Of a stretch of 64,000 bases of DNA, positions 1 to 64,000 are shown piece after piece. Source of the stretch: Lysobacterales bacterium (lineage in GTDB: Bacteria; Pseudomonadota; Gammaproteobacteria; Xanthomonadales; SZUA-5). How positions within the stretch are numbered: position 1 is the first letter of the stretch; the number at the start of each line of letters is the position of its first letter. The translations under genes and the position numbers were made by a program. The stretch covers positions 31,021 to 95,020 of the forward strand of contig JALHMG010000001.1 of assembly GCA_022844135.1 (NCBI GenBank), written 5' to 3'. The notes beneath the pieces are model-generated. The model was given only the letters and a program-made list of their open reading frames with translations, was not told the DNA's origin and did no database searches.

Positions 1-6
1 GACTGG

Positions 7-438
7 GTGATCGTGAAGAACATTCGCTTGCCGATGCTTCCGGGCGAGGCCTTCCGATGGTTTGCCGAGCAAGCCAGACTGGAGTCGTGGTTGTGCTTGC
101 GAGCTGTGGTCGGTAACGCCGTTGGCGAGCCTTACGAGCTGTTCTGGGATTTGGCTAATCCAGAGGACGACAGCACCATCGGTTGCCGAATGACCGCTCT
201 CGCGCCGCCTTTTCTGCTTGCCTTCCAATGGCGCAGTCCGAAGCAGTTCAAGTCGTTCGCCAATGTGGCCGATCCGCTTACCCACGTGGTTGTCAGCTTT
301 CATGAGATCGAGGCAGGCACCTCGATTACGCTGATTCATAGCGGTTGGCGCGCTACCGATGAGTGGCGCCAGGCCGCAGCGTGGCAGGATAAGGCCTGGG
401 ATTTTGCGTTCCGTGCGCTGACCGCTCGCGCAGCATGA
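7..438 (+). CDS. SRPBCC/AHSA1-like domain protein (may start upstream of the window)
   Basis: 143-aa ORF with typical SRPBCC pattern (…LESW…, G..Y.L.W, T.V.V.F….GT.I.L.HSGW, final W..A..AL helix). The frame is open to position 1. Confidence 0.75.
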   Translation: MIVKNIRLPMLPGEAFRWFAEQARLESWLCLRAVVGNAVGEPYELFWDLANPEDDSTIGCRMTALAPPFLLAFQWRSPKQFKSFANVADPLTHVVVSFHEIEAGTSITLIHSGWRATDEWRQAAAWQDKAWDFAFRALTARAA

Positions 439-541
439 GCGGGTAACGAGTCGATTCTGTCTAACCGCGGGCCATCGGCAGCGTCGATCCACTCTGCATA
501 CTCGCCAATGCCGGGTTGATCGACGCCAACCAATTCGTACC

Positions 542-571
542 GGCTGGGCCGAGCTTGCGCTCGGCCCAGCC
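542..571. terminator. Perfect 13-bp stem hairpin between convergent genes
   Basis: GGCTGGGCCGAGC-TTGC-GCTCGGCCCAGCC, 7 nt past the S8 stop codon. No clear U-tract. Confidence 0.6.
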
Positions 572-577
572 ATCGCT

Positions 578-3500
578 TCAGCCGCCTGGAACAACCCGAC
601 GTCGCGAGATGTTCGTCGTTGCGTTCGCCTGATTGTTGCCGGCGTTGCCATCGTTGCTTGCCGCGGCAGTCACGGTAGCGTTCAGCGTACCGGTTGCGGT
701 GGCGGGCACGCGCACAACAATCGTCGCGATCCGGTTCGCACCGGAGGGCGTCGCACCGGCCCAGGTGCAGACCACCGGCAAGCCGCTGCACGAGCCGCCA
801 TTGTCCGCGGTCGCGGAAATCAATGTGGTCGTGCCCGGCAGTGGCAGCGAAACGCTGGCGTTGTTGGCGCTGCCGGGACCATTGCTGGTCAACGTCGCCA
901 CGTAGGTCAACGAACCGCCGGGCGCGACCGGATCCGGCGCGTCGGTCAGCGTCACACTGACATCGCCGCCGCCCGGCGCCGCCGCCACCTCATGCGGTTC
1001 GGTGTCGTTGCTGCCCAGGAAAGACCCGGACGGCGCATACGTGGCGGTCAGCGTCAGATTGCCGACGGTATTGCTGGTCAGATTGCACGAGGCTGTGCTC
1101 GTCGGCGCCGGGCCGGCAACCAGCACCACCGGACCGCAGCTGCTCGTGCCATCGCTGATCGTCACGCTGCCCGTTGGCGACGCGCTGGCGCTCGCCACCG
1201 TGACGCTGACCGTGTACGCCTGTCCTGGCGCCGATGGATCTGGTGTGTCGCTGGTGATGGTCGTTGTCGTTGCGATGGCGTTGTCGTCATTGAGAATGGT
1301 TCCGATGCCATCGGGATCCGATAGCGCCACGCCGCCAGTGATCGCACTCAGCTGTGCGAACACCGTTTCGTTGGTCTCAACGTCGGTATCGCCGTTCACG
1401 GACACCGTAAAGCTCTGAGTGGTCTGAACGCCGCTGAAGGTCAACGTCGTCGGACCAACGGCTGTGAAGTCGACCGGCGCCGTAGCGGTGCCGCCAGCGA
1501 TCGTCTGCGCGCTGACCGACTGTGTGAGCAGGGGATTGCTGCGCGTCACCGTGTAGGTCATCGACGTAGTGCTGCTGTTGCCTTCGCTGACGCTCACATC
1601 ATTGATCGACATCGTTGTGCCCTGGCATCCCAACACGCACGTGCGCCCGGACGATATCTGAATGGAATCGACGAACCAGCCGGTCGCATTGACCAGGTTA
1701 TCCGTTCCAAAGCGCCAGCGCAGCACGATGTTCTGGCCGTTGGCGCTGAGGGGCAGCGTGACCTGCACCGTGCCGAATGCGGCCTGTGTGCCCGTCCAGG
1801 CCGAGCGCCCTGCGAGCGGATTGGTCGTTGAGAGATCCGCTCTCAGCGTATTGGTGTAGCCGCCGGCAACGAAAGTACCGCCCGACGTGATGATGTCAGC
1901 GAAAGCGCCACCGCCGATGGAGATCTCTAACACGCCACCATCGAATCGATTCTCAGCCAAGAAGCGGTGGCGGAACACGAGCACCGATGCAGTCGGCCCG
2001 GCCGGAATGGCGACCGATGGCGAGTCGATCCGACTGTCGGAGGGCGTCGCGGGATTCGGCGTAAAGATCTTGTTGGTTCCGCTGTCGCTGGGCAGCGTAG
2101 TTGTCGTCGTCCAGGTCGGGCCGCTGCCGAGCGGCAGCGACGCGGTCCAGCCAGCCGGCAAGGCCGGGGCAACCACCCCGTCGAAGTTCTCAGCCAACGG
2201 AATGTTGGCTACGCCTGTGATCTGGGTGTTCAAGCTCTGATCCTGATTCACGACGGCGCCACCATCGTTCATGCGCACGATCGGCGTGAAGCTGTTGCCG
2301 CAGACCAGGGCTGGATCCACGCGCAGACCGTGCGCACGAGCAACAGAAGCACCACCGGCGACGAGCGTGCCGTAGTTGACGGGCGTGCCCGAGGCCAGCG
2401 TGACGCCGCTCTGGTTCAGCAGTTGCACGTTCAGGTTGCCGGTGTTGGCCGTACCAATGTTTTGCAGCGCAATGCTGACTTCAAGGGTCTCGCCCGGATC
2501 GGGCGCCGTGCCGTTGGCAGGACAGGTTCCGCCGACGATCGTGGCCGTTCCCTGGATCACCGGCAACGACGCGGTCGCGCCGTTGTAGACGACCAGCGCA
2601 AAGTCCTGGTCCGTCGGGTCGGCGGCGCCGTCGTTCGGAATGCCATTCGCGGTGATGTTGGTGGCCCTGACGGTGACCAAAAATGGCGTACCAACCGGAA
2701 AGCCGGCCGGCAGGAAGACGCTTTCGAGGTTGTTAGCGATATCAGCCGAACCGCCAGGCACCGACAGTGCGCCCGAAAAAACGTTGCCTCGATAGGTTTG
2801 GCCAGCGATCGTAACCGTCAGATCCAAATTGTTGCTGAAGCTGTTTCCAGTGGTCGCACCCGGTGCGTCGGTCCACGCCAACGACACGCGGAACGGCCGC
2901 GATGCGTCGCTGACACTGCCGGTGAACACTCGCAATTCGCCCGTGTTGGCAAACGCTTGCGCTGCCACCTGGTCGCGAATGATGCGCGGCGTGGTGTCGA
3001 ATGCCCGGCCGAGATCCATCAGGCCCATGCCTTGGTTATTCGAGTACAAGTTGTCGTTCGCGCTCACCCCGGTCATGTAGCGCGTGGTATTGGTCAAATA
3101 GGCCTTGACCATTGCCGGGCTCGGCGGTTGGGCGCCGGCCGGCAGACGATCGGACAGGTACGTCGGGTTGTTGAGGAACTGCTGGTACACCAGCGACGCG
3201 CCGCCAGCGACGGCGGGTGTGGAGTGGCTGGTGCCCGAGGAGGCCGTGTAGAACTGCTGGCCCAGCGGCCAGAAATCGCTGGCGCCAGGGCCGGCACAAA
3301 CCCCGCTCGCGTCGAAACAGGCGGCTGCCGCGCCGTTGCCGGCATCGGAGTGCGTCGCTTGAAAGACGCCGCCGGAGACATGCGTACCGGGCGCGACGAT
3401 GTCCGGCTTGACACGACCGTCGTCGGTCGGGCCGCGCGAGCTGAAAGCGATAATGTCGTTGAGGTTATCGGCGCCGCTGTCCGTGGTGCCGCATTGGTCC

Positions 3501-5242
3501 GCGGCGCCAAAGGGATGGACGTTCTCGGACGCGCCCACCGTGATCACGTTTTTGGCCGTTCCCGGGGCGCCCATCGTATCAACGCCGGGTCCGCTGTTGC
3601 CGGCCGCAAACAGCACCACCATTTGTTGGTTTCCGGCGTTGGCGAAGGTGCTTCCGGTGGGTTGGGCGTCGCGCGTGAGCGCGTCGAAGGTTTGCGATGT
3701 TGTGGTGTAGGCGCCGTTAGCGGCGGAACCCCAACTGTTGCTGCTCAGCCGCATCTGATCGTTGTAAGCGCGCGATTGCAGATTCGGCAGATTGGGGTTC
3801 GTGAAGGTACTGGGATCGAAAATCACGCTGCTGCCGATCCGATTGATGAACGGGTTGACGCCCAATCCATAGCGGAAACCTTGTGCGTCGGCATGCGGTG
3901 CCGCGGTTCGCGATCCGGTGTGGCCGCCGATGATGTGCGCGTTGAGATTGCCGTGGCCATCGCATCCTTGCAGCGTCGAACCCACGTTCGCCGTGCCTTC
4001 GAGGCGATTGTAGACAACGCGGCTGGTGCCGCCGATCGCGCCGGCGAGTCGCAGCCCAAAGTGGTTCGGTGTGGTGGTGGCGTTGTCGATGCCGCTGTCC
4101 GAGACATCGACGCCGAAGTTGGACGTGGTGAACTGCGCCTGGTTGAAGCCCCAGGTAGAGAGCAAACTGAAGTAGTCGCCTGGCGTTGGGCCGTTACCAG
4201 TGATATTGCCGGCGACGATCATGTTCTGGCGTTCGTCGAGTTTGGTGGGCGCGATGTACGGCTCGACCACCACCACGTCCGGGCGCGCAGCGATCTCGCG
4301 CAGACTGTCGACCGACAGCGGCAGTGTGATGTTGGTGAAGTCGAGAATTTCGTACTCGTTGATGACCCGTCCGTTGGAATTGCTCGACAGCAGCGCCCGC
4401 GTCTGCGAATTCATCGGCGAGTTGGTCAGGATTTGAATCGTGTAGATGCCGGTCGGTGCCGGCACGCCTGGACGCAGAGATTTCAGATGCTCGACCGCGC
4501 CCAGCGTCAGCTTGTCTTCGATCAGGACGGGACCTTGCCACTGCACGTAGCTAGCTTCGCGGGCGAAACGCTGCACGCGCGCCAATTCCTTGGCGTCGCC
4601 CGAGAGCACATAGGCATTGCTTGGCAGGTAGTTGACGATGCGCGCGCCGGTCGCCTGCATGGCGGCATACCACTCGTCCTTGATCGGACCGGCGAATTGG
4701 ACGATCCATTGGCCGGTTTCGCTGACTTGGTTGGCGCTTGCCTTCGCGCTCGCGTCGGTGGTGTCGATCAGGCGCTGGCCGATCTGGATCAAGTTCTGGT
4801 AGTCGAGATATTCAGGCTCCGCGGCGCTCAGCGATTTCAGTGCCGACAGTTGCTGCGCTTCAGCGTCGACCACCTGAAAGCTGTCGTAGTCGAATATGCG
4901 ATCGATGCCGATGCGCTTGAGCGCACTGTGGCTGGCGCCGCGCAACAGGACCTTATGCCGCCCGCTGCTGCTCCGGTAGTCGCTTCGAATCGCCAAGTCG
5001 GGGCTCGGTACCGTTTTGCCTTCGACAGTCTGGTTGCCGCCTTTCGGCAAGCCCATTTTCATCGCGCCCGCGCTCGGCGGGCAGCTCAGGATGCGCTGTG
5101 CCAGTTCGGCGCCGAACAGCGGCGGCTGGCTGGAGATCGACAGCGCTCTGGCCAGCGGATTCAGTTTCTCGTCGTGGTCGACTTGCGCAAGCGCCCATGA
5201 CGGGCACAGCACAGAGATCGCAGCTAAGGCAACAATTCGCAT
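578..5242 (-). CDS. Secreted S8 (subtilisin-like) serine peptidase with C-terminal Calx-beta, Ig-like and DUF11-like domains
   Basis: Signal peptide MRIVALAAISVLCPSWALAQ with GGGGGA RBS. Catalytic motifs DVSDSGID, GHGNLNAH, FAAGNSG, SGTSHSTP; SSRGPTDDGRVKPDIVAPG. Calx-beta-like 'SINDVSVSEGNS…DTDVETNETV' and DUF11-like 'DVSVTLTDAPDPVAPGGSLTY'. Confidence 0.92.
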   Translation of the reverse strand: MRIVALAAISVLCPSWALAQVDHDEKLNPLARALSISSQPPLFGAELAQRILSCPPSAGAMKMGLPKGGNQTVEGKTVPSPDLAIRSDYRSSSGRHKVLLRGASHSALKRIGIDRIFDYDSFQVVDAEAQQLSALKSLSAAEPEYLDYQNLIQIGQRLIDTTDASAKASANQVSETGQWIVQFAGPIKDEWYAAMQATGARIVNYLPSNAYVLSGDAKELARVQRFAREASYVQWQGPVLIEDKLTLGAVEHLKSLRPGVPAPTGIYTIQILTNSPMNSQTRALLSSNSNGRVINEYEILDFTNITLPLSVDSLREIAARPDVVVVEPYIAPTKLDERQNMIVAGNITGNGPTPGDYFSLLSTWGFNQAQFTTSNFGVDVSDSGIDNATTTPNHFGLRLAGAIGGTSRVVYNRLEGTANVGSTLQGCDGHGNLNAHIIGGHTGSRTAAPHADAQGFRYGLGVNPFINRIGSSVIFDPSTFTNPNLPNLQSRAYNDQMRLSSNSWGSAANGAYTTTSQTFDALTRDAQPTGSTFANAGNQQMVVLFAAGNSGPGVDTMGAPGTAKNVITVGASENVHPFGAADQCGTTDSGADNLNDIIAFSSRGPTDDGRVKPDIVAPGTHVSGGVFQATHSDAGNGAAAACFDASGVCAGPGASDFWPLGQQFYTASSGTSHSTPAVAGGASLVYQQFLNNPTYLSDRLPAGAQPPSPAMVKAYLTNTTRYMTGVSANDNLYSNNQGMGLMDLGRAFDTTPRIIRDQVAAQAFANTGELRVFTGSVSDASRPFRVSLAWTDAPGATTGNSFSNNLDLTVTIAGQTYRGNVFSGALSVPGGSADIANNLESVFLPAGFPVGTPFLVTVRATNITANGIPNDGAADPTDQDFALVVYNGATASLPVIQGTATIVGGTCPANGTAPDPGETLEVSIALQNIGTANTGNLNVQLLNQSGVTLASGTPVNYGTLVAGGASVARAHGLRVDPALVCGNSFTPIVRMNDGGAVVNQDQSLNTQITGVANIPLAENFDGVVAPALPAGWTASLPLGSGPTWTTTTTLPSDSGTNKIFTPNPATPSDSRIDSPSVAIPAGPTASVLVFRHRFLAENRFDGGVLEISIGGGAFADIITSGGTFVAGGYTNTLRADLSTTNPLAGRSAWTGTQAAFGTVQVTLPLSANGQNIVLRWRFGTDNLVNATGWFVDSIQISSGRTCVLGCQGTTMSINDVSVSEGNSSTTSMTYTVTRSNPLLTQSVSAQTIAGGTATAPVDFTAVGPTTLTFSGVQTTQSFTVSVNGDTDVETNETVFAQLSAITGGVALSDPDGIGTILNDDNAIATTTTITSDTPDPSAPGQAYTVSVTVASASASPTGSVTISDGTSSCGPVVLVAGPAPTSTASCNLTSNTVGNLTLTATYAPSGSFLGSNDTEPHEVAAAPGGGDVSVTLTDAPDPVAPGGSLTYVATLTSNGPGSANNASVSLPLPGTTTLISATADNGGSCSGLPVVCTWAGATPSGANRIATIVVRVPATATGTLNATVTAAASNDGNAGNNQANATTNISRRRVVPGG

Positions 5243-5465
5243 AATTCCCCCAATCAATGAAATCGAATCTGCAGCGCACGAAAGTGCAGCGCTCTGAGCA
5301 ACCTCTCGCGCAGTCGGATCATATTCCGCGCAGAGCCCAGGGTGTCCATCGCTCTGCGGTTTGCAGCAAAATTTACGCCGCTACGCTTGATTTTCTGCCG
5401 CTTGCGGCCGCGGCGTAGGCTTGCGTGGGTGAAAAAGCACGATGCAATGCCAAGATACCGGCAGA

Positions 5466-6443
5466 TTAAAGTGCCACGAGCGCCTTGCCGATATTCTCGC
5501 CGCGCATCAGTCTGGCGAAGGCTGCAGGCGTGGACTCGATGCCCTGGGCGATGTCTTCCAGGTACTTGAGCTCGCCGGCTTTCACCAGTGGCACCAGCTC
5601 GTCGAGCATCGCGGGCAGGCGATGGAAATGGTCGTAGACCACGAGGCCGGTCAGCGTAGCGCGGGCGGCGATGACGGGGCCTAGATTGGGGCCGGGTGGG
5701 CGCTCGGCTTTGTTGTATTGATCGATCAAACCGCACAACGCGACGCGGGCGTGCAGGTTCAGGTGTCCGAGTGCGGCTTCGAGCACGCGGCCGCCGACGT
5801 TGTCGAAATAAGCGTCGATGCGGTTCGGGCAGGCGCGGTGCAGGGCGGCGACGAAGTCCTCACTGCGATAGTCGATGCAGTCATCAAAGCCAAGTACGCT
5901 CAGCGCCAACTCGCATTTCCTCGCCCCGCCGGCGATGCCGACGACGCGCGCGCCAGCGCGCTTGGCGAGTTGCCCGACTGTGCTGCCCACCGGACCGAGT
6001 GGGGCGGATACGACAATCGTTTGCCCAGCGCCGGGCTGGAGGATGTCGTTGACGCCAGCGTAAGCTGTGAGCCCGGGCATGCCGAGTACGCCGAGCGCGG
6101 TACTCGGCGCAACGCCGCTCGGCAACTTACGCACCTGACCGACGGGAATGATTGCGTCCTCGCGCCAGCCGAACTCCCCTTGCACCCAATCGCCCGGCGC
6201 GAAGTCGAGCGAAGTCGATTCGACAACCTCGCCAACACCGCCGCCCGGCACGATGTCGCCTGGCGCCATCGAATGGCCGACATGGCGGCCGCTCATTACG
6301 CTGCGCAGATAGGGGTCGAGCGACAGGAATCGCACACGGACGCGTACGCCGTCGCCACCCGTGGCCGCGGGCGCCGCGACCACCGCGAAATCGTCGCTGC
6401 AGGGAATGCCGTCGGGAAAGCGCTTGAGGACAACGGCCCGCAT
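5466..6443 (-). CDS. NADP-dependent oxidoreductase (MDR, prostaglandin reductase/CurA-like)
   Basis: LSLDPYLR, LGVLGMPGLTAY, GPVGSTVGQLAK, YFDNVGG, ENIGKALV motifs. Confidence 0.92.
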   Translation of the reverse strand: MRAVVLKRFPDGIPCSDDFAVVAAPAATGGDGVRVRVRFLSLDPYLRSVMSGRHVGHSMAPGDIVPGGGVGEVVESTSLDFAPGDWVQGEFGWREDAIIPVGQVRKLPSGVAPSTALGVLGMPGLTAYAGVNDILQPGAGQTIVVSAPLGPVGSTVGQLAKRAGARVVGIAGGARKCELALSVLGFDDCIDYRSEDFVAALHRACPNRIDAYFDNVGGRVLEAALGHLNLHARVALCGLIDQYNKAERPPGPNLGPVIAARATLTGLVVYDHFHRLPAMLDELVPLVKAGELKYLEDIAQGIESTPAAFARLMRGENIGKALVAL

Positions 6444-6458
6444 CTGCGCTGCGCCCGG

Positions 6459-6938
6459 TTACAGGGCGCCCAGGACGTGATCGGCGCTCGACACTTTGAA
6501 CTCGCCCGGCGCTTCGACGAAGAGGTGTGTGACCACGCCATCTTTGGCAATCAGCGCGAAGCGCTGGCTGCGCGTGCCCATGCCGAATTTACTGGCATCG
6601 AGTTCCAGGCCCAGGGCTTTGGCGTACACCGCGTTGCCGTCGGCCAGCATGTACACCTCATCCGGCACAGTCTGGCTCTTGCGCCAGGCGTCCATGACGA
6701 ACGCATCGTTCACCGACAAACACACGATCGCATCTACACCTTTAGCTTTCAGCGCATCGAGCTGATCGACGTAGCCCGGCAAGTGGCGCGCGGAGCAAGT
6801 CGGAGTGAAGGCGCCGGGTACGGCAAACATCACCACCGTTTTGCCAGCGAAAAGCTCGTCGGTGTTGATTTGCTGCACGCCATCTTTCAGATACGCCAGG
6901 GTGCCGGAGGGCAGGCGGTCGCCAACTTGAATGGTCAT
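6459..6938 (-). CDS. Peroxiredoxin (Prx5/Redoxin type)
   Basis: VPGAFTPTCSARHLPGY, VNDAFVM..W, RSQRFA motifs. Confidence 0.95.
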   Translation of the reverse strand: MTIQVGDRLPSGTLAYLKDGVQQINTDELFAGKTVVMFAVPGAFTPTCSARHLPGYVDQLDALKAKGVDAIVCLSVNDAFVMDAWRKSQTVPDEVYMLADGNAVYAKALGLELDASKFGMGTRSQRFALIAKDGVVTHLFVEAPGEFKVSSADHVLGAL

Positions 6939-7113
6939 GGGGGTTTCCTGTGCTTGAGGGGTGGATTGTGGTTTGAGAATGGTCTAAAGGTTGTCGTGCC
7001 GGAGACGCAATCTTCGGGCTGCGCGTCTGTGTTGGAGCTTCGCGTGCCAGCGTCCGAGCGTGAACCGCGAGAGACTCAACACGCGAAGCGCTGCGACTGG
7101 GGAGAAGGCGAAC

Positions 7114-7653
7114 TTATTGCCCCTTGAACCAGCCGAGGATGCGCGACCACAGGCTGCGCTTGGGCGCAGGCGGGGCGCCCAGCAAATTCCCGGCGTGACG
7201 CCCAACATCCGCCGAACGCGGCGCGGGTTTGGATGCGCTGCCGCCAGCGCCGAGCAGGTCGGCGGCGGTGCGCGAAACGCGCGCCGAGGGCGAGGAGGGT
7301 GTGGCCGCCGCCACGTCGCCGCGCAGCGCGGCGTCAAGATCGCTGGCGATATGGAACAGCTTGGAGAAACCTGAGAGATCGAAGACCTGGCGCACGGTGC
7401 TGCTCATGCCCGAAAGCCGCAGCACTCCGCCGGAGGTGTCGTCGGTTTGCTTGGCGAGCGCCAGCAGTACACGCAAGCCCGCCGAACTCACGTAGCTGAT
7501 CTCCGACAGATCGACGATGAAGCGCTTGTCGCCGGCTTCGGTCAGATCGTGCGCGGCCAGCTCGAAATCGGCGCTGGTTTCGGTGTCGAGCCGGCCCTTT
7601 AGCCGCAACACGCGAAAATCGCTGATGGTTTCATTGCCGATCTCAAGCGCCAT
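7114..7653 (-). CDS. STAS-domain anti-sigma-factor antagonist with C-terminal extension
   Basis: GRLD…, DLSEISYVSSAGLRVLL (phospho-Ser motif), VRQVFDLSGF. Confidence 0.9.
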   Translation of the reverse strand: MALEIGNETISDFRVLRLKGRLDTETSADFELAAHDLTEAGDKRFIVDLSEISYVSSAGLRVLLALAKQTDDTSGGVLRLSGMSSTVRQVFDLSGFSKLFHIASDLDAALRGDVAAATPSSPSARVSRTAADLLGAGGSASKPAPRSADVGRHAGNLLGAPPAPKRSLWSRILGWFKGQ

Positions 7654-7685
7654 GGTGTCCTCAAGAAAATGCCGATTGCTTTACG

Positions 7686-8696
7686 CTACATCAAGCGGAA
7701 ACCGAACTGTGCAGGTCCTACACTCAGAGTGTCGCCGTCGACGAGCACGCGCTCGCTGATGGCCTCGCCGTTGACCTTCACGACCTTGGAGCCAGCCAGA
7801 TCGCGTACCTGGAAACCGGCCCGCGTCATGCTGATCTCGACATGCTTCTTGGAGATTCCAGAGGCTGTGAGCTGCACATCGCACGCCGCGTCGGCGCCGA
7901 TGCTAACCGGCCTTAGCCCTAGCGTTTGCACTACCGACCCGGCATCGCCATTGCGCGGCTCCAATCGCCCCTGGCGAAACACCACGGTGGCGTCCGGATT
8001 GCGGGCTTTGGTTGGCTTGGGTGTCGGGGCTGGCATTGCCATGGTCTGTGCCGGCGCTTGCGGCGGCAGTGCGCCAGTCGGCACGGTCGAGAGCGGCGGC
8101 GGCGTCGGCGGCACGGGCGCAGCAACGATGGTAGCGGAGTAGTCGCCCGCCGGCGGTGACGCCACCGGCACCGCGATCACCGTGGCCGAGTGTCCGTCGG
8201 GCGGCGCCATCGCCGTCATGCGTGCGGTATCGCCGTCGTCGATGTCGAGTTCGGCTTCGCTGCTCACGACAGCCAGAAAGCGCGCTTTCAGCGCCAACGC
8301 TTTTTCGCGCCGCGTACCTTGTGCGCCGAGTCGCTCGGCGACCGCCGCCAGGCGCTCTTTCAGACCGCTCGCGTCGAACTCGCCGAGGCTGTGACGGAAC
8401 TCGATTTCCTCGCGATCGATGGCCGCGGTGGCCACAGCGGCATCCAGATGCTCAAGTTCTGCTTTCAGCGAGCGATACACCTCGCCGGCCTTCAGTTTGA
8501 GCGGCGTGGCTTGCTGCGCGAGTTCGTCGAAGCGACGTCGATAGTCGTCGTGCACGCGCGCAAAAACCTCGGGCGAGACCTGATCGCGACGCTGGGCCAT
8601 CGTCTTGAGCCGCTCGCTGAGTTGGTCCTGCTCGGTTTTCAGCGTCGACAAGGCATCGACAGCCGATAGGTCCAGAGTCTCGAGATCCAACGCCAT
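7686..8696 (-). CDS. Coiled-coil + Pro/Ala linker + C-terminal FHA domain protein
   Basis: N-terminal heptad-rich helix; C-terminal SIG…ISKKH…VRDLAG…VKVNG…DGDTLSVG. FHA-like, but it lacks the canonical GR arginine. Confidence 0.75.
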   Translation of the reverse strand: MALDLETLDLSAVDALSTLKTEQDQLSERLKTMAQRRDQVSPEVFARVHDDYRRRFDELAQQATPLKLKAGEVYRSLKAELEHLDAAVATAAIDREEIEFRHSLGEFDASGLKERLAAVAERLGAQGTRREKALALKARFLAVVSSEAELDIDDGDTARMTAMAPPDGHSATVIAVPVASPPAGDYSATIVAAPVPPTPPPLSTVPTGALPPQAPAQTMAMPAPTPKPTKARNPDATVVFRQGRLEPRNGDAGSVVQTLGLRPVSIGADAACDVQLTASGISKKHVEISMTRAGFQVRDLAGSKVVKVNGEAISERVLVDGDTLSVGPAQFGFRLM

Positions 8697-8749
8697 CGTT
8701 TGTCCCCTATGTGATCCGCAGCTTCGAATCGAGCGGGCGGGTTGCCGCG

Positions 8750-9589
8750 CTAGATCGCCTGTACAACCAATTCGACAGAACCAAAGCGCAATTGGTCGCC
8801 CGGCGCCAGCGGTCGCGCCTGCCCGGTGGCGATGCGCTCATTGTTGACGAAGGTGCCGTTGGTGGTACCAACCTCTTCGCGAAGGAAAAAAATGCCGGCC
8901 TCGTTGATGATTTTCGCATGCCGCCGCGACAAGCTGCGCTGCGTATCGAGCGGCCCCAGATTGATTTCCGGCAGCAAGCCGGTCACCGGGTCTGGGCGGC
9001 CGATCAGCATCTCGGGTTTGCCGGTGGCCAAGGCAAACTCGCTGCCGCTGGCCGCATGCACCAGCTTGATCGGCTTGCCGATCGCTGCCGGGTTGATCGG
9101 GGCGATACGTTTGCTCGGCGTTGGCGAGGATTTCGGCGCTTCCGCCTTGATGGTGTCGCGCGGCGTGGGCGCGCTCTTGGGAATGGCGGCGGGACTCGGT
9201 GCGCCGCGGCGCAGCAAATCGAGATCCGACTGGGCCTGCTGCAACAGCTCCTCGGTGCGGCGAAGGCGCGCGACCAGTTTGCGCATGATGCGCACCGCGA
9301 TCTCGAAATTGTCGCGCAACATGCCTGCGAAGGCGGCGCGATCGACTTTCAACAAGCGGGCAGCGGTCGTCGCGCGGACCGCCGCGAATCGCGGCTGGTC
9401 TTCCAGGATGGCCATTTCGCCGAAGAAATCGCCGGCGCCCAGAACCGCTATCGGCTCTCCACCGCGCGCCTCGCGCAGCACTTCGACGGTTCCGGTCTCG
9501 ATGATGTACATATCGGTGCCGATATCGCCCTCGCGGAAAACAAAGGCGTTCGGCGCAATTTCGATGAAAACGGGCTTTGAATCGCTCAT
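8750..9589 (-). CDS. Cyclic-nucleotide-binding domain + FHA domain protein
   Basis: cNMP motifs FREGD..MYIIETG.VEV and GDFFGEMAIL…PRFAAVRA. FHA motifs IGRPD…SRRHA…NGTFVN. Start chosen at the ATG with an AAGGA RBS. Confidence 0.9.
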   Translation of the reverse strand: MSDSKPVFIEIAPNAFVFREGDIGTDMYIIETGTVEVLREARGGEPIAVLGAGDFFGEMAILEDQPRFAAVRATTAARLLKVDRAAFAGMLRDNFEIAVRIMRKLVARLRRTEELLQQAQSDLDLLRRGAPSPAAIPKSAPTPRDTIKAEAPKSSPTPSKRIAPINPAAIGKPIKLVHAASGSEFALATGKPEMLIGRPDPVTGLLPEINLGPLDTQRSLSRRHAKIINEAGIFFLREEVGTTNGTFVNNERIATGQARPLAPGDQLRFGSVELVVQAI

Positions 9590-9720
9590 GCGTAAGTTCC
9601 TTGCCTGGGCCCTCGATTGGCCGTCGGCGATAGCCACGGAGTATGCCGACGCAGCTGCCTAAGCAAAAGCGTTGCTCGTCGCTGCCATACTTGCAATTTC
9701 ATGGAATTGGATGCAGCAGC

Positions 9721-10191
9721 ATGATTCTGGCGAGTTACCGCATTGCGCCATCGCGCATTCCAGGCGCTGGACAGGGCGTGTTCCTGGACGAACGGGTTGC
9801 GGCGGGTCAGATCATCGTAGCTCCGGACGCAATTCCCCGCGTTTATCGCCTTGCCGACATCGAAACGCATCCCGATGCCGCTGAGTTGCTGCCAGCCACG
9901 GTGCGCTGGTTCGAGGAGTGGTACACCGCCACGCCCGAATGGCCGGACGAGTGTTACATCAACCATGCTTTCGAACCCACGGGACTTTGGCACTTGGGGT
10001 TCGTCTTCGCGCGTCGAGCGTTGGCAAGCGGCGAGGAGCTGACCGTCGACTATCGCCACTTGTTGGCGCCCGGACAGCGCGAAGCCTTCGACGACGCACT
10101 CAGCGGCGAACCGATCATCGGTTTGCCATGGAATGACAGCCTGCGGCAAACCAGCGCCGAGCTGCTCGCCCTGATGCAGGCGCGCCTATGA
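9721..10191 (+). CDS. SET-domain protein (putative protein-lysine methyltransferase)
   Basis: SRIPGAGQGVF, YINHAFEP, GEELTVDY SET motifs. Confidence 0.85.
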   Translation: MILASYRIAPSRIPGAGQGVFLDERVAAGQIIVAPDAIPRVYRLADIETHPDAAELLPATVRWFEEWYTATPEWPDECYINHAFEPTGLWHLGFVFARRALASGEELTVDYRHLLAPGQREAFDDALSGEPIIGLPWNDSLRQTSAELLALMQARL

Positions 10192-10733
10192 AAATTGCTG
10201 CCATCGCCCCAGAGACGCAATCACTGAGCGCATGGCGTCATGGCACGAGCCGCGAGGTTGCGCGTACCGGGCAATGGCGTGCGAGTGTGGCGCGTATCGA
10301 TGAGCCCGGCGCATTCACGGCTTTTCCCGGTATGCGGCGTCAGATCGCATTGCTCGATGGCGGTCCACTGACACTGGATTGGGTCGAGCATTCGGTGGCT
10401 GTCGAACCGCGCTTGACAGCGAAGGCCTTCGAGGGCGATCCGCCGCCCATCGCTGCCGGCGAGTTCCCGTGCACTGTTTTCAATCTCATCTACCGCCAGG
10501 TGGAGGCCAAGCTCTTGCCCCGCCCGTTGGTCGGCGCCATGGTGTTGTTCAATGAGCCAGCCGTGGATTGGCTGGTATATCTGCACAGCGGCGAAGCCAC
10601 ATTGCGCTGGGGCGAGAATAACCTTTGGCTTGGCAGTCAACATGCTGCGCTGATCGAAGGCGACCACAGCGGCGGGCGTGCGGTTCTCGATGGCGGTGGC
10701 GAAGTGGTGTTGTGTCGCCTGGGTCGGGCCTGA
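10188..10733 (+). CDS. hutD: HutD/Ves family protein
   Basis: W…T.EVA…WR.S.A.I…G.F..FPG..R.I.LL.G pattern; 4-nt ATGA overlap with the SET gene. Confidence 0.8.
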   Translation: MKIAAIAPETQSLSAWRHGTSREVARTGQWRASVARIDEPGAFTAFPGMRRQIALLDGGPLTLDWVEHSVAVEPRLTAKAFEGDPPPIAAGEFPCTVFNLIYRQVEAKLLPRPLVGAMVLFNEPAVDWLVYLHSGEATLRWGENNLWLGSQHAALIEGDHSGGRAVLDGGGEVVLCRLGRA

Positions 10734-10771
10734 AGCGCGCGGCGCCTCGCGGCGAGGTGATCGCAGGACGA

Positions 10772-12109
10772 TTACTCGAAACCGTTCGTCAGCAGCACAT
10801 CCGACGGCGCTCTATCTAGCAAATGCTGCGCCAGCACCGCCGCATTCATGCGCAGGATTCGCGGCCCCAGCTGCTGCGCATTGGTAATGTTAGACGGGAT
10901 GTCGGTGGTGTTGTGATAGTGCGCGCCGTACTGGGCAAAATCGCCTTGAATGCTGAGCATCCCCGGTGCGCCGCGGGCTAGAAACGGCATATGGTCGGAG
11001 CAGCACGGCATCAAGTCTTGCACCACTCGTAAATCCGGTACATAGGTCGCTGCGGCCAGCGCGAACTGGCTGAGAATGGTCTCGAACTCAGGCTCTGTTT
11101 CGATGACGACATCGAAGTCGTTGTCCGCCGAGTAGCCGATCATGTCGAGATTTATAACGAGGCGCGTGTTCGCCAAGCGCCCGTCGTTCATCATCGTTTG
11201 CGCCACGTCGCCGCCGCCTTGCAGGCCCTGCTCCTCGCCAGATACGCACACAAACAGCACACTGCGCACGAGGTTTCGGGTCGACATCACGTCGGCCAGC
11301 TCGACAACGCCGCTGCATCCCGACGCGTTGTCCTCGGCGCCGGGGGCAGGCGACGGACTTTGAATGTTGCGATTGCGCGAGTCGTAGTGGCCAATCACAA
11401 CGATCCATTGATTCGGATACTGCGACCCGACGCGGGTGGCCAGAACATTCTGTCGGGTCGCGTTGCTTGGGCTGAAAACGACCGTGAAGCTTGGCGTAGC
11501 GACGGTGTAACCCAAAGCGTTGAATTGCCCGGCCAACCAATCGCGAGCTGCCGTGCTGCCGAGATCGTTGAACGATGAACGATCGAAACTGGCGAGCGTG
11601 GACAGGCGCGAGAACCAGCGCGAGGCGTCGACGGCATCGACTGCCGCTTGCACGACCGGATCGGACGCGGTCGCCTTGCGCGCATCCCCGGACAGATCGC
11701 GCAACACCACGTTATGCGCCTTGAGTGTTCGGAATTCGCCGCCCGGCGGCGCATAAGGGACAAAGCGTTTGGGCGCCTCGATCAGCGCCTGATTGCCATC
11801 GCTGGCGATGACGCGGCCTTCGATCCCTGCGCCGCTGCCGCCGCAGCCGCGTTTGTGCACCAGCAAGCGTTCCTTATCGACATCCATGATTTGGCTGACG
11901 GGCAGGTCGCCCCAAGCGCTTGGATCGAGAGCGCCGCCGAGCACCAGCAGCGATCCCATCTCGACACTGAAATCGGCGCCGCTGCGCTCTACTAACTCGC
12001 CCATCGCCACGCTATCGAGTTTGCTGACCTGGACGATAGTCAGCGTTTCGGCGTTCGCGACTGCAGACGCCAATCCGAGTAAACAGCAAATGAGCGGGCG
12101 CACCTTCAT
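10772..12109 (-). CDS. Secreted M28 family metallopeptidase
   Basis: Signal peptide; IGHYDS, PGAEDNASG, GEEQGL, NLDMIGY, SDHMPF, YHNTTD motifs. C-terminus SDVLLTNGFE. Confidence 0.92.
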   Translation of the reverse strand: MKVRPLICCLLGLASAVANAETLTIVQVSKLDSVAMGELVERSGADFSVEMGSLLVLGGALDPSAWGDLPVSQIMDVDKERLLVHKRGCGGSGAGIEGRVIASDGNQALIEAPKRFVPYAPPGGEFRTLKAHNVVLRDLSGDARKATASDPVVQAAVDAVDASRWFSRLSTLASFDRSSFNDLGSTAARDWLAGQFNALGYTVATPSFTVVFSPSNATRQNVLATRVGSQYPNQWIVVIGHYDSRNRNIQSPSPAPGAEDNASGCSGVVELADVMSTRNLVRSVLFVCVSGEEQGLQGGGDVAQTMMNDGRLANTRLVINLDMIGYSADNDFDVVIETEPEFETILSQFALAAATYVPDLRVVQDLMPCCSDHMPFLARGAPGMLSIQGDFAQYGAHYHNTTDIPSNITNAQQLGPRILRMNAAVLAQHLLDRAPSDVLLTNGFE

Positions 12110-12133
12110 ACGCTCAGCGTAACAAACATCTGC

Positions 12134-12166
12134 GGCCCGCGGCGCGCCAAAAGTGCGCCGCGGGCC
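12134..12166 (-). terminator. Intrinsic terminator-like hairpin after the CHRD gene
   Basis: Perfect 12-bp stem GGCCCGCGGCGC / GCGCCGCGGGCC followed on the minus strand by GCAGAUGUUUGUU. Confidence 0.6.
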
Positions 12167-12182
12167 TCGTTTCGGGTTGGAG

Positions 12183-12983
12183 TTATGGGCAGCTCAGGCC
12201 ACGGATTCGCGTGATGCGCGACAGCCGCATCAGGCCACTGCCGAATCCCTGGATCGAGTCGTACGCCACTCGGCCGTTGTTGCAGTCGTCGAAGGTGATC
12301 ACCAGGGTGCCCCACGGCGGTTGCGTGACATTGGTCGGAATGAAGTTGGGGATGAAACGCCCGCCGGTGGGGCGCACGGCATTGATCGTGGCGACATTGT
12401 TGACCACCGATCCGACGCCGAAGAACCAGGCTTGTTGCGCCTCAGGATTGAACGTGTACCACGTCGCCAGGATTTGATTGTTATCCAGCACTTCGATCAT
12501 CAGGCCGTGTCCATCCTGAGCCGGGTCGTACCACGAACCCGAATGCGCGCCGATGATCGATCGTGGAGACAGGATCTGGCCGCGAATCTCTCCGCCGGGG
12601 AAGGCGGTCGAGTGCACGTTGAAGTACCAAAGTCCATTGCGCAGATCGACGGTTTGCTGCGCGGTCATCGGAAACGTCAGATTCAGAAACTGTGCGGAGC
12701 GTCCGCCCAGGCTGCCGATGTTGAACAGCACCGGCGCGTTGGCGCCGGCCGCCGCGTTGCCGTGGATGTGCGCCATCGTCTGATTGCTGCCGAGACCGGA
12801 AAACTGCAGCGAAACACTGATCTGGTTCTGGTTGGCATTCAACACCACCGTGCCCACGCCCACAGCGGTGGTCGAGTTTGGCGGGACCTCTTGCGTGCCG
12901 GTCAGCGTTGCGACGAAGGTTTCTTGGGCAGCCAACGGGCTGCACATGAGTAATGCCAGAAACACCACATGCCACTTAGTCAT
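12183..12983 (-). CDS. Secreted CHRD-domain protein with C-terminal beta domain
   Basis: Signal peptide; L.G.QEVPP, AHIHG, LRNGLWYFNVHSTAFPGGEIRGQI (CHRD), then SGSWYDPAQDGHG domain. Confidence 0.9.
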   Translation of the reverse strand: MTKWHVVFLALLMCSPLAAQETFVATLTGTQEVPPNSTTAVGVGTVVLNANQNQISVSLQFSGLGSNQTMAHIHGNAAAGANAPVLFNIGSLGGRSAQFLNLTFPMTAQQTVDLRNGLWYFNVHSTAFPGGEIRGQILSPRSIIGAHSGSWYDPAQDGHGLMIEVLDNNQILATWYTFNPEAQQAWFFGVGSVVNNVATINAVRPTGGRFIPNFIPTNVTQPPWGTLVITFDDCNNGRVAYDSIQGFGSGLMRLSRITRIRGLSCP

Positions 12984-13206
12984 AAAGACCTCCTTGATGG
13001 AAACGAACTACCAGCGCTTGCTGCTCAAGTGTACAGCGGCGAACGGTCTGTTCTGTGCGATGCCGAACGATTCGGGCCAAGCTCGCGCCAACAACTCTAA
13101 CCGGCTTCGCTTCATACGTTTGGCACTCACGGCTCGGATGCAACATGCGACAAAACCCCTCATGCAGGGCAATCGGCTGCGGCCCGATGCAAACGCATAG
13201 GCCGCC

Positions 13207-14502
13207 TCAGCGCCGCATCCGTTCGCCGCGAATGACCACGTCGGCCACGGTCTTCAATGTTGCAAGATCGCTGAGCGGGTCGTTGTCGAGCGCGACCAAA
13301 TCTGCCGACTTGCCCGCCTCGATGGTGCCGATTTCGTCGCCCAAGCCAAGTAAGCCGGCGGCATGGATGGTCGCCGCGATCAGCGCTTCCTGGGCGCTCA
13401 TCCCATGCTTGACCATCAACTCGAATTCGTCGGCGTTACGGCCATGCAAGCTCACGCCCGCGTCGGTGCCAAAAGCGATCTTGACGCCCGCATCGTGCGC
13501 GCGTTTGAGCGCCTGCCCGGTGATCGAGATGCGCCATTCGATCTTCTTTTTCACTGCGGGCGAATAGGCATCCGGATCGGCCGCCAGGCGCTCAAGGTAG
13601 CCATTGATCGTGGACAGCGTGGGCACGTAATACGCGCCCGATTGTTTGAACAGCTTCAAGCCAGCGTCGTTGAGCAATGTCCCGTGTTCGATGGAATCCG
13701 CGCCGAGTTTGAGCGCCAGATTGATGCCATCGTGACCGTGCGCATGGACCGCGACTTTCTTGCCATAAAGATGCGCGGTTTCGATGATTGCGCGCGCCTC
13801 GTCCTCAAACATCTGTGCGCCCAACCCCAACCCGATGCGGCTGTTGACGCCACCGGTGGTCGCAAACTTGATCAGATCCGCGCCGCGTGCGATTTGCAGC
13901 CGCACCGCGCGACGGCAGTCATCCGCGCCGTCGCATAAGTTGCCGTTGTCGTTGAGCGCGCTGCGCAAATCGTCGCGAAAGCCGAGCGCCGCGTCCATAT
14001 GTCCCGTGGTCGCTGAGATCGACATCCCCGCATCGAGAATGCGCGGCCCTTGCACCTTGCCGGCGGCTATCGCATCGCGCAGCGCCAGCGTCACGCCATC
14101 GGCGTCGCCCAAGTTGCGGACCGTGGTGAATCCGGCACGCAGCGTCTTTTGCGCGTTGACCAGCGCATCGAAGGCTTTGGCGGGCGGACTCAGCGTGAGC
14201 TGATTCAATTGCGCCTCCACGCCGGCGCGATCGCTGCTCAAGTGCACGTGGCAATCGATCAATCCGGGAAGCACGGTTTTGTCCGACCAATCGATCAGCT
14301 GTGCATCCTCGGCCAGACCTGCTTCAGCCAGCGTCACGAAGCCGGCCTCAACTTCCCGCACCCGGCCGTTGTCCACAACCACCGAAACGCGTTCGGTGGG
14401 CGCGGCGTCCATGCGCGAGTACAGGCGACCCGCGTGGATCACCGCGTCCTGAGCGGAGGCCGTTGTTGCGACCAATACCATCGATGCGATCAGCGCCTTC
14501 AC
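13207..14502 (-). CDS. Secreted amidohydrolase (prolidase/Xaa-Pro dipeptidase-like)
   Basis: PGLIDCHVHL, GFTTVRNLG, VHAHG, SIEHG, FGTDAG, G.IEAGKSADLV motifs. Confidence 0.92.
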   Translation of the reverse strand: MKALIASMVLVATTASAQDAVIHAGRLYSRMDAAPTERVSVVVDNGRVREVEAGFVTLAEAGLAEDAQLIDWSDKTVLPGLIDCHVHLSSDRAGVEAQLNQLTLSPPAKAFDALVNAQKTLRAGFTTVRNLGDADGVTLALRDAIAAGKVQGPRILDAGMSISATTGHMDAALGFRDDLRSALNDNGNLCDGADDCRRAVRLQIARGADLIKFATTGGVNSRIGLGLGAQMFEDEARAIIETAHLYGKKVAVHAHGHDGINLALKLGADSIEHGTLLNDAGLKLFKQSGAYYVPTLSTINGYLERLAADPDAYSPAVKKKIEWRISITGQALKRAHDAGVKIAFGTDAGVSLHGRNADEFELMVKHGMSAQEALIAATIHAAGLLGLGDEIGTIEAGKSADLVALDNDPLSDLATLKTVADVVIRGERMRR

Positions 14503-14754
14503 GGGTTCTCCAATCGCAAGCTCACGGGTTCTGGATCATGCATCGGACGCGCGGCAGTTTGAAGAGGTGCAGTTGCGGCGCGACGGCTTGGTTTGCTGCG
14601 ATTACCCGCACTGAACTGACCTCATTCAACGGATGATGGATTTCAGCCGTCCCGACCGTTGGGTCGGCTGCGGCCTCCGGCCGTGCATTTTCGTCCCTTC
14701 TCAGGCGTGGTTAGCGCCGGCGCGCTGTTGTGAGGTTCGCGAGAATGACGTGGC

Positions 14755-14784
14755 TCAGTGTCCGGCTCTGAAACCGGACACTGA
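14755..14784. terminator. Perfect 11-bp stem hairpin downstream of the AhpD/CMD gene
   Basis: TCAGTGTCCGG-CTCTGAAA-CCGGACACTGA, 10 nt past the stop codon. No U-tract. Confidence 0.45.
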
Positions 14785-14793
14785 TGCCTCGGT

Positions 14794-15333
14794 TTACGCT
14801 GCCAGCGCCACCGGCTCGAAATCGACCGGCACATCGAGCGCAACGTTGATGTAGTTGGTGTAGAGGTTCAGCGCCGTGTGTGCGATCAGCTCGACGATTT
14901 CCTCGTCCGAGAAGCCGGCGCTGCGCACTGCAGCAACATCGCTGGCAGAGGCGGCTCCGCGTGCGTCGACGAGCTTCAACACGAACGAGAGTGCGGCCTG
15001 GGTGCGCGGATCGCCGCTTTGTCCGCGTTGCGCCGCTGCCAGCGTTGCGCCGCTCAATCCCGCGCCCTGACCGAGCGCAGTGTGCGCGGCCAAGCAGTAC
15101 TCACAGCGATTGCGATTGGCGATCGCGACGGCCAGTTGCTCGCCCAACGCTGCGCCGAGCTTGCCGCCGCCGAGTGCGCCGAAGCTGCCCCACATGCTCT
15201 TCAATGCAGCAGGCGAGTTCGCCACGGCGCGGAACATGGCCGGCCGGGCGCCCATTACGCGCTCGATTTGCGCGAGCAACTCGGCGCTCGGTTTGGTGGC
15301 TGTTTGCTCATCCAACAAGGCAACTCGTGACAT
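14794..15333 (-). CDS. Carboxymuconolactone decarboxylase/AhpD-family peroxidase-related protein
   Basis: A.RNRCEYCLAAH CxxC motif; GFSDEEIVELIAH.ALNLYTNYIN. Confidence 0.9.
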   Translation of the reverse strand: MSRVALLDEQTATKPSAELLAQIERVMGARPAMFRAVANSPAALKSMWGSFGALGGGKLGAALGEQLAVAIANRNRCEYCLAAHTALGQGAGLSGATLAAAQRGQSGDPRTQAALSFVLKLVDARGAASASDVAAVRSAGFSDEEIVELIAHTALNLYTNYINVALDVPVDFEPVALAA

Positions 15334-15427
15334 GGTTTATCTCCTAAAGGCACCGCGAAGTGCGGTGAGGAGAAAACTAGCGATGAAACCGGTACTATTC
15401 GTATCGGATAGTTCGATGTTCATTGCA

Positions 15428-16270
15428 ATGAGTACGAAATTAGATCGCCTGGACGCTCTGTTGTCTCGGTTTGCGTTGTCTGCGGAGATGTTTCACTCCG
15501 GGCCGCTGTGCGGCCTGACCGAGTTCGCGCCGCTCCCCGGCGTGGGCCAACTGCATCTGGTGCGGCGTGGCGCGGTGGTGGTCATGCATGAGCACTACGC
15601 CGCGCGCATCGATGTGCCGAGTCTGCTGTTCTATCCGCGCCCTATGGCGCACCGTTTCGTCACAGAGGGACAAGGCGCAGATATGGCGTGCGCCAATGTG
15701 CGTTTCGCCGACAACGATCGCCATCCGATCGCGCTGGGTTTGCCGTCGTTCGTGGTTCTGCCGTTAGGCCAGCTCAGCGGCTGCGATGCCGTGCTGGAGG
15801 TGCTTTTCGGCGAAGCCTTTGCGCCGCGCTGCGGCAGCCGGCAACTGGTCAATCGTTTGTTCGAAGTGGTGTTGATTTATATCTTGCGCGCGCTGATCGA
15901 CGGCGGTCGTGTCGAGCAGGGGGTGCTCGCCGGTCTGGCCGATGCCAGGCTTTGCCGCGCGCTGGTGGCCATGCACGAGGACATCGCCCGGCCTTGGTCG
16001 TTGCCATTATTGGCGCAATATGCGGGCCAGTCGCGCACGCAGTTCGCCAATCACTTCAAGCGAGTTGTCGGCATCACACCGGGCGAATACCTGACCTCGC
16101 ACCGGATGCGTGTTGCGCAAAGCTTGCTTCGCGAGGGCCGGTCGCTCGAACAAGTGGCTGCGGCCGTCGGCTATAGCGGCCAGAGCGCGTTCTCGCGTGC
16201 GTTCATCGATACGCTTGGCGTTGCGCCGAGCACATGGCGTCGCGCGCGACCTTCTGCATTTCCTGATTGA
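15428..16270 (+). CDS. AraC-family regulator (cupin + HTH, RclR-like), divergent from the AhpD gene
   Basis: D.L..LL.RF, SGPLCG, CANVRF in the sensor domain; SRTQFANHFKRVVG.TPGEYL, VGYSGQSAFSRAF HTH. Confidence 0.88.
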   Translation: MSTKLDRLDALLSRFALSAEMFHSGPLCGLTEFAPLPGVGQLHLVRRGAVVVMHEHYAARIDVPSLLFYPRPMAHRFVTEGQGADMACANVRFADNDRHPIALGLPSFVVLPLGQLSGCDAVLEVLFGEAFAPRCGSRQLVNRLFEVVLIYILRALIDGGRVEQGVLAGLADARLCRALVAMHEDIARPWSLPLLAQYAGQSRTQFANHFKRVVGITPGEYLTSHRMRVAQSLLREGRSLEQVAAAVGYSGQSAFSRAFIDTLGVAPSTWRRARPSAFPD

Positions 16271-16405
16271 ACCTGTCGGCAGGTTCATGACGAAGCGGGA
16301 TCCGGCGTTTGAGTGTTTTCCACAGAACGGCTTCTTCTGTTGAAGCTTCCTTGCGCAAAAAGGGTGCGAATCCGCGCTGGCAAACGGAGCTCTAGTAGAT
16401 TGAGT

Positions 16406-17002
16406 TCACTCGGGTGGCCGCAAGGCCAGCCCGATCATCGCCAGCACTTGCTCGCTCGCCGTTTCTGCCACCGCAGAATCGATGGCCAAGTGCTGCATCA
16501 CGTCGCCAGCGCGTATTCCGGACAACCCATGCATGCACGACCAGATGAAGAGCGCGCGCTGATCGATCTGCGCTGCAGGCATGTGTTCTCCCAAGCGCCT
16601 CAAGACGCCGCGAAGTACATCGAATGCATACACCGCATTGCGGACCAGGTCGGGGTGCTCGGCGGGAGCCGGCCAGGGCGTGCCGAACATCAGCCGATAC
16701 TCCAGAGAGTGGCTGCGCGCATAGCTCAAGTACGCGCGTCCAAGTTCCCCCAGGTCCTGATCGGGATTGTCGCTTGCCTGCCGCGCTTCCAGGTGAGCAC
16801 GAAAGTCGATAAAGCACTTAGACATTACGGCGGCCAGAAGATGGTCGCGCGATGGATAGTGCCGATAGGGCGCTTGATGCGAAACGCCGAGCTTGCGAGC
16901 GACCTCACGCAAGCTCAGCGCTTCCAGGCCGGACTCGGCGATCACTTCGCGTGCGGCATCGACGCAGGACTCTTTCAGTGGAACCGTTGTCTTCTTGCGC
17001 AT
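16406..17002 (-). CDS. TetR/AcrR family regulator (WHG-type C-terminus)
   Basis: LSLREVARKLGVSHQAPYRHY; IWSCMHGL. Confidence 0.92.
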   Translation of the reverse strand: MRKKTTVPLKESCVDAAREVIAESGLEALSLREVARKLGVSHQAPYRHYPSRDHLLAAVMSKCFIDFRAHLEARQASDNPDQDLGELGRAYLSYARSHSLEYRLMFGTPWPAPAEHPDLVRNAVYAFDVLRGVLRRLGEHMPAAQIDQRALFIWSCMHGLSGIRAGDVMQHLAIDSAVAETASEQVLAMIGLALRPPE

Positions 17003-17031
17003 TCCCGGTGTTTGCGGCGGCCCGTGCTCGC

Positions 17032-17829
17032 TTAGGATGATCGCTCACGATTCGTCATTCCGGCCATGATGTTGCGCATGATGTTCACACGCAGGGCGCG
17101 CGGCGCGGTTGCCAGCGAGTAGCCGAGTAGTTTCGACAACAGACCAGGTCTTACGAGGCGCCGTTTGCCCAGTGCATCGATCGTTTCGCGCGCCACCGTT
17201 TGAGCGCTCTCTGTGGCGCCAAGGCGCATACCGGCGCGACGCGCAAAACCGCTGGCCACCGGTCCCGGCGCGGATGCCAGCACATCCACACCGAATGGGG
17301 CCAATTCCGATGCCAGTCCTTCGGCCAGGCTTTGCACGTAGGCCTTCGTCGCTGCGTAATTGCTGGCGCGAGGTACGCCCTGGAAGGCGACGATGGAACT
17401 CAGCATGATCATGCCGCCGCGACCGCGGGCGGCCATACCTGGTGCGAGCGCTTTGCAGAGGGCCAGAACCGCGCGGCAATTGACGTCGACTTGCGACAGC
17501 TCATCCTCCAGTTCGGTGTCGAGAAAGGCGCCGGAGGTGCCGAATCCTGCCGCAGCAACAAGTAACCCGATTGGGCGCTGGCGGGTCGCAGCGATCACAG
17601 CGCTCAACTCCGATTCGGCCCCGAGATCGGCAGGCAATGGCACGCATTCGATGCCGTGGCGGGCGCCAAGGTTGCTGGCGAGATGCTGGAGCAGCTCGCG
17701 CCTTCGCGCGGCGAGCAGCAGGTTCAGTCCGCGGCCCGCAAGGTCCTCGGCCATCGCTCTGCCGATTCCGTCTGATGCGCCGGTAACCAGGGCCCAGGGC
17801 CCATAGCGATCTTTGAACGCCGCGCTCAT
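17032..17829 (-). CDS. Short-chain dehydrogenase/reductase
   Basis: TGASDGIG and YAATK motifs. Confidence 0.92.
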   Translation of the reverse strand: MSAAFKDRYGPWALVTGASDGIGRAMAEDLAGRGLNLLLAARRRELLQHLASNLGARHGIECVPLPADLGAESELSAVIAATRQRPIGLLVAAAGFGTSGAFLDTELEDELSQVDVNCRAVLALCKALAPGMAARGRGGMIMLSSIVAFQGVPRASNYAATKAYVQSLAEGLASELAPFGVDVLASAPGPVASGFARRAGMRLGATESAQTVARETIDALGKRRLVRPGLLSKLLGYSLATAPRALRVNIMRNIMAGMTNRERSS

Positions 17830-18251
17830 TGCACAACCTCGATTGTCAAGGTCAACGGCCAGCCGTCGTAGTCGATTGCCGCCTCATCGAAACGCGGCGC
17901 GCGAAACGATGGACGCATCCCACGCGAGACGCCCCAAGCTTCTTTAGGGATGCCGAGGAAATTCGTATCGAGTTTGCCGTTGGCGTTGGCATCGTGGCTG
18001 ACTGCGATCGCGATTCGCCCCGCAGGCAGGTCTTCGAAGCGACACACGAGCGGTTGCGTTTGTGCCGAAAGAACGCTCAATCGCGCTTGCGACGCGTCGT
18101 CTGGAAAGCCCTCTGGGCTGACGAAGACCGCACATCGAATTGAGCCGGCGGGTGCGATGGCTCCGGCGATCTGCACGTCAAGACTTGTTGCTGTCGCGCT
18201 TCCGCTACAGGCCAGGTAAAGCGCTATCGCGTGAATCTTCAGAAATCTCAT
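17826..18251 (-). CDS. DUF2141-family exported protein
   Basis: Signal peptide; AVSHDANANGKLDTNFLGIPKEAWGVS…PRFDEA. Confidence 0.88.
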   Translation of the reverse strand: MRFLKIHAIALYLACSGSATATSLDVQIAGAIAPAGSIRCAVFVSPEGFPDDASQARLSVLSAQTQPLVCRFEDLPAGRIAIAVSHDANANGKLDTNFLGIPKEAWGVSRGMRPSFRAPRFDEAAIDYDGWPLTLTIEVVQ

Positions 18252-18264
18252 GTTGGTTTCTCGT

Positions 18265-18311
18265 TGTTGACGGTGTCTACATTGGACGCTATCTTGTTGA
18301 CACTGTCAACA
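18265..18311. promoter_or_regulatory. Two palindromic operator sites in the divergent promoter (likely TetR sites)
   Basis: TGTTGACA-C-TGTCAACA (18295-18311, perfect) and TGTTGACG-G-TGTCTACA (18265-18281, imperfect), 30 bp apart. Confidence 0.7.
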
Positions 18312-18326
18312 GCGAGGGTCAGAAAA

Positions 18327-18800
18327 ATGCGTCGAAGTCTGCGTTTTGCCGTCATTGGTGCACTCGGTGCTTGGTTAGCTGGATGCGCCGTGTCGACGCC
18401 GATGCAATGGAAGGATGTGGCGAGCGATGTTCGGGTAGAGATCTCGTTGACCCACGCAATCCTCGATCCGCAAAAACGCACCGCTTTCGACGCCTACACC
18501 GATCAGATTCGATCGCAGCTGGGCAAGCAGCCTGGCCTTGTCGGTCACTCCGTGCGGCGCGAGCTTTTCGGCAACCAAGTTTGGACCTACACCGTCTGGG
18601 CGTCAGCCGCTGATCGACAAGCGTTCGTCAGCTCCGACCTGCACCTGCGCGCGATGCAGCAGGCCGCCCATGCCATCGTCGACATGCGCGTGAGGCGCTT
18701 TACGGTCAAGCGCAACGAAGCTCCGCAATCTTGGGGAGAGGTTCTGATCTGGTTGGATCGTCCGACTGGCGAGGATGCGCTGGACAGTGCGGGACCATGA
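18327..18800 (+). CDS. Lipoprotein with ABM/DUF3291-like dimeric alpha-beta barrel
   Basis: Lipobox LAGC; QPGLVGHS, WTYTVW…AFV.S..H..AM pattern. Confidence 0.65.
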   Translation: MRRSLRFAVIGALGAWLAGCAVSTPMQWKDVASDVRVEISLTHAILDPQKRTAFDAYTDQIRSQLGKQPGLVGHSVRRELFGNQVWTYTVWASAADRQAFVSSDLHLRAMQQAAHAIVDMRVRRFTVKRNEAPQSWGEVLIWLDRPTGEDALDSAGP

Positions 18801-19124
18801 GGCAAGGGTCACAGGCCCAGGCACAGGCAAGAGAATAACGCGCCATTGCCTCCGCACGCGGCAGACTGAACCGACGAGCATTGCCTGCCTCGTTCGACGG
18901 CGTATTTGCTGCAAACCTGCGGTAGACCTTGACTCAAGTGGGGCTTCTAAAGAAAAGCCGCCTCGCAGACCCTTTCATTCAGGCGACCGGATCCCGCTTC
19001 ATCAAGAACGCCAGTACCGCTGAGGTTGCAGACACTGTCGATTGCGTTGCAACTGCGCGGCGTCGCGACCCAGTTCCGCGCGCCGCGCGTGACAATGGCT
19101 TAGCTGAGGCAACAGGGGCGTTGA

Positions 19125-19322
19125 ATGGCCATCGTGCAGAACATCGCGGAGCGGCTGGAACAGGTGATGGAGGTGGTGCGCGAGCAGCACCTGGATGTAG
19201 AAACGGCGGCGCGGGAGTTTGGTTTCCCCTCGCTCGATGCGTTCTTTACGGCGTTCGACAAGCACTATGGCGTGCGCGTCGAAACCGTTTCGCTGAGCAG
19301 CGCCGATGGTGCGCAGCCATAG
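19125..19322 (+). CDS. 65-aa protein resembling a single AraC C-terminal HTH (copy 1)
   Basis: AGGGG RBS; DVETAAREFGFPSLDAFFTAFDKHYG matches the AraC second-HTH pattern. Confidence 0.6.
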   Translation: MAIVQNIAERLEQVMEVVREQHLDVETAAREFGFPSLDAFFTAFDKHYGVRVETVSLSSADGAQP

Positions 19323-19553
19323 CGTTTGCGGAAGACCTGAGAGAAGTAGGACAGGTTGTCGAACCCGCTGGCGTAAGCGACCTCAGACACGCTGCCGCGG
19401 CGCTCGCGGAGCAGCGCCTCGGCGCGCTGCAGGCGATGTTCGCGCAGGATTTCGCTGGGAGTTGCCTCAAGCGTTTGCTTGCAGCGGCGGAACAGGGTAG
19501 CGCGGTCCATGTGCAGCGCATGAGCCAGTTCGGCAACGCCGAAGGTTGGATCA
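19265..19553 (-). pseudogene. Duplicated 3' fragment (AraC domain only) of the hybrid sensor gene at 34350-38273
   Basis: Encodes the same C-terminus (…DPTFGVAELAHALHMDRATLFRR…TVSTRTP*) but is truncated at 19553, where the island begins. Confidence 0.9.
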
Positions 19554-19566
19554 TGAGGCAGTAGTT

Positions 19567-20142
19567 TTAGAGGTCATGATCAAGCTTTGCGCATATTGCA
19601 TGCAAAGCAATTAGGTGAGCCTCTTGGATAAAAGCCGTCCGATGTGATGATGCGACGAAGGTCACATCGCATAGACTGGGGAAGGACGTCTCATTATCGC
19701 CAGTAAACCCGAGGCGAGAAAGCCCGAGATCTCGCGCGGTTTCCAACGCACAGAGTACGTTGCGGGACTTCCCGGACGTCGAGAAGGCAAGCAGCAGGTC
19801 GCCAGGTCGAGCAAAGGTCGAGATCGAGCGAGCGAAGATTTGGTCAAAGCCAAAGTCATTCGACAATGCGGTCAATGCCACTCCGTCGGATCCAAGCGCA
19901 ATTGCTCGAAAGCCCGGCCGCGACGATTCAAATCGAACCGAAATTTCCGCCGCAAAATGCTGGGCCATGGCAAACGATCCGCCGTTTCCGCAGGTGAACA
20001 CCGTGCCTTGAGCTTGGATTGTCCTCTTAATAAGTGCACTCATTCGTACAAGGACGGGTGATGCGTTCAATAGGGTTCGACTTGATTCAACGCTTTGGCT
20101 TAGGTACTTATCAATAACTGAATCCACGACTATCTCCATCAT
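19567..20142 (-). CDS. gmhA: Phosphoheptose isomerase (SIS domain)
   Basis: CGNGGS..MAQHFAAE, SNDFGFDQIFAR, FSTSGKSRNV, IQEAH…H.IC. ATGA overlap with gmhB. Confidence 0.92.
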   Translation of the reverse strand: MMEIVVDSVIDKYLSQSVESSRTLLNASPVLVRMSALIKRTIQAQGTVFTCGNGGSFAMAQHFAAEISVRFESSRPGFRAIALGSDGVALTALSNDFGFDQIFARSISTFARPGDLLLAFSTSGKSRNVLCALETARDLGLSRLGFTGDNETSFPSLCDVTFVASSHRTAFIQEAHLIALHAICAKLDHDL

Positions 20143-20678
20143 ATTATCCCCGCTCTTGTCGAAAATATTGCTCGTCCGATAACATCGGATAAGTCGCTGC
20201 CTGGTGTGTACAAATACGAACCTATGCCTGCCGCAGTTCCCGCTGCGAGGTCGCAAGGCTTATCCCCCACGACAAAGCATTTCGAACGAACCACGAGGTC
20301 TGTCGGACAATGCCGTAAAATCATCCCAGGATTGGGTTTCCGGTCAGGGTGATTGGCAGATCGATATCGCAAGACCGAAGCATCAGGGTGGTAAGGACAG
20401 TACTCAAATCCGTGGATTACGGCTCCTTCGGAGAGCGCCAAACTGGCTAACGCCTGATGGAATGATTGAACTTCCAATTCTGAGCAGAAACCTCGTGCGA
20501 CAGCGGATTGATTACTTACCACAACGATACGCCATCCCTCTTGGTTGAGTCGCTGCAACGCTGCCAATGCTCCGGGCTGCCACTCAATGCGACTGGCGTC
20601 AAAACGGTACACCTGATCCACGATAAGTGTTCCGTCGCGGTCGAGAAACGCGACTGGCTGGGCGAACATGGGCGTCAT
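20139..20678 (-). CDS. gmhB: Heptose-1,7-bisphosphate phosphatase (HAD-IIIA)
   Basis: FLDRDGTL, VVSNQSAVARG, CPYHP, RKPNPGM, VGDKPCD..AG.AAG. Confidence 0.92.
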   Translation of the reverse strand: MTPMFAQPVAFLDRDGTLIVDQVYRFDASRIEWQPGALAALQRLNQEGWRIVVVSNQSAVARGFCSELEVQSFHQALASLALSEGAVIHGFEYCPYHPDASVLRYRSANHPDRKPNPGMILRHCPTDLVVRSKCFVVGDKPCDLAAGTAAGIGSYLYTPGSDLSDVIGRAIFSTRAGII

Positions 20679-20727
20679 TTGTTTTCGTAACTCTTCGAAC
20701 GCCAGTGGGCTTCTGTACCTATCATAC

Positions 20728-20952
20728 TGCTTTTCGCTGAGTTCCTTGGACCCGATGAATTGTGAGGAAACCATTGAGGAAGATGCCAAAGCGAAGCGAG
20801 TTGCCCGCGTCGAAGCGGGTCGAGGTGGCATTGGCGCTGTTGCGCAAGGAAGAGCCAGCGGCGCAGATAGCATGCTGGCACGGAATCAGCGAGCAGACGT
20901 CGTATCGCTGGAAGGACGAGTTAGTTGCTGGCGGCAATGCACGTATGGCCTG
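20728..20952 (+). mobile_element. Truncated, diverged IS3-family left end with partial orfA
   Basis: IRL TGCTTTTCGCTGAGTTCCTTGGACCCG (4 mismatches in 27 vs the neighbouring IS). orfA from 20783 (MPKRSELPASKRVEVALALLRKEEP…) breaks off after ~55 codons. Confidence 0.85.
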
Positions 20953-21012
20953 TGTCTTGCGCTGAGTCCCTTGGACCCGATGGAGTGTTAGTAAACCATC
21001 GAGGACAGGAAG

Positions 21013-21315
21013 ATGCCAAAGCAAAGCGAGTTGCCCGCGTCGAAGCGGGTCGAGGCGGTATTGGCGCTGTTGCGCAAGGAGGAGCCGGCGGTGCAGATTG
21101 CACGGCGCTACGAGATCAGCGAGCAAACGTTGTACCGGTGGAAGGACGAATTCATTGCCGGCGGTAGTGCGCGCATTGAGGGCAAGGATGGCGATTCGTC
21201 GCAGGCTAAAGAGGTAGGCCGCTTGCAGCGCGAGATCGAGACGCGCGAGCAGGTGATCGGTGAGCTGACGATCGCGAACCGCATCCCAAAAAAGCTCTCG
21301 GGCCCGTCCGTCTGA
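21013..21315 (+). CDS. IS3 transposase OrfA (HTH)
   Basis: VQIARRYEISEQTLYRWKDEF HTH, leucine-zipper-like tail, in-frame A AAA AAG heptamer. Confidence 0.9.
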   Translation: MPKQSELPASKRVEAVLALLRKEEPAVQIARRYEISEQTLYRWKDEFIAGGSARIEGKDGDSSQAKEVGRLQREIETREQVIGELTIANRIPKKLSGPSV

Positions 21316-22336
21316 CGCCGGAAGTGCGGGCCATGCTGGTTGAGGAGCAAAAGCAGGCGGCCAAGAAGGAGTCGGCAACGGCGCCACGCTGGAAAGCGGT
21401 GCTGCGAGCCGTGGGTATTCGATTGCCAATGCAATCGGACTTGCGCCGTCGAGCCGGTACCACAAGCCGCCGGAGACGACCAAGCGGCCTCGGCCAGCGC
21501 CCAAGCCCTTGGATGAGGCGCAGCGAGCGAAGGTGATCGAGTTCGCCGAGCGCTATCCGTGGTGGGGCTACAAACGCGTCGCCATCGTCATGCGGCGCGC
21601 TGGGATCGAGGTGAGCAAGAAGTTCGTGCGCGCGGTGTACAAGGCCGAGGGCTTGATGCAGAAGCGGCGGCCGAGCAAAGCGGAGCTGTATCAGAGCGCC
21701 AAGTTGTACGAGCTGCTGCCGACGCGCTGCAATGCGCTGTGGCAAGCGGACGTCACCTACATCCATATTCCCGGCCACGGCTGGTGGTACGCGGTGACGG
21801 TGATCGACTACTACAGCCGCTATCTGCTGGCCTGCCATCTGACCAGCAGCTTCTCGGCAGTCGAGGTCGGCGCCGGGATCGATTTGGCAATGAAGGAAGC
21901 CGAGCGCGTGCATGGGAAACTTGAGCGCATACCGTTCTTAGTGACCGACAATGGCAGCAGTTTTCTGGCGCGTCGATTCCAGGCGCAGATCAAAGACCGT
22001 TTCAAGCACGTCCGGACGCGCTACCGGACGCCCGAGCAGCTTGGGTTATTGGAGCGTTTTCATCAGACGCTCAAGCGCGAAGAGGTGTATTGGCAGCTCT
22101 ACGACAACCCGCAGGATGCACGAACCAAGCTAGATGCATTCCGCCAGCGATACAACGACATCCGGCCGCACTGGGCGCTGCAGCCGGCCATCGGGGGCGA
22201 CGTTGTGACGCCCGCCGACGTCTATGTTCGCAACGAAGCTATCGTGTTGCCGAAGTGGCAAGGATGGGCAAAGGCGGCAAAGAAAAAGCTTGACGATGCC
22301 ATGGCGCAGGATGCGCAGTTGAGGCAAGCCGCGTGA
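21288..22336 (+). pseudogene. IS3 transposase OrfB (DDE integrase core) with an extra frameshift near 21411-21437
   Basis: The -1 frame after the slippery site stops at 21536. The DDE part (WQADVTY…TVIDYYSR…TDNGSSF…LERFHQTLKRE) is in a third frame, entered at ~21437 (GLAPSSRYH). Confidence 0.8.
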
Positions 22337-22419
22337 ACCGGTGCGGTCTCACAAAAACCGGTTGGGCGGGTCCAAGGGAATTGGGAGGCAAGACATCAGG
22401 TCGGTTCCAAGCGCGGTGG

Positions 22420-22545
22420 TCACCGACACGGGCAGCGCGTTGATCGAGACTTTGTTCGGCAGAGCTGTGGCGAGAGGAGTGTCGTTGGCAAATCGCTCAG
22501 GACGACGTTTGAAAGCGACATCCAGAGCCGCCGCGCATGTTGACG
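22420..22545 (-). pseudogene. C-terminal remnant of another IS3-type transposase
   Basis: AAALDVAFKRRPERFANDTPLATALPNKVSIN resembles the recalled 'LDAAYAAHPERF…P.LP..VWIN' tail of some IS3-family transposases. Confidence 0.6.
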
Positions 22546-22695
22546 GCGATGGCAATATCAAACGCAGACTGCCAATGAACGCCTGCCTAAGGTCGGCGCC
22601 GGGAGGGTCACGGGAGCGAAGTAAGCGATGACTCTGTATAAGACGGGTTGCCCTGATTAACGTCAGTTACAATGGCTGCTTAAGGGAACCTTCAG

Positions 22696-23631
22696 TTGGA
22701 GCGAGCGAGGATTTGCGTGACATCTTTTCGGAGCAAGCCTTTTTTCGTTGTAGGTGATGTCATGTTGGACAGATTCGTTCATGGACAGGTGACGCGCCTG
22801 TCGCCCGAGGCGCCCGTCCCCGTCCTTACGGTCTCGGGGCACGAGGATGTTCCAGGTGGAAGTGCAAACGTTGCCGTCAACTGCCGCGCGCTGGGACGAG
22901 AAGTGAGGCTCTTCGGATTGGTAGGACAGGATGCAGAGGCCACAATTCTCACTGATGCCCTAGAGTCCAAAGGTATAAGAACGCGGCTCTTTCCAACCGC
23001 AGCACCGACCATCTTAAAAACCCGACTGATTGATGGAAGAAGGCACTTGTTTCGCTTTGATCTTGAGCAGCGCTTTGTTCCTGGCGATGCTGCTGCGCTT
23101 GCTCGGGCTGTCTTCGCTGAATTAAATGAGGCAGGCGCCGTGCTCCTGTCGGACTATGCCAAAGGAACCTTGGCTGAGCCGCAAGCATATATTCGCGCTG
23201 CCCGAAGCGCGGGATTGCGAATATGCGTTGATCCCAAACATGTGCCGTTTGATAGGTATTTCGGGGCACACGTTTTGACCCCCAATGCCATTGAGTTCGA
23301 AGCCGCGACAGGCACAATAGTGGGTGGTTCCGGCTTTAATGATATCGCAGCCGCTCTATGCGCATCGCTCTCTCTTGAGGCACTGCTTGTTAAAGCGGGC
23401 AATCGAGGTATGTACCTGATTCAACCATACAAGCCGGTTCGACACATCGAGGCGCGCCCGGTCGTCGCAGTCGACGTGACCGGTGCGGGTGATGTAGTCC
23501 TCGCGGTCCTGTCGGATGGCTTGGCACGCGGACTGAGCTACGAAGACGCCGCTGTGCGCGCAAATTCAGCAGGTGCCATATCGGTAACGCGCAGAGGAAC
23601 TGGGGTGGTGGCAAATCATGAACTTGACTAG
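22696..23631 (+). CDS. hldE: D-glycero-manno-heptose-7-phosphate kinase (HldE/RfaE domain I, PfkB fold)
   Basis: VGDVMLDRF..G…RLSPEAPVPV, PGGSANVA, TILKTR, SDYAKG, DPK, TPN..EF, DVTGAGD. TTG start uncertain. Confidence 0.92.
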   Translation: MERARICVTSFRSKPFFVVGDVMLDRFVHGQVTRLSPEAPVPVLTVSGHEDVPGGSANVAVNCRALGREVRLFGLVGQDAEATILTDALESKGIRTRLFPTAAPTILKTRLIDGRRHLFRFDLEQRFVPGDAAALARAVFAELNEAGAVLLSDYAKGTLAEPQAYIRAARSAGLRICVDPKHVPFDRYFGAHVLTPNAIEFEAATGTIVGGSGFNDIAAALCASLSLEALLVKAGNRGMYLIQPYKPVRHIEARPVVAVDVTGAGDVVLAVLSDGLARGLSYEDAAVRANSAGAISVTRRGTGVVANHELD

Positions 23632-24148
23632 CGCCGAAATCTTGCGAAACAAAGCTTTTAACGAGATTGAGATTGCCAGAAAAGCTGGAAAGCGGGTCGT
23701 CTTCACCAACGGTTGCTTCGATCTTTTGCACCCCGGTCATGTGAGAAACCTACAAGAAGCACGCTCGCTAGGCGACTGCTTGGTCGTCGGCTTAAATACT
23801 GACGAGTCCGTTGCTCGATTAAAGGGCAGTAATCGCCCTATTCTGCCCCTCAACGCCCGAATTGAGATCCTCTCCGCGCTTTCCTGCGTGAACTGGGTAA
23901 TACCTTTTGGCGATCAAGCTGACGACACGCCCAAGAAATTGATCAGCGAAATAATGCCACATGTTCTCGCGAAAGGTGGGGATTATGAGATGACAGAGAT
24001 TGTGGGCGCCGACACCGTGACTGCAGGCGGCGGTGAAGTAGTTCGTCTAACGTACCATCACGATTGGTCCACGACCAGCTTAATTCGCGCGATCAAATCC
24101 GGGAGCGCTATTCGGCGCGTTCTTCACCCAGCGGATTACGAGAGCTAA
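23618..24148 (+). CDS. hldE: Heptose-1-phosphate adenylyltransferase (HldE/RfaE domain II)
   Basis: VFTNGCFDLLHPGHV, VVGLNTDESVARLKG..RP, KGGDY, STT. Confidence 0.92.
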   Translation: MNLTSAEILRNKAFNEIEIARKAGKRVVFTNGCFDLLHPGHVRNLQEARSLGDCLVVGLNTDESVARLKGSNRPILPLNARIEILSALSCVNWVIPFGDQADDTPKKLISEIMPHVLAKGGDYEMTEIVGADTVTAGGGEVVRLTYHHDWSTTSLIRAIKSGSAIRRVLHPADYES

Positions 24149-25139
24149 TAATGCGATTCAGAGGGTAATACAATTTTCGTGTCGGATATCCTTCCTTATC
24201 CACACACTTGGCACAAAGCGGAATACCACTTAGCGAATGGCTCGCGTGCGCACCCCTGAATCGGCGCAAATTCTCGCTATTCCAAATTTCACGCAAAGAC
24301 TGGTTATTTACGTTTCCGAGTACTTGTTTGCCGTCATAATCGAAGCAACAGGGTACGACACGCCCATCCCACAGCACAGTTAAGGATGTCCACGGTTTGT
24401 CGCAAACAAAATCAGGCGGCTGAATCTCATGAACCCGCAGCGATTTTATCCGTTCGTTTGTATTATCCCACGCTACATAACGCTTGACCTTCACTCTGTC
24501 AATGCCTGGCCAATTCTTCCACTTACGCAACCAATCATTCACTTCGTGGCGGTTCTCTCCCTGCTCAACGATTTGTAGGATGACTCGAGGCCGGGATCTA
24601 CCCGCCTCGGCCTTGTAATCCAGGAGCTTCCTCAACCTTGATTCGGCTAATTCGAGATTGCCGGCGGCACGCCCGCGCACTCGCTCATTGGTCGCCGCCG
24701 TCACGCCATCGAGAGAAAGAACTAGCTCTTCGAGTCCGCTATCTACCAAAGAAGCAATCCGATGATCAGTAAGGAGTATCGGATTAGCGGATAGAAATCC
24801 CTTGACCCCAGACTGGGAAGCATAATTCAGGATTCTTGCGATATCCGGATGAAGCAAGCTGTCTCCGAAATGATGAAGCAGGACGGATCGAGTCGAATAT
24901 CGAGCTTCGTCGATGATCTTCTTGAAGACATCGAATTCCATGAATCCCAATGGTCGCGTCATCTGATTGGTGCGGGGGCACATCTCGCAAGTCATTGGGC
25001 AGTGATTTGTCAACTCGATCTGGAAGACTACTGGGTAACCTCCAGGCTCGATGCGCTGCCAGTTGTAATAGAACTGAAGAACCTCCGCGTTCACCCATTT
25101 GGCGAACGTGTCAAAGAATCGCGCATCCACTAGTCCCAC
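24108..25139 (-). CDS. Radical SAM enzyme with SPASM/twitch domain
   Basis: ELTNHCPMTCEMCPR (CxxxCxxC); CDKPW…WDGRVVPCCFD…LGN…W…CAKC. Confidence 0.92.
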   Translation of the reverse strand: MGLVDARFFDTFAKWVNAEVLQFYYNWQRIEPGGYPVVFQIELTNHCPMTCEMCPRTNQMTRPLGFMEFDVFKKIIDEARYSTRSVLLHHFGDSLLHPDIARILNYASQSGVKGFLSANPILLTDHRIASLVDSGLEELVLSLDGVTAATNERVRGRAAGNLELAESRLRKLLDYKAEAGRSRPRVILQIVEQGENRHEVNDWLRKWKNWPGIDRVKVKRYVAWDNTNERIKSLRVHEIQPPDFVCDKPWTSLTVLWDGRVVPCCFDYDGKQVLGNVNNQSLREIWNSENLRRFRGAHASHSLSGIPLCAKCVDKEGYPTRKLYYPLNRIISSRNPLGEERAE

Positions 25140-25993
25140 TCCCCCTCTGCGTTCCTCAGCAGATTACCACCGACGCCAGCAATAGAGCACGAAACCAGCG
25201 TAAGGCGCTTAGCCTCGTACATCGCTACGGTTGCTGCGACACCAGCATTTAGAGATTCAAGTCCCAGGTGGCCTCCCGGAATACTTACTAGTTCGCTGCA
25301 GTGCTTTCGTGTCCTTTGTCGCAAACCTTCCCCCTCGGCTCCAATGACAAATGCCAGCTTCTCATGGGATACAAGATCCGGAAGTATTCTGCTGCCTCTC
25401 TCATCCAGCCCGACCACATGGTATCCGATGTCCCGAAGTGTCTCGATGGCTAATACAAGATTAGCAACGCAGTAAAATTCAATTAACTCGGCGCCGCCGA
25501 CGGCGTACCTGACTACTTCTGCAGTAGGTGTCGCCGCTCGATGTCGCATATATATTATCGCATCAAATCCGAAAAAGGCCGCTGATCGAATTATTGTTGC
25601 CAAATTCTGAGGGTTCGAAACCTGATCCAGCAACAGGACTGATTTTGCGTTAACAAGATCTTGCAAGTCCCTCTCAACGCCTATAATCCGCGGATTGGCA
25701 AAGCAGAAGATGCCTTGGTGGTTGTCTTCGCCAACGAGTTGTCCAGCCCTCCTGAACTCTGGCCATGAAAGAAAAGCCACAGGTATATTGTGCCGCTGAG
25801 CAAGGGAAATCGCTTCTTGATGGTAGTCGGGCTTGCCCGCGAGCACGAGCTTTAGGACGTCGCCAGGACGCATCATCAGAGCGGCACGAACCGAATGCTT
25901 ACCATAAATTTTTTCTTTTCCACTACGTTCCGAATCGGTATCGGCCCCAGGCACGGAGTTCGCGTCGGTTCGCGGCTGAAACTGCTTGCGCAT
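25130..25993 (-). CDS. TrmH/SpoU-family RNA 2'-O-methyltransferase, RlmB-like
   Basis: IYGKHSV, LDQVSNPQNLATIIRSA, IGAEGEGLRQRTRKHCSELVSIP, ESLNAGVA. Confidence 0.88.
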   Translation of the reverse strand: MRKQFQPRTDANSVPGADTDSERSGKEKIYGKHSVRAALMMRPGDVLKLVLAGKPDYHQEAISLAQRHNIPVAFLSWPEFRRAGQLVGEDNHQGIFCFANPRIIGVERDLQDLVNAKSVLLLDQVSNPQNLATIIRSAAFFGFDAIIYMRHRAATPTAEVVRYAVGGAELIEFYCVANLVLAIETLRDIGYHVVGLDERGSRILPDLVSHEKLAFVIGAEGEGLRQRTRKHCSELVSIPGGHLGLESLNAGVAATVAMYEAKRLTLVSCSIAGVGGNLLRNAEGEWD

Positions 25994-26191
25994 GACTGTA
26001 TGCTTCTCAAAGTTTGCACTACGATGCCGAAAAGGACGAGCCGCCAAAGCGGTGAGAATTTCTCTTCTAACGTTCGTCGGGTGAACTGCTTAGCCTACTG
26101 CAACATCCGCATCGCCGCAAGGGCTGGATGCGAGTTGAGCAGACTAGGCCAAGAGAAATCCCTCCGATAATGTATCTCGACGTTTTCAACA

Positions 26192-27565
26192 TTGCAAGAG
26201 GACTCAATTGAAGTTATCGTTCTGGAACATTGTGCCAGCCCCAGGGTTGTGACGGTTATGGATAGGAAGGAATGTCAAGCATTGTGGGAGCGCTGCCAGA
26301 CGGAAAAATCAAAGATGTTTGCCGAGAATGGCAGCGAGAAGTTCTCACAGATCAGGGCAGCCAAGGTCTGGAATTATTGGGCTCTTTCAATGGTGAGCGA
26401 GCGCAAATCCCTTGAGCGTCAGGGGCGGTTTTTCGGGCGCATGCGCTGGCTTTGGGAAAGCCAAGCTCGTGTCGACTTCAGTGATTCGGTTTTCAGGCGG
26501 GCTTTGCGTGACCGAGCTCGAAGTGACCGTCCGCATTCCGAACGGAAATTTTCGCTGGCATCGTCGGGGGAGGCCATTGATTTCCGTTGGTTCGTTTTCC
26601 CTGGTTTAGTTGATTTTTCAAGATGCGCTTTCGATTCCTGGGTTTGGTTTGGAGCGACCAGATTCTGCGGACGCACCGAATTCCGCGATTGCAATTTCGC
26701 GGATTGGGTAGGATTTCTTAGTAGTCAAGCACAAGAATCACCTTGCGAGTTCCATGATATTTGCCGGTTCGATGGCTGCACCTTTTCTGATGATACCTAC
26801 TTCAGAAGTGCTGTTTTTCACGGTTTAGTATATTTCAGCGGCTGCGACTTCGCGGGAAAGGCGGATATGTCCCTCGCTCAATTCAACAAAGGCGCGAGTT
26901 TTTTCGGAGCGCGGTTTAATCAGGGAGTTATCTTAAATGGCGTCGCTTTTCGGCGAGTTCCGGACTTCTCCTTTGCGACTTTTAGTGTCGCACCATCAAT
27001 TCCGAAGAAGGTTGTGATGGAAGGTCTTGGAAAGCCGATCAATTACGTGAGAGAGAAGGAGGGCATGCAGCCCGTTCTAGAGGAATGTTACCGTGCGCTT
27101 AGAAGGATTGCCTCGGACAGCCGTGATTGGGGGGCGGAGCGCGATTACCTTGTGCTGGAACAGGAGTCCCGGGCTGATGCGTCGTTGACTTTTCGGGTTT
27201 TGCTTCGCTGCTTCGCACTAGGTTGCGATTACGGACGAAGTGCGGTTCGTCCATTGTGTTTTTGGTTCATAAATGCATTAGTGTTCTCGGGAGTATACGA
27301 GGCTATGCGGTATTCGATTGGGTCATTCACCTGGCGTGGTTTTTTCCGTGAGAGTTTTTACATCGCCGTTTGCCGGAACTTTCCGGTTCTCGGGCAAGCA
27401 AATTCACGCGCTTATGATACGGCAGTAACCGGTCTCCTGGGGAGCTCGGATGTTCGAATGGCATGGTTTGATTTCCTTGTAGTTCTGCAGAGCACGCTCG
27501 CTGCGATATTTTTGTTCTTGGTTGCTATGTGTATTCGAAACGCACTGCGCTATGACAGCGAATAG
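26192..27565 (+). CDS. Pentapeptide-repeat protein with C-terminal membrane helices (start uncertain; ATG at 26258 possible)
   Basis: Repeated F-x4-F pattern (VDFSRCAF…FGATRF…FRDCNF…FDGCTF…FRSAVF…FSGCDF…); DYGRSAVRP followed by hydrophobic segments. Confidence 0.75.
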   Translation: MQEDSIEVIVLEHCASPRVVTVMDRKECQALWERCQTEKSKMFAENGSEKFSQIRAAKVWNYWALSMVSERKSLERQGRFFGRMRWLWESQARVDFSDSVFRRALRDRARSDRPHSERKFSLASSGEAIDFRWFVFPGLVDFSRCAFDSWVWFGATRFCGRTEFRDCNFADWVGFLSSQAQESPCEFHDICRFDGCTFSDDTYFRSAVFHGLVYFSGCDFAGKADMSLAQFNKGASFFGARFNQGVILNGVAFRRVPDFSFATFSVAPSIPKKVVMEGLGKPINYVREKEGMQPVLEECYRALRRIASDSRDWGAERDYLVLEQESRADASLTFRVLLRCFALGCDYGRSAVRPLCFWFINALVFSGVYEAMRYSIGSFTWRGFFRESFYIAVCRNFPVLGQANSRAYDTAVTGLLGSSDVRMAWFDFLVVLQSTLAAIFLFLVAMCIRNALRYDSE

Positions 27566-27592
27566 CACGATCTCGGCGAAGAACAGCTGATA

Positions 27593-28525
27593 CTAAAGGG
27601 ATTCGAGAAAGCGCAGGAGATTCGGCATGTGTTCGCCCCAGGCAATGACACTGGGATCATGCCGCACGCACGGTTTGGCACTAGCTTCGGCCAGTGCGCC
27701 AATGAAGGCAATTGTGTCCTCTGGCGTCGTGACCACATTCGGTAGGCCGAGAATGTGGCTGTGTTGGAGTTTGTTTACAACAACCATTTGAGTGCCTGAG
27801 GCATATTGATCAGATACCACTCCGCTGGCATAGGGCGACGATGGTGCGGCGGTCCAACACCAAAGCAGATCGCATGCTCGAAGGCGGTCAAAACGGTCTC
27901 GATTGCTCCATTGCGAGTACGCAAGATGAAGTCGACTGGGATATAAGGCTGCTATCGAGGCTAATTCTTCGAGCACGCCCGGGGAGGGTTGCTTCCATGG
28001 GCTCAAGACTAGGTAGATTGCGACGGCGGGGATCTGATGGAGGATTGCCTCACTGATTCTCGGGTATTCGCGTTCATATCTGAGAAACCCGTTCGTTCCA
28101 ATTAGAAATCTGTCCAAGGGTAATCCAAACTGGGTGCGTAATCTCCTTCGCGTCGTGTTTTCCGAAAAAGTCTCTGACGGATGAGGGAACCAATGACCGC
28201 GCTTTGCGCCTTCAATGAGCGAGGGTACCATAGCCACTATCGCAGCAACGGAGTCGTAAAGCGCCCTCGCATCATCGGAGTGTGGCATTAGTACAACGGG
28301 TTGCCGACAATCCATAATAAAATCATGTGCACTGTTTATTGGTAATACTTCCCCATGGTAATGAAGAAAAACGATATCGGCGCGGTCGGCGCGGAGTTCT
28401 GCACTACATTTCACTTTCGCACCAGCGCGGCGAAGTGCTGTCGCCATTCGTTTAGAGAAATAACCGATGCCACAACGATCATTTAGAGTGGTAGCGATCT
28501 GGAGTATGTGTAGGGGACGACGCAT
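27593..28525 (-). CDS. Glycosyltransferase-like protein (GT-B/GT4-like)
   Basis: N-terminal HILQI…CGIGYF…A.ALR and central IGTNGFLRYER. Last gene of the six-gene operon. Confidence 0.6.
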   Translation of the reverse strand: MRRPLHILQIATTLNDRCGIGYFSKRMATALRRAGAKVKCSAELRADRADIVFLHYHGEVLPINSAHDFIMDCRQPVVLMPHSDDARALYDSVAAIVAMVPSLIEGAKRGHWFPHPSETFSENTTRRRLRTQFGLPLDRFLIGTNGFLRYEREYPRISEAILHQIPAVAIYLVLSPWKQPSPGVLEELASIAALYPSRLHLAYSQWSNRDRFDRLRACDLLWCWTAAPSSPYASGVVSDQYASGTQMVVVNKLQHSHILGLPNVVTTPEDTIAFIGALAEASAKPCVRHDPSVIAWGEHMPNLLRFLESL

Positions 28526-28540
28526 GGGAATGGTGAATAG

Positions 28541-29353
28541 TTACGTTTCGTTGAAGGGATTGCATGGTCTGCCTTTTGCGTCGCGGACTGTCAGTTCGTG
28601 AGCAATCGGCGTAACACTAACTTCACGACGCCTCCAAAAAACGTCCAGGTCCGATCCACTGGCGATCTGGTCGGAAGTGTAGTTGGAGGCGAATGTGTAA
28701 CGATCGGAACTTGTTTTCGCGCTGCTGTTTTTCAACTGGAGACGATAAGGGTCCAGTCGACTTTGTTCGCACAAGCGCCATTCTGTACGCATTTCAACGC
28801 AGCTTGGAATGTTGATGTTGAGGCATGACACGTTTGGATTTAATCCCCTTAAGGCCAACCGCGCCAATTGGGAGGTCACTGTCATCGCGGGCTTCCAAAC
28901 CTCAGGATCAAAGGTCTTGCCGAAGTGCGAGTCATCTTCTTCCATGCTTACTGCCATACTAGGCACTCCGTGGCTGCCTGCCTGGGCGGCCGCTGCTATA
29001 GTTCCGCTTAAGTGTACGGTGTACCCAAGGTTCTCGCCGGCGTTTATCCCACTTATACATAGATCTGGTGGCTTCGAAACAAGTTCCAGAAGTGCAATGC
29101 TAATAACTTGCGATGGGGCTCCGGCGATGGTGTAACCTTTAACCATCCCTTCTGATAGATGAAAATTGTGGGGCGAAACATTGCCGATGTCGGGTCCGCG
29201 AAGGAAGGCGCGTGACATGCATGTCTGATTAACACGTGGGCAAACAACCAACACCTCGCCAAGTGTTTGAGCTACTTCAATCGCGGCGCGAAGGCCAAAC
29301 GAATCTGGACCGTCGTCGTTGGTTACGAGGATGTAGGGTGGTCTAGTTGACAT
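28541..29353 (-). CDS. surE: SurE-family 5'/3'-nucleotidase
   Basis: ILVTNDDG, SGINAGENLG…SGTIAAA, NINIP, VSVTPI. Confidence 0.9.
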   Translation of the reverse strand: MSTRPPYILVTNDDGPDSFGLRAAIEVAQTLGEVLVVCPRVNQTCMSRAFLRGPDIGNVSPHNFHLSEGMVKGYTIAGAPSQVISIALLELVSKPPDLCISGINAGENLGYTVHLSGTIAAAAQAGSHGVPSMAVSMEEDDSHFGKTFDPEVWKPAMTVTSQLARLALRGLNPNVSCLNINIPSCVEMRTEWRLCEQSRLDPYRLQLKNSSAKTSSDRYTFASNYTSDQIASGSDLDVFWRRREVSVTPIAHELTVRDAKGRPCNPFNET

Positions 29354-30353
29354 GATTCGCGTTCTGGTTTTGGGATGTGGCTTTAGCGAATGCGTTAACG
29401 ACGTCCTTGGTCGTGATCGCTTCTAAGCCTGGATCGATGGTCTCGCCGTATGGGTTGTGTTCTTGTCCTTTCCAGATCGTGATGTGTTCGGTGCAGGTTT
29501 TAGGTGGCCCCCAACAACCGGGCGAGACAGGACCGAACAGTGTCACCGCGCTCGTTCGGGTTGCCGTTGCTAAGTGCGCGACACCACTGTCAACAGACAG
29601 AACGAGTCCAGCGGCGGCGACGCGATGAAGCAAGTCGCAAGCCGTCGTATTGAGTGAAACGCTGGTAACGTCGACTCCCGCTTGGTTGGCAATCGTGAGA
29701 GCACGATCTCGCTCCCGCAGCGTGCCTGTTAGCTGCAACTTCCATCCCATGGCCTGGACTTTTCTTGCCACCTCCGTCCAACGATCTTGCGGCCAAAGGC
29801 GAGCCGGGCTTCCGGCGCCAGCGTGCAGAATTACGGGTGCATTTCTGTCCAGAGGACGCGGAGTACGCAGAAAGAGGTCGTTGGCGTCGAGATCGATACC
29901 CAAAAGGCCAAGCAGGCGAGCCCATCGGGAGAAAATGTGATCGGCAAAATCAAGGAACGGAGCACTTGATGTTTCGGGTATCGCGGGGTGACGGTAGCTC
30001 AATATTTGACTCGGTCGGAGTGCTCGGAGCAAGGGCAACAGCTCATGACCGGGAGTCCTTAGGGAAACGATTAGCTCAACCCTTTCTTTCAGCTCCAATA
30101 CGGAAGCCAGTACATTTGAATCAGCGGCTCGGTGATCTGTGGGACCAATTGTGTCTGGATTCGAGCGATCGGAGAGGATTAAGTCGCACAGATTCAAATA
30201 TCCAGCAAGATCCTTGAGCCACGACGGGCACGTCATTATTATCTTCTGGGTTGGGTAGGTTCGACGCAAAGCGCGCATTGCGGGAATCCCCGTCATCAGG
30301 TCGCCGAGCCCATTGTGTCGTAAAACCAAGATAGCGCCCTTTCGGCCCATCAT
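29343..30353 (-). CDS. Glycosyltransferase family 9 (heptosyltransferase-like)
   Basis: LVLRHNGLGDLMTGIPAMRALRR, LHAGAG…RLWP..RW, VDSGVAHLA.A…TLFGP. Confidence 0.88.
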   Translation of the reverse strand: MMGRKGAILVLRHNGLGDLMTGIPAMRALRRTYPTQKIIMTCPSWLKDLAGYLNLCDLILSDRSNPDTIGPTDHRAADSNVLASVLELKERVELIVSLRTPGHELLPLLRALRPSQILSYRHPAIPETSSAPFLDFADHIFSRWARLLGLLGIDLDANDLFLRTPRPLDRNAPVILHAGAGSPARLWPQDRWTEVARKVQAMGWKLQLTGTLRERDRALTIANQAGVDVTSVSLNTTACDLLHRVAAAGLVLSVDSGVAHLATATRTSAVTLFGPVSPGCWGPPKTCTEHITIWKGQEHNPYGETIDPGLEAITTKDVVNAFAKATSQNQNANHVN

Positions 30354-30354
30354 G

Positions 30355-31473
30355 CTAGTCACTCAGCCTCGATTTGTAGGGCGCCAAACATGCTTGGCGA
30401 ATGATTTGTGCAACCTGATGGGCTCCTCGGCCAGAGTTATGACTGACAGTCCTGCGCACGTGTCCAGCCATTTGTAACGGGGATAGTCCAGAGCGTAAAG
30501 ACTCCGTTATTTCGGCCCGCTTGGCAGGATCCTTGCGAGCCTCCGCCAAAGCGCTGTAGATTGCATTCACTACCTTTTCCTCACCTGCAGGTCGTAACGC
30601 TTCTATCATTCCGGTCGACAGCACGCTATCCGGCCAATTGAGTGCGGAGCACTCGGGATCCACAAACAGGCGCGTATTTAGGATCTGACTCAGATTTTGT
30701 GGCGGCAACAAGATGGACGGCAAGCCTATTTGCATTGCTTGGAAGATAGTCGTGCTGCCCGGTGAGGTGAGTAGAAGGTCACAAGTCCTTAGCAACTGCT
30801 CAAAGACATGACCGCTCTGCACACCGACGACAACGTCATTTCCGAAGCGCTGCCGTATATTGCTTAACCAGTCGGACCCGATGTTGCCGCATACGCCAGC
30901 GATGGAAACCGAAGCCGCCTCAAGCGCGCCAAGCACGCCAGGCAAGACAAGATCGACATAGTCCAGAGTTCCACAAAGGTGGCTATGCACACCTCCCACG
31001 TTCACTACAACTCCGGCGCCGCCTGTGCGACGCCTCGGCTGCGGAACGATAGGCTCCACCCAACAAAAGTCGCGTCTATTTCGAAGGCACGAGGCTAGTG
31101 GCAAAATCTCGTCCGGGTATCGCTGTGCGCAATAACATACCGTGGCGTTAGGCAACGGGACCTCATTTCCATTAGCCCACAGGTACGGCAAACTATCAAC
31201 ATAAACAACAGGTATTCCAAGCGATCCGAGGTAATTCGCTCGTTCTGGGTCGTTAATCACGAGCGCCGCGTTCGCGTCAGCAAGGGGCGCATCAACAAAC
31301 TCGTGATTGAAGTCGTCGAGCGCTAGTATTTGTGTCGACATCGGCGGCGGTTCATGAAGTATGATCCGGTGCGGTGGGAGGTGCTTGAGAATTAAGCGAA
31401 GTTTGCCCAGACTGCCCCAGCCGAAGTGACAAGCAGAAACTACCAGCATCGCGCTGTTGCGTGTTGAACCCAT
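30355..31473 (-). CDS. blsD: Cytosylglucuronate (CGA) synthase-like glycosyltransferase (BlsD/MilC-like)
   Basis: N-terminal FGWGSLGKL motif as recalled for CGA synthases; YVDSLPYLW, VVNVGG, SPGSTT, LPPQNLSQ. Operonic with the BlsE-like gene and an aminotransferase. Confidence 0.65.
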   Translation of the reverse strand: MGSTRNSAMLVVSACHFGWGSLGKLRLILKHLPPHRIILHEPPPMSTQILALDDFNHEFVDAPLADANAALVINDPERANYLGSLGIPVVYVDSLPYLWANGNEVPLPNATVCYCAQRYPDEILPLASCLRNRRDFCWVEPIVPQPRRRTGGAGVVVNVGGVHSHLCGTLDYVDLVLPGVLGALEAASVSIAGVCGNIGSDWLSNIRQRFGNDVVVGVQSGHVFEQLLRTCDLLLTSPGSTTIFQAMQIGLPSILLPPQNLSQILNTRLFVDPECSALNWPDSVLSTGMIEALRPAGEEKVVNAIYSALAEARKDPAKRAEITESLRSGLSPLQMAGHVRRTVSHNSGRGAHQVAQIIRQACLAPYKSRLSD

Positions 31474-31477
31474 GGAA

Positions 31478-32722
31478 TTAATCTCGTGTCCCGGCGAAGT
31501 GTCGCCACACCTTCAGTGTTCCTTCGCAGCTCATCTCGGCCTCTTGCATCGGAAGCCAGGGCCCTGTTTCCAATTCAAAAAGCCGTGAGTGGGCGTCGCG
31601 CGCCACAGGACAATCATCTGCGGTCATCGCTGCCGAATTTTTGCGGAGATAACTGGTTAGCCAGTCTATTCGAAACAAAGGCCGATGCGGGATGCGGCAG
31701 CTTATATTTTCGGCGGAAATCGCCTTTACCAAATCGTCGCGTATTGATCGCGCGCCATCAGGGACAAGAACAGGGCATTTAAAGTAGACACTCTCGCCCC
31801 ATTCCGGTTCTTTGATCGTCAGAAGCCCATGACTCAAGAAAGATCGACCATAATACCGGCCGGCGTTCTGGCGATCCGAGATCTCTTCCGTCAGTCTGGA
31901 TAATCCATCCAGACCGATTATTGCTGGGAATTCTGCCATTCGGCAACTGAAACCTAATCTCTCATAGTCGTCCCAGTCGGGGCCTTTGCCGTAGTTAGAC
32001 AAAGTCCGTAATGTGTTGTAACGTGAATGGTCGGCGCAGATAACCATTCCGCCCTCACCACAAGAAATATGCTTTCGTACTGAAAATGCGAAAGCGGCGT
32101 AGTCGCCAAACGTGCCTACCCTGCGTCGTCGTACTGTGGCGCCAAACGCTTGCGCACAGTCTTCGATCAAAGTGAGGCCTTCGGTTGAGCACAACGTTGA
32201 AATACTGTCCATATCTGCAGGATAGCCCCAGAAATGAACCACCAAGACGGCTTTGGTGCGCGGACTAATTAGTTCGCGCGCCCGAGTCGCCGACATGGTT
32301 AACGATTGAGGTTCAACATCGCAGATCACGGGTATGGCGTTGTTTTGCACGATAGCGGAAGCTGCCGCTACGAAGCAAAACGCAGGTACAATCACCTCGT
32401 CCCCCGGGCCGATACCTGCCGCTGAGAGCGCTAAGCTCAGCGCTGACGTCCCAGAATTCACGGAGACCCCGCGGATGTCCGCTCCGAAAAATGCAGCGAA
32501 TTCGGTTTCGAATCTACGTGCCCATGGCCCTGAGTAATACAAGGACAGGAGACCAGAATCCATCATTTCAAGAACCCGGGCCCGAGCAGTCGTGGATATG
32601 CGGACTCCTGTGGGCAAAGGCAGCTGGCGAGTTGGCGTACCACCGAATATTGCCAGCGGATTCTGGTTTGTTTTGCGCATACCATTAGGCATTGGTGATT
32701 TCCGAAATTTCAATATTCCCAT
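31478..32722 (-). CDS. DegT/DnrJ/EryC1/StrS PLP aminotransferase (BlsH-like by context)
   Basis: NSGTSAL, PAFCF.A, VHFWG, IEDCAQAFG, FSVRKHISCGEGG (PLP lysine). Confidence 0.92.
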   Translation of the reverse strand: MGILKFRKSPMPNGMRKTNQNPLAIFGGTPTRQLPLPTGVRISTTARARVLEMMDSGLLSLYYSGPWARRFETEFAAFFGADIRGVSVNSGTSALSLALSAAGIGPGDEVIVPAFCFVAAASAIVQNNAIPVICDVEPQSLTMSATRARELISPRTKAVLVVHFWGYPADMDSISTLCSTEGLTLIEDCAQAFGATVRRRRVGTFGDYAAFAFSVRKHISCGEGGMVICADHSRYNTLRTLSNYGKGPDWDDYERLGFSCRMAEFPAIIGLDGLSRLTEEISDRQNAGRYYGRSFLSHGLLTIKEPEWGESVYFKCPVLVPDGARSIRDDLVKAISAENISCRIPHRPLFRIDWLTSYLRKNSAAMTADDCPVARDAHSRLFELETGPWLPMQEAEMSCEGTLKVWRHFAGTRD

Positions 32723-33684
32723 GGGTCAACATTTCCCACATCATCAATCCGATTGCTGTAGGCGGCCGCTGTCGTGGAACAGCCTTTGCAGGTTCGATGT
32801 CCGTCGGTACGGTAATAGCGAACATGCTCATTCCATTCTGAATTGGTCAGCGACCACGTGTCATCGTTCTGGACGACAGCGCCGTCGGTTGCGTCTTCAC
32901 CAGTTCGATGCGGAAGCAAACTGCAGCCAAAAGCCTTTTTGATTTTTGGGTCTATATATATAACATTCCCGACGACATTACAGAGGCTGCCGGTGGGTTT
33001 CGGACATACTCCAGCGTCGAAGAACAAATCCTGGGCTGAGCGGCTCTCGCCGTAAAAGCGCAGACCCATTGGAACCAAGAGGCCTGGCTCAGTGTGATAA
33101 AGGCGGTCGCACGAATCAATCACAGCTTGCCGATCAGGATAGACGATTGGGCGGTCAAGCTTTAACGCGGTTAGCTCCCATTGATTGATTCCCACATCGG
33201 TGAAGAGTTTTTGTAATTCGAGCATATCTTGATAGTTGTGAGGTCCAACCACAGTATTTACTCGCGTGCGGATGCCTAGTTCTTTAGCCTTGCTGATCCC
33301 GTCGATACAACGGTCGAATAGGCCCGGAAATCCTCTTATTTTGTCGTGATTATCCCGTGTGCCGTCAATGCTGACAACGATCTGATCCAGGCCGCTGGCG
33401 GATAGTTCTGAAATTTTGGTTGGTAAGGAAGCTCCGTTTGTAATTATGGAGCTCTTCAATTCGAATTGCTTTATAATCCTCACGAATTCTGAGATTTCCA
33501 GGTGCAAAAGTGGCTCTCCACCTGTCAGACGAACGTACTCGACCCCAACTCCTTTGGCCTTGTCTAGTATCGCGAACAAATCACTCTTACTAAATCTATA
33601 TTGATCCTTGGAGCGAGCAAAGACGCACATGAAGCAATCTGCGTTACATGCCTCCAGGATTCGTATGAACAAGTACTTTTTCAT
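32710..33684 (-). CDS. blsE: Radical SAM cytosylglucuronate dehydratase/decarboxylase (BlsE/MilG-like)
   Basis: YLFIRILEACNADCFMC.FA.S.D.YRF and YVRLTGGEPL.H match recalled BlsE N-termini closely; C-terminal Cys for an auxiliary cluster. Confidence 0.78.
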   Translation of the reverse strand: MKKYLFIRILEACNADCFMCVFARSKDQYRFSKSDLFAILDKAKGVGVEYVRLTGGEPLLHLEISEFVRIIKQFELKSSIITNGASLPTKISELSASGLDQIVVSIDGTRDNHDKIRGFPGLFDRCIDGISKAKELGIRTRVNTVVGPHNYQDMLELQKLFTDVGINQWELTALKLDRPIVYPDRQAVIDSCDRLYHTEPGLLVPMGLRFYGESRSAQDLFFDAGVCPKPTGSLCNVVGNVIYIDPKIKKAFGCSLLPHRTGEDATDGAVVQNDDTWSLTNSEWNEHVRYYRTDGHRTCKGCSTTAAAYSNRIDDVGNVDPWEY

Positions 33685-34200
33685 TATTTCCCGACTTCTG
33701 AGCATTGGTGTAGTTGGCAAATTGCTAATCGACTTGCTCAGATGATCTGAAAGGCTGAGCGATGTTTCTTCGTTTCCATGGTCTGATCGAGTTCTGGCGA
33801 GAGCTTGCGTTGCGATTCGCGCTTACGCTTAGATGAGCACTTGAGCTGCACCGAATGCTCGCTCAATCGGAAGCGTTTTCGCTATCTGGGAATTCTCGCA
33901 AATTCTGACTTTGGCTTTCTGCTTAGCTGACCGGCGCCGTCCTGGGGTTGAGACCTCAATGGAGGCCACTTTCTACGCTGGGCATCGGTCAGTTGCACTT
34001 GGCTAGGTGCGGGGGATGTCTGGTACGAGTCGTGTCTGGCGCGCATCGATGTGCCGAGCTTCTTGTTCTACCTGCGATCCACTGATGCGACGCAGTGCTG
34101 TTATCGTCGTTGGGAACGTCTTCGACCGCGTTGCAAAAACTGAAGATTGGCAACCAACGCCGTATTGCGCGCGCGACAATTCGTCAGTGGTGGTTCGGAA

Positions 34201-34638
34201 GGGCGTTGAATGGCCATCGTGCAGAACATTGCGGAGCGGCTGGAACAGGTGATGGAGGTGGTGCGCGAGCAGCACCTGGATGTAGAAACGGCGGCGCGGG
34301 AGTTTGGTTTCCCCTCGCTCGATGCGTTCTTTACGGCGTTCGACAAGCACTATGGCGTGCGCGTCGAAACCGTTTCGCTGAGCAGCGCCGATGGTGCGCA
34401 GCCATAGCGTTTGCGGAAGACCTGAGAGAAGTAGGACAGGTTGTCGAACCCGCTGGCGTAAGCGACCTCAGACACGCTGCCGCGGCGCTCGCGGAGCAGC
34501 GCCTCGGCGCGCTGCAGGCGATGTTCGCGCAGGATTTCGCTGGGAGTTGCTTCAAGCGTTTGCTTGCAGCGGCGGAACAGGGTAGCGCGGTCCATGTGCA
34601 GCGCATGAGCCAGTTCGGCAACGCCGAAGGTTGGATCA
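34201..34638. repeat. 438-bp direct repeat, copy 2 (right boundary of island)
   Basis: Matches 19116-19553 with 2 mismatches; lies within the intact hybrid sensor gene's 3' end. Confidence 0.97.
34210..34407 (+). CDS. 65-aa mini AraC-type HTH protein (copy 2)
   Basis: Protein identical to 19125-19322; overlaps the sensor gene's 3' end convergently by 58 nt. Confidence 0.6.
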   Translation: MAIVQNIAERLEQVMEVVREQHLDVETAAREFGFPSLDAFFTAFDKHYGVRVETVSLSSADGAQP

Positions 34639-37600
34639 GCAAGATGTTTGGATACGGCGTCGGACAGACGCTGCCGGAAGCGATCGTCGGCCGGGCCTTC
34701 AGTGCTCGCCGCCGGGGGCGGCGGTTGGAGGGTGGTTGGCGTCGGCGGCTCTGGCGCCGCAAGAAAGCTCTGCCGCAAACGCCGCCGGGCATCGAGCAGC
34801 GCTTCGATGCGCGCGATCAACTCGCTGGTGTCGAAGGGCTTGGTCAGATAATCATCCGCGCCCGCTTCCAACCCGGCGACGACGTCGCGCTTGTGCGACC
34901 TGGCGCTGAGCAAGAGCAATGGAACGCCGTGGGTTTCTGGATTACGCCGCAGCGCGTGCGCCAGCTGCAGACCATCCATACCCGGCATCATCACATCGCT
35001 GATCACGATGTCGGGAAGCGCCTCGCCGATCCGCTCCAGCGCCTCATCGCCATCGCTCGCCGTCATCACGCTGTAGTTGTCGCCGAGACGATCGGCCAGA
35101 TAGCGGCGTAGCTCGCTGTGATCGTCGACCACCAGAACCGTGGGGCGCACGCCGGCCGCTGGCCTGGAGAGTGTGGGCAAGCCTGCATCGTCGGATGCGA
35201 CGCCGGTGACGAACGCCGCTGCGCTGTCGAGCGCTGCTGGCGGAAAGTGCTGGTTGCCGCGTTTGAGCCAGAGCACGAAACAAGCGCCTTGTCCCGGTTC
35301 GCTGAGCAGCTCGATGCGCCCCTGATGCAGATCGATAAGCTCACGCACCAGCGCCAGACCGATGCCCGTACCTGGTGCGTCGCTGGGCGCGTTGCCGCCC
35401 TGATAGAAGCGCTCGAAAATCTTCGCCTGTTCCTCGACGGGAATACCGGGGCCACTGTCTTCGACCTCGATGCCCACCTCAGTCGGCGTAGGTACCAGGC
35501 GCAGCGTAACGCGGCCGCCGTTGGGCGTGAACTTGAGCGAATTGCCGAGCAGGTTGCTGACCATGCGCTCAAGCTGATCCTGGTCGAACCATAGCTGCAG
35601 CGGATCGTTCAAACCCTCGCCGCGGAGCGTGATGCTTTTTCCCGCCGCGCGCGGCATGAAAGCGTCGATTTCACGCCGCAGTTGCTCAGCCAGGTCATGC
35701 TCGGCGACGTGCAGCTCGAAGCGCCCGGCGGCGAGCCGACTCAGATCGAGAAGCTCGCTGACCATCTTGAGCAGGCGCTTTGCGTTCTCGCGGGCGCTTC
35801 CAAGAACGCTGCGCAGCGGCGCGCTCAAGGCGCCGAAGCGCTCGTTCAGGGCATCTCCAAGGGGCCCCAGGATCAACGTCAGCGGCGTGCGAAATTCATG
35901 GCTGACATGCGCAAAGAAGCGCGTGCGCGCCTCGGACAGCACGCGTATTTCTTCGGCTTGCGTGCGAATGTCCAGGGTACGATCGGCGATCACTCGCTCC
36001 AGACGCACGCGCTCGGCTTCCAGCTTGCGTGTACGCCAGCGTGCGTAGCTCCAGGCCAGCAGCGTGATCGCGATCAGCGCCGCGATCAGTGCGGCGGCCC
36101 GCGCGGCGGTGGTCTCGAACCAAAATGGGGCGACCTCGATCTCGAGGATCAGTGGCTCGATGCTGCGCGTGGCGCGCACTGATTGCGCGGATATCACAAG
36201 CTGATGCGTTCCGGCCGACAGGCTCGGCAACTGCACTTCGGGTTTCTCCAGCGTGGCGGCCCCGCCGTCGTCCAATCGATACGACCACGCGACGGCGTCG
36301 TTCTCCGCAAAGGCCGCCAGGGCCGCCTGCACGCGCACATCGCGAGTGGTGCTCGGCAGATCGACCCGCGCCGCAGATGAGCCGGCGAGCGTTTCGCCAC
36401 TGACCGCATCGGCAACGCTGCCTAGAAGCACATTCGATTGCAGCGCCGGTACGTCGGCCGGCGCTGCGACGCGCATCAGGCCGCGGTCTTCAGCAAGCCA
36501 GAGTGTGCCGTCGTCGTCGCGATAGAGGTGCCGCCACGGATGCCATACCAGGCTCAGCGGCCGCGCAGCCACGGCGTAACGGCCGTCGGCCTGACGGCGA
36601 AACGACTTTACCTCGTAGCGGTCGGCGGCCCAGCGCTGGCCGTCCAATGCGTCAGTCATTACCCGTAGCTCGCCGCTGAATCGGGGATCGCGAATCAAGG
36701 TCTCGCCGGACAGTCGGAAAACGCCTTCGGCAACGATCAGCGTCGCGCCGCCCTCGTCGTCGCGGGCGAAGGTAATGCGTCCAGCGGTCAGGCCATCGGC
36801 CGCCCCGAAGTTGCGAATCCGAACGCGCGGCCATGAGGCGAGTTGCTCGACGCTTTGCACGCCGACGTTGCCATCGCCGCTCAGCCACAGCCGATCGCCG
36901 CTGACATCGGCATGCAAATCGAATCCGGGGGCCAACGCGACCGAGCCTGGGTCCACTTCGATGCCCGCATCGCCTTCGCGGAAGCGGCGCAAACTGTTGC
37001 CGGAGATGCCGTAAATGTGGTCGCCGTGGCGCGCCAGCGAGGTGAATCGAAGGCCGCTCAGAATCTGAACCGGCGCGGCATTCTCGTCGGGCGGGAGCAG
37101 CGCCAGGCCATTTCCGACGCCGGCAAGAATCCCGTGTCTGGTTTTCAGCAGCGACCAGACACTGGCGCGATCGATTCGGTAAGGGCGCAGTTGCGCAGGA
37201 CTGTAATCGCCGCTCGGTCGGAGTGCCATCAGGCCGGTGCGGCCGGCGACGTACAGCACGCCGTCGATCCGCGTCAGGCGCTCGATCTGCATCGCGCCGT
37301 CGCTGCGCCCCCAGCGCGTCAGGCTGTTGTCCTGCTGCAGCCGCGCGATGCCGCCATCCAGCGTCAGCCAGACGCCGCCTTCGCGATCGGTCATGATGTC
37401 GGTGATGCGCTGGCCGGGCAGGCGCGCGAGCGCGATGTGGCGGCGCAATGCGCCATCCGGCGCCAATTGGTACAGGCCGCCGAACCGCGTGCCGATCGCG
37501 ATGTCGCCGTTCGGCAGTCGCGCCATCGACTCGATGCGCTCATCCACCATCCTTTGGCGCAGAGATTCCTCCAGCGGCACGGTGCGCCAGGCACCATCGA

Positions 37601-38273
37601 TGCGCTCGAAAATCCTTTCCGCGTCGCGCGCCAACCACGGCTCCCCGTCGTCGGCGGCGAAATCCAGCTCGCCCTCGGGCAGGCCGGTGTTGTCGCGTGG
37701 CTCGAAGGTCTGCGTTGCTTCGTTGTAGCGCATCAATCCCGAGCCGATTTCATGCAGCCAGATGCCGTCGGCGCGCTCGCGCAATTCGCCGCCGCCGCCA
37801 CTGCGTTGCCGCCAGGTCCATTGGCCTCGATCGTGGGTGACGAAATACGTTTGCGACAGGAAGAAAGATCGTGTTCCATGCTGCGCGACGCGGCCGATCG
37901 GGCCGACGTCGGGCGCATCGGGCGGCCGCTCGAAAGCGTTGAAAGCCCAGACGCCTTTTTCGTCCGGCCGAACTTCGCCGAGCGCCACTGCCGTGGCAAC
38001 GATCAAGCGGTCGTTGCGGACCGACACATCGTAGGTGCGATCGCCGGGAATGGCGACATCCACAAAGCGGGTGCCGTCGAAGAAATTCAATCCCGGGGAC
38101 GTGGCGATCACCAGCACGCCATCGCTGCGTTGGCGCATGCGCCAGACTTGTCCGATTTCCCGGCCGTTGGCTGCCGTGTGCGCACTGATGATTGGCGGGC
38201 CTTCTTCCGGGTGCGGCGCCGCACCGGCGACGGTGGCGAATGCCAGAAGCGCGAGCAGCGTGCTAACTCGCAT
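34350..38273 (-). CDS. Hybrid sensor histidine kinase / receiver / AraC regulator with periplasmic beta-propeller and YYY-like domain
   Basis: Signal peptide, propeller repeats (DREGGVWL…), PFWFET TM helix, SHEFRTPLT, NLLGNSLKFT, DSGPGI, GTGIGL, receiver SDVMMPGMDG…KPF, C-terminal AraC HTH. Confidence 0.95.
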   Translation of the reverse strand: MRVSTLLALLAFATVAGAAPHPEEGPPIISAHTAANGREIGQVWRMRQRSDGVLVIATSPGLNFFDGTRFVDVAIPGDRTYDVSVRNDRLIVATAVALGEVRPDEKGVWAFNAFERPPDAPDVGPIGRVAQHGTRSFFLSQTYFVTHDRGQWTWRQRSGGGGELRERADGIWLHEIGSGLMRYNEATQTFEPRDNTGLPEGELDFAADDGEPWLARDAERIFERIDGAWRTVPLEESLRQRMVDERIESMARLPNGDIAIGTRFGGLYQLAPDGALRRHIALARLPGQRITDIMTDREGGVWLTLDGGIARLQQDNSLTRWGRSDGAMQIERLTRIDGVLYVAGRTGLMALRPSGDYSPAQLRPYRIDRASVWSLLKTRHGILAGVGNGLALLPPDENAAPVQILSGLRFTSLARHGDHIYGISGNSLRRFREGDAGIEVDPGSVALAPGFDLHADVSGDRLWLSGDGNVGVQSVEQLASWPRVRIRNFGAADGLTAGRITFARDDEGGATLIVAEGVFRLSGETLIRDPRFSGELRVMTDALDGQRWAADRYEVKSFRRQADGRYAVAARPLSLVWHPWRHLYRDDDGTLWLAEDRGLMRVAAPADVPALQSNVLLGSVADAVSGETLAGSSAARVDLPSTTRDVRVQAALAAFAENDAVAWSYRLDDGGAATLEKPEVQLPSLSAGTHQLVISAQSVRATRSIEPLILEIEVAPFWFETTAARAAALIAALIAITLLAWSYARWRTRKLEAERVRLERVIADRTLDIRTQAEEIRVLSEARTRFFAHVSHEFRTPLTLILGPLGDALNERFGALSAPLRSVLGSARENAKRLLKMVSELLDLSRLAAGRFELHVAEHDLAEQLRREIDAFMPRAAGKSITLRGEGLNDPLQLWFDQDQLERMVSNLLGNSLKFTPNGGRVTLRLVPTPTEVGIEVEDSGPGIPVEEQAKIFERFYQGGNAPSDAPGTGIGLALVRELIDLHQGRIELLSEPGQGACFVLWLKRGNQHFPPAALDSAAAFVTGVASDDAGLPTLSRPAAGVRPTVLVVDDHSELRRYLADRLGDNYSVMTASDGDEALERIGEALPDIVISDVMMPGMDGLQLAHALRRNPETHGVPLLLLSARSHKRDVVAGLEAGADDYLTKPFDTSELIARIEALLDARRRLRQSFLAAPEPPTPTTLQPPPPAASTEGPADDRFRQRLSDAVSKHLADPTFGVAELAHALHMDRATLFRRCKQTLEATPSEILREHRLQRAEALLRERRGSVSEVAYASGFDNLSYFSQVFRKRYGCAPSALLSETVSTRTP

Positions 38274-38515
38274 AGTTGATGTGGCCGCTACAAAAGGGGT
38301 TGATTTTGTGCGCAGTGCGCGGAAAGTTGCTCATCGGCTGAAACGACCAGGTATTCGCTGCCATTTGTCCGCTGGCGCGACCCTGGCTCGAGCTTCGCGC
38401 CGGCTTCTTCGGTATTCGTCGTCGCAATGGAACAAACATTCCTCCTGCTCCTCCCGCCTCGATTCCAGCATCAGACCCGAGGCGATCATCCGCGTTTCCT
38501 TATCGAATATGCGGG

Positions 38516-39349
38516 CTAGACCAGTTCAAGCCACTCTCCCTCCGGGCCCGCGAGAACCCGGGCGCTCGGATCGTCTGCGGCTCGCAGCGGCTGGTTTTGC
38601 GCATCGCTGCGAGCGATGCTGAGCATGCGAATCCCGGCTCGGAGACTGGCGTCGGCGGCGGGCAGCCAGGGCAGGGCATCGAATTCGAGCAGATGCTGGC
38701 CGCGAAGCTGCGCGCAAGCCACCGGATGGCGTTCGCTGCAATCGCGGCCGTGTGCGCGATTGAGTGCGCCCAAACGCGTGTCGAAACGCCATCGATCGAC
38801 CAGACCCAGGCCTTCGTAAAACGCCAGCGTGCGCTCGCGGTCGCCGCAACCGAGCACGCCGACGAATAGCTGATCCACCTCATGCAGCGCTTGCGGTAAG
38901 GCGAATGGCGGAACCGGGCGTTTCACTTGCGTCAAATACAGGACCTCGCCGTCTGGGCCCGCCACTTGCATCGCGCGAATCGCATCGGAAACGTCCAGAT
39001 TCGCCGGCGCACCCAGCACGCGAAAGTGCTTATCGGACAAACGCGCGGCCAGTGCATCCACATCGCGCACGCCCACCTCCAGCGCCAGCCAGCCGCGTCG
39101 CCCGAACGGCGTAGATTGGCTGGCGCCGGGCGCTTCGATCAGTTGCAGCCAGGCACAATCGGTCGCGCCCAGGCGCGCACAGCGTGCATCCGCCAGCGCC
39201 GCCTCGCCCATCGCCAGCGCGCGCGAGCGAGCGAGCGCGCCGCGCTCGACGAGCGGCAATCCCAAATGCGCGTAGGCGGCCAATGAGCGATCGAGATCGC
39301 GGCAGATCACGGTGGCGGAAACGATAGGTCCGAGGCGCATCTGATCCAT
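38516..39349 (-). CDS. VOC/glyoxalase-family protein (two domains)
   Basis: ATV.CRDLDRSLAAY…GL, GWLALEVGV.DVD, GPDGEVLYL, GPEGEWLELV. Start uncertain by a few codons. Confidence 0.75.
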   Translation of the reverse strand: MDQMRLGPIVSATVICRDLDRSLAAYAHLGLPLVERGALARSRALAMGEAALADARCARLGATDCAWLQLIEAPGASQSTPFGRRGWLALEVGVRDVDALAARLSDKHFRVLGAPANLDVSDAIRAMQVAGPDGEVLYLTQVKRPVPPFALPQALHEVDQLFVGVLGCGDRERTLAFYEGLGLVDRWRFDTRLGALNRAHGRDCSERHPVACAQLRGQHLLEFDALPWLPAADASLRAGIRMLSIARSDAQNQPLRAADDPSARVLAGPEGEWLELV

Positions 39350-39595
39350 CCGGTGCACAGAAAACGCCTAACTCTATCAAGCAACAACAACACTCGCGCT
39401 TTGTCGAGTAGCGAAGGATCTGTCTTTCGCGCGCTGACTGACCACGAGATACTGACTGCGCACGTTCCGTGACCTGGTACTTTGCATCGAATTGTTGATC
39501 AAACGGCGTATCGACGTGACTTTTCTTTCGCACGCTTGCGCCTGTCTACAGGGCTCGCGTATGGTCCGTTCACCGCGTGAACACATGGTCTTACG

Positions 39596-40099
39596 TTGCA
39601 GTCCTGGTTTGCCGTGATGACCAAACCTCGGCAGGAAGCCGAGGCACAGATTTGCTTGATGCGCCAAGGCTTTAGATGCCTGTTCCCGCGCGTTCGGCGC
39701 CGCGTCCGCGCTGCCTCAGGCATGATCGTGCGCACCGAATCGCTCTTCCCGCGCTACATCTTCCTCGCCTCCGACCCCGACCTGCAGTCGCTTGAACCGG
39801 TGCGCTCAACACGCGGCGTGTCAGGGATCGTACGTTTTGGCGGTTGGCCGGCAATGGTGCCGCAGGCGGTGATCGATGCCATCGTCTCGCGTATCGACGC
39901 AGACGACGGTTTCGTGAAACTGGTTGCGCCGGATCTGGTTCCCGGCGCGCGTGTGCGTATCAACGAGGGCCCGTTCAGTGGGCTGGACGCCATCTTCCAA
40001 TGCGCCGTGGGGACCGATCGGGTGGCACTGCTGCTCAATATGCTCGGTCAGGACCGACGCGTGGTAGTCGAACGCCAGGCACTCGGACAAAGAATCTAA
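39596..40099 (+). CDS. rfaH: Transcription antiterminator RfaH (NusG family)
   Basis: WFAVMTKPRQE, LFPRYIF, VRSTRGV..IVRFG, KOW-like VRINEGPFSGL…RV.LLLN.LG. TTG start. Confidence 0.9.
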   Translation: MQSWFAVMTKPRQEAEAQICLMRQGFRCLFPRVRRRVRAASGMIVRTESLFPRYIFLASDPDLQSLEPVRSTRGVSGIVRFGGWPAMVPQAVIDAIVSRIDADDGFVKLVAPDLVPGARVRINEGPFSGLDAIFQCAVGTDRVALLLNMLGQDRRVVVERQALGQRI

Positions 40100-40245
40100 C
40101 AGGCTGTTGAGAAACAGCCTGCTAGCGCGAACCAGGATGGTTCGCGCATGGATCAAGTATGTAAGTGCTTGATCAATGGTGTGCGAGTCCGGACATGCGC
40201 TGGACTCGCGACTTGAGAAACGCACATGAAGTGCGCTTTTCGACA
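40096..40245. repeat. Array of short inverted repeats (MITE-like or structured RNA)
   Basis: Stems at 40100-40121 (9 bp, GAGA loop, flanked by CTAA/CTAG), 40125-40147 (10 bp), 40151-40174 (7 bp), 40183-40209 (8 bp), plus a weaker one to ~40240. Confidence 0.6.
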
Positions 40246-40292
40246 TCGAGCTAAGTTCTCGGCAATTGCCTTGAATCGGTGCAATTCGAGCC

Positions 40293-40323
40293 TTACGGAG
40301 CTACACCGTAGGGCGGCAGCCTG
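40293..40323 (+). promoter_or_regulatory. JUMPStart-like element with ops variant
   Basis: TACGG-AGCTACA-CCGTA hairpin followed by GGCGGCAGCCTG (40312-40323), one mismatch to ops GGCGGTAGnnTG, 45 nt before the operon's first gene. Confidence 0.75.
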
Positions 40324-40368
40324 TGCAAACAGCTCCCTTCCGATCTTCGAGCTGACTCCGCCAAACTC

Positions 40369-40728
40369 ATGTCCAGCGTCCTCGACGACGACACGCGCTA
40401 TCGCTTGCTGCGGCTCCTGACCGAGCAACCGGCATTGTCGCAGCGCGAACTGGCGAGCGAGCTGGGTCTATCGCTGGGCAAGACGCACTACTGCCTGCGC
40501 GCGCTGATCGAGCGCGGTTGGGTCAAAGCGCAAAACTTCCGCAACAGCCAGAACAAACTGGCGTATGCGTATGTGTTGACGCCCGCCGGGGCGGTGGCAA
40601 AGGTCCGCACCACCATCGAGTTCTTACGCCGCAAGCAGTTGGCGTTCGATCAGTTGGCGCAAGAGATCGAGCGGCTTCGCGCGGAGGTCGATGGCGCGCG
40701 CGGGACTGATCCGGACGCGTTTCGTTGA
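40369..40728 (+). CDS. MarR-family EPS-associated transcriptional regulator
   Basis: SQRELASELGLSLGKTHYCLRALIERGWVKAQNFRNSQNKLAYAYVLTP.G. Confidence 0.92.
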   Translation: MSSVLDDDTRYRLLRLLTEQPALSQRELASELGLSLGKTHYCLRALIERGWVKAQNFRNSQNKLAYAYVLTPAGAVAKVRTTIEFLRRKQLAFDQLAQEIERLRAEVDGARGTDPDAFR

Positions 40729-42374
40729 GCGGCGTTCGGGTCGGCGAGTTGTCGCGGCGATTCCTTGCTTTCGTCGGCGCGCGCAAGCATTACCAGGTGC
40801 TGGCGTTGACCCTCGCGGCGGTCAGCATGGAAGCCATCGGCATCGGCATGGCCCTGCCTCTGCTGCAATCGATGGATCGCCCGGCTGCCGAGCAGATGCT
40901 ATGGCTGGCAGCGATCACGGCACTGGTTTGCGCCAAGGCCGGCTTGGCGTATCTGGCTTTCGAGCGTCTGGGCGCGTTGCGCGCGCAGCTGGGCCTGACT
41001 TTGCAGGACCGCCTGCAAACCGCGCTGACGCAAACCGAATTCGCGCAGTACCTCAGCGATGGCAACGCGCGCTGGCAGCATGCATTCGAACAAGTGCCGT
41101 ATGCAGTGGGCGCTTATCAGAGTTTCTGCGGGTTGCACGTGAGCTTGATTCACGCCGGCGTGTATTTGCTGGCGGCGTGTTGGGTGAGTCCCATGTTTGG
41201 CGTGGCGGCGCTGCTGCTAGCAGCGTGCATTTATCTGGGCTTTCGCGCGCTGCACCGGAACACCGAAATCCAGGCGCAAAGCCTCATGGCGCAGCAAGTG
41301 CACCTGACCGCGTTGGGATTGCAATGGCTGCGCGGCATGCGCTACCTGCGCGCTACGGGTTCGGTCGATGTCATGGCCGAAGAGCGCCGCGACGTTGCGC
41401 GGGAGGTGGCGGCTGGGGAAAGCAGACTCGCCCGTCAGTTGGCCGTCAGCCTGTCATTGCGCGAGCCGATCGCATTGGTGGCGCTGTTGGCATTGGTTGC
41501 GATCGCGCTTGCGACCGGGCAAGCCACGCTCGCAGCAGTGCTGGTGGCACTGGTGCTGTTTTATCGCGCTGCCAATGCCTTGCTGGCGGTGCAGCAGAGC
41601 TGGCACGGTTTGCTCTCGCAGGTGCCAGCGCTGGATGCGATCGATGCACAGACGACGCGGCGCGCCTCGATCCAGGCAGGGCGGCGGTTGCCCAACGGTT
41701 TCGACATGACGCTGCGAGGCGTGAGTTTCGCGCATGGCGAGTCGCAGCCGCTATTGAATTCAGTAGACTGGCATTTGCCGACCGGGCGCTGGCTCGGACT
41801 GAGTGGCGAATCGGGGATCGGAAAATCGACGCTTTTCGACGTGCTGCTGGGCCTCCAGGCGCCGCAATCCGGGCGCGTTGAGATCGGCGGCGTGGCGCTC
41901 GACGACCTTGATCCTGAGCGTTGGCGTTCGAGCGTCGGATTGGTTCCGCAAGAGCCATGGATCAAAGCCGATACCGTGGAGCGCAACATCGCGTTGCGCG
42001 CCATTGGCGATGCCGGCTTGCATCAGCTTCGACTGGCAAAAGCCTGCCGCGTTACCGATCTGGCCGCAACGTTAGCAGCGCTACCGGCAGGTTTGGCCAC
42101 GCGCATCGGCGAGGGAGGGGTGGAACTCTCCGGCGGTGAGCGGCAGCGAGTCGCACTGGCGCGAGAGTTGTACCGACAGCCAAAGTTGTTGTTGCTCGAT
42201 GAGGCTACCAGCGCATTGGATGAGGACAGCGAGGGGCGCATTTTGACCGCGCTGCGCGCCGAGCAGGGCGATATGTGCGTGGTTCACGCCTCGCATCGGC
42301 CCCGGCCGTTGGCGCTCGCGGATGAAGTCTGGCGTCTTGCGAACGGCACACTGACTTTGGAGTCGACACGATAA
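40725..42374 (+). CDS. ABC transporter permease/ATP-binding protein (MsbA/PglK-like)
   Basis: N-terminal TM segments; GESGIGKST, LSGGERQR, LLLLDEATSALD. Confidence 0.88.
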   Translation: MSGVRVGELSRRFLAFVGARKHYQVLALTLAAVSMEAIGIGMALPLLQSMDRPAAEQMLWLAAITALVCAKAGLAYLAFERLGALRAQLGLTLQDRLQTALTQTEFAQYLSDGNARWQHAFEQVPYAVGAYQSFCGLHVSLIHAGVYLLAACWVSPMFGVAALLLAACIYLGFRALHRNTEIQAQSLMAQQVHLTALGLQWLRGMRYLRATGSVDVMAEERRDVAREVAAGESRLARQLAVSLSLREPIALVALLALVAIALATGQATLAAVLVALVLFYRAANALLAVQQSWHGLLSQVPALDAIDAQTTRRASIQAGRRLPNGFDMTLRGVSFAHGESQPLLNSVDWHLPTGRWLGLSGESGIGKSTLFDVLLGLQAPQSGRVEIGGVALDDLDPERWRSSVGLVPQEPWIKADTVERNIALRAIGDAGLHQLRLAKACRVTDLAATLAALPAGLATRIGEGGVELSGGERQRVALARELYRQPKLLLLDEATSALDEDSEGRILTALRAEQGDMCVVHASHRPRPLALADEVWRLANGTLTLESTR

Positions 42375-43645
42375 TGGAAACGAAAGACGCGGTTGTTGCC
42401 GTGATTGGCCTGGGTTACGTCGGCTTGCCGCTGGCGCTCGCATTTGGCGCCCGCCGCGCGACCATCGGCTTCGACATCGATGCCAGCCGGATCGCCGAGT
42501 TGGAGCTATGCATCGATCGCACCGGCGAGTACGCGGAAAACGAGCTGCGCGCCGCAACAGAACTTGCACTTGCCTACGACGCCAAGGATTTGCGTGCAGC
42601 GACGGTGTTCATCATTGCCGTTCCCACGCCGGTCAATCAACACAAATGGCCGGACTTGACGCCCCTGATTTCGGCGTCGGAAACCGTCGCCTCCGTGCTC
42701 AAGCGTGGCGATGTGGTGATTTTCGAGTCCACCGTGTATCCAGGCGCGACCGAAGAGGTTTGCGTTCCAGTGCTGGAGAAGCACTCCAGGCTCAAGTTTC
42801 GCAAGGACTTCGAAGTCGGCTACAGCCCCGAGCGCATCAATCCGGGCGATCGCACCCGACGCTTGCCGGACATCGTCAAAGTCACGTCAGGTTCCAGCCC
42901 CGAGACGGCGCAATTCGTCGATGCGTTGTATCGCGAAATCGTGCCCGCGGGCACGCACCTGGCGCCAAGCATTCGCGTCGCCGAAGCCGCCAAGGCCATT
43001 GAAAACACACAACGCGACGTCAACATCGCACTCGTCAACGAGTTCGCCCAACTGTTTTCGAAGTTGGGCATCGACACCGAAGCCGTGCTTCGTGCCGCTG
43101 GTACAAAATGGAATTTCCTGAAGTTCTGGCCGGGGTTGGTCGGCGGCCATTGCATCGGCGTCGACCCGTATTATCTGGTGCACAAGGCGCAAGAGGTCGG
43201 TTACCACCCGGAACTGATCCTTGCCGCGCGCCGGATCAACGAAGGCATGAGCGCTCACGTCACGAGCGAAGTGCTCAAGCTCATGGCGCAACGCCGCATC
43301 AACATCGTCGGATCGCGCATCCTGATTCTCGGATTGACCTTTAAGGAAAACTGCGCAGATTTGCGCAACACGCGTGTGGTCGACATCGTTCGTGCGCTCG
43401 AGAGTTACCATGCCAACGTGGACGTGCACGATCCCTGGGTGAACGCCGAAGAGGTCAGGCGTGAGTACGGGATCGCATTGACTGAGGCACCTGCGGCCGG
43501 GGACTATGACCTTGTGCTGCTGACCGTAGCCCATCACCAGTTCGTGGATTTGCAGTCCAATGTACGCAGTTTTCTCAAGCCGGGTGGACTGGTTTTCGAT
43601 GTCAAGTACGCGCTTCCAACGGGTTCGGTCGACGGGAGGCTTTGA
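42374..43645 (+). CDS. Nucleotide-sugar dehydrogenase (WbpO/TviB-like UDP-HexNAc 6-dehydrogenase)
   Basis: IGLGYVGLP, ESTVYPG, YSPERINPG, KAIENTQRDVNIA, PGLVGGHCIGVDPYY, GLTFKENC.D.RN. Confidence 0.92.
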   Translation: METKDAVVAVIGLGYVGLPLALAFGARRATIGFDIDASRIAELELCIDRTGEYAENELRAATELALAYDAKDLRAATVFIIAVPTPVNQHKWPDLTPLISASETVASVLKRGDVVIFESTVYPGATEEVCVPVLEKHSRLKFRKDFEVGYSPERINPGDRTRRLPDIVKVTSGSSPETAQFVDALYREIVPAGTHLAPSIRVAEAAKAIENTQRDVNIALVNEFAQLFSKLGIDTEAVLRAAGTKWNFLKFWPGLVGGHCIGVDPYYLVHKAQEVGYHPELILAARRINEGMSAHVTSEVLKLMAQRRINIVGSRILILGLTFKENCADLRNTRVVDIVRALESYHANVDVHDPWVNAEEVRREYGIALTEAPAAGDYDLVLLTVAHHQFVDLQSNVRSFLKPGGLVFDVKYALPTGSVDGRL

Positions 43646-43650
43646 GCGCG

Positions 43651-44658
43651 ATGAAAGTTCTGGTCACGGGCACCGCAGGCTTCATCGGCTACCACGTCGC
43701 TGAGGTGCTGCTGGCGCGAGGCGATCGAGTGGTCGGCATCGACAACTTGAACGACTACTATGACGTGGGGCTGAAACGAGCGCGCCATCAGCGGCTCGCG
43801 CAGCACGACGGATTTACGCCGGTGATTGCCGATCTGGCCGATCGCAATGCCGTCGAACAGGTCTTCGCCACGCATCGCCCGCAGCGCGTGATCAATCTCG
43901 CCGCCCAAGCGGGCGTGCGTTACGCTGCGCAAAACCCGCACGTGTATATCCAGAGCAACGTCGTAGGCTTTCTGCATCTCCTTGAAGGTTGTCGCCATCA
44001 TGGTGTCGAACATCTGGTGTACGCCTCCACGAGCTCTGTTTACGGCGCCAACACCTCGATGCCGTTTTCCGAGCATCAGCCCACCGAACATCCCTTGACG
44101 CTGTATGCCGCCAGCAAGAAGTCGAATGAGTTGATGGCGCATAGCTACGCGCATCTGTATGGCCTGCCTTGCACGGGGCTGCGCTTTTTCACCGTGTACG
44201 GTCCTTGGGGCCGTCCGGACATGGCCTTGTTCCTGTTCACGCGAGCGATCCTCGCGGGCGAGCCGTTAAAGCTGTTCAACCACGGCCGGCATCGTCGCAG
44301 CTTCACCTATGTGGACGACATCGTTGCCGGAATCGTCCGCGCGCTGGATTGCCCGGCGGGCGGAAACCCGGATTGGAACGGCGCAAGACCCGATCCAGCC
44401 ACCAGCGCCGCTCCGTATCGCATCTTCAATATCGGCAGCCGCGAGAGCGTGGAACTGACGCGCTACATCGAGGTGCTGGAAGACTGCCTGGGCCGCAAAG
44501 CCACGTTCGATTTGCTGCCGCTGCAGGCTGGCGATGTGCCCGACAGCCACGCCGACTGCACCGATCTGGCGGAGCTACGCGGTTACGAGCCGCGAGTAAC
44601 GGTAGAGCAGGGCGTGCCGCGCTTTGTGGAGTGGTATCGGACGTATTACCGGTGTTGA
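43651..44658 (+). CDS. NAD-dependent epimerase (UDP-glucuronate 4-epimerase-like)
   Basis: VTGTAGFIG, NLAAQAGVRY, YAASKK, LRFFTVYGPWGRPDMA. Confidence 0.92.
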   Translation: MKVLVTGTAGFIGYHVAEVLLARGDRVVGIDNLNDYYDVGLKRARHQRLAQHDGFTPVIADLADRNAVEQVFATHRPQRVINLAAQAGVRYAAQNPHVYIQSNVVGFLHLLEGCRHHGVEHLVYASTSSVYGANTSMPFSEHQPTEHPLTLYAASKKSNELMAHSYAHLYGLPCTGLRFFTVYGPWGRPDMALFLFTRAILAGEPLKLFNHGRHRRSFTYVDDIVAGIVRALDCPAGGNPDWNGARPDPATSAAPYRIFNIGSRESVELTRYIEVLEDCLGRKATFDLLPLQAGDVPDSHADCTDLAELRGYEPRVTVEQGVPRFVEWYRTYYRC

Positions 44659-44717
44659 GCCGCCGACGCCAACAAACACCGCGTTCGCACACAGCAAAAC
44701 TGAACTGCGAATGCCGG

Positions 44718-45170
44718 TCAATCGATCAGTTCTACCCAACGCTTCCGTTCTTCTTCACCCGGCAGCAATTGCGCAACGCCGCCATCCAACGTCGCCAGTC
44801 TGCAATTGTGATGCATCGCCAACAACAACAGGTACAGATCTGTTACCTGCGAGTGTCCAAGCAATTGTTTGCTCGAGAAGAGTGCGGCGCTAGTGACCGG
44901 CGGCAGATCCGACAGGAATCGATGACCGGGCAGGGCCACGAATTGGGTCAGAAGCTCCACGGCCGCGCGGGGGGTTACGCCTGCGACCGTAATTCGTGGA
45001 TTGGCCGAAATTCGGACAAACCCAAGTTGCGTTATCGCGCAACTGGCCCATGCGCCCACGTGCTGGAACCAGTTGTGGGCGCGGCGATGGTGCAGATGCT
45101 GCGGCCAGGCCAGGGCCAGCAATACATTGATATCAAGGAGTGGAACTTCCGTTCGGCCACCAGTCACCAC
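44718..45170 (-). CDS. vapC: PIN-domain toxin (VapC-like)
   Basis: LLDINVLLAL, ITQLGFVR, QVTD.YLL.LA, LAT.D. Confidence 0.88.
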   Translation of the reverse strand: MVTGGRTEVPLLDINVLLALAWPQHLHHRRAHNWFQHVGAWASCAITQLGFVRISANPRITVAGVTPRAAVELLTQFVALPGHRFLSDLPPVTSAALFSSKQLLGHSQVTDLYLLLLAMHHNCRLATLDGGVAQLLPGEEERKRWVELID

Positions 45171-45388
45171 TCGCTATCCTCCCTGCGAATATCTTCGAGC
45201 GAGAATGGCTTACTGTTGGCCGGCACATCGAAGACTGGTACCCCCGAGACCCGCGTAATCGGTGGCGGCGACTCCAGCCCGCGGCGGGCAAGTTCGCAAA
45301 TGACTTCGCTAACGGTTCGTGCATTGGCTGCGGCGAGGCGCTTGGCCGCCTCTAGGAGATCGGGGTCGACGTTGAGAGTGGTGCGCAT
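45164..45388 (-). CDS. vapB: RHH antitoxin (VapB-like)
   Basis: MRTTLNVDPDLLEAAK…SEVICELARRGL; GGAGG RBS; overlaps the toxin start. Confidence 0.85.
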   Translation of the reverse strand: MRTTLNVDPDLLEAAKRLAAANARTVSEVICELARRGLESPPPITRVSGVPVFDVPANSKPFSLEDIRREDSEW

Positions 45389-45401
45389 GGCGAGCCTCCG
45401 T

Positions 45402-45417
45402 TGATGCGTGTGCATCA
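45402..45417. promoter_or_regulatory. Palindrome upstream of vapB (likely autoregulatory operator)
   Basis: TGATGC-GTGT-GCATCA, 14 nt upstream of the vapB ATG. Confidence 0.55.
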
Positions 45418-45453
45418 TTGCATCTTAGCATCTGTCTTCGGTATCGCAACAAA

Positions 45454-45491
45454 CCTTGCAAAATCTACATCGATAGTCCAGATTTGCAAGG
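45454..45491. promoter_or_regulatory. Inverted repeat abutting the AAA-DUF4143 start codon
   Basis: CCTTGCAAAATCT-N13-AGATTTGCAAGG (one bulge). The right arm contains the AAGG RBS. Confidence 0.55.
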
Positions 45492-46664
45492 ATGATACAC
45501 CGTCGACTCCATCATCGGGTTTTCAAGGCGCTCGCCGAGACGCCGGCAGTGGCCTTGCTGGGGCCACGTCAAGTCGGCAAAACGACTCTGGCACTAAAGA
45601 TCGCCAGCGGCACGCCATCGGTCTACCTCGATTTAGAGTCGGAGCGAGACCGGGCCAAACTCGACCAAGCAGAGCTTTATCTCGCCGATCACGCCGACAA
45701 ATTGGTCGTCATCGACGAAGTGCATCGCGCGCCTGGATTGTTTCCCGTCTTGCGTGGACTGATCGATCACGCGCGCAGGCAACAGCGTGGCAATGGTCGA
45801 TATCTGCTTCTGGGCTCGGCCAACCTTGATCTGCTCAAGCAATCGGGCGAAAGCCTTGCGGGACGAGTCTCCTACCTTGAGCTTGGCCCGTTGGACGTAC
45901 TCGAAATTGGACCCGGACAACGGGACGATTTGTGGGTCCGCGGTGGCTTCCCGGAGAGCTTGCTGGCCTCAAGCGAGCAGTCCAGCTTGCGTTGGCGCAA
46001 CGACTTCATCCGCACTTACCTGGAGCGGGATATCCCTCAGTTCGGCCCTCGCATTGCCGCGCAAACGCTGCGGCGATTTTGGACGATGCTCGCCCATCAC
46101 CAGGGTGGGCTGCTCAACGCAGCGCAATTCGCGCGCAACCTGGGTGTCGATGGGCGAACGGTCTCAGGTTACCTCGATTTGCTCTCGGACCTGCTGTTGG
46201 TGCGGCAGTTGCCGCCCTGGCACGAGAACCTCGGCAAACGACTGGTGAAGTCGTCCAAGGTGTACCTTCGCGATAGCGGCTTGCTTCACGCGCTAGTGGG
46301 AATCTCCGACAAGGACGGGCTTCTCGGCCATCCGCTGGTTGGGGGTAGTTGGGAAGGTTTCGTCATCGACAATCTCTTGGCCATGAGCGCCGGCAAGGCG
46401 CAAGCGCACTTCTATCGGACCTCCGCTGGCGCCGAAGTCGATCTGCTGCTGACATGGCCAGGCAACGAAAGCTGGGCCATCGAAGTGAAGCGCAGCTTGA
46501 ATCCCAAACCCGAGAGGGGCTTTCATCAAGCGTGTGCGGACCTGCAACCAGACCGCCGCTTCGTGGTGTATCCCGGCGACGAGCGATTTCGAGTTGGTGA
46601 AGCCATCGAGGCGATCCCGCTACGTCAGCTTGCCGACGAAGTTCAGACGCGTGCGGCGCGGTGA
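45492..46664 (+). CDS. AAA+ ATPase (AAA_14) with DUF4143 domain
   Basis: GPRQVGKTT, VIDEV, LLGSA, SLAGR, RGGFPE, YLERDI, KVYLRDSGL, EVD, IEVK. Confidence 0.92.
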   Translation: MIHRRLHHRVFKALAETPAVALLGPRQVGKTTLALKIASGTPSVYLDLESERDRAKLDQAELYLADHADKLVVIDEVHRAPGLFPVLRGLIDHARRQQRGNGRYLLLGSANLDLLKQSGESLAGRVSYLELGPLDVLEIGPGQRDDLWVRGGFPESLLASSEQSSLRWRNDFIRTYLERDIPQFGPRIAAQTLRRFWTMLAHHQGGLLNAAQFARNLGVDGRTVSGYLDLLSDLLLVRQLPPWHENLGKRLVKSSKVYLRDSGLLHALVGISDKDGLLGHPLVGGSWEGFVIDNLLAMSAGKAQAHFYRTSAGAEVDLLLTWPGNESWAIEVKRSLNPKPERGFHQACADLQPDRRFVVYPGDERFRVGEAIEAIPLRQLADEVQTRAAR

Positions 46665-46695
46665 GTTGCTGACCATTCAGCGTCAAGCCCCGTGG

Positions 46696-46713
46696 GTCGC
46701 GCCATGGCGCGAC
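46696..46713. other. Perfect 18-bp palindrome between the AAA gene and wzm
   Basis: GTCGCGCCATGGCGCGAC; function unknown. Confidence 0.5.
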
Positions 46714-46788
46714 GCTTTCGCTTTCCCGAACAGTTCGGAACACCAAAGTCGGCGGCTACGCCATCTGTCCACATAAACAAAGATAGCA

Positions 46789-47658
46789 ATGCCTAACCCC
46801 ACACAAAACCTCGGCGTCGAGAGCGAGTTCTTCGGCCATCGCCACGTGACGCAAATCGATAGCCGAATGCGCACGCTGGCGACCGATATGCGCGAGGCGT
46901 GGGCCTATCGAGATCTCTTGGTCATGCTCATCCAGCGCGATGTCACCGTGCGCTACAAGCAAAGTGTGGTTGGCATCGCCTGGGCGGTGATCCAGCCATT
47001 GACGATGATGCTCATCTTCACAGTGGTTTTCGGTGGTTTTGCGAAGCTGCCGTCCGATGGCGTGCCCTATCCGCTGTTCGCGATGGCGGCACTCATGCCC
47101 TGGCTGTATTTCTCGCGTGCGCTCACCGGCAGCGGCGACAGCCTGGTGGGTTCGGCGCATCTGGTCAGCAAAGTCTATTTCCCGCGCATCATTCTGCCGA
47201 TCGGCAAAGCGATTTCCAGTCTGGTCGACTTTGCGATCACGCTCGGTCTCGCGGCCTTGCTGTTGGCGTGGTACGGAATCAATCCGGGCTGGAAAGTGCT
47301 GACCTTGCCGCTGTTCGTGCTGATGGCGATGTTCACGTCGTTGGCCGTTGGTCTTTGGCTCACTGCGCTCAACGTCCGCTATCGCGATGTCGGTCTGGTG
47401 ACGCCTTTCATCATCCAGATCTGGATGTATGTCTCGCCGATCGCGTATTCGACGTCGATCGTTCCCGAAGCCTGGCGCTGGCTGTATGCGCTCAATCCGA
47501 TTGTCGGCGTTGTTGAGGGCTTTCGCTGGGCGCTTTTTGGACGTGAGCTGCCGGCGCTCGAACCCATTCTGATTTCTTACAGCGTCGTGGCGCTGCTGTT
47601 CGTAACTGGCCTTCGCTATTTCCGGCGCGTCGAGCAAACCATGGTCGACGTGGTATGA
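46789..47658 (+). CDS. wzm: ABC polysaccharide exporter permease
   Basis: RDLL..LIQRDVTVRYKQS.VG.AW..IQPL, KVYFPR, LNVRYRDV, LNP.VGVVEGFR. Confidence 0.93.
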   Translation: MPNPTQNLGVESEFFGHRHVTQIDSRMRTLATDMREAWAYRDLLVMLIQRDVTVRYKQSVVGIAWAVIQPLTMMLIFTVVFGGFAKLPSDGVPYPLFAMAALMPWLYFSRALTGSGDSLVGSAHLVSKVYFPRIILPIGKAISSLVDFAITLGLAALLLAWYGINPGWKVLTLPLFVLMAMFTSLAVGLWLTALNVRYRDVGLVTPFIIQIWMYVSPIAYSTSIVPEAWRWLYALNPIVGVVEGFRWALFGRELPALEPILISYSVVALLFVTGLRYFRRVEQTMVDVV

Positions 47659-48923
47659 GCGATCTGGCGATACGCATCGAGAATCTCGGCAAACGCTATG
47701 TGCTTGGCGAGACTCACGAACAGACATTGACCGAGCAGCTGGGGCGCTGGATTAGAGCGCCGTTTCGAGCACGCGCGGCAGCACGCGCCGGGCACAGCGA
47801 ATTCTGGGCGCTGAAGAGCATTTCGCTTGATGTCAAGCAGGGCGAAGCGCTGGGCATCGTCGGCGGCAACGGTGCCGGTAAATCGACGCTGTTGAAGATC
47901 CTGTCGCGGATCACTCCGCCAACGACCGGGCGTGCGCATGTGCGCGGGCGGCTATCGAGTCTGCTCGAGGTCGGCACCGGCTTTCATCCGGAACTGACCG
48001 GTCGCGAAAACGTGTTTCTCAACGGCACGATCCTGGGCATGCGCAAGAGCGAAGTGGCCCGCAAGTTCGACGAAATCGTGGCGTTTTCGGGCGTCGAGAA
48101 GTTTATAGACACGCCGGTCAAACGTTACTCATCTGGCATGTACGTGCGCCTCGCGTTTGCGGTCGCCGCACATCTTGAGCCAGATGTGCTGATCATCGAC
48201 GAAGTGTTGGCGGTCGGCGATGCGGAATTCCAGAAGCGGTGCCTGGGAAAGATGAGCGATGTCGCGCAGCAAGGACGTACGGTGCTGTTCGTCAGCCATA
48301 ACATGGCGGCAGTGCAGAAACTCTGCTCGCGCGCGGTGTGGCTCGCGCAGGGACAGGTGCAGCAGGCGGGCAATCCAGCCGACATCATTGGCGCGTACAT
48401 CGCCTCGACGTCGCGCTCGTCGGGATCCGGCCCAGCCATGCCGGGTTTTTCGTACTGGCAATCGCCTTGCCCTTCGCGCACCGAGGTTACGGCGGTGCGC
48501 TTTTTCAGTCCAGACAGTGGCGAGGCGATCGAAGAGGCCGCCACCGGTCAATCGTTGGCTGTCGAAATAGAGTTCAATACGGCGCAAGCGTTTCGAAGTT
48601 TTTCGGTAGTCCTGCAGATCGCGACCCTGGACGGTACACCTTTGATTCTCACCTCCACCACACCAGATCGCGATCTGGCGTTCGGTACGTCCGCCGGACG
48701 GCATCGGATTCGTTGCATTTTCGATGCTTTGCCGCTCGCGGCGGGCGAATACGTGTTTGGCGCCGGTTTGGCAATTCCCAATGTCGAGTACGTCTGGCGC
48801 GATGACTCGCTGTGTCGGCTGCACGTGGCCCCGCGCGATGTTTACGGCTCGGGTCTGGCGCCGACGGCCGCGCGCTATTTGCTGGCCACGCAGCATGTCT
48901 GGCAGGCGCCTGAGTCGCTATGA
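47655..48923 (+). CDS. wzt: ABC polysaccharide exporter ATPase with C-terminal carbohydrate-binding domain
   Basis: GGNGAGKST, YSSGMYVRLAFAVA, IIDEVLAVGD; ~150-aa Wzt_C extension. Confidence 0.95.
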   Translation: MSDLAIRIENLGKRYVLGETHEQTLTEQLGRWIRAPFRARAAARAGHSEFWALKSISLDVKQGEALGIVGGNGAGKSTLLKILSRITPPTTGRAHVRGRLSSLLEVGTGFHPELTGRENVFLNGTILGMRKSEVARKFDEIVAFSGVEKFIDTPVKRYSSGMYVRLAFAVAAHLEPDVLIIDEVLAVGDAEFQKRCLGKMSDVAQQGRTVLFVSHNMAAVQKLCSRAVWLAQGQVQQAGNPADIIGAYIASTSRSSGSGPAMPGFSYWQSPCPSRTEVTAVRFFSPDSGEAIEEAATGQSLAVEIEFNTAQAFRSFSVVLQIATLDGTPLILTSTTPDRDLAFGTSAGRHRIRCIFDALPLAAGEYVFGAGLAIPNVEYVWRDDSLCRLHVAPRDVYGSGLAPTAARYLLATQHVWQAPESL

Positions 48924-49813
48924 GCTGTCGCCATTGCGGGAGCGGTCAACTCGAACGGCTCGGCATTTGCGCATTCGGCGAGCGCGACTCGACCTTGCTG
49001 CGCTGTCGCCAGTGCGATCTCACGCAGCGTCAGCCGATCCCCGACGAGACGGCGCTGGCAGCGATGTATGCCGACACATCGCCCGATGCGATGGATTACG
49101 CGATCGCCGAACATCCCGCGTGGTCTGACGCGCGTTCATTGCTCGGCGCACGTGCTGTGGGCGCAGCGCTACGCGTGCTCGACATCGGCTGCCACACAGG
49201 CGCGTTCCTGGCGGCATTGCCGGGCCACTGGCGACGCTTCGGGATCGAAAGCGCGACGGCTGCTTGCGCCGTCGCGCGTTCGCGGCAGGTCGAGATCATT
49301 GCTCCGCGCCTGCAGTCGGTCGACGCGGACTGGTGCGGGCAATTCGATGCGGTCACGGCCTTCGACGTGCTTGAACATCTGCCGGATCCAGCTTTGGCGC
49401 TGCGTTCGGCAGCGCGCTTGTTGAAGCCCGGCGGCGTGATGATCGTCAGCACCGGCGACATCGATCGCTGGACGTTTCGAGCCCTGCGCGGCGCGCATTG
49501 GTATTGGCAAACCGAGCAACACATCAGCGCCGTGTCGCGGCGCTTCCTTGCGCTCGCCGGTCGCGACAGCGGCCTGGTACTCTCGCAATTTCGAACCATC
49601 GCACATCGTCGCGCGCCGCTGGGCCTGCGCCTGCATGAGGCGATGCAAGTCTGCTATTGGTATTGCCGACTGCGCCGCGGTGTCTGGCGCGCGCCGCAAC
49701 GCCTGTTACAGGCGCTGCCGACGTTACGCCACTTGCGCCATGCGCAACTGCCGGCCTGGACCATGACGCTCAAAGACCATTGCCTCGCCGTGCTTGAGCC
49801 TGTGTCCAGATGA
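48920..49813 (+). CDS. Class I SAM-dependent methyltransferase (N-terminal Cys pairs)
   Basis: CRHC…CRQC, VLDIGC.TG.F, FDAVTAFDVLEH.PDP. Confidence 0.88.
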   Translation: MSCRHCGSGQLERLGICAFGERDSTLLRCRQCDLTQRQPIPDETALAAMYADTSPDAMDYAIAEHPAWSDARSLLGARAVGAALRVLDIGCHTGAFLAALPGHWRRFGIESATAACAVARSRQVEIIAPRLQSVDADWCGQFDAVTAFDVLEHLPDPALALRSAARLLKPGGVMIVSTGDIDRWTFRALRGAHWYWQTEQHISAVSRRFLALAGRDSGLVLSQFRTIAHRRAPLGLRLHEAMQVCYWYCRLRRGVWRAPQRLLQALPTLRHLRHAQLPAWTMTLKDHCLAVLEPVSR

Positions 49814-50571
49814 GAGAACTGCTGCGTTCGATGCTACAAGCCGTTGGCCTGGACATCCGGCTCACTCGCAAGCTGCATGCCGCGGCGATCGCGGTACGCA
49901 AGGATCAGGAGTTTCAGGCGTGGACGCTATTGCAACACCGCCCGATCGCCAGCGTACTCGACATCGGTGCAAACGAGGGGCAATTTGCCGCGATCGCAAG
50001 GCGCCTTTGGCCGCAGGCACAAATCCATTCGTTCGAGCCTCTGCCAGGAGTTTACGATCGATTACTGCAAACGCTGCACGGTCTGGGCGATGCGCATGCT
50101 CATAAACTGGCCATCAGCGATCGCGCGGGACAGACGGCGATGCACGCGAGTGCTTTTTCTCCCAGTTCTTCGCTGTTGCCGATGGCCGAACTGCACCGCA
50201 GGGAATGGCCGGAGTCGGCACCGCACTCCACTGTCGAGGTGACGCTGGCGCGCCTCGATGACTGGACGGCAGCGCATCGGATCGCGATAGGGCCGCAGCT
50301 CATCAAGATCGATGTGCAAGGCCATGAGAAAGCGGTGATCGATGGCGGCCGGCAAACCCTTCGTTGCGCCGATGTCGTGGTACTGGAAGTGTCGTTTTAC
50401 GAGTTCTACGAGCGGCAACCGTTGTTTGCCGAGATCTTCGATGCGATGCGCGAGCTTGGCTTCGCGTATCGCGGGAACATCGAACAATTCCGCAGCAGGG
50501 ATGGTCGGCGGGTCTTATATGCAGATGCAGTGTTTGAGAATCTGGAGCGAGTGAGTACCGATGAGCCATAA
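49810..50571 (+). CDS. FkbM-family methyltransferase
   Basis: [27 protein letters not shown]. Confidence 0.9.
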
Positions 50572-51625
50572 GCGACTGCTGGTGACGGGTTCCGCAGGAC
50601 TGATCGGTTCGGAGGCCGTGCATCACTTCTCCAGGCTCGGCTGGCAGGCGATCGGCATCGACAACAACATGCGCGCGGATTTCTTCGGCGCCGATGGCGA
50701 TACGCGCTGGAATTTAGAGCGCCTGCAGCGACGTTGGCCCGCTTACCGTCATTTCGATCTCGATATCCGCCAGCGCGACAGCGTGCTCGGTTTTATGGCT
50801 AACCATCCGGTCGATTTGATCGTGCACGCCGCAGCGCAACCGTCGCACGATCTCGCCGCGAAACGGCCGTTCGATGACTTCGACGTTAATGCGGCTGGTA
50901 CCTTGAACTTCCTGGAGGCCACGCGCCGTTCGTGCCCTGAAGCCACGTTTTGCTATCTCAGCACCAACAAAGTTTATGGCGATGCGCCCAACGAATTGCC
51001 GTTGGTGGAACTGGCGTCGCGCTGGGACTACGCGCGCGCCGAAGATCGCTTCGGTATCAGCGAGTCGATGCGCATCGATCAGTCCAAACACAGCCTGTTT
51101 GGTGCCAGCAAACTGGCGGCCGATGTGATGGTGCAGGAGTACGGGCGCTACTTCGGCATGAAAACGGTATGCCTTCGCGGTGGATGCCTCACGGGTTCGG
51201 CGCACAGCGGCGCCGAGCTGCATGGATTCCTGGCTTATCTGGCGCGCTGCGTGGTCGAGGGTCGACCTTATCGCGTGTTCGGATACCTCGGCAAACAAGT
51301 GCGCGACAATATCGATGCCAGCGATGTCTGCAGTTTCATCGAAGCTTTTCACGCCGCGCCACGCGTGGCCGAGGTGTACAACATCGGTGGCGGGCGCGGT
51401 AACAGCATTTCGATGCTCGAAGCGATAGCGCGGATCGAGTCCATCGCCGAACGCAAGCTGGATTGGACCTATGTCGACGAGGCGCGCTCAGGCGATCACA
51501 TTTGCTACATCTCCGATTTGCGCAAGATCCAGGCGCATTATCCCAACTGGGGCGTGACGGTCGATCTGGATCAGATCTTGACCAGCATCGTGCGCATGTT
51601 GGTCGAAGAGCGCCGTGCTCGCTGA
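50561..51625 (+). CDS. NAD-dependent epimerase/dehydratase (CDP-paratose 2-epimerase-like)
   Basis: [36 protein letters not shown]. Confidence 0.88.
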
Positions 51626-52844
51626 AGGCCCGTCGGTAGTGGCCTCGGCCGGCAGGGAGGCTCAGATGCCCCAGACCCTGCTGGTGACTTGCACCGCGCC
51701 TGGCCAAAACGGTGTCGGCGCCATCATCCTCGACGATCTGATCAGGCTATTTCCGGCCGATCGCTTGACCGTAGCTGTGGTCGACACGGATCCGACAACC
51801 TCATCCGACGTACGCCACGGCATTCGCGTCGAGCGTTTCGGGCGCCGTTATCGATTATCCGGCGGTGCCCGGTTCGGCCGGATGGGTCGGGTTGCGGCGA
51901 TGCCGGTGGTGGCGCATTTGCAAGCGGCCGCTACGCGCGCGAATGCGGCCAGCGTACGCGCGTTGATGGCGCAAAATCGCTTCGAGCGGATCTGGTTGGT
52001 TCTGAGCAGCCCATGGGTCATCGATCTTGCCGCCGAACTTATCGATGAAGGCGTCCCGCTTGTCGCACTGGTGTGGGACGACGTGGAGCACAACCTCGGA
52101 TACTTCGGCGCCGATGCCGGCACCCGGCGGCGCTTAAGGGCGAGATTCGATCAGGTGTTGAGGCGTGCGCATCGCGTGGCTGTCATAGGCGAGACGATGC
52201 GCGAGGAGTACCGTTCGCGTTATGCGCGCGATAGCGTCATTGTTCGCCACGGGTTGGCGCCGGCGTCGCCGCCGCAACAAAACGAAAGCGAAGGGCGTGT
52301 GCGGATCGGTTTTGCCGGCAGCGTAACAGCTCGCTCAGCCTTCGATCTGTTGCTGTCTACGCTCGACGATATGAACTGGCGAGTGGGCGATCGCGACATC
52401 GAGTTGTGTGTGATGGGCGGCCGGTTCGATATTTGGTCGCGCGTGCCGCGACGGATACTCTGCCTGGGCTGGCGGGATGTGGCCGACACTGTGGCCGAGC
52501 TTGCGCAGTGTACGTTCAATTACTTGCCGCAGCCCTTCGAAAGCGACTGGATGAATTTCGCATCGCTGTCGTTTCCGTCCAAGACCACTACTTATCTGGC
52601 GGCCGGCGCGCCGCTGCTGATCCACGCGCCGGCGCATGCATCTCTGCCGCGGTTTGTTGCCGATCATCCGATCGCGCACATCGTTGGCGACCTGGAAACT
52701 GCTTCTGTGCGCAGCGCGATCGAATCCCTGTCTACCGATGCCAAGTTACGCAAGCGTCTGTCCGAAGCCGGCCGGGTCGCGCTTGCAGACGTATTCTCTC
52801 CTGCCACCTTTCGGCGATCGTTTCTCGAGTTCCTAGACGCCTGA
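51615..52844 (+). CDS. Glycosyltransferase (GT4-like)
   Basis: GT-B pattern; IGFAGSV, PSK.TTYLAAG.P. Start uncertain. Confidence 0.7.
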
Positions 52845-54697
52845 TGTGCGGCATCTCCGGGCAGCTCTGGTTTGGCGGCCGCATGGCCGACACGGCGCTT
52901 GCTGCCGCGATGAACGCGCGCCTAGCGCATCGCGGCCCGGACGGTGGCGCGCTGCACATCGCCGGTCCCGTGGCCCTCGGCCATCGCCGGCTGGCGATTA
53001 TCGATCCTAAATCCGGGCAACAACCGCTGTACAACGAAGATCGCACGATCGTCGCCATCGTCAACGGCGAGATCTACAACTTCCAGGAACTGCGTCGGCA
53101 GCTGATTGAGCTCGGGCATCGCTTCCAGACTGCTGGCGACTGCGAAACGATCGTCCACGGTTATGAGCAGTGGGGGCCATCCGTGGTCGAGCGCTTGCGC
53201 GGCATGTTTGCCTTCGCGCTGTGGGACAATCGAGCGGGGCGGCTGCTGCTGGCGCGCGACCGCTTCGGCATCAAACCGCTCTGTTACACGCTGAACGATC
53301 AGCGCCTGCTATTTGCCTCCGAGCTGCAGGCGCTGACCGCTGCGCCGGATTTCGACAAGCACATCGATCTTGATGCGCTCGATGCCTATCTCCATCTGCA
53401 GTACATTCCCGCGCCCAAAACGATTTACGCGAACGCACGCAAAATCGAGCCCGGGCATTTGATGGAGGCCGACGCCTCAGGGCGCATCTCCACGCCGCGG
53501 CGCTGGTGGTCGCTGCGCTGGCAGCCCGATCGGCATCGTTCGGAAGCGGAGTGGGCCGAGGCGGTCGACGCCGCACTTCGCGACGCCGTAGGCTCGCACC
53601 TGGTCGCAGATGTGCCGTTCGGCGCATTCCTGTCTGGCGGCGTCGATTCGAGCGCGGTCGTCGCGTACGCGGCGCAGGCGCTGCCTGAGCCGCTGACGAC
53701 GTTCACCATCGGCTTCGACTTGCCGGCCCTGGATGAGCGCGCCGAGGCGCGTCGCTTCGCCGACAGGCTGCGCACCCGCCATCGCGAGCAACTTGTCGGC
53801 ATCGATGCGTTGTCGCTGCTGCCGTCGATCGCGCGGCATTACGGCGAGCCGTTCGCCGACAGCTCTGCGGTCTGCACCTGGCGTGTGTGCGCACAGGCCC
53901 GCCGCGAAGTGCCGATGGTGTTGTCGGGCGATGGCGGCGATGAAGTATTTGCCGGCTACGGTTATTTCCCGAAGCTGGTCGAAACCTATCCGCAACGATC
54001 CGGCTGGCAGCAATTTCGACAAAAGGTTGGCAATCTGCTGCGCGCCGTTGGCGCCATTGAAGCTGCACCGTCCTTAATCGATGCGTGGTACGGGCGTTCA
54101 CCGTTTTTTGGCGAGGCGGAACGGCGTCGATTATGGCGGCCTGAACATCAAGAACGAACGGAGGCGACCTGCATCTGGAATGCACAGCAGTTCGCTTCGA
54201 GCATCGGACTGCACACGCTGTCGCGCACGCAGGACGTCGATATCAAGACCTATCTGCCGAACAACAACCTGGCGAAAGTCGATATCGCCAGCATGGCAAA
54301 CGGTCTTGAGGTTCGAGTGCCGCTACTGGACCACTTGCTGGTGGAAACCATTGCATCGATGCCAGTCGACCAACGTCTGCGCCGCACTGCGAGCGGCTGG
54401 TGCACCAAATTCGCGCTGAAATCGGCGGCCAGCCGCTTTTATCCGTGGGAATGGCTCAACACGCCCAAACGCGGTTTCTCCGTGCCTGTGGGGCAATGGA
54501 TGAACCAGATGGGCGGCGAGCTGCGCGCGCGCCTGACCGACAGGCAGGGCCCGGTGTATCAGTATTTCGATCCCGGTGCAGTAACGCGTTTGCTGGATGA
54601 GCATGCGGCTGGTCTGGACCACGGGCATCGCTTGTGGAGCCTGCTGGTGCTCGATGAATGGCATCAGCAGTTTTCGATGCCTGGAAATGGCCTGTGA
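52844..54697 (+). CDS. asnB: Asparagine synthase (glutamine-hydrolysing)-like amidotransferase 1
   Basis: MCGI, HRGPD, HRRLAIID, NGEIYNF, FLSGGVDSS, SGDGGDE, EVRVPLLDH. ATG overlaps the upstream TGA. Confidence 0.93.
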   Translation: MCGISGQLWFGGRMADTALAAAMNARLAHRGPDGGALHIAGPVALGHRRLAIIDPKSGQQPLYNEDRTIVAIVNGEIYNFQELRRQLIELGHRFQTAGDCETIVHGYEQWGPSVVERLRGMFAFALWDNRAGRLLLARDRFGIKPLCYTLNDQRLLFASELQALTAAPDFDKHIDLDALDAYLHLQYIPAPKTIYANARKIEPGHLMEADASGRISTPRRWWSLRWQPDRHRSEAEWAEAVDAALRDAVGSHLVADVPFGAFLSGGVDSSAVVAYAAQALPEPLTTFTIGFDLPALDERAEARRFADRLRTRHREQLVGIDALSLLPSIARHYGEPFADSSAVCTWRVCAQARREVPMVLSGDGGDEVFAGYGYFPKLVETYPQRSGWQQFRQKVGNLLRAVGAIEAAPSLIDAWYGRSPFFGEAERRRLWRPEHQERTEATCIWNAQQFASSIGLHTLSRTQDVDIKTYLPNNNLAKVDIASMANGLEVRVPLLDHLLVETIASMPVDQRLRRTASGWCTKFALKSAASRFYPWEWLNTPKRGFSVPVGQWMNQMGGELRARLTDRQGPVYQYFDPGAVTRLLDEHAAGLDHGHRLWSLLVLDEWHQQFSMPGNGL

Positions 54698-55947
54698 AGA
54701 TCGCCCATGTCCACGCCGCCGATCTCGGCGGCGGCGCCGAACGCAGTGTGATTTCGCTGCATCGGGCGCTGCTTGCGGCTGGCCACGAGTCCAGGGTTTT
54801 TGTTGGCGAACGGCGCACCGACGAGCCTGGCGTTTTCGAGATTCCGTATGTCCGCGGGGTTCCGGGTGCGCGGCGACTGGCGCGCGCCATTGAGCATCGT
54901 CTGGGCTGGCAAGATATCTATAACCCGAGCTTTCGGGCGCTGTCCGAGCACCTTGCCGATGTCGATGTGGTGCACTTCCACTCGCTGTGGGGATCTCAGG
55001 GTTACGCCGATCTCGCAGCGCTGCCGAGGATCACGGCACGTGCTCCTGGCGTGCTGACCTTGCGCGATGAGTGGATGCTCACAGGCCATTGCGCCTGCTC
55101 GTTTCACTGCCAACGGTGGCGCAGCGGTTGCGGGGCGTGCCCAGATCTTGCCATTCCGCCGGCAGTGACGACCGACGGCACCGCCTTCAATTGGCGGCGA
55201 AAAAAGCGCTACGTTGGGCGTTCGCGTCTGCACATCGTGGCGATCTCCGAACATCTGAAAAGTCTGGCGGAGGCAAGCCCGATCCTCTCGCAGCATCCGG
55301 TCAGCCGCATCTACAACGGCATCGATCTGACCTGTTTCTTGCCCCTCGATGCGCAGCAGCGCAGCGCAGCGCGCCTGGACCTTGGATTCGGCGACGACGA
55401 GTATGTGGTGATCATCGCCGGACAGACCGTCGAGGGCATTCGTCAGAACATCGCCAGCCACCACGCAATTTCGGCGCTCAATGGCCTGTCGCCGCGCCTT
55501 CCAGCGCTGCGCGTGCTTGCGATCGGTCATTCTGCCGAGCGCGTCGCCGCAGCGATCGACGCCCCCGTTCGATGTCTGCCATTCCAAACCGCGCCGATGG
55601 CGATGGCGCGATTGTTTGCGCTTGCCGATGTGTGTTTGGTGACCAGCGAAACCGAAGCTTTCGGTCGCATTGGTGCTGAGGCGCAAGCGTGCGGCACGCC
55701 GGTGGTGGCGTTGGCAGTGGGCGGTATTCCAGAGGTTGTGGTCGATGGCGTCGGCGGCATCGTTGTTCCGCCGTCCAGTCCGAACGGCTTGACCGACGCG
55801 CTGCACAAGCTGGCCGATCGCAGGATTCGGGGCGATTTCGCCGCCAGCGGCCTGGCGCACGTCCGGCGCCATTTCGACCAGCGCAGGGTTGCCGACGCTT
55901 ATCTTGGTCTCTACCAGCAAGTTGCCGGGCGTGGATCGCAGCATTGA
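54694..55947 (+). CDS. Glycosyltransferase family 4 (WcaC-like)
   Basis: GGGAERS, TLRDEWMLTGHC, EAFG….EAQACGTPVV…GGIPEVV. Confidence 0.88.
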   Translation: MKIAHVHAADLGGGAERSVISLHRALLAAGHESRVFVGERRTDEPGVFEIPYVRGVPGARRLARAIEHRLGWQDIYNPSFRALSEHLADVDVVHFHSLWGSQGYADLAALPRITARAPGVLTLRDEWMLTGHCACSFHCQRWRSGCGACPDLAIPPAVTTDGTAFNWRRKKRYVGRSRLHIVAISEHLKSLAEASPILSQHPVSRIYNGIDLTCFLPLDAQQRSAARLDLGFGDDEYVVIIAGQTVEGIRQNIASHHAISALNGLSPRLPALRVLAIGHSAERVAAAIDAPVRCLPFQTAPMAMARLFALADVCLVTSETEAFGRIGAEAQACGTPVVALAVGGIPEVVVDGVGGIVVPPSSPNGLTDALHKLADRRIRGDFAASGLAHVRRHFDQRRVADAYLGLYQQVAGRGSQH

Positions 55948-56896
55948 TGTGGTTATTCCGGCGTTCAACGCCGAGCGCTATCTGGAACGCGCGGTTGCGT
56001 CGGTCTTTGGTCTTGGGCGCGTGGGTGTGCGTGCGATCATTGTCGACGATGGGTCCACCGATGGCACCGCAACGATCGCGCAGCGGTTTGCGGACCGCGA
56101 ACCAGATCGCTGTCGGCTGCTCCGTAGCGATCGCAATTGCGGCGTCAGTGTCGCGCGCAATCTCGGAATCGAAGCGGCGACGGCGACCTGGGTGGCGTTC
56201 CTGGATGCAGACGACTACTTCCTGCCAAATCGTCTCGACGCTTTCGATGCGCTCCCCGACAGCGATCTGGAACAACTCGACGGCTTGTATCAGAGCACAC
56301 GCATCCTGGCCGCAGCGGCGAGCGACCTCGAAGGCGCCAACGGCGATGCGTCGACCTTCGGAATCCAGCGGCCACTGACCGGCGTGGCGCTACTGGCCGA
56401 GTTGTTGACCGGTTACTGCTGGGCGACCAGCGGAATCGTTGTGCGGCGTTCGCTGCTCAAGCGCTGCGGAGGGTTCGATCCGGCACGGAAGATTGCCGAA
56501 GACTGCCATTTGTGGTTTCGCCTGGCGTCGTTCGCTGCGCTGCGCGCCGGATCCCTGGACGCGCCAGTCAGCGTCTACTGGCGCCACGAGCAAAATACTT
56601 TCACGCCGCGCATCGAGCATCGAGTGCCGATGCTGGATGCGATGCTCGATGCCTGGGGTTTTGCGCAGAGGCAGCGAGCCGCGCCACCCGTGTTGCAGAC
56701 CTTCGCTGCAGCTGTTCCCGCCTACGCGCTGCGCAGCATCGTCGCCGCTCGTGAAGCGCATGCACCTGCCATTGCTCGCAGGTTGCTGCTGATGTTGGCC
56801 CGATCTCGTCCACGCGCCGCGCTGCGAACGCCATTTTTGCGCCAGGCCTGGGCTTTGCTCCGAGCGCATCAGCCTGTCGCTGCGGGTGCGCGATGA
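55931..56896 (+). CDS. Glycosyltransferase family 2
   Basis: VVIPAFNAERYL, VDDGSTD, GVSVARNLG, FLDADD. Confidence 0.9.
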   Translation: MDRSIDVVIPAFNAERYLERAVASVFGLGRVGVRAIIVDDGSTDGTATIAQRFADREPDRCRLLRSDRNCGVSVARNLGIEAATATWVAFLDADDYFLPNRLDAFDALPDSDLEQLDGLYQSTRILAAAASDLEGANGDASTFGIQRPLTGVALLAELLTGYCWATSGIVVRRSLLKRCGGFDPARKIAEDCHLWFRLASFAALRAGSLDAPVSVYWRHEQNTFTPRIEHRVPMLDAMLDAWGFAQRQRAAPPVLQTFAAAVPAYALRSIVAAREAHAPAIARRLLLMLARSRPRAALRTPFLRQAWALLRAHQPVAAGAR

Positions 56897-57771
56897 TCTC
56901 GGCGCTGAAATCGGTTGCGCGCTTTATCGTTCGCTCGCTGGTGTACGCCTACCTCGCACGCCGACACTGGACGCTTCCCGATGCGGAACGTTGGGCTGAG
57001 CGACTCAAGGCATGGCCAGCTTTCTTCGCGCAGCGCCCATTCTCGAAGCGCATTCGCGTTCGCGGCGGAGCGCTGATCGAGGTGGGGTTGATCGATGTCA
57101 TCGAACGCCATTTGCTGGTTGCCGGTCGGTGGGAAGAACATGTCGAATCGACGCTGGAAAGCATGCTGCAACCGGGCGAGTGCTTTCTCGACGTCGGCAG
57201 CAACATCGGTCACTTCACCTTGATCGCGGCAGAACGCGTCGGCGCATCAGGCACGGTGGTCGCGGTGGAGCCCTGTTGGCAGAACCTGTCGAAGCTCGCG
57301 CGCAATCTGGCCTTGAATCAGGCCGACAACGTTTACCTGACATCGAGCGCCGCAGGGGCCTTGCCTGCGCTGGGCGCGATCGCATTTCCCACCTTGAACA
57401 ACGCCGGTGCAGCAACCATGCGCGCGGTGGCGACAGAAATGGCGCGCCAGCGCGTCCTGATCGGCGCTCTGGACGATAGTCTGGAGCGCTGCGGTTTCCG
57501 GCCGTCGCTGATCAAGATCGATGTCGAAGGCTTTGAGCTACAGGCGCTGCGTGGCTTAAAGCGATGCCTTGAGCAACTGCGGCCTGCCGTCATTCTGGAG
57601 CTGACTCCAGCGTTCTTGCGTCAGGCGGGCGACAGTGCCACTGCATTGCTGCAGTTCATGGCCGATCTTGGCTATCGCTGCGATACCTTGGTCGGAGGGC
57701 GCCGTATCGATGCGCAACACGTCGATATTGAGCACCTGGGTCAGGTCGACGTGATTTTTCGGCCACAATGA
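56893..57771 (+). CDS. FkbM-family methyltransferase 2
   Basis: DVGSNIGHF, AVEP, KIDVEGFEL..LRG. Confidence 0.9.
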   Translation: MISALKSVARFIVRSLVYAYLARRHWTLPDAERWAERLKAWPAFFAQRPFSKRIRVRGGALIEVGLIDVIERHLLVAGRWEEHVESTLESMLQPGECFLDVGSNIGHFTLIAAERVGASGTVVAVEPCWQNLSKLARNLALNQADNVYLTSSAAGALPALGAIAFPTLNNAGAATMRAVATEMARQRVLIGALDDSLERCGFRPSLIKIDVEGFELQALRGLKRCLEQLRPAVILELTPAFLRQAGDSATALLQFMADLGYRCDTLVGGRRIDAQHVDIEHLGQVDVIFRPQ

Positions 57772-58922
57772 CGCCGTTTGCGCCGGTCCGCGATTGGCTC
57801 GAACGCCGCCAGCTTGAGCGCGCGTTGTCGGCACTCGCGGGTCGCGAGCGCCCGCGCGTCGCGCTGGTGAAGCAAGACTGCAACGAGGATTTGTACTGTT
57901 GCCCGCCAGGGACAGCGCCCGCGCCCATGCTGCAGAGCACACTGCTGCGCTCCGGGCCGATCAGTCTTTTCACCGAGTTCGACGCCAGGTTTTGCATGGT
58001 GCGCACCGACGCGGCGCCCGAATGCTCGATCTGGCGCGAGAAGTCCGACGATCTGAAATGGGCGCCGGCGGAGTGGTTCAGGTCGTTCCAGGATCGCGTT
58101 CCGGGCCGGGCGCACGGGCAATCGGCATTCGCTCAGGCCGTTGATGCCATCGACTGGTCGGCGTTTGATCTGGTGGTCAGTGTCGACGTCGCCGTGCCGG
58201 CGCGCGTGACCACGCAATATCCGAATGTCGTTTGGGCCTATTACGTTCGCGAGGTCAAGGCACCGAGTTATGCCCGGTCGTACTCGGCGCCATTGCCGGG
58301 GCAGGATTTGTTTCTCAGCCAGAATTTTGCGCCGAAGCGCTCCAGTCGCCCGACGCACGTGCTCGATGTTCCCTATCACTTCCAGCGCTGCGGTGTTTTC
58401 CACGCGCTGCATGGGCGCAACTGGGACTCGCCGCGCCGCGGCGTATTCGTCGAGTATCACTCGGCACGAGACGCTGCCGACGATGAATTGAAGGCCTTGG
58501 AAGCATTCGGGCCGGTGTTCGCCAGGCGCGTCGGCGACGATGCCTTCGATCGCGGCGAGCGCATTCCGCCGCGCAGCATGGTCGATCCAGATTTCAGCGC
58601 CTTGATCGGCTCGAAATACCACATCAAGTGGCGCGGCCGCAGTGTGCTCGGCACCGCCAAGGTGGAGGCGATCGCCGCCGGTTGTCTGGCGCTCACCGAT
58701 CCAGACCTGGATTCCACGCCTTTTTTGCACTCTGAGTCGTCGATGGCTCGCGGATTCCGATCGCTGCTGGCACGGATGGAAGCGTTCGAATCGTCGCCTG
58801 TGCGATTCGAGCGCGAGCTGCAGCGCCAACGCCGACGTGTCGACTACTTGTGCTTTGCGCGGCCGGCGAACGATCTGATCAATGCCTGGCAACGGGTCCG
58901 CGCCGCGCGCGCCCACAACTGA
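57768..58922 (+). CDS. Uncharacterised protein in polysaccharide operon (possibly glycosyltransferase-like)
   Basis: 384-aa ORF translationally coupled to both neighbours; EAIAAGCL resembles a GT-B donor-site motif. Confidence 0.55.
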   Translation: MTPFAPVRDWLERRQLERALSALAGRERPRVALVKQDCNEDLYCCPPGTAPAPMLQSTLLRSGPISLFTEFDARFCMVRTDAAPECSIWREKSDDLKWAPAEWFRSFQDRVPGRAHGQSAFAQAVDAIDWSAFDLVVSVDVAVPARVTTQYPNVVWAYYVREVKAPSYARSYSAPLPGQDLFLSQNFAPKRSSRPTHVLDVPYHFQRCGVFHALHGRNWDSPRRGVFVEYHSARDAADDELKALEAFGPVFARRVGDDAFDRGERIPPRSMVDPDFSALIGSKYHIKWRGRSVLGTAKVEAIAAGCLALTDPDLDSTPFLHSESSMARGFRSLLARMEAFESSPVRFERELQRQRRRVDYLCFARPANDLINAWQRVRAARAHN

Positions 58923-58939
58923 CCGAGGAACGCTACACC

Positions 58940-59680
58940 GTGAATCCCAAACACCTGCTGCCGATGCCGCTACGCGACGTGCTGCGACCGACCTATCAGA
59001 AAGCGCTGCGCGCCTGGCAAGAGAGCCGCCTGTCGCCGAAACCACAGTCCTGGCGCGAGGGGCGCGCGAAAGCCTGGTCCAGCCCGTCGGCCGAGGCGCT
59101 TCTCGAACAAGCGGGCACCGATTTCGGCATCACCCAGGTGCCCTTCGAAATCCTGGGCTTGCTCGACAAGTTGCGGGCGCTGCAGCCAAAAACCGTGGTG
59201 GAGGTCGGCACGCACAAGGGCGGCAATTCGTTTCTCTTTTGCCATGCGCTCGCCAGCACCGAGCGCGTGGTGGGCGTCGATCTTTGTGTGCAGAACGCCG
59301 CCAGACTGATCCACTATGCGCGGCCGGGGCAGCGCTATTTCGCGCTGCATGGCGACTCGCAAACCCAGGCGATGAAGGCACGCGTGGCGCAACGTCTCGC
59401 TGGGCGGTCGGTGGACTTCCTGTTTATCGATGGCGATCACAGCTACGCCGGCGTCAAGGCGGACTTTGAGCTGTATGCGCCGCTGGTTCGCCGCGGCGGC
59501 ATTATCGCGCTGCACGATATCGTTGCCGATCATCGCACTCGATATGGTCGTGACACCGGCTGCTACGCGGGCGAGGTGTATCGCTATTGGGCGGAGTTGA
59601 AGTCGCGCTATCGCACCGACGAGCTGGTGCGCGACCCGGAACAGGATGGCTTCGGCATCGGAGTGGTCTATGTCGACTAA
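58940..59680 (+). CDS. Class I SAM methyltransferase (Methyltransf_24/CmcI-like)
   Basis: VEVGTHKGG, DFLFIDGDHSY..VKADFELY..LV..GG.IALHD; GAGGA RBS. Confidence 0.88.
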   Translation: MNPKHLLPMPLRDVLRPTYQKALRAWQESRLSPKPQSWREGRAKAWSSPSAEALLEQAGTDFGITQVPFEILGLLDKLRALQPKTVVEVGTHKGGNSFLFCHALASTERVVGVDLCVQNAARLIHYARPGQRYFALHGDSQTQAMKARVAQRLAGRSVDFLFIDGDHSYAGVKADFELYAPLVRRGGIIALHDIVADHRTRYGRDTGCYAGEVYRYWAELKSRYRTDELVRDPEQDGFGIGVVYVD

Positions 59681-60698
59681 GCTCTGCGCCGTCGTCACGA
59701 CCATCCAGTTGCCAACGCCGGCAGTGCTGCAGTTGAGCGAACGATTGACGGCGCTCGATGCGCAGCTGATCGTCGTCGGCGATCGCAAGGGACCGGCGAG
59801 TTTCGATGTTGCCGGCGCAGAGTTTTTCGATTTGGCGCGGCAGTTTGCATCGCCCTTCGACCTGGCGCGGCGTGGACCCACGGGCCACTACACGCGCAAG
59901 AACGTGGGCTACCTGGAAGCGATCGCCCGCGGCGCAGAGTGCATTTACGAGACCGACGACGACAACGCTCCGCTCGCGTCCTGGCAGCTGCGCGAGGCGC
60001 AGGCCACCGCGTTCGATGCGACTGCGCAAGGCTGGATAAATGCCTACCGATGCTTCAGCGCCCAGCGCATCTGGCCGCGCGGCTTGCCACTCGCCGAGAT
60101 CGTGCCATCGATGGCGGCGCCGATCGCGCTGGCGCCGCAAGCGAGCACGATGCGCGCGGCGATCCAGCAGGGTTTGGCGAATGGCTCGCCCGACGTCGAT
60201 GCCATTTGGCGACTGACGCTGGATGCACCGTTCTATTTCGACCTAGCACCAAGCGTACGCTTGCGGCGCGGCGCGTGGTGCCCATTCAACAGTCAAAGCA
60301 CCTGGTGGTGGCCGGAGGCGTTTCCGTTGATGTATCTGCCCAGCCACTGCTCGTTCCGGATGACCGATATCTGGCGCAGCTTCGTCGCCCAGCGCTGCCT
60401 GTGGGAGATAGGACAGGGCGTGGTATTCCATGCGGCCGAGGTTATCCAGGATCGCAACGCGCACGACCTGATGCGCGACTTCGGCGACGAGATTCCGGGT
60501 TACCAGGGCAACGAACGCATCCGCCAGGTGCTGGAGGATTTGGCATTGCCGACGGGCGTCGAACATGTCGGCGCCAATCTGCTGACATGTTATCGCGCAC
60601 TGGTGGCCGCAGGGTTCTTCTCGAACGATGAGTTGACGCTGGTCGATACCTGGCTTGCGGACCTTGCAACGGCCCTCCGTCAGCCGCAAGAGGCCTGA
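59670..60698 (+). CDS. STELLO/DUF288-family glycosyltransferase-like protein
   Basis: VVTTI..PT, VVGDRKGP, RKNVGYL.AI, IYETDDDN, QQGLANG.PDVDAI, PFNSQ.T.W, FRMTDIWRS. Confidence 0.85.
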   Translation: MSTKLCAVVTTIQLPTPAVLQLSERLTALDAQLIVVGDRKGPASFDVAGAEFFDLARQFASPFDLARRGPTGHYTRKNVGYLEAIARGAECIYETDDDNAPLASWQLREAQATAFDATAQGWINAYRCFSAQRIWPRGLPLAEIVPSMAAPIALAPQASTMRAAIQQGLANGSPDVDAIWRLTLDAPFYFDLAPSVRLRRGAWCPFNSQSTWWWPEAFPLMYLPSHCSFRMTDIWRSFVAQRCLWEIGQGVVFHAAEVIQDRNAHDLMRDFGDEIPGYQGNERIRQVLEDLALPTGVEHVGANLLTCYRALVAAGFFSNDELTLVDTWLADLATALRQPQEA

Positions 60699-60699
60699 A

Positions 60700-61614
60700 G
60701 TGACCGCACAGCCATTGGTCTCGATCATCGTGCCCAGTTACAACCAGGGGCACTTTATCCGACGTACCCTGGAGTCGATTTTCGCGCAGGACTATCGGCC
60801 GCTCGAAGTGCTGGTGATCGATGGCGCTTCGACCGACAACACCGTGGCGATTCTCAAAGAGTTTTCCGATCGGCCAGAGCTGCAGTGGGTGTCCGAACGC
60901 GACCGTGGCGTCGTCGATGCGGTCAACAAAGGCTTCGCACGAGCGACTGGCACCATCGGCGCGATTCAAAGTTCTGACGATTTTTACCTGCCAGGAGCGA
61001 TCGCTACCGCGGTCTCAGCGCTCTGCGCCGACCCAGCGCTGGCCTTCGTGTTCGGCGATATCAAGAGCGTGGATGCCAGCGGCAAGGAGCTGGATCGCAC
61101 CGCGTTTACGCCTTATTCCCTGCAGGCTGTGTTGACTAAGGAGATTTGGATCCCACAGCCCTCAACGTTCTTCCGGATGGATCTGGCCAAAGCGCTCGGC
61201 GGCTGGCGCGAAAGCGTGCCGTATTCGGCGGACACCGATTTATGGCTGCGCATGGCGCTGAAGCATCCGGCGCGCAAGATCGATGCGCTGATGGCCGAAC
61301 GTTCGATCCACGACGCGCAGCGCGACACGCAGGGCAAGAAGATCGCTCGCGACTACCGACTGTCCATCGACACATTGCCCGGACTGAGCGAGGCCCCCCG
61401 GGCGATCCGTCGCGCAGCGCGAGCGAGCCAGGCGCTCATGGAGCTGCGTTACGACCACAACGTCGGCGAGTTGACGCGAGCGGGCCGCTATTGGCGCGCT
61501 GCTTTGGCATGGCCACCCCTGTTCCGCCGCGAATCGGCGTATCAGTTCGTGCCCTTCGGGCCTCTGGCGCGCGCGTTGGCGAGCCGCCTGGCGCGCACGC
61601 TGGGGTTGCGCTGA
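60700..61614 (+). CDS. Glycosyltransferase family 2
   Basis: VSIIVPSYNQG.FI..T..SI, IDGASTD, A.NKGF, SSDD. Confidence 0.9.
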   Translation: MTAQPLVSIIVPSYNQGHFIRRTLESIFAQDYRPLEVLVIDGASTDNTVAILKEFSDRPELQWVSERDRGVVDAVNKGFARATGTIGAIQSSDDFYLPGAIATAVSALCADPALAFVFGDIKSVDASGKELDRTAFTPYSLQAVLTKEIWIPQPSTFFRMDLAKALGGWRESVPYSADTDLWLRMALKHPARKIDALMAERSIHDAQRDTQGKKIARDYRLSIDTLPGLSEAPRAIRRAARASQALMELRYDHNVGELTRAGRYWRAALAWPPLFRRESAYQFVPFGPLARALASRLARTLGLR

Positions 61615-63452
61615 TGTGCGCGATTTTCGGCGTGGTTGGCCGATCCGATCACCGCGGATTGCGCGAGGCGGCATTGACCTTGCGCCATCGGGGACCGGAT
61701 GGCTTCGGCGACTACTCCTCGCCCGACCGACTGGCATATCTGGCGCATTGTCGGCTCGCGATCATCGATCTGTCCGACGCTGGCCGTCAGCCGATGGCCA
61801 ATGCGGACGGCTCGATCCAGCTCACGTTCAATGGCGAGATCTACAACTTCCAGGAATTGCGCGCACAGCTCATCGCCGCCGGCCATCGATTTGTCTCGAA
61901 TACCGATTCGGAAGTCATCGTTCATGGCTATGCCCAGTGGGGCGAACGTGTTGTCGAGCGTTTGCGTGGGATGTTCGCGTTTGCGATCTGGGACAGCGTG
62001 CGTCAGCGACTGTTCCTGGCGCGCGACCATCTTGGTATCAAGCCCCTTTATTACCGATTGCGCGGTGGCGAGCTGCACTTCGCTTCTGAGCCCAAAGCCA
62101 TCCTGCGGGCCTCGACGAATGTGCCGACGATCGATGTGGATTCGTGCCTGCAGTTCCTGCGCCTGGGTTACACGCACGGCCCGCGCACCGTATACGAAGG
62201 CATCGAACGATTGCCGCCGGGAAGTACCCTGAGCTTGGACGCTGCCACCGGCGTCGTCGAGCGGCGCGTCTTCTGGCGAGCCGAAGCAGCGGCACCGATC
62301 CAGTCGGAACAGGTCGCAACCGAGACCCTGCAGGCGCTGCTGGCTGCGACGGTGCGCGAGCAGATGATCAGCGATGTCAAGCTGGGCGTGTTCTTGAGCG
62401 GCGGCATCGATTCCTCGTTAGTGGCGGCGTTCGCGGCGCAGGCTCGGCCCGACATCGACAGCTATTTCGTCGATGTGCTGGGCTGGGAAGGGAGCGAACG
62501 CGGCGACGCGGCGACTGCGGCACAGCACTTGCGCACGCGGCACCACGTTCGCGAGATCGACGGCAGCCAATTCCGACTCGCCGATCCCGATCAAGCCGGG
62601 CGCATCTTCGCCACGTTCGATGAGCCCATGTCCGATGCGGCGATCATTCCCAACTGGCACCTCGCGGCGCTGATGAAGCGCGATGTCGGCGTCGCATTGT
62701 CGGGCGATGGTGGCGACGAATTGTTCGGCGGGTATGCCTGGTATCGCCAGGTGCAGGCCACGCCGCGGCGTCGTGTTGCGTGGCGCACCGAACGCCTGCG
62801 CCGAAGCATCGGCCTTGGCCGCGAATGGCCGCAAGGCTGTGCCAGTCAGCACGAGTACTATCACTTGCTGCAATGTCCATCGTTTACTCGCAGCGAGCTA
62901 AATCAACTGTTTCCAGCGTGGCGCAAGTGGATCGATACGCTTGGAACGGGCGTCGATCCGGGTGCGAGCGATCTTGCCGAGCACGACCAGCGCTATTGGC
63001 AAAACCTGGACTTTCGCACCTTCCTGGTGGACAACAACCTGGCGCGCATGGATCGCGCATCGATGGCGCATGGATTGGAGGTGCGCGTGCCGCTGCTCGA
63101 TCACCGCGTGGCCGAACTCAGCATGTCTCTGCCTGCTGCGCTGATCGACGCCTCGCGCGACGGCGGCAAGCCCTTGCTGCGGCGCCTCGCGCAATCGCTG
63201 TTGCCGAGTGCCGTGGTCGCGAAACGCAAACAAGGGTTCTCGTTTCCGGTCGATCGGCTGATTTCGATGCCCGAGATGAGCCGGGCAATCAGCTCCGGTG
63301 TGCTGCTACGCTCGGGCGTCATCGATCGCGCCGGATGGGAATCCTGGTCCGCACAGGCGCCGCGCAGCAATCGGCAAGCGCAACTGTGGCAGCTCTTCAT
63401 CTTCGAAACCTGGGCGTCGCGCTGGATGCCTGGCGTGGCGCGCGCGGCATGA
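61614..63452 (+). CDS. asnB: Asparagine synthase-like amidotransferase 2
   Basis: MCAIFG, HRGPD, NGEIYNF, FLSGGIDSS, SGDGGDE, EVRVPLLDH. Confidence 0.92.
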   Translation: MCAIFGVVGRSDHRGLREAALTLRHRGPDGFGDYSSPDRLAYLAHCRLAIIDLSDAGRQPMANADGSIQLTFNGEIYNFQELRAQLIAAGHRFVSNTDSEVIVHGYAQWGERVVERLRGMFAFAIWDSVRQRLFLARDHLGIKPLYYRLRGGELHFASEPKAILRASTNVPTIDVDSCLQFLRLGYTHGPRTVYEGIERLPPGSTLSLDAATGVVERRVFWRAEAAAPIQSEQVATETLQALLAATVREQMISDVKLGVFLSGGIDSSLVAAFAAQARPDIDSYFVDVLGWEGSERGDAATAAQHLRTRHHVREIDGSQFRLADPDQAGRIFATFDEPMSDAAIIPNWHLAALMKRDVGVALSGDGGDELFGGYAWYRQVQATPRRRVAWRTERLRRSIGLGREWPQGCASQHEYYHLLQCPSFTRSELNQLFPAWRKWIDTLGTGVDPGASDLAEHDQRYWQNLDFRTFLVDNNLARMDRASMAHGLEVRVPLLDHRVAELSMSLPAALIDASRDGGKPLLRRLAQSLLPSAVVAKRKQGFSFPVDRLISMPEMSRAISSGVLLRSGVIDRAGWESWSAQAPRSNRQAQLWQLFIFETWASRWMPGVARAA

Positions 63453-64000
63453 GCGCTTTGCGCTGGCTGCGCGATTTGCCCGGTGTGGCGTTGCGCGATC
63501 TGCCGCTGTATCGAAAAGCATTCGCGCACTCCGGGCCGGGATTTCGTAGCGATCCCAGCGGCTGGATAGCGCTCAGCAATCGGGCCGAGAGATTACGTCG
63601 TGCGGGGCCTGGCTACGAATGCGATTGGGCGTGGGGCAGCGAGCTCCGGGCTGCTGCCGTGTTGCCGCCGCTGGCTCGTCGCCTGATGCATCTGGCATTG
63701 GCGGAATGGCCGATCGCGTTTTGCGACGCGCCACGCGCGGGCGCGCCGCAGGTGTCGTTCATCTTCGCGCACGCCGGGCGCGATCGTCTTGCACAGTTGC
63801 GGCAGACCATTCGTGCGGTGTTCGCTCAGGATCTTCCGTGCGAGGTGGTGGTGGTCGATCAGAGCGAGACGCCGCTGTTGGCTGATCTCCCGGCTGCGGT
63901 GCGCTATCGACATCTGGCCAAAGACGCCATCGCGCCAGGTTGGTACAAGTCCTGGGCATACAACATCGGGGCACGCATCGCGACCGCGCCGATTCTGGTG
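63449..64000 (+). CDS. Glycosyltransferase family 2-like, truncated by the window end (missing from the ORF track)
   Basis: ATG overlaps the asnB TGA; 184 open codons to 64000 including VSFIF…EVVVVDQS…KSWAYNIGAR. Confidence 0.8.
   Translation, partial: MSALRWLRDLPGVALRDLPLYRKAFAHSGPGFRSDPSGWIALSNRAERLRRAGPGYECDWAWGSELRAAAVLPPLARRLMHLALAEWPIAFCDAPRAGAPQVSFIFAHAGRDRLAQLRQTIRAVFAQDLPCEVVVVDQSETPLLADLPAAVRYRHLAKDAIAPGWYKSWAYNIGARIATAPILV

Follow-up and report, generated by a model that had tools for sequence, protein, structure and literature searches.

The low-GC island in the window (the whole 64-kb stretch of DNA analysed here) is bracketed by a direct 438-bp duplication of a host gene end, and it was probably installed by Campbell-type, single-crossover homologous integration, with a circular intermediate and a dependence on RecA that we infer. 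Two features expected of this type of event were present: the insert was flanked by direct repeats that duplicate the target segment, and relatives possessed an empty site in which one copy of that segment is joined to both flanks. The features of the locus are collected in Table 1.

Table 1. Features of the island, its flanking repeats and the adjoining host gene (window coordinates)
Feature	Coordinates	Strand	Basis or remarks
Left repeat copy	19116-19553		Adjoins native left flank; displaced sensor 3' fragment 19265-19553 (-) and complete mini-AraC ORF; alleles C (19145), C (19466)
Mini-AraC ORF, 65 aa, second HTH only	19125-19322; second copy 34210-34407	+	Pfam HTH_18 at positions 32-73
Island, 14,647 bp, low GC	19554-34200		GC about 0.49-0.56 versus about 0.62 in flanks; absent from relatives
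gmhA-like (19567-20256) and gmhB-like (20139-about 20675)	19567-20675	-	Pfam, NCBIfam
Solo left-end fragment of related IS	20732-20946	+	83% identical to 20957-21176
Passenger IS3-family element	20949-22400	+	orfA 21013-21315, orfB/rve 21509-22336 (Pfam); terminal inverted repeats at about 20949 and 22400
Split HldE: heptose-7-P kinase (22696-23631), heptose-1-P adenylyltransferase (23618-24148)	22696-24148	+	NCBIfam TIGR02198, TIGR02199
rSAM-SPASM enzyme	24108-25139	-	Profile matches
RlmB-like 23S rRNA 2'-O-methyltransferase	25130-26047	-	Profile matches
Pentapeptide-repeat membrane protein	26192-27565	+	Profile matches
Core operon: unknown protein, SurE-like, GT9, CGA-synthase-like, DegT aminotransferase, BlsE-like radical SAM decarboxylase	27593-33720	-	Profile matches; gene order kept in L016, L022, L107
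Non-coding, AT-richer island end, upstream of core operon	33721-34200		Six-frame Pfam scan, tblastn
Diverged host-flank homologue	34100-34199		48/100 identical to flank 19016-19115; register shifted by 1 nt (offset 15,084)
Right repeat copy	34201-34638		Runs into intact sensor gene; alleles T (34230), T (34551)
Hybrid sensor HK-RR-AraC, 1307 aa, intact	34350-38273	-	Pfam: propeller, HisKA, HATPase, receiver, AraC HTH; last 96 codons within repeat

Geometry and content of the repeats

The two repeats were each 438 bp long, were spaced 15,085 bp apart and were identical at 436 of 438 positions, the mismatches being 19145 C versus 34230 T and 19466 C versus 34551 T; both allele changes in the right copy are synonymous. 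Both repeat ends were sharp, as evidenced by the fact that identity just outside them (in the same register) was at the background level of 20-27%. Each copy contained the whole mini-AraC ORF together with the last 96 codons of the sensor gene, which encode its AraC HTH domain, and reached 149 bp past the sensor stop codon. The initial annotation had described these repeats, their content (an AraC-encoding gene end plus a small ORF, here found to match HTH_18) and the status of the right copy as part of an intact gene and of the left as a fragment, and all of this was confirmed: only the right copy continues into the 1307-aa sensor. The insertion lies at the end of a gene rather than at a terminus site.

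The mini-AraC ORF is convergent with the sensor gene and overlaps its end by 58 nt. It was called as a gene in relatives by gene callers; it differed from its counterpart in the metagenome contig L111 at 4 nt, all at third codon positions and leaving the amino acids unchanged, and from that in the metagenome contig L103 at six positions, five of them third positions. The sensor orthologue in relatives (P0121) was 97% identical and of equal length, and a distant homologue (P0128) came from a Xanthomonadales MAG. A search of genome contigs with the sensor, dominated by generic peptide patterns, returned only distant histidine kinases (28-40% identity).

Empty sites in relatives

Three sets of ~96%-identical relatives (an isolate run and the metagenome contigs L103 and L111) had an island-less site with one repeat copy. 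Contigs in runs X7 (the isolate) and X4 skipped exactly 15,085 bp, the unit formed by the island plus one repeat copy, and both L103 (150 kb) and L111 aligned gap-free to the left flank, the repeat and the sensor, with the sensor, mini-ORF, ABM and DUF2141 genes directly consecutive. The left copy of the present genome matched L103 from the left through 19553, and divergence began at 19554. As to whether island-less relatives carry both copies, a check proposed in the initial annotation, they carried exactly one in the X7 and X4 contigs and in L103 and L111; this outcome favoured the proposal. The other genomes retrieved, at 66-72% identity, were not close enough for the locus to be recognised.

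Gene content of the island

GC content fell from ~62% to ~52% between 19.5 and 34.0 kb, which confirmed that the insert is foreign; with the island, a complete antibiotic-like pathway has clearly been acquired recently and by this strain specifically. Judged from its predicted gene products, it is a putative nucleoside-antibiotic-like cluster in which BlsE-like, CGA-synthase-like and DegT genes are combined with ADP-heptose genes. Every ORF-sized stretch of the island (ORFs of at least 95 aa) was assigned either to biosynthesis or to an IS. The gmhA stop codon lay 13 nt from the left repeat. The related syntenic clusters L016, L022 and L107 stopped at the same point, beside unrelated DNA (an rve fragment in L107), and no AraC-like or repeat-like DNA was found at either end of these three clusters. 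In related clusters a BlsM-like Nuc_deoxyrib_tr gene precedes the core operon; no relic of it was found by tblastn in 33600-34700. The IS3-family element sits between the divergent gmhB and hldE operons and was missing in L016, L022 and L107, where the gap between the PfkB and HAD genes was 47 nt.

The statement of the initial annotation that no recombinase lies between the repeats held in part. Neither a tyrosine nor a serine recombinase was present among island ORFs of at least 95 aa, and a six-frame Pfam scan of the 480-bp non-coding island end revealed no recombinase relic; an IS3-family DDE transposase is nevertheless present inside the island. No tRNA or tmRNA was found in the 64-kb window, and the island proteins included no replication, partition or transfer functions and no conjugation or mobilisation functions (relaxase, T4SS, oriT). 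Because replication and transfer genes were lacking, a 15-kb circle could not persist as a replicon. The locus therefore did not show the attributes of an integrase-type island, ICE or IME, having no recombinase, no tRNA or tmRNA, a 438-bp repeat instead of a short att core, and no conjugation genes.

Composite transposons are recognised by the IS that stands at each end and by a target duplication of just 2-14 bp. A composite transposon or IS-mediated insertion was rejected here, as the island has a single internal IS and a solo end fragment, none at its ends, and the duplication measures 438 bp. A tRNA-targeting island was also rejected, the window being without tRNA.

A diverged relic of the host flank

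The segment directly preceding the right copy resembled the DNA preceding the left copy (Table 1). It ranked first among the non-self matches when about 128,000 windows of the two strands were compared (next best, 46), with a positional statistic of about 1e-4 after correction and 51% identity when aligned by MAFFT. The relic was visible only by position-fixed comparison, local alignment of the DNA outside the repeat ends being no better than shuffles. Fusing it to the mini-ORF left the HTH_18 match unextended, so the relic is not recognisable as coding.

Because a 48%-identical flank relic stands before the right copy, the island brought its own homology; the relic indicates that the island has probably long carried homology to this locus. 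It also argues against a fresh target duplication. To account for the rise in identity from 48% to 99.5% at 34200/34201, further events have to be assumed, namely conversion or several rounds of excision and integration. The proposal of the initial annotation, homology-driven single-crossover integration of a circular DNA, was partly supported: the homology-driven mode gained support from the allele pattern, the configuration of contig L112 (see below) and the absence of integrase, tRNA and replication genes, and the history, given the old relic, is more complex than a single recent event.

Allele markers and support for the junctions

All empty-site sequences carried C..C at the two variable sites, as did the left, displaced copy, and the gene-joined right copy carried T..T. 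This is the pattern expected if an incoming copy were to rebuild the gene end, although the two differences could be two later mutations. This genome differed from L103 at seven positions, all of them common to both repeat copies, which places the origin of the incoming copy in the same sub-lineage.

The integrated left junction was found in a separate assembly, possibly of the same sample as runs X1 and X2. The 1,156-bp contig L112, from a JGI metagenome, was the same as window 18780-19935 except for T at 19466; it spans 336 nt of flank, the entire left copy and 382 nt of island, carries the alleles C..T and supports this junction. The Logan contigs of X1 and X2 likewise had C..T in the left copy. 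The C..T and C..C left copies could be the outcome of differing crossover points, and gene conversion gives the same left copy; the allele test rests on two markers, of which the metagenome offered the left copy only. Over the shared stretches of 320 and 87 bp, chimeric joining is conceivable for the Logan contigs (k=31) and perhaps also for L112. The right junction (34200/34201) was crossed by this genome's own assembly only, the X1 and X2 Logan contigs having no coverage at 33964-34183.

Mode of integration

The proposed sequence of events begins with a circular, 15,085-bp form of the island that would carry its own copy of the 438-bp segment, which would have come from a very close relative already carrying the island. 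Host enzymes would then carry out a reciprocal single crossover between this copy and the chromosomal segment (the mini-AraC gene and the sensor 3' end), so that the segment would be duplicated, the host's original copy would become the displaced left fragment, and the sensor would stay intact because the incoming copy restores its end. The crossover in this genome would have fallen within the last 87 bp of the segment, giving C..C on the left and T..T on the right, and in the metagenome population, of the same lineage, a crossover between the marker sites or gene conversion between the copies would give C..T on the left. A length of 438 bp far exceeds the minimal length required by RecA. Through the same repeats the island may, we infer, also be lost or amplified at present.

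A site-specific island whose integrase has been lost or acts in trans, with the repeat as an unusually long attL/attR bearing a substitute target-gene 3' end, would likewise place the insert at a gene 3' end, let the incoming T..T copy rebuild that end and put the inferred crossover on the gene-internal side of the repeat, within its final 87 bp; moreover, the H47 island is recombinase-less yet mobile by host functions (PMC3191183, PMC5426353). We nevertheless regard such an origin as unlikely: no integrase gene or relic was present in the island or its 480-bp end, the repeat runs 149 bp past the stop codon and, with 99.5% identity along 438 bp, exceeds known core sites by far in length, and the C..T alleles of L112 would put the exchange between the two markers, off any single core. 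Equally sharp ends on both sides, with the gmhA end 13 nt from the junction, would result from linear foreign DNA, acquired for example by transformation, that became linked to the chromosome at two points separated by 438 bp, duplicating the target in one step and with no circle; this could involve sister chromosomes, staggered breaks or homology-facilitated illegitimate recombination anchored in the mini-AraC region. Such a route agrees with the related clusters ending at the same point beside unrelated DNA, as if cut there (the rve fragment in L107), with the two repeat copies being each other's closest relatives, and with the weak flank homology, which could have been the anchor. It remains improbable in our judgement, as a fresh duplication should leave two identical copies: the right copy would then have gained both differences afterwards, each by a synonymous mutation, the C..T of L112 would need an additional recombination event anyway, and a rare two-chromatid event would be required.

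The genome is a 75-contig draft, no independent sequence covered the right junction, and k-mer links over a 320-bp shared stretch are insecure. Where a repeat can be entered at two points and left at two, a simple loop arises, through which some assemblers pass once; the site could then in truth be empty, with the 15,085-bp unit existing as a circle of its own that shares the 438 bp and whose loop was threaded into the chromosome. We consider an artefact of this kind very unlikely, given that genes for replication, partition or transfer are missing from the island, that the X1 word depth of its pieces (about 1-4) was not above that of the flanks (about 3-5), that distinct alleles were kept in the two copies, and that L112 joins flank to island through the whole left copy. 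Insertion-duplication cloning also yields an insert between duplicated homology arms with the target gene intact. That the locus is a suicide-vector single-crossover integrant made in the laboratory is, however, almost inconceivable: there was no vector origin, marker or oriT, the genes were all biosynthetic or IS-related, the island bears a host-type IS and an IS scar, and the same junction occurred in environmental metagenomes. The construct is effectively refuted by the gene content, which includes no backbone, and by the metagenome contigs.

Relation to known systems

Campbell-type integration of circular DNA is familiar from Hfr formation via shared IS copies and from suicide-plasmid insertion-duplication. 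As in such integrants, the shared segment here is directly duplicated around the insert, a single copy occupies the empty site, the duplicated 3' end preserves the target gene, marker alleles may have been reshuffled between the copies, and the event would be reversible and amplifiable via the repeats. It differs from those examples in being a natural chromosomal island with no plasmid backbone, in having a host gene end rather than an IS as the shared segment, and in that the circle is putative. Phage 21 and e14 integrate in the 3' end of icd and supply a substitute end, using a tyrosine integrase and a short core. The island similarly supplies the target 3' end and leaves the host's original end as a fragment at the far side, but it has no integrase, and its exchanges are probably not confined to one point. 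Streptomyces has amplifiable units of DNA and biosynthetic clusters with direct repeats on either side; the present cluster is likewise bracketed by direct repeats that permit deletion or tandem amplification, although the host is a proteobacterium, probably of the Xanthomonadales to judge by the sensor homologue P0128, and amplification is here a prediction.

The H47 genomic island of E. coli (microcin H47) is a 13-kb island for antibiotic production with extensive direct repeats and no recombinase of its own, which relies on the host for excision and integration and yields hybrid excision junctions; its repeats are imperfect, and exchange takes place in short segments of identity independently of RecA (PMC3191183, PMC5426353). 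Long direct repeats, the lack of an own recombinase (the passenger IS3 transposase aside) and an antibiotic-like cargo are shared with our island, whereas the repeats here, 438 bp long and with 99.5% identity, include portions of two host genes. For near-perfect repeats, RecA-dependent exchange is the simpler expectation.

Implications

The island may, though this is a doubtful proposition, be a self-homing biosynthetic episome that has, as its sole integration module, a regulatory locus of the host in portable form (the mini-AraC gene and the AraC DNA-binding end of the sensor) and that spreads among related bacteria by recombining there. If so, each integration would put the cluster beside the sensor and add, downstream of gmhA, one more mini-AraC gene together with a free AraC-HTH fragment, and this fragment could modulate the sensor regulon or the expression of the cluster. 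Most genomic-island finders seek integrases, tRNA genes and short att repeats; if island-borne homology suffices to install, remove or amplify an island, a class of mobile biosynthetic DNA escapes recombinase-centred searches. Given the 438-bp repeats, the island is predicted to be unstable, with loss by looping out at a measurable rate, and to be open to amplification, which is relevant to studying or over-producing its product. The two synonymous sites, together with the empty-site alleles, constitute a natural marker system with which crossover positions may be read in populations.

Repeat structure and the unoccupied site

Direct repeats at window positions 19116-19553 and 34201-34638, spaced 15,085 bp apart, flank the island, and a base-by-base comparison found them identical at 436 of 438 positions, with C at 19145 against T at 34230 and C at 19466 against T at 34551. 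Just beyond both repeat ends, identity in the same register drops to 20-27%, and GC content falls from ~62% outside to ~49-56% between the copies. The sensor gene continues from the right copy only, the left copy being a displaced fragment, and both allele differences are synonymous (Ile ATC/ATT in the 65-aa mini-AraC ORF, Glu GAG/GAA in the sensor). The degree of identity and the ORF content confirmed what the initial annotation had described, namely 438-bp direct repeats holding the sensor 3' end and a small ORF, the right copy lying in the intact gene.

The mini-AraC ORF, which retains the second HTH only, behaves like a real gene; in comparisons with relatives, 4 of 4 and 5 of 6 nucleotide differences fell at the third position of a codon and altered 0 and 1 amino acids. 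Its counterpart in another genus (contig L005, 1067-1678) is a convergent 203-aa ORF with a full HTH_18 domain. The left junction joins an A of the island to a TG of the repeat and so forms an ATG, the start of a 102-aa out-of-frame ORF (19246-19554, minus strand). An 81-aa ORF in the sensor frame (19265-19510, minus strand) has an internal Met start and takes in the greater part of the AraC HTH. It follows gmhA, which is on that strand too, at a distance of 57 nt, and the JGI metagenome contig L112 has a gene call for it; its product could be a free DNA-binding fragment.

Features of the repeats, the sensor gene and the island cargo
Feature	Position	Strand	Description
Mini-AraC ORF	19125-19322 and 34210-34407	+	65 aa, complete; matches second half of AraC-type HTH_18
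Sensor 3' end	within each repeat copy	- (opposite mini-AraC ORF)	last 96 codons = whole AraC DNA-binding domain
Hybrid sensor	34350-38273	-	1307 aa; HisKA, HATPase, receiver, AraC HTH
gmhA-like	19567-20256	-	
gmhB-like	20139-about 20675	-	
HldE	22696-23631	+	heptose-7-P kinase domain
HldE	23618-24148	+	adenylyltransferase domain
Radical SAM/SPASM enzyme	24108-25139	-	
RlmB-like	25130-26047	-	23S rRNA 2'-O-methyltransferase
Pentapeptide-repeat membrane protein	26192-27565	+	
Core operon	27593-33720	-	six genes

Assembled contigs with an empty site were located through the sensor orthologue P0121 (97% identical). In two sequencing runs ~96% identical to the window, X7 from an isolate and X4 from a biofilm metagenome, contigs skip exactly 15,085 bp and read from the flank through one repeat copy into the sensor. 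L103 is an ENA contig of 150 kb on which the 65-aa ORF comes straight after the sensor and precedes the ABM, DUF2141 and short-chain dehydrogenase genes that make up the left flank in the window; in a three-way alignment this contig tracks the left copy with its flank as far as 19553, and tracks the right copy onward from 34201. L111 provides a further empty site. For the initial annotation, two copies in island-free relatives would have refuted its interpretation; X7, X4, L103 and L111 each carry a single copy only. Relatives also carry, beside the repeat, a 206-bp intergenic element with long G-rich/C-rich inverted arms (L103 reverse complement 9543-9748) that this genome lacks between window 19008 and 19013; several metagenome contigs (L104-L106) are interrupted at this point, so the element is probably repetitive and MITE/REP-like.

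Allele patterns and probable mode of integration

At the two variable repeat sites, all four empty-site sequences read C..C, as does the displaced left copy of this genome, while the copy that completes the sensor gene reads T..T. This arrangement would result if a C..C host and a T..T incoming copy had undergone one crossover within the final 87 bp of the segment. All seven differences from L103 are common to both copies, so the incoming copy came from a very close relative, which presumably already bore the island at this locus. L112, like the Logan contigs of X1 and X2 (an activated-carbon metagenome), has a left copy that reads C..T, and X2 has an additional lineage-specific contig whose second site is C. 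A C..T left copy would be expected if a crossover fell between the two markers, or if the right copy had converted the left one; by crossover or conversion alike, the repeat copies would appear to exchange sequence in this lineage.

The best-supported reading, which we consider reasonably probable, is that a circular form of 15,085 bp integrated through homology, in the Campbell manner. The island has the architecture of insertion-duplication (Campbell) integrants, and the single crossover proposed in the initial annotation is partly supported by the one-copy empty sites and the allele pattern; its right junction (34200/34201), uncovered in X1 and X2, is known from this assembly alone. The assembly is a draft of 75 contigs, and the shared 438-bp segment could have allowed the assembler to thread a free circle into the chromosome, an artefact we judge very unlikely. 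Against it, the island is without means of replication, the word depth of the 100%-identical island pieces in X1 and X2 is not above that of the flanks (~1-4 and ~3-5, respectively), and L112, matching window 18780-19935 with one mismatch, joins 336 nt of native flank to the entire left copy and 382 nt of island. A laboratory construct, a negligible prospect, was excluded by the gene content and the metagenome contigs.

Prophages that bring a replacement end for their target gene, phage 21 at icd being an example, share with the island an intact gene and a displaced fragment, but they use an integrase. A site-specific recombinase that has been lost or acts in trans is an unlikely agent here. 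No tyrosine or serine recombinase was found among the island ORFs (Pfam, NCBIfam), no recombinase relic in the 480-bp non-coding island end, no tRNA in the whole 64-kb window, and no replication, partition or transfer genes in the island. The earlier statement that no recombinase lies between the repeats thus holds for integrases, but not strictly, since a single IS3-family element (orfA and rve-domain orfB, inverted ends at ~20949 and ~22400) is present. It occupies the promoter gap of two divergent operons, a gap of only 47 nt in related clusters, and is therefore a passenger. Beside it, within 20732-21176, a solo left-end fragment (20732-20946) shares 83% identity with the corresponding end of the complete element; it is the scar of an earlier, related insertion, implying that the island resided for a while in hosts that carry IS elements.

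Insertion of linear DNA in one step, duplicating a 438-bp target, is likewise improbable, and a fresh event of this kind is argued against by a flank relic, if real. The 100-nt stretches that precede the left and right copies are 48% identical (offset 15,084, a 1-nt shift) against a background of 25 ± 4.4%, the best non-self match among ~128,000 100-nt windows on both strands (next best 46), with a significance of ~1e-4 after correction for the various offsets and window lengths; because standard local alignment does not score it, the match is only suggestive. Its divergence is similar to that of the same region in another genus (46%). If real, it is an old homologue of the host flank, by now diverged, at the end of the island, and it argues that the island has long carried homology to this locus, the 438 bp having since been replaced, on this account, by host-like sequence through repeated crossovers or conversion.

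Under Campbell-type integration, excision and tandem amplification via the repeats would follow, as predicted from established recombination biology. The nearest documented natural analogue is the H47 genomic island of E. coli, a 13-kb island for antibiotic production that is flanked by extensive direct repeats and encodes no recombinase, its repeats being imperfect and its excision RecA-independent, at short identity segments (PMC3191183, PMC5426353); the H47 repeats thus differ from the near-identical (436/438) copies found here. The locus would represent a clean example, from nature, of an island inserted without a recombinase and equipped with its own markers of crossover position, and its cluster would escape integrase-based island finders.

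Island gene content

Every sizeable island ORF was assigned with Pfam and NCBIfam. The core operon encodes an unknown protein, a SurE-like protein, a GT9 glycosyltransferase, a CGA-synthase-like protein (TIGR04467, 207.8 bits, below the cut-off of 300), a DegT aminotransferase and a BlsE-like radical SAM decarboxylase (TIGR04466, 386.6 bits, below the cut-off of 400). The last is ~50% identical to Streptomyces cytosylglucuronate decarboxylases, and its closest relatives (61-62% identity) lie on metagenome contigs with the same genes in the same order, which marks the cargo as a conserved nucleoside-antibiotic-like cluster with a heptose branch. It combines a blasticidin/mildiomycin-type core (CGA-synthase-like, BlsE-like radical SAM, DegT) with a complete ADP-heptose branch (gmhA, gmhB, split hldE, GT9). 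The extra RlmB-like 23S rRNA methyltransferase and the pentapeptide-repeat membrane protein are also part of the cargo in this high-GC proteobacterial host, which probably belongs to the Xanthomonadales.

The nearest clusters (~60% amino-acid identity, same gene order) were found only on metagenome contigs L016, L022 and L107, and include Nuc_deoxyrib_tr, EF-P and Methyltransf_21 genes missing from the island. On L107 a truncated rve (IS3-type) transposase (472-1047) lies 57 nt past gmhA, where the contigs stop. The related cluster's boundary just past gmhA is thus the same as the island's, but IS-associated rather than formed by a host-gene repeat.

Other strain-specific differences

Relative to L103, the window contains a 2.1-kb insertion (44659-46808) within a polysaccharide gene region, with a predicted PIN/VapC-like ORF (44718-45170, minus strand) and a 390-aa ORF (45492-46664, plus strand) predicted from sequence alone to encode an AAA-type ATPase. 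Leftward, synteny with the 96%-identical L103 ends at window 14798, past which L103 carries amidohydrolase, isochorismatase, AraC and MFS genes that the window lacks there; the region left of 14798 is probably another strain-specific replacement.

Follow-up and report, generated by a model that had tools for sequence, protein, structure and literature searches.

Blasticidin-type cytosine nucleosides bind the ribosomal P site/peptidyl-transferase centre. The radical SAM enzyme BlsE acts as a 1,2-diol dehydratase on cytosylglucuronate (CGA), according to the account of Lee et al. (2022) as relayed in PMC10267522, and the MilC/MilG/MilD logic has been summarised in a preprint (bioRxiv 10.64898/2026.02.25.707955). 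The classical actinomycete loci of the bls/mil type, of which more than 70 were compared, all lack a GT9 glycosyltransferase, a compact GT-B enzyme, a SPASM-domain radical SAM enzyme, a SpoU methyltransferase and heptose genes. In contrast, the window analysed here, a stretch of 64,000 nucleotides, contains an island in which core genes of the Bls type stand together with all of these. We propose, with a probability of roughly 60%, that it is a mobile cluster making a glycosylated hexopyranosyl-cytosine nucleoside and carrying its own ribosome-directed immunity.

The island covers 14.6 kb (19554-34200) and has about 52% GC against 63%. The GC fraction is 0.49-0.55 across 20-34 kb and 0.60-0.67 in the flanks, and the sole exception inside, at 21-22 kb, is an insertion sequence of the host. 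The island is exactly the DNA between two direct repeats of 438 bp with two mismatches. The left repeat (19116-19553, mismatched at 19146 and 19466) duplicates the last ~289 nt of a hybrid sensor kinase/AraC gene with 149 nt downstream, while the right repeat (34201-34638) comprises the 3' end of the intact hybrid sensor kinase/response regulator/AraC gene (34350-38273, minus strand) and the DNA downstream of it. Metagenome contigs span the junction at 19125-19619, and the island was not found in 40 relatives. The low GC, the direct repeat and the absence from relatives, together with the integrase, relaxase, recombinase, transposase or Mu-like phage genes that flank some related clusters (see below), thus mark the island as a foreign, horizontally acquired, mobile cluster. 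The host genome is a low-coverage MAG, which we count against our reading.

The first-pass annotation had described a lower-GC island with a BlsE-like radical SAM enzyme, a DegT aminotransferase, a BlsD-like CGA synthase, a GT9, a second glycosyltransferase, SurE, gmhA/gmhB/hldE, another radical SAM enzyme and an RlmB-like methyltransferase, and each of these elements was borne out. A pentapeptide-repeat gene, an IS3-family element with an IS remnant, and the lack of a BlsM-type CMP hydrolase, all taken up below, are additions to that list. The intact genes for the BlsE-type enzyme (cytosylglucuronate 3'-dehydratase/'decarboxylase' family; 32710-33687, minus strand; TIGR04466, 386.6 bits, cut-off 400), the DegT/DnrJ/EryC1 PLP-dependent sugar aminotransferase (31478-32722, minus strand; PF01041, 281.8 bits) and the CGA synthase-like glycosyltransferase (30355-31473, minus strand; TIGR04467, 207.8 bits, cut-off 300) overlap or abut and form one operon. 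The BlsE-like protein matches the solved BlsE structures PDB 7VOB/7VOC over its full length (E=2e-103), its CX3CX2C motif reads CNADCFMC, and of the columns invariant in classical BlsE it retains 72%; five clade-specific substitutions at such positions count against our reading. The best PDB matches of the DegT protein are perosamine synthetase and glutamine:scyllo-inosose aminotransferases. It is 50-69% identical to its counterparts in the related, heptose-type loci described below and 25-33% to those of classical loci, and for the CGA synthase-like protein these values are 40-65% and 28-35%. With 25-35% identity to their classical actinomycete counterparts, the two proteins are therefore not simple BlsH/BlsD orthologues, and their substrates may differ. 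Neither tblastn nor profile searches found a BlsM-type CMP hydrolase in the island or anywhere in the genome, and domain searches of the island found no ATP-grasp ligase, aminomutase or other peptidyl-arm genes.

The heptose pathway is complete and intact. The gmhA-like sedoheptulose-7-phosphate isomerase gene (about 19567-20142, minus strand; TIGR00441, 152.8 bits, SIS_2 domain; likely start MMEIVV...) overlaps at its start the stop of the gene for the gmhB-like HAD-IIIA heptose-1,7-bisphosphate phosphatase (about 20139-20678, minus strand; TIGR01656, 97.9 bits, PRK08942, 95 bits, TIGR00213, 85.8 bits; likely start MTPMFAQ...). HldE is split into two genes, one for the heptose-7-phosphate kinase, domain I (22696-23631, plus strand; TIGR02198, 282 bits, PfkB domain), and one for the heptose-1-phosphate adenylyltransferase, domain II (23618-24148, plus strand; TIGR02199, 182.5 bits, cut-off 181.5), which are 61% and 64% identical to their counterparts in the related locus L088. 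Since no other gmhA or genuine hldE was found in the host and 20 relatives of the same order, the genomic evidence assigns the pathway to the island, to which it is dedicated, and not to LPS. The CGA-synthase-like, GmhA, GmhB, HldE-kinase and RlmB-like proteins score below the NCBIfam equivalog cut-offs, a further point against our reading.

In all, the island encodes three sugar transferases, the CGA synthase-like enzyme being one. The second, an intact GT9 (29343-30362, minus strand; PF01075, 70 bits), matches WaaF/WaaC in the PDB over its C-terminal domain only (residues 170-288), and a PDB search matched its N-terminal half to no solved GT9; it is probably an ADP-heptose-dependent heptosyltransferase with a novel acceptor domain. 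The third, a compact GT-B (GT4-like) enzyme of 310 aa (27593-28525, minus strand), is the signature gene of the cluster family and was recognised by fold prediction, as it matches no Pfam or NCBIfam profile. Its AlphaFold2 model (pLDDT 97.4, pTM 0.93) resembles SenB in Foldseek (TM 0.70-0.76) and also GlgM, MshA, BshA and TreT (E down to 6e-11), a predicted likeness which, for SenB, MshA, BshA and TreT, is to transferases glycosylating small molecules. Representative clusters for this enzyme number only 183 in a set of 1.84 billion proteins. The BtrN-like radical SAM enzyme (24108-25139, minus strand; PF04055 and PF13186) has the motif CPMTCEMC, C-terminal Cys motifs and a SPASM/twitch auxiliary-cluster domain, for which the BtrN twitch domain is the best PDB match (1e-11). 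The presence of a third glycosyltransferase and of this oxidising enzyme makes it unlikely that heptose is the sole decoration. The intact SurE-family nucleotidase/phosphatase gene (28541-29353, minus strand; PF01975, 140 bits) encodes a protein only 32% identical to the housekeeping SurE of the host on contig C3. A pentapeptide-repeat membrane protein with hydrophobic C-terminal segments (26192-27565, plus strand; PF13576, 61.7 bits) is 39% identical to its counterpart in the related locus L092. The candidate immunity gene encodes an RlmB-like SpoU-family RNA 2'-O-methyltransferase (25130-25993, minus strand; TIGR00186, 141 bits, cut-off 160) with SpoU_methylase and SpoU_sub_bind domains and a match to E. 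coli RlmB (PDB 1GZ0, 3e-26). The host's own RlmB-like genes, on contigs C26 and C13, are 30-37% identical to the island copy. G2251 is already methylated by the housekeeping RlmB, which is counted against our reading.

This set of genes recurs, in part collinearly, at 11 or more other loci in bacteria of five or more phyla, with members in Acidobacteriota, Gemmatimonadota, Desulfobacterota, Actinomycetota (one cultured Streptomyces, sp. MMS24-I2-30, and a Mycobacteriaceae MAG) and unassigned metagenome contigs, and with GC fractions of 0.47-0.70 among the 11 loci. BlsE, DegT, CGA synthase, GT9 and the SPASM enzyme (50-67% identity) are together in 11/11 of them, and the 310-aa GT-B enzyme accompanies the first four in 10/11. 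GT9 adjoins the CGA synthase gene in 10/10 loci where both lie on the contig, and every contig of sufficient length also carries gmhA/gmhB/hldE. Of the 11 loci, 9 keep an extra RlmB-like methyltransferase, the cluster copies being 41-64% identical, and the Streptomyces locus has an antibiotic resistance kinase of the APH(6) type instead of SpoU. Directly upstream of BlsE in L088 and L092 there is a BlsM-type Nuc_deoxyrib_tr gene. In L174 such a gene is the neighbour of BlsE on the opposite strand, and in L175, L176, L177 and L187 it is found at other places in the cluster; in the last of these the domain is fused to SurE. An EF-P paralogue, whose tip loop is not conserved, is found in six loci, in one as a fragment only. 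In the BlsE tree, the classical clade stands apart from a group that includes the window and 8/9 heptose-type loci (SH-aLRT 100). The possibility that heptose and Bls-like genes never co-occur elsewhere, which the first-pass annotation had named as fatal to its proposal, is thereby contradicted. Its suggestion that heptose takes the place of the peptidyl arm gains support from this co-occurrence, from heptose genes confined to the island, from LPS-free Gram-positive members and from the lack of peptidyl-arm genes.

The best reading of these gene contents is that the product is an amino-hexuronyl-cytosine translation inhibitor decorated with heptose and probably also with hexose, for which we infer the following order of steps, acceptor sites, target and immunity mechanism. 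The CGA-synthase-like transferase would couple free cytosine, supplied by the BlsM-like CMP hydrolase in relatives and by host metabolism for this island, to UDP-glucuronate; the BlsE-type enzyme would carry out 3'-dehydration/4'-oxidation, DegT would install the 4'-amino group, and no peptidyl arm would be added. GmhA, the HldE kinase, GmhB and the HldE adenylyltransferase would make ADP-D-glycero-beta-D-manno-heptose, with no epimerase, from which GT9 would move the heptose onto the nucleoside. The compact GT-B enzyme would add a further sugar, and the BtrN-like enzyme would oxidise a hydroxyl group on a sugar, perhaps in preparation for a second transamination. SurE may remove phosphate either during nucleotide supply or from a phosphorylated intermediate. 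The RlmB-like methyltransferase, with the EF-P paralogue in relatives, would shield the P site/peptidyl-transferase centre of the producer.

It is possible, and compatible with any reading of the family, that the copy in this host is decaying or incomplete and that the final product is no longer made here. The island's closest relatives, L088 and L092, have a BlsM-like gene, an EF-P paralogue and a Methyltransf_21 gene, none of which is present here. No sigma-70 consensus promoter was found upstream of the BlsE gene in the AT-rich non-coding leader at the right end (33688-34200, GC 0.49), where relatives have the BlsM-like gene. Moreover, a host-like IS3-family element (20952-22395, plus strand, GC 0.62; orfA 21013-21315, orfB 21509-22336; rve, rve_3 and HTH_21 domains), whose ends match several host contig ends at 94-95%, sits in the divergent gmhB/hldE intergenic region, the promoter region of the heptose genes, which in L088 is 47 bp. 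It is accompanied by a left-end remnant (20732-20946), which shares 83-85% identity with 20957-21176 and with further copies at contig ends of the host genome. As the element separates gmhB from hldE, the cluster may be poorly expressed or incomplete here. However, measured against L088/L092 all 13 genes that remain keep their full length and are free of frameshifts and stops, BlsM and EF-P are not shared by every member of the family (no BlsM lies within view in L173 and L185), and host nucleotide nucleosidases can supply cytosine.

It is unlikely that the same chemistry instead serves a mobile-element conflict module, an anti-phage defence or addiction/competition cassette whose nucleoside would act intracellularly or during infection and not as a classical secreted antibiotic. 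Related clusters do adjoin an integrase and relaxase (L173), a recombinase and transposases (L174) and a Mu F-like phage gene and large D12 DNA methyltransferase gene (L186). Domain searches found no exporter or regulator among the island genes, which is counted against our reading, and no exporter was seen in any locus, a point in favour of this alternative. Prokaryotic viperins have the same radical SAM core as BlsE-type enzymes (PADLOC pVip, 81 bits), but this match is generic radical SAM similarity, far weaker than the 387 bits of BlsE; no other island protein matches PADLOC, searches of IMG/VR, INPHARED phages and PLSDB plasmids did not turn up the signature genes, and no recognisable defence island surrounds the cluster.

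Less probable still is that the sugars go onto the EF-P paralogue, rRNA or another protein, with no free nucleoside made. EarP rhamnosylates EF-P, and ADP-heptose-dependent protein heptosyltransferases occur among GT9-fold enzymes; in the family, genes for an EF-P paralogue and an RNA methyltransferase recur nearby, and L185 has a Q_salvage gene next to the cluster. Against this, the EF-P paralogue, with its variable tip loop, is missing from the window and several loci, BlsM-type cytosine supply, CGA synthase and BlsE are characteristic of pathways to free nucleosides, and the structural neighbours of the GT-B enzyme act on small molecules. Although LPS core heptosylation is the classical role of GT9 and a host ABC-transporter-type polysaccharide locus (40.7-59 kb; Wzt, GT4, epimerases, NDP-sugar dehydrogenase) lies ~6 kb away, there is very little chance that this is a surface-glycan island in which GT9 and GT-B put heptose and a BlsE/DegT-made amino-uronic sugar on LPS, O-antigen or capsule, as the Streptomyces and Mycobacteriaceae members have no LPS, the island lacks Wzx/Wzy, polyprenyl-phosphate transferase and lipid A/core genes, a housekeeping GT9 exists in the host lineage without any ADP-heptose pathway, the BlsM-like, SpoU and EF-P partners have no role in glycan synthesis, and it is the sensor-kinase repeat, not the polysaccharide locus, that determines where the island is integrated.

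We therefore return to the glycosylated cytosine nucleoside as the preferred product. The combination of genes had been put forward as undescribed, and in the literature that could be searched we likewise found no description joining these elements. The cross-phylum cluster family is previously undescribed, and its recurrence in so wide a range of bacteria indicates that its product is probably a new glycosylated nucleoside antibiotic.

The low-GC island at 19554-34200 is enclosed by a 438-bp direct repeat (19116-19553 and 34201-34638, with two mismatches at 19146 and 19466), and the coordinates proposed in the first-pass annotation coincide exactly with the inter-repeat DNA. GC content is approximately 63% across the window and 49-55% from 20 to 34 kb, bar one host-like kilobase (21-22 kb). 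The right copy of the repeat is the true 3' end and downstream region of a hybrid sensor kinase/receiver/AraC gene (34350-38273, minus strand, 1307 aa), the left copy is a detached duplicate, and no integrase was found in the island. At position 19466 the metagenome contigs over the left repeat carry T, the right-copy allele, where the assembly has C, so the two mismatches need not be fixed differences and may reflect variation in the population or a choice made in assembly. Searches of Pfam, NCBIfam and the PDB confirmed each of the genes that the annotation had listed. A minus-strand operon, reading from 33687 to 27593, encodes a BlsE-type radical SAM enzyme, a DegT aminotransferase, a CGA-synthase-like protein, a GT9 glycosyltransferase, SurE and a 310-aa protein (27593-28525). 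Past the operon lie a pentapeptide-repeat membrane protein on the plus strand and, beyond it, an RlmB-like SpoU methyltransferase and a radical SAM/SPASM enzyme, both on the minus strand. HldE is split into two plus-strand genes, one for its kinase and one for its adenylyltransferase half, and gmhB and gmhA overlap stop to start on the minus strand. Between gmhB and the hldE kinase gene, a spacer of 47 bp in the nearest relative (locus L088), are placed an IS3-family element of host-like GC (20952-22395) and, directly beside it, the left-end remnant of a second IS (20732-20946) that is 83-85% identical to the left end of the first, which indicates two successive insertions at the same spot. 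The IS3 element is a multi-copy IS of the host, and its ends recur at contig breaks of the host assembly (C3, C14, C15, C48, C67 and C69).

Two enzymes of a bls/mil-type nucleoside core, BlsE and DegT, are recognised, and a candidate for the third, CGA synthase, is present. The BlsE-type enzyme matches the whole of TIGR04466 with 386.6 bits, just missing the curated cut-off of 400, is 48% identical over its full length to crystallised BlsE (PDB 7VOB/7VOC; E=2e-103), and carries the CX3CX2C motif as CNADCFMC, together with five substitutions (M61L, P141T, S226G, D240G and C257L, in window numbering) that a comparison of conservation between clades marks as clade-specific. The DegT aminotransferase (PF01041, 282 bits), whose gene overlaps the BlsE gene by 13 nt, is 25-33% identical to its counterparts in classical loci, i.e. 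the actinomycete bls/mil-type clusters, and 50-69% identical to those of heptose-type loci, i.e. clusters resembling the island; sequence comparison places it in an orthologous group separate from classical BlsH. The CGA-synthase-like protein has its best match in TIGR04467 (207.8 bits, E=3e-61; cut-off 300) and is 28-35% identical to the classical actinomycete proteins and 38-65% to those of heptose-type loci. In both proteins the island differs from bls/mil, as they form separate orthologous groups 25-35% identical. According to two sources (bioRxiv 10.64898/2026.02.25.707955; PMC3715490), BlsM/MilB converts CMP to free cytosine, BlsD/MilC couples this cytosine to UDP-glucuronate, and a DegT-type enzyme aminates C4' in the bls/mil pathways; BlsE/MilG carries out a radical 3'-dehydration/4'-oxidation (Lee et al. 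2022, as cited in PMC10267522). A BlsM/MilB-type CMP/hmCMP hydrolase (Nuc_deoxyrib_tr) was found by profile search neither in the island nor in the 99.8%-complete host genome, and no decayed BlsM gene was found in 33688-34200. Two host NDP-sugar dehydrogenases could be the source of UDP-glucuronate. One of them (42374-43645) lies in an ABC-transporter-type polysaccharide locus with the GC of the host (40691-59000), which also holds Wzt with a C-terminal domain (47655-48923), a DUF4143/AAA_14 ATPase gene (45492-46664), epimerases/dehydratases, a methyltransferase and a GT4. Domains of the peptidyl-arm enzymes (BlsG aminomutase, BlsI ATP-grasp ligase, BlsK/BlsL, MilM etc.) are absent from island ORFs of at least 80 aa and from the called genes of the related loci, which is consistent with the earlier proposal that the product receives no peptidyl arm.

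In LPS synthesis, GmhA, the HldE kinase, GmhB and the HldE adenylyltransferase yield ADP-D-glycero-beta-D-manno-heptose, and the HldD/RfaD 6-epimerase gives the L-glycero form used in LPS. All four ADP-heptose activities (isomerase, 7-P kinase, 7-phosphatase and adenylyltransferase) are encoded in the island, with best NCBIfam matches of 153 bits to gmhA, 282 to rfaE_dom_I, 86-98 to GmhB/HAD-IIIA and 182.5 to rfaE_dom_II, the last being the only one above its equivalog cut-off; no epimerase-family ORF that could be HldD/RfaD was found within the island. The GT9 (PF01075, 70.2 bits; cut-off 22) aligns through its C-terminal half (residues 170-288) to the solved LPS heptosyltransferases WaaC/WaaF and is predicted to bind ADP-heptose there, while its N-terminal half matches no solved GT9. 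It scores 45-57 bits against the LPS-core equivalogs TIGR02193, TIGR02195 and TIGR02201 (cut-offs 135-185), and its context is the nucleoside operon, not LPS-core genes. The 310-aa protein gave no family hit in Pfam or NCBIfam and no significant sequence-profile match, and a search of 1.84 billion proteins with a profile of six orthologues retrieved no more than 183 representative clusters. A first model from a 6-sequence alignment reached a pLDDT of 64, and an AlphaFold2 model from a 57-sequence alignment a pLDDT of 97.4 and a pTM of 0.93. Foldseek matched the model to SenB (TM up to 0.76), GlgM, MshA, BshA and TreT (prob 1.00, TM 0.66-0.76), which are mostly retaining GT4-type enzymes and all five of which glycosylate small molecules; weak Glyco_transf_4 / Glycos_transf_1 scores were confined to distant members of the family. 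The protein is thus modelled as a compact GT-B fold with two Rossmann-like domains, a predicted third glycosyltransferase.

Co-occurrence of heptose and Bls-like genes elsewhere, the check named beforehand, was found among 11 other loci that carry the gene set. The closest BlsE homologues (61-62% identity) lie on two metagenome contigs, L088 and L092, which are collinear with the island and read BlsM-like Nuc_deoxyrib_tr, BlsE, DegT, CGA synthase, GT9, SurE, GT-B gene, pentapeptide protein (L092 only), EF-P paralogue, SpoU, Methyltransf_21, radical SAM/SPASM, hldE adenylyltransferase, hldE kinase and gmhB. The proteins they share with the window are 54-69% identical over nearly their full length, the pentapeptide protein 39%. 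Nine further loci hold the same set in varying order: L173, adjoining an integrase and a relaxase (L173:1-6541); L174, adjoining a serine recombinase and several transposases (L174:1-9053); L175; L176, from a Mycobacteriaceae MAG; L177 (also retrieved as L065), from the cultured Streptomyces sp. MMS24-I2-30; L001 and L178, from one Vicinamibacterales MAG; L185, where the contig measures 1 Mb and gmhA, gmhB and a bifunctional hldE are all present; L186, from a Desulfatitalea MAG, adjoining a Mu F-like head gene and an 810-aa D12 DNA methyltransferase (L186:1-5853); and L187, from Gemmatimonadetes, in which a BlsM-like domain is fused to SurE. In L185 there is a further radical SAM/SPASM gene, its second, and the GT-B gene has a Q_salvage gene next to it (queuosine salvage, PF10343; L185:5231-6262). 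BlsE, DegT, CGA synthase, GT9 and the SPASM enzyme occur in 11/11 related loci, the GT-B gene in 10/11, SpoU in 9/11, SurE and the BlsM-like gene each in 7/11 and EF-P in 6/11 (one a fragment), and heptose genes are present in every related locus long enough to show them. The same BlsE query also brought up more than 70 classical actinomycete loci, and within 10 kb these have no GT9, GT-B gene, SPASM, SpoU, SurE or heptose genes. In a BlsE tree of 140 rows, a branch with SH-aLRT 100 splits a classical clade of 101, in which the Streptomyces heptose-type locus is basal, from 39 rows comprising the window, eight heptose-type loci and uncharacterised metagenomic sequences. Therefore, the recurrence in 11 loci, the absence from classical loci and the BlsE tree establish that the combination is a real, old and mobile cluster family, not a chance juxtaposition. 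The mobile-gene neighbours in L173, L174 and L186 point to repeated carriage on different mobile elements.

The host genome (5.34 Mb in 75 contigs, 99.8% complete) is that of a gammaproteobacterium and is evidently a MAG; in its RpoB segment, identity to named genomes (Frateuria, Thermomonas) does not exceed 74%. The sole public run with the island is an activated-carbon metagenome. Low-depth metagenome contigs cover the island and its flanks alike and cross the left junction (19125-19619); mis-assembly was rejected on the strength of this similar depth, the small contigs over the junction and the host-type IS inside the island. A DNA search for an empty site in relatives recovered no informative site, as even a same-genus genome is only 66-74% identical, and foreign origin therefore rests on the GC content, the direct repeat and the absence of a BlsE-type gene from 40 relatives (genus to order). 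In a set of 20 relatives gmhA is missing throughout, and for the HldE kinase these 20 reach only weak PfkB matches (at most 63 bits vs 283 for the island gene); the gmhA, hldE kinase and hldE adenylyltransferase genes of the host itself are the island copies only. A search by tblastn with the island GT9 had suggested that the host has no second GT9, and was overturned by a Pfam profile match to a housekeeping GT9 (G000:C13:6609-7331; 141 bits to PF01075) that also occurs in most relatives. Since most relatives have GT9 and none of the 20 has gmhA or a genuine hldE, the lineage is without its own ADP-heptose route and the island brings the whole pathway; ADP-heptose is presumably not the donor of the housekeeping GT9.

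Several of the remaining genes look like self-protection against a translation inhibitor. The methyltransferase has the SpoU_methylase and SpoU_sub_bind architecture and its best PDB match in E. coli RlmB, the 23S rRNA Gm2251 methyltransferase, but its 141.2 bits fall below the RlmB equivalog cut-off (160.15). It is neither RlmB proper nor the housekeeping copy: the host carries RlmB-like genes of its own on C26 and C13, and the island protein is 37% identical to the host's RlmB-like gene vs 41-64% to cluster copies from other phyla. As with tsr/nshR, a SpoU gene lies inside a putative antibiotic cluster, though the protein is very distant from NshR/Tsr (36 bits). EF-P paralogues, usually adjoining the SpoU gene, recur in related clusters (L088:7306-7869, L092:8293-8856, L173:6772-7329, L174:16996-17571 and L186:6126-6689). 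The tip loop of normal EF-P carries a modified Lys/Arg; in these paralogues it varies, reading TGKSG in three, canonical PGKGQ in one and PGNLR in one. The two EF-P genes of the host lie outside the island, on C5 and C6, and the island holds no remnant of an EF-P paralogue or of Methyltransf_21. In the Streptomyces locus an APH(6)/hydroxyurea-type antibiotic resistance kinase (L177:10994-12055) takes the place of SpoU; this locus also has a luciferase-like monooxygenase and, between it and the CGA synthase gene, an IS110 transposase. It is the extra SpoU, closer to the cluster copies, the recurrent EF-P paralogues and the APH(6)-type kinase that together suggest self-protection. Blasticidin S, when bound in the ribosomal P site, pairs with guanines of the P-loop, and RlmB methylates one of these; EF-P acts at the P-site tRNA end. 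An immunity mechanism by SpoU and EF-P is our conjecture. SurE, for its part, may act at the nucleotide-to-base (cytosine) supply step, to which it is tied by the 485-aa fusion of a BlsM-like Nuc_deoxyrib_tr domain to SurE (L187:1065-2522). A long (558-aa) Nuc_deoxyrib_tr fusion is also present in L175 (L175:15084-16760).

In its most far-reaching form, to which we give a probability of roughly 0.3, the proposal is that the island is a cross-phylum, horizontally mobile cassette encoding both an antibiotic and ribosome immunity. The product would belong to a new structural class of nucleosides that target the ribosome, a pseudo-oligosaccharide of cytosine, 4'-amino-deoxy-hexuronate, heptose and a further sugar, replacing the peptidyl arm, and protection would be by a new mechanism in two parts, with the RlmB-like 2'-O-methyltransferase acting on the P-loop/peptidyl-transferase region and the EF-P paralogue steadying the P-site tRNA end. 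The island shares with bls, mil and arginomycin the BlsE-type radical SAM enzyme and DegT aminotransferase of the core, beside a candidate CGA synthase, to which its relatives add a BlsM-type CMP hydrolase, and the expected aglycone logic of cytosine plus 4'-amino-deoxy-hexuronate; the amino-deoxy-hexuronyl-cytosine core would most likely be made as in those pathways. Unlike bls/mil, the island lacks genes for a beta-arginine/leucine or arginine-derived arm (ATP-grasp ligase, aminomutase, tRNA-dependent transferase), and adds the ADP-heptose pathway, GT9, GT-B, a BtrN-like enzyme, SurE, SpoU and, in relatives, the EF-P paralogue. As there is no ligase, aminomutase or NRPS-like gene, we infer that the core is glycosylated, not acylated. 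The GT9, whose C-terminal half aligns to WaaC/WaaF, would attach heptose to the nucleoside core, and the GT-B enzyme a further sugar. The SPASM enzyme has its best solved-structure match in BtrN, the 2-deoxy-scyllo-inosamine dehydrogenase of butirosin and likewise a radical SAM enzyme with a twitch/SPASM auxiliary cluster, although only the auxiliary-cluster domain aligns (1e-11). BtrN, which works with a DegT-type aminotransferase acting twice, oxidises a secondary alcohol before the second transamination; the island enzyme may accordingly oxidise a sugar ahead of a second transamination, and an amino-heptose is a reasonable guess. ADP-heptose is reportedly a building block of secondary metabolites in septacidin and hygromycin B (Tang and colleagues, PNAS, 2018), and there too the route from sedoheptulose-7-phosphate to ADP-heptose is encoded inside the antibiotic cluster; those scaffolds are a purine N6-heptosamine or an aminocyclitol/destomic acid, and no GT9 is known to act there on a cytosine nucleoside derived from CGA. 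Hikizimycin and gougerotin, inhibitors of the ribosomal peptidyl transferase, consist of cytosine N-linked to a 4-amino sugar with further sugar or acyl decoration. They differ as Streptomyces products, hikizimycin with a C11 sugar and kanosamine and gougerotin with a peptide, and we know of no link of either to heptose or GT9; a paper on hikizimycin biosynthesis was not found in the open literature.

That this particular copy is functionally impaired we consider somewhat improbable: the BlsM-like gene is absent by whole-genome profile search, the EF-P paralogue and Methyltransf_21 gene of L088/L092 are missing, the region holding the divergent promoters of the heptose genes is broken up by the IS insertions and the island has no exporter or regulator, but all remaining genes are intact. 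There is a low probability that the same chemistry serves in conflict or defence, as the mobile contexts of related clusters would suggest; PADLOC gave only generic pVip radical-SAM-core matches (81 and 37 bits) and none for eight other proteins, and the signature genes were absent from IMG/VR viral contigs, INPHARED phages and PLSDB plasmids. A surface-glycan function is unlikely, and heptosylation of LPS by the island GT9 was rejected, in view of the presence of the family in Actinomycetota, the absence of glycan-assembly machinery and a host lineage without heptose. Transfer of the sugars to EF-P or rRNA is improbable, as BlsM, CGA synthase and BlsE are hard to reconcile with such macromolecule modification, and EF-P is patchy and variable in its loop.

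Blasticidin S, mildiomycin and gougerotin are hexopyranosyl-cytosine nucleosides and classic ribosome inhibitors, and to our knowledge the pathways known for this class are essentially actinomycete and all have peptidyl arms. The first-pass annotation knew of no description of the present combination; in agreement, searches of the open literature found no link between genes for CGA-type nucleosides and heptose, GT9, SpoU or EF-P, nor between EF-P and blasticidin resistance. What is known is the class of CGA-derived cytosine nucleosides; what is new is a mobile family, found across phyla, that is predicted to glycosylate its nucleoside, supplies the ADP-heptose itself and carries a putative ribosome immunity. 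While bls/mil are confined to actinomycetes, this sister family, defined here for dozens of lineages by 39/140 sampled BlsE sequences and 67 signature-transferase clusters (E<=1e-30), is spread on mobile DNA over Proteobacteria, Acidobacteriota, Gemmatimonadota, Desulfobacterota and Actinomycetota, and in it the arm would be replaced by ADP-heptose-based glycosylation. The hypothesis is directly testable, since the cultured Streptomyces sp. MMS24-I2-30 carries a member. The family would offer a new antibiotic scaffold and a GT9 with a small-molecule acceptor, as well as a possible new resistance pair, the SpoU methyltransferase and the EF-P paralogue, which could already circulate on mobile DNA.

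Follow-up and report, generated by a model that had tools for sequence, protein, structure and literature searches.

Organization of the cassette and its island

The window analysed here is a 64,000-nt stretch of the genome (99.83% complete) of a soil-type gammaproteobacterium of the Lysobacterales lineage. At positions 19567-24148 lie four intact heptose genes, arranged, as originally described, in two divergent pairs: gmhB-gmhA on the minus strand and the kinase and nucleotidyltransferase genes, hldA-hldC, on the plus strand (Table 1). The cassette is situated in a ~15-kb island between two copies of a 438-nt direct repeat. With genes of 51-56% GC compared to ~63% in the host, the island is foreign and horizontally acquired; its right edge directly abuts the BlsE gene. 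The repeat pair, spaced 15085 nt apart, includes a 300-nt perfect match, and its length derives from a joined-flank query whose positions 1-1954 and 1517-3316 both matched the host genome. The same query showed no empty island site in relatives, which are too diverged.

Table 1. Features of the island and its borders, in window coordinates
Feature	Position	Strand	Evidence or remark
Left copy of the 438-nt direct repeat	19116-19553	+	Repeats the 3′-terminal part of the hybrid kinase/AraC gene
gmhA, sedoheptulose-7-phosphate isomerase	19567-20142	-	SIS_2 8.1e-21; TIGR00441 152.8 bits
gmhB, heptose 1,7-bisphosphate 7-phosphatase	20139-20678	-	HAD-IIIA; TIGR00213 85.8 bits; NF006506 95.1 bits
Remnant, left end of a related IS3-family element, gmhB-hldA intergenic	20732-20946		Direct repeats D2/D3
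Full IS3-family insertion sequence	20952-22395	+	rve, rve_3 and HTH_21 domains
hldA, predicted D-glycero-β-D-manno-heptose-7-phosphate kinase, monodomain	22696-23631	+	PfkB 6.3e-32; TIGR02198 282.3 bits; HldE NF008454 290 bits
hldC, heptose-1-phosphate nucleotidyltransferase, adenylyltransferase type	23618-24148	+	TIGR02199 182.5 bits
Radical SAM/SPASM enzyme	24108-25139	-	Radical_SAM and SPASM domains; convergent with hldC
RlmB-like 23S rRNA 2′-O-methyltransferase	25130-26047	-	
Pentapeptide-repeat protein	26192-27565	+	
Hypothetical 310-aa protein	27593-28525	-	
SurE nucleotidase	28541-29353	-	
GT9 glycosyltransferase	29343-30362	-	PF01075 70.2 bits
CGA synthase homologue	30355-31473	-	Nucleoside core operon; TIGR04467 207.8 bits
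DegT aminotransferase	31478-32722	-	Nucleoside core operon; PF01041 281.8 bits
BlsE-type radical SAM decarboxylase	32710-33720	-	Nucleoside core operon; TIGR04466 386.6 bits
Right copy of the 438-nt direct repeat	34201-34638	+	Within the intact hybrid histidine kinase/AraC gene (34350-38273, minus)

GmhA retains the HFAAE and IQEAH..H motifs and finds its best PDB matches in the phosphoheptose isomerases 1tk9, 5lu7 and 2xbl (~1e-35). Its reading frame, 19567-20256, opens with a TTG at 20256; the true start is probably the ATG at 20142, overlapping the stop codon of gmhB, and the alignment to the homologue on metagenomic contig L098 (60% identity) begins at residue 48. The gmhB frame similarly extends over 20139-20873, the part upstream of 20678 being IS-derived, and 20678 is its probable start. 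GmhB best matches E. coli GmhB (3l8e, 1.3e-23), and its DRDGT, SNQS, RKPNPGM and GDKxxD motifs do not vary across four cassette homologues. HldA displays GAGD and NxxE motifs, and its nearest homologues are cassette-type proteins (55-61% identity), followed by ordinary bifunctional HldE (42-47%). HldC, with HPGH and WSTT motifs, is closest in the PDB to Burkholderia HldC (5x9q, 1.2e-33) and just passes the TIGR02199 cut-off of 181.5 bits. Because the kinase is of PfkB type and the transferase cytidylyltransferase-like, the route is assigned by sequence to the β-anomer ADP type, not the GHMP/HddC GDP type.

Between gmhB and hldA, a multicopy IS3-family element and an IS-end remnant fill a gap of ~2 kb. 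The full element bears orfA (~21013-21315) and orfB (21509-22336) and has a host-like GC content of 62-64%; sequences 94-95% identical to its ends also lie at the termini of contigs C15, C48, C69, C67, C14 and C3. Repeats D2 and D3 of the remnant are 85-86% identical to 20957-21176 (84% by blastn). The element splits the divergent, bidirectional promoter region of the cassette; the homologous gap is just 47-126 nt in related cassettes (L098, L193, L194).

Heptose genes in the genome and its relatives

Neither hldD, waaA nor any lipid A gene occurs in the window, as the original prediction held, and for hldD this extends to the whole genome, where the best TIGR02197 match, at 85.7 bits, falls short of the 274.6-bit cut-off. 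Paralogues of gmhA, hldA and hldC are likewise absent elsewhere in the genome, leaving the cassette as its only set of heptose genes. The genome encodes just two GT9 proteins, both far under the WaaC/WaaF cut-offs: the island copy, which is indeed the sole GT9 of the window and part of the nucleoside operon, and a chromosomal copy adjoining recJ (C13:6420-7448). The genome yielded neither a third GT9 nor an autotransporter heptosyltransferase.

Among 60 relatives from the genus, family and order, there is no HldA (best 98 bits versus 283 in the host) and no HldC (best 77 versus 183), and the island HldC is the sole match above the TIGR02199 cut-off in the 61 genomes. The chromosomal GT9 has orthologues in 54 of the 60 (80% identity within the genus) and in ~500 Lysobacterales records, none with a heptose pathway. 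Since those 54 relatives retain this GT9 while free of HldA and HldC, it is independent of the cassette pathway.

These distributions bear on whether the cassette serves the cell surface instead, passing ADP-heptose into the LPS core through the chromosomal GT9, or into O-antigen, capsule or glycoprotein. Such a role would accord with the cassette's being the genome's only source of heptose, with the presence of a second GT9, and with a Wzm/Wzt O-antigen cluster at ~40-64 kb of the window, ~6 kb past the island; a newly gained donor could also see promiscuous use. However, the O-antigen cluster, situated beyond the direct repeats, matches the host in GC and contains no GT9, neither GT9 of the genome is of WaaC/WaaF grade, and in another lineage the cassette travels with nucleoside genes. 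Dependence of a heptose-containing core on these genes, even though they are the only ones, is contradicted by their distribution among relatives, and we regard a surface role as highly improbable. The initial appeal to heptose-free Xanthomonas cores carries over in part: the host is not a Xanthomonas, but the published X. campestris core is Kdo-Man-Glc and devoid of heptose (PMC8042644). The argument for a heptose-free core in the host is built on that structure together with genomics across the order.

Related clusters and the predicted product

A cluster ~60% identical to the island occurs on metagenomic contigs L098-L100, where hldC-hldA again diverges from gmhB-gmhA and the neighbours are, as in the island, the SPASM enzyme, methyltransferase, SurE, GT9, CGA synthase, DegT and BlsE. 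Cassette proteins share 57-64% identity with those of the window and core enzymes 55-69%, ranges indicating that the two sets diverged equally. The methyltransferase, pentapeptide, 310-aa and SurE genes are all kept in related clusters, and none of the related cassettes includes a 6-epimerase. The SPASM enzyme, a candidate sugar-tailoring enzyme, adjoins the GT9 or lies close to it in all related clusters seen, whether or not the cassette is present. Some clusters are cassette-less (L102, L184, L201/L202; L203 was left out as too short), and a Mycobacteriaceae MAG with one of these encodes a bifunctional HldE of its own outside the cluster (200.8 bits, 515-aa frame), a pattern that comes from one genome, the sole one searchable. 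Conservation of the cassette and its neighbours in a ~60% identical cluster, together with cassette-less versions, one accompanied by its own HldE, points to a portable supply module. Direct linkage of cassette to cluster was observed in two independent lineages only; L193 and L194, the other cassettes, have unrelated or unresolved neighbours.

Taken as a whole, gmhBA/hldAC is likely a portable precursor-supply cassette of a horizontally acquired nucleoside-antibiotic cluster, with LPS not the consumer. The earlier proposal that the heptose goes into the island's product rather than the LPS core thus gains support from the low GC of the island, the conserved cluster linkage, and the opposed distributions of HldA/HldC and the chromosomal GT9. 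In the proposed pathway, GmhA would convert sedoheptulose-7-phosphate to D-glycero-D-manno-heptose-7-phosphate, HldA would phosphorylate this to the β-1,7-bisphosphate, GmhB would remove the 7-phosphate, and HldC would join the heptose-1-phosphate to a nucleotide, most likely from ATP. As neither the genome nor the related cassettes contain a 6-epimerase, the product would stay ADP-D-glycero-β-D-manno-heptose, which is probably the donor for the island GT9. This inverting GT-B enzyme would then place an α-linked D,D-heptose on a cytosine nucleoside intermediate assembled by the CGA synthase, BlsE decarboxylase and aminotransferase; the SPASM enzyme might later tailor the sugar, and host LPS would make no use of it. 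The recipient is most likely a blasticidin-like cytosine nucleoside rather than outer-membrane LPS; the final island product is undescribed.

The island GT9, whose closest named relatives are actinobacterial GT9 proteins (35-39% identity), is a probable heptosyltransferase for the cassette product, judging from its donor site. Aligned to WaaC, it matches D13, K192 (as R), E222, D261, T262 (as S), G263 and H266, which we take from the WaaC literature to be ADP-heptose contact positions. To our knowledge, the characterised GT9 donors are all ADP-heptoses. Both points weigh against a different sugar, be it a CDP or UDP form or an isomer arising through a divergent GmhA or a SPASM enzyme acting before transfer, which we consider unlikely. 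Some features do lean toward it: GmhA, GmhB and HldA, three of the four cassette enzymes, score under their NCBIfam equivalog cut-offs, so substrate or stereochemistry might be altered, and the radical SAM gene adjoins hldC. In hygromycin B biosynthesis, a homologue of GmhA reportedly yields an altro-heptose. Furthermore, some HldC-type enzymes produce CDP- and UDP-heptose, with CTP/UTP use tied to an STTR5 motif (PMC11573728), and the closest structure, Burkholderia HldC, carries the promiscuity-type FEHDRSTT. The motif is absent from the island HldC, which accordingly gives no positive sign of CDP/UDP use, and the CDP or other NDP once envisaged finds no positive support. All four cassette HldCs have Trp in place of the STTR5 arginine; this marks nothing special, since an aromatic residue is the commonest state there (Y/H/F/W in 62 of 141, from the 150 closest representatives). 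An accompanying remark on ADP-heptose as an ALPK1 agonist is irrelevant to this organism.

Even if the cassette was built to supply the cluster, the host copy may be impaired, or yield a different product or none, given that the IS element splits the promoter region and that the CMP hydrolase is missing from the island. Relatives' clusters contain a BlsM-like Nuc_deoxyrib_tr gene, while the host genome has no homologue of the BlsM-type hydrolase anywhere; the cluster EF-P paralogue and FkbM methyltransferase of related clusters are also missing from the island. Coupled with the IS-filled gap and the position of BlsE right at the island edge, these losses could signify a decaying relic that makes no heptosylated nucleoside. 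We find this doubtful: none of the 13 island ORFs is truncated and their motifs are intact, the island still has its resistance-type methyltransferase and pentapeptide genes, and free cytosine could arise by other routes. IS3 elements can supply outward promoters, and the disrupted cassette may be expressed.

Comparison with known systems

The LPS inner-core pathway to ADP-L-glycero-β-D-manno-heptose (GmhA, HldE or HldA plus HldC, GmhB, HldD; WaaC/WaaF) has four enzyme families and their chemical order in common with the cassette, including the PfkB kinase and cytidylyltransferase-like transferase of the β-anomer ADP route; in Burkholderia, HldA and HldC are likewise monodomain. In contrast to that pathway, the host genome has no HldD and no WaaC- or WaaF-grade transferase, and the cassette resides on a foreign island, in none of the 60 relatives, linked to nucleoside-antibiotic genes instead of core-oligosaccharide genes. 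The GDP-D-glycero-α-D-manno-heptose pathway of capsules and S-layer glycans (GmhA, HddA, GmhB, HddC) likewise needs no 6-epimerase to arrive at its D,D-heptose nucleotide, but its kinase is of the GHMP type, its transferase has the NTP_transferase fold and it gives the α-anomer, whereas the cassette has a PfkB kinase and an HldC-type transferase.

The septacidin (sep) cluster of Streptomyces provides a parallel in secondary metabolism: ADP-heptose made within the cluster is transferred to N6 of AMP (PMC9978623). Both systems possess their own genes from sedoheptulose-7-phosphate to ADP-heptose plus a dedicated transferase; septacidin is a nucleoside bearing heptose, and the island product would be one too. 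The heptose of septacidin comes from the L,D epimer, ADP-L-glycero-β-D-manno-heptose, its acceptor is adenine, and the sugar is then reshaped to an L-heptosamine by SepI/J/A/G (PMC9978623); the island, by comparison, has no epimerase, no SepI/J/A were seen, its scaffold is of the cytosine/CGA type, and its hosts include Proteobacteria.

That scaffold connects the island to the blasticidin S, mildiomycin and gougerotin-type clusters, with which it shares homologues of CGA synthase, the BlsE radical SAM decarboxylase and the PLP aminotransferase; related clusters, unlike the host genome, add the BlsM-like gene to this likeness. Relative to the blasticidin-type enzymes, the island CGA synthase and BlsE homologues score below the equivalog cut-offs (300 and 400 bits, respectively). 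Where blasticidin-type clusters have peptide-ligating genes, not seen here, the island instead carries the GT9, the heptose cassette, SurE, the SPASM enzyme and the rRNA methyltransferase.

The heptose cassette and its predicted nucleotide product

Four intact genes, arranged as two divergent pairs, occupy the interval 19567-24148, and the original prediction of a gmhB-gmhA pair facing away from an hldE-type kinase and nucleotidyltransferase pair was borne out in every particular by profiles, PDB matches and motifs. GmhB scores under the cut-offs of both of its models; its top PDB match is E. coli GmhB (1.3e-23), and the HAD motifs DRDGT, SNQS, RKP and GDK are readable in the translation and invariant. 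Homologue alignment identifies the part of its ORF 5′ of 20678 as IS-derived sequence. For GmhA, TIGR00441 is the top family, yet the score stays below the cut-off of 209; phosphoheptose isomerase structures are matched at ~1e-35, and the metal and catalytic motifs (HFAAE, IQEAH) are retained. The kinase, which falls short of the TIGR02198 cut-off of 345, carries a GAGD motif and shares 42-47% identity with numerous bifunctional HldE proteins, while the structure nearest to the transferase is Burkholderia HldC (5x9q, 1.2e-33), with HPGH and WSTT motifs readable. All four enzymes of the β-anomer ADP-heptose pathway are thus present: GmhA, a PfkB-type heptose-7-phosphate kinase, GmhB and an HldC-type transferase. 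The GDP-α-heptose pathway employs a GHMP kinase (HddA) and an NTP_transferase (HddC), neither of which is matched by the cassette kinase or transferase, these being instead of the PfkB and CTP_transf_like families. The combination of PfkB kinase and HldC-type transferase defines the β-anomer route, which would end in ADP-heptose.

Coordinates of the principal features (window positions unless prefixed by a locus or contig)
Feature	Position	Strand	Profile score or remark
gmhA, SIS-domain isomerase	ORF 19567-20256; start by homologue alignment 20142	-	TIGR00441 152.8 bits
gmhB, HAD-IIIA phosphatase	ORF 20139-20873; start by homologue alignment 20678	-	NF006506 95.1 bits; TIGR00213 85.8 bits
hldA, PfkB kinase	22696-23631	+	TIGR02198 (HldE domain I) 282.3 bits; NF008454 (bifunctional HldE) 290 bits
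hldC, cytidylyltransferase-like (CTP_transf_like)	23618-24148	+	TIGR02199 (HldE domain II) 182.5 bits, cut-off 181.5
438-nt direct repeat	19116-19553 and 34201-34638		brackets island
Remnant (215 nt), left end of related IS element	20732-20946
IS3-family element, complete	20952-22395		GC 62-64%, host-like
SPASM radical SAM enzyme	24108-25139		island
GT9 glycosyltransferase, island	29343-30362		57 bits, WaaC cut-off 185
CGA synthase homologue	island		207.8 bits
BlsE-type radical SAM decarboxylase	island		386.6 bits, cut-off 400
DegT aminotransferase	island
RlmB-like 23S rRNA methyltransferase, pentapeptide-repeat protein, uncharacterised 310-aa protein, SurE	island
Wzm/Wzt-type O-antigen cluster	40725-63452		outside repeats, host GC, without GT9
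GT9 glycosyltransferase, chromosomal	C13:6420-7448 (L011:6420-7448)		adjoins recJ; 101 bits, WaaC cut-off 185
EF-P paralogue beside rRNA methyltransferase	L098:7306-7869; L101:8293-8856; L102:9413-9979; L201:5339-5905		related clusters
SPASM enzyme, two copies	L102:5452-6504 and 7413-8423		related cluster
Divergent heptose cassette, fourth	L193:2986-5509		GC 47%

CDP or another nucleoside diphosphate had been entertained as the activating group, and for this no positive evidence emerged. The (F/L)xxGRSTT motif (STTR5) has been tied to HldC enzymes whose substrates extend to CTP and UTP (Tang and colleagues, PMC11573728). In the corresponding context Burkholderia HldC reads FEHDRSTT and enterobacterial HldE FEDGCSTT; the window HldC reads YHHDWSTT, so that STTR5 is absent. 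All four cassette HldCs carry a tryptophan at the fifth position (YHHDWSTT, YHLRWSTT, FHDTWSTS, FHAGWSSS). As a hallmark of specificity this tryptophan was rejected, an aromatic residue being the commonest state there among the 150 closest representatives (Y 30, H 17, R 16, F 13, W 2). The island GT9 bears on the same question. Aligned to WaaC structures, it is identical at D13, E222, D261, G263 and H266, with K192 replaced by R and T262 by S; we take these positions to be the catalytic and donor-binding sites of the WaaC/ADP-heptose complex. Their conservation favours ADP-heptose as the predicted donor and, like the missing STTR5, is indirect evidence that the nucleotide is ATP.

The two gene pairs lie ~2 kb apart in the window, separated by a complete IS3-family element and the remnant of a related one, whereas the gaps in three homologous cassettes elsewhere measure just 47, 105 and 126 nt. 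The element therefore landed in a formerly compact bidirectional promoter region. Copies of its two ends, 94-95% identical, are present where six contigs terminate (C3, C14, C15, C48, C67, C69), which marks it as a multicopy host IS, and it entered the island after the island's acquisition. The insertion may uncouple or silence both cassette operons. The 300 nt 5′ of hldA proved to be unique sequence with no IS relation in a search for their origin, and a promoter and terminator scan of 19.4-24.3 kb returned fewer sites than shuffled sequences did. As an aside, this multicopy IS3-family element breaks the assembly at several contig ends.

Heptose genes in the host and its relatives

In an assembly of 99.83% completeness, the cassette comprises the only heptose genes. 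Tblastn of the window proteins against the genome found no second gmhA, hldA or hldC, and the lack of hldD noted in the window extends to the entire genome, where TIGR02197 reaches 85.7 bits at best against a cut-off of 274.6 and meets generic SDR enzymes only. The epimerase was not found in the related cassettes either. Since neither the genome nor any cassette supplies a 6-epimerase, the predicted product stays in the D,D form. The genome-wide search that had been proposed for hldD, waaC and waaF likewise returned nothing over cut-off, merely two low-scoring GT9 proteins, the island enzyme and a chromosomal one, which are the sole members of the family in the genome. Both lie well short of the WaaC cut-off and far under curated WaaF and WaaQ scores.

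Could the cassette nonetheless serve the LPS core? That the host has no other heptose genes is what such a role would lead one to expect. However, the distribution among relatives strongly disfavours an LPS core that depends on cassette heptose. In 60 Lysobacterales genomes (one congeneric with the host, 25 from its family and 34 from its order), no heptose-7-phosphate kinase was detected, the best score being 98 bits versus 283 for the host, nor any HldC over cut-off (best 77 bits). The contrary case set out with the original prediction thus held in its first half, exclusivity of the genes, and is unlikely to hold in its second, dependence of the core on them. The arrangement differs from the L,D-heptose system of the LPS inner core on three counts, as HldD, WaaC/WaaF and vertical inheritance are all lacking. 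The Xanthomonas core, invoked earlier as the frame of comparison, belongs to another lineage: the matches of the chromosomal GT9 place the organism in Lysobacterales (Xanthomonadales), not in Xanthomonas. In X. campestris, the core consists of Kdo-mannose-glucose with galacturonyl phosphates and is devoid of heptose (PMC8042644).

The chromosomal GT9 is kept in 54 of the 60 relatives, at 80% identity within the genus; its top match (79%) is a "Lysobacterales bacterium" MAG, followed at 53-59% by proteins of Rhodanobacteraceae, Arenimonas, Chiayiivirga, Dokdonella and Lysobacter. Its retention in relatives free of the heptose pathway indicates that it works without the cassette pathway. Its donor is presumably not a heptose, and it is possibly the Kdo-mannosyltransferase of a heptose-free core, which would make this recJ-adjacent protein an atypical GT9. 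The same gene beside recJ appears in ~500 public records, although the order has no ADP-heptose pathway.

The island and related clusters

GC content drops from ~63% to 47-58% across the island, the host-like IS excepted, and the heptose genes themselves lie at 51-56%. In the bracketing repeat, the 3′ end of a hybrid histidine kinase/AraC gene is present twice. Its length was fixed at 438 nt by an empty-site query that joined both flanks; the 12 relatives queried are only ~70% identical and not collinear. All island ORFs are intact. Of a blasticidin-type set, the CGA synthase, BlsE and aminotransferase are present, each scoring close to its equivalog cut-off or short of it. The BlsM-type CMP hydrolase (Nuc_deoxyrib_tr) is absent from the whole host genome, and no remnant of it was found at the right edge of the island (33721-34200). 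A BlsM-type gene precedes BlsE in four related clusters (L098, L101, L184, L201), and in the window the right repeat starts ~480 nt past BlsE; the island may have lost its first gene. It is also without the EF-P paralogue and FkbM methyltransferase of its relatives. The O-antigen cluster elsewhere in the window includes two asparagine-synthase-like amidotransferases, two FkbM methyltransferases, a STELLO-like transferase and a DUF4143 ATPase insertion.

Close homologues of the island GT9 number just a handful. As a query in the genome collection it found no relatives; the nearest named proteins are actinobacterial GT9s at 35-39% identity, and the closest homologue of all (59%) sits on contigs L098-L100, which derive from three samples. 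Other queries were less discriminating: HldA was swamped by ordinary HldE, protein P0118 gave distant Bacteroidota only, and protein P0002 yielded one useful actinobacterial cluster, L184. On L098-L100 the genes run in the order BlsM-like, BlsE, DegT, CGA synthase, GT9, SurE, uncharacterised protein, EF-P, methyltransferase, FkbM methyltransferase, SPASM enzyme and hldC-hldA divergent from gmhB-gmhA, which mirrors the arrangement in the window. Named HldA homologues come from Rhodophyticola, whose protein shares 78% identity with the HldA of these contigs, and from Ruegeria; neither has a gene context on record. Relative to the window, the cassette proteins are 57-64% and the core enzymes 55-69% identical; cassette and core have diverged equally, consistent with inheritance as one unit. 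The earlier proposal that heptose feeds the island's product is accordingly supported, for NDP-heptose genes adjoin GT9 and CGA-type genes both here and in L098-L100.

The core also occurs without the cassette, in L102, in L201/L202 and in L184, a Mycobacteriaceae MAG of 70% GC; a further core locus, L203, is too short to judge. The L184 MAG encodes a bifunctional HldE on a separate contig (200.8 bits, 515-aa frame). Such a pattern would suit a detachable supply module, required only by hosts that do not produce ADP-heptose themselves; a single genome, the L184 MAG, represents the half in which the cassette is absent and the host supplies heptose. The cassette may serve other products too: the fourth divergent cassette, at locus L193, has neighbours unrelated to the nucleoside cluster, its downstream genes (279 and 413 aa) being without a Pfam match. 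An attempt to join a cassette and a cluster from the same sample (L194 and L101) turned up neither an overlap nor a gene in common.

All cluster versions seen pair the GT9 with the SPASM radical SAM enzyme, which is present in duplicate in L102. A candidate role for this enzyme is that of a sugar epimerase, oxidase or dehydratase, with the heptosyl or the pentopyranosyl unit as its substrate. The EF-P paralogue of the related clusters is just 32-33% identical to the host genome's two EF-P-family homologues, and may protect the target of a P-site-binding nucleoside or confer resistance to it.

Proposed pathway, significance and precedent

In the proposed pathway, GmhA, HldA, GmhB and HldC would convert sedoheptulose-7-phosphate into ADP-D-glycero-β-D-manno-heptose. 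The nucleoside would be assembled from cytosine and UDP-glucuronate by the CGA synthase, then decarboxylated by BlsE and transaminated by the DegT enzyme, and the inverting GT9 would place an α-D,D-heptosyl residue on a cytosine-nucleoside intermediate. We infer the manno configuration and the acceptor, and likewise any tailoring that the SPASM enzyme would carry out afterwards. The RlmB-like methyltransferase and pentapeptide-repeat protein, together with the EF-P paralogue of the relatives, suggest, as context rather than proof, a blasticidin-like compound that inhibits the peptidyl-transferase centre of the ribosome. The activity of ADP-heptose as an ALPK1 agonist, raised at the outset, was judged irrelevant here. 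Taken broadly, the clusters may represent a widely scattered and so far undescribed family of ribosome-directed cytosine nucleosides in Proteobacteria and Actinobacteria, bearing a GT9-installed D-glycero-D-manno-heptose and drawing on the cassette as a detachable precursor module, a tentative reading that falls a little short of an even chance.

Several consequences would follow. The enzyme would be the first case of a GT9 whose demonstrated substrate is a small-molecule nucleoside and neither LPS nor protein, and the cassette would allow the cluster to function in heptose-free hosts; for enzymology, the island offers a candidate small-molecule GT9 with a D,D-heptose donor system, and for evolution, an instance in which biosynthetic clusters can bring their own precursor pathway into hosts without it. 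ADP-heptose genes in Gram-negative genomes are usually read as a marker of the LPS core. In this lineage they stand apart from the envelope programme, as the distribution among relatives shows, and move with a secondary-metabolite cluster. An alternative annotation rule suggests itself: where a clade is free of heptose and hldD and WaaC/WaaF are missing, heptose genes are to be taken as a sign of a natural product. As a lead for mining, public data contain at least seven distinct versions of a cluster that would encode a heptosylated blasticidin-like nucleoside, of which our literature search found no description. That search returned nothing relevant on heptose together with cytosylglucuronic acid, on heptose-containing cytosine nucleosides or on a hikizimycin cluster. 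A link to hikosamine (C11) was discarded because neither the carbon count nor the glycosyltransferase chemistry fits.

The closest precedent is septacidin, whose gene cluster supplies the ADP-heptose that is then attached to N6 of AMP (PMC9978623). As in the island, NDP-heptose genes lie inside a nucleoside cluster with a dedicated transferase. By analogy, improbable though it is, the GT9 might attach its sugar to a cytosine nucleotide at the exocyclic N4. Among the island's Pfam matches there is no GMC oxidase, TIM-barrel epimerase or VOC epimerase such as occur among septacidin's heptosamine-forming enzymes (SepI/J/A/G), which act on an adenine N6-heptoside. Whereas septacidin biosynthesis draws on the L,D epimer and takes adenine as acceptor, the island has no epimerase, a cytosine/CGA-type scaffold and a GT9 link, and is mobile among Proteobacteria otherwise without heptose. 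Cluster-embedded supply of ADP-heptose is thus a kind already known from septacidin, and it is these four departures from it that are new.
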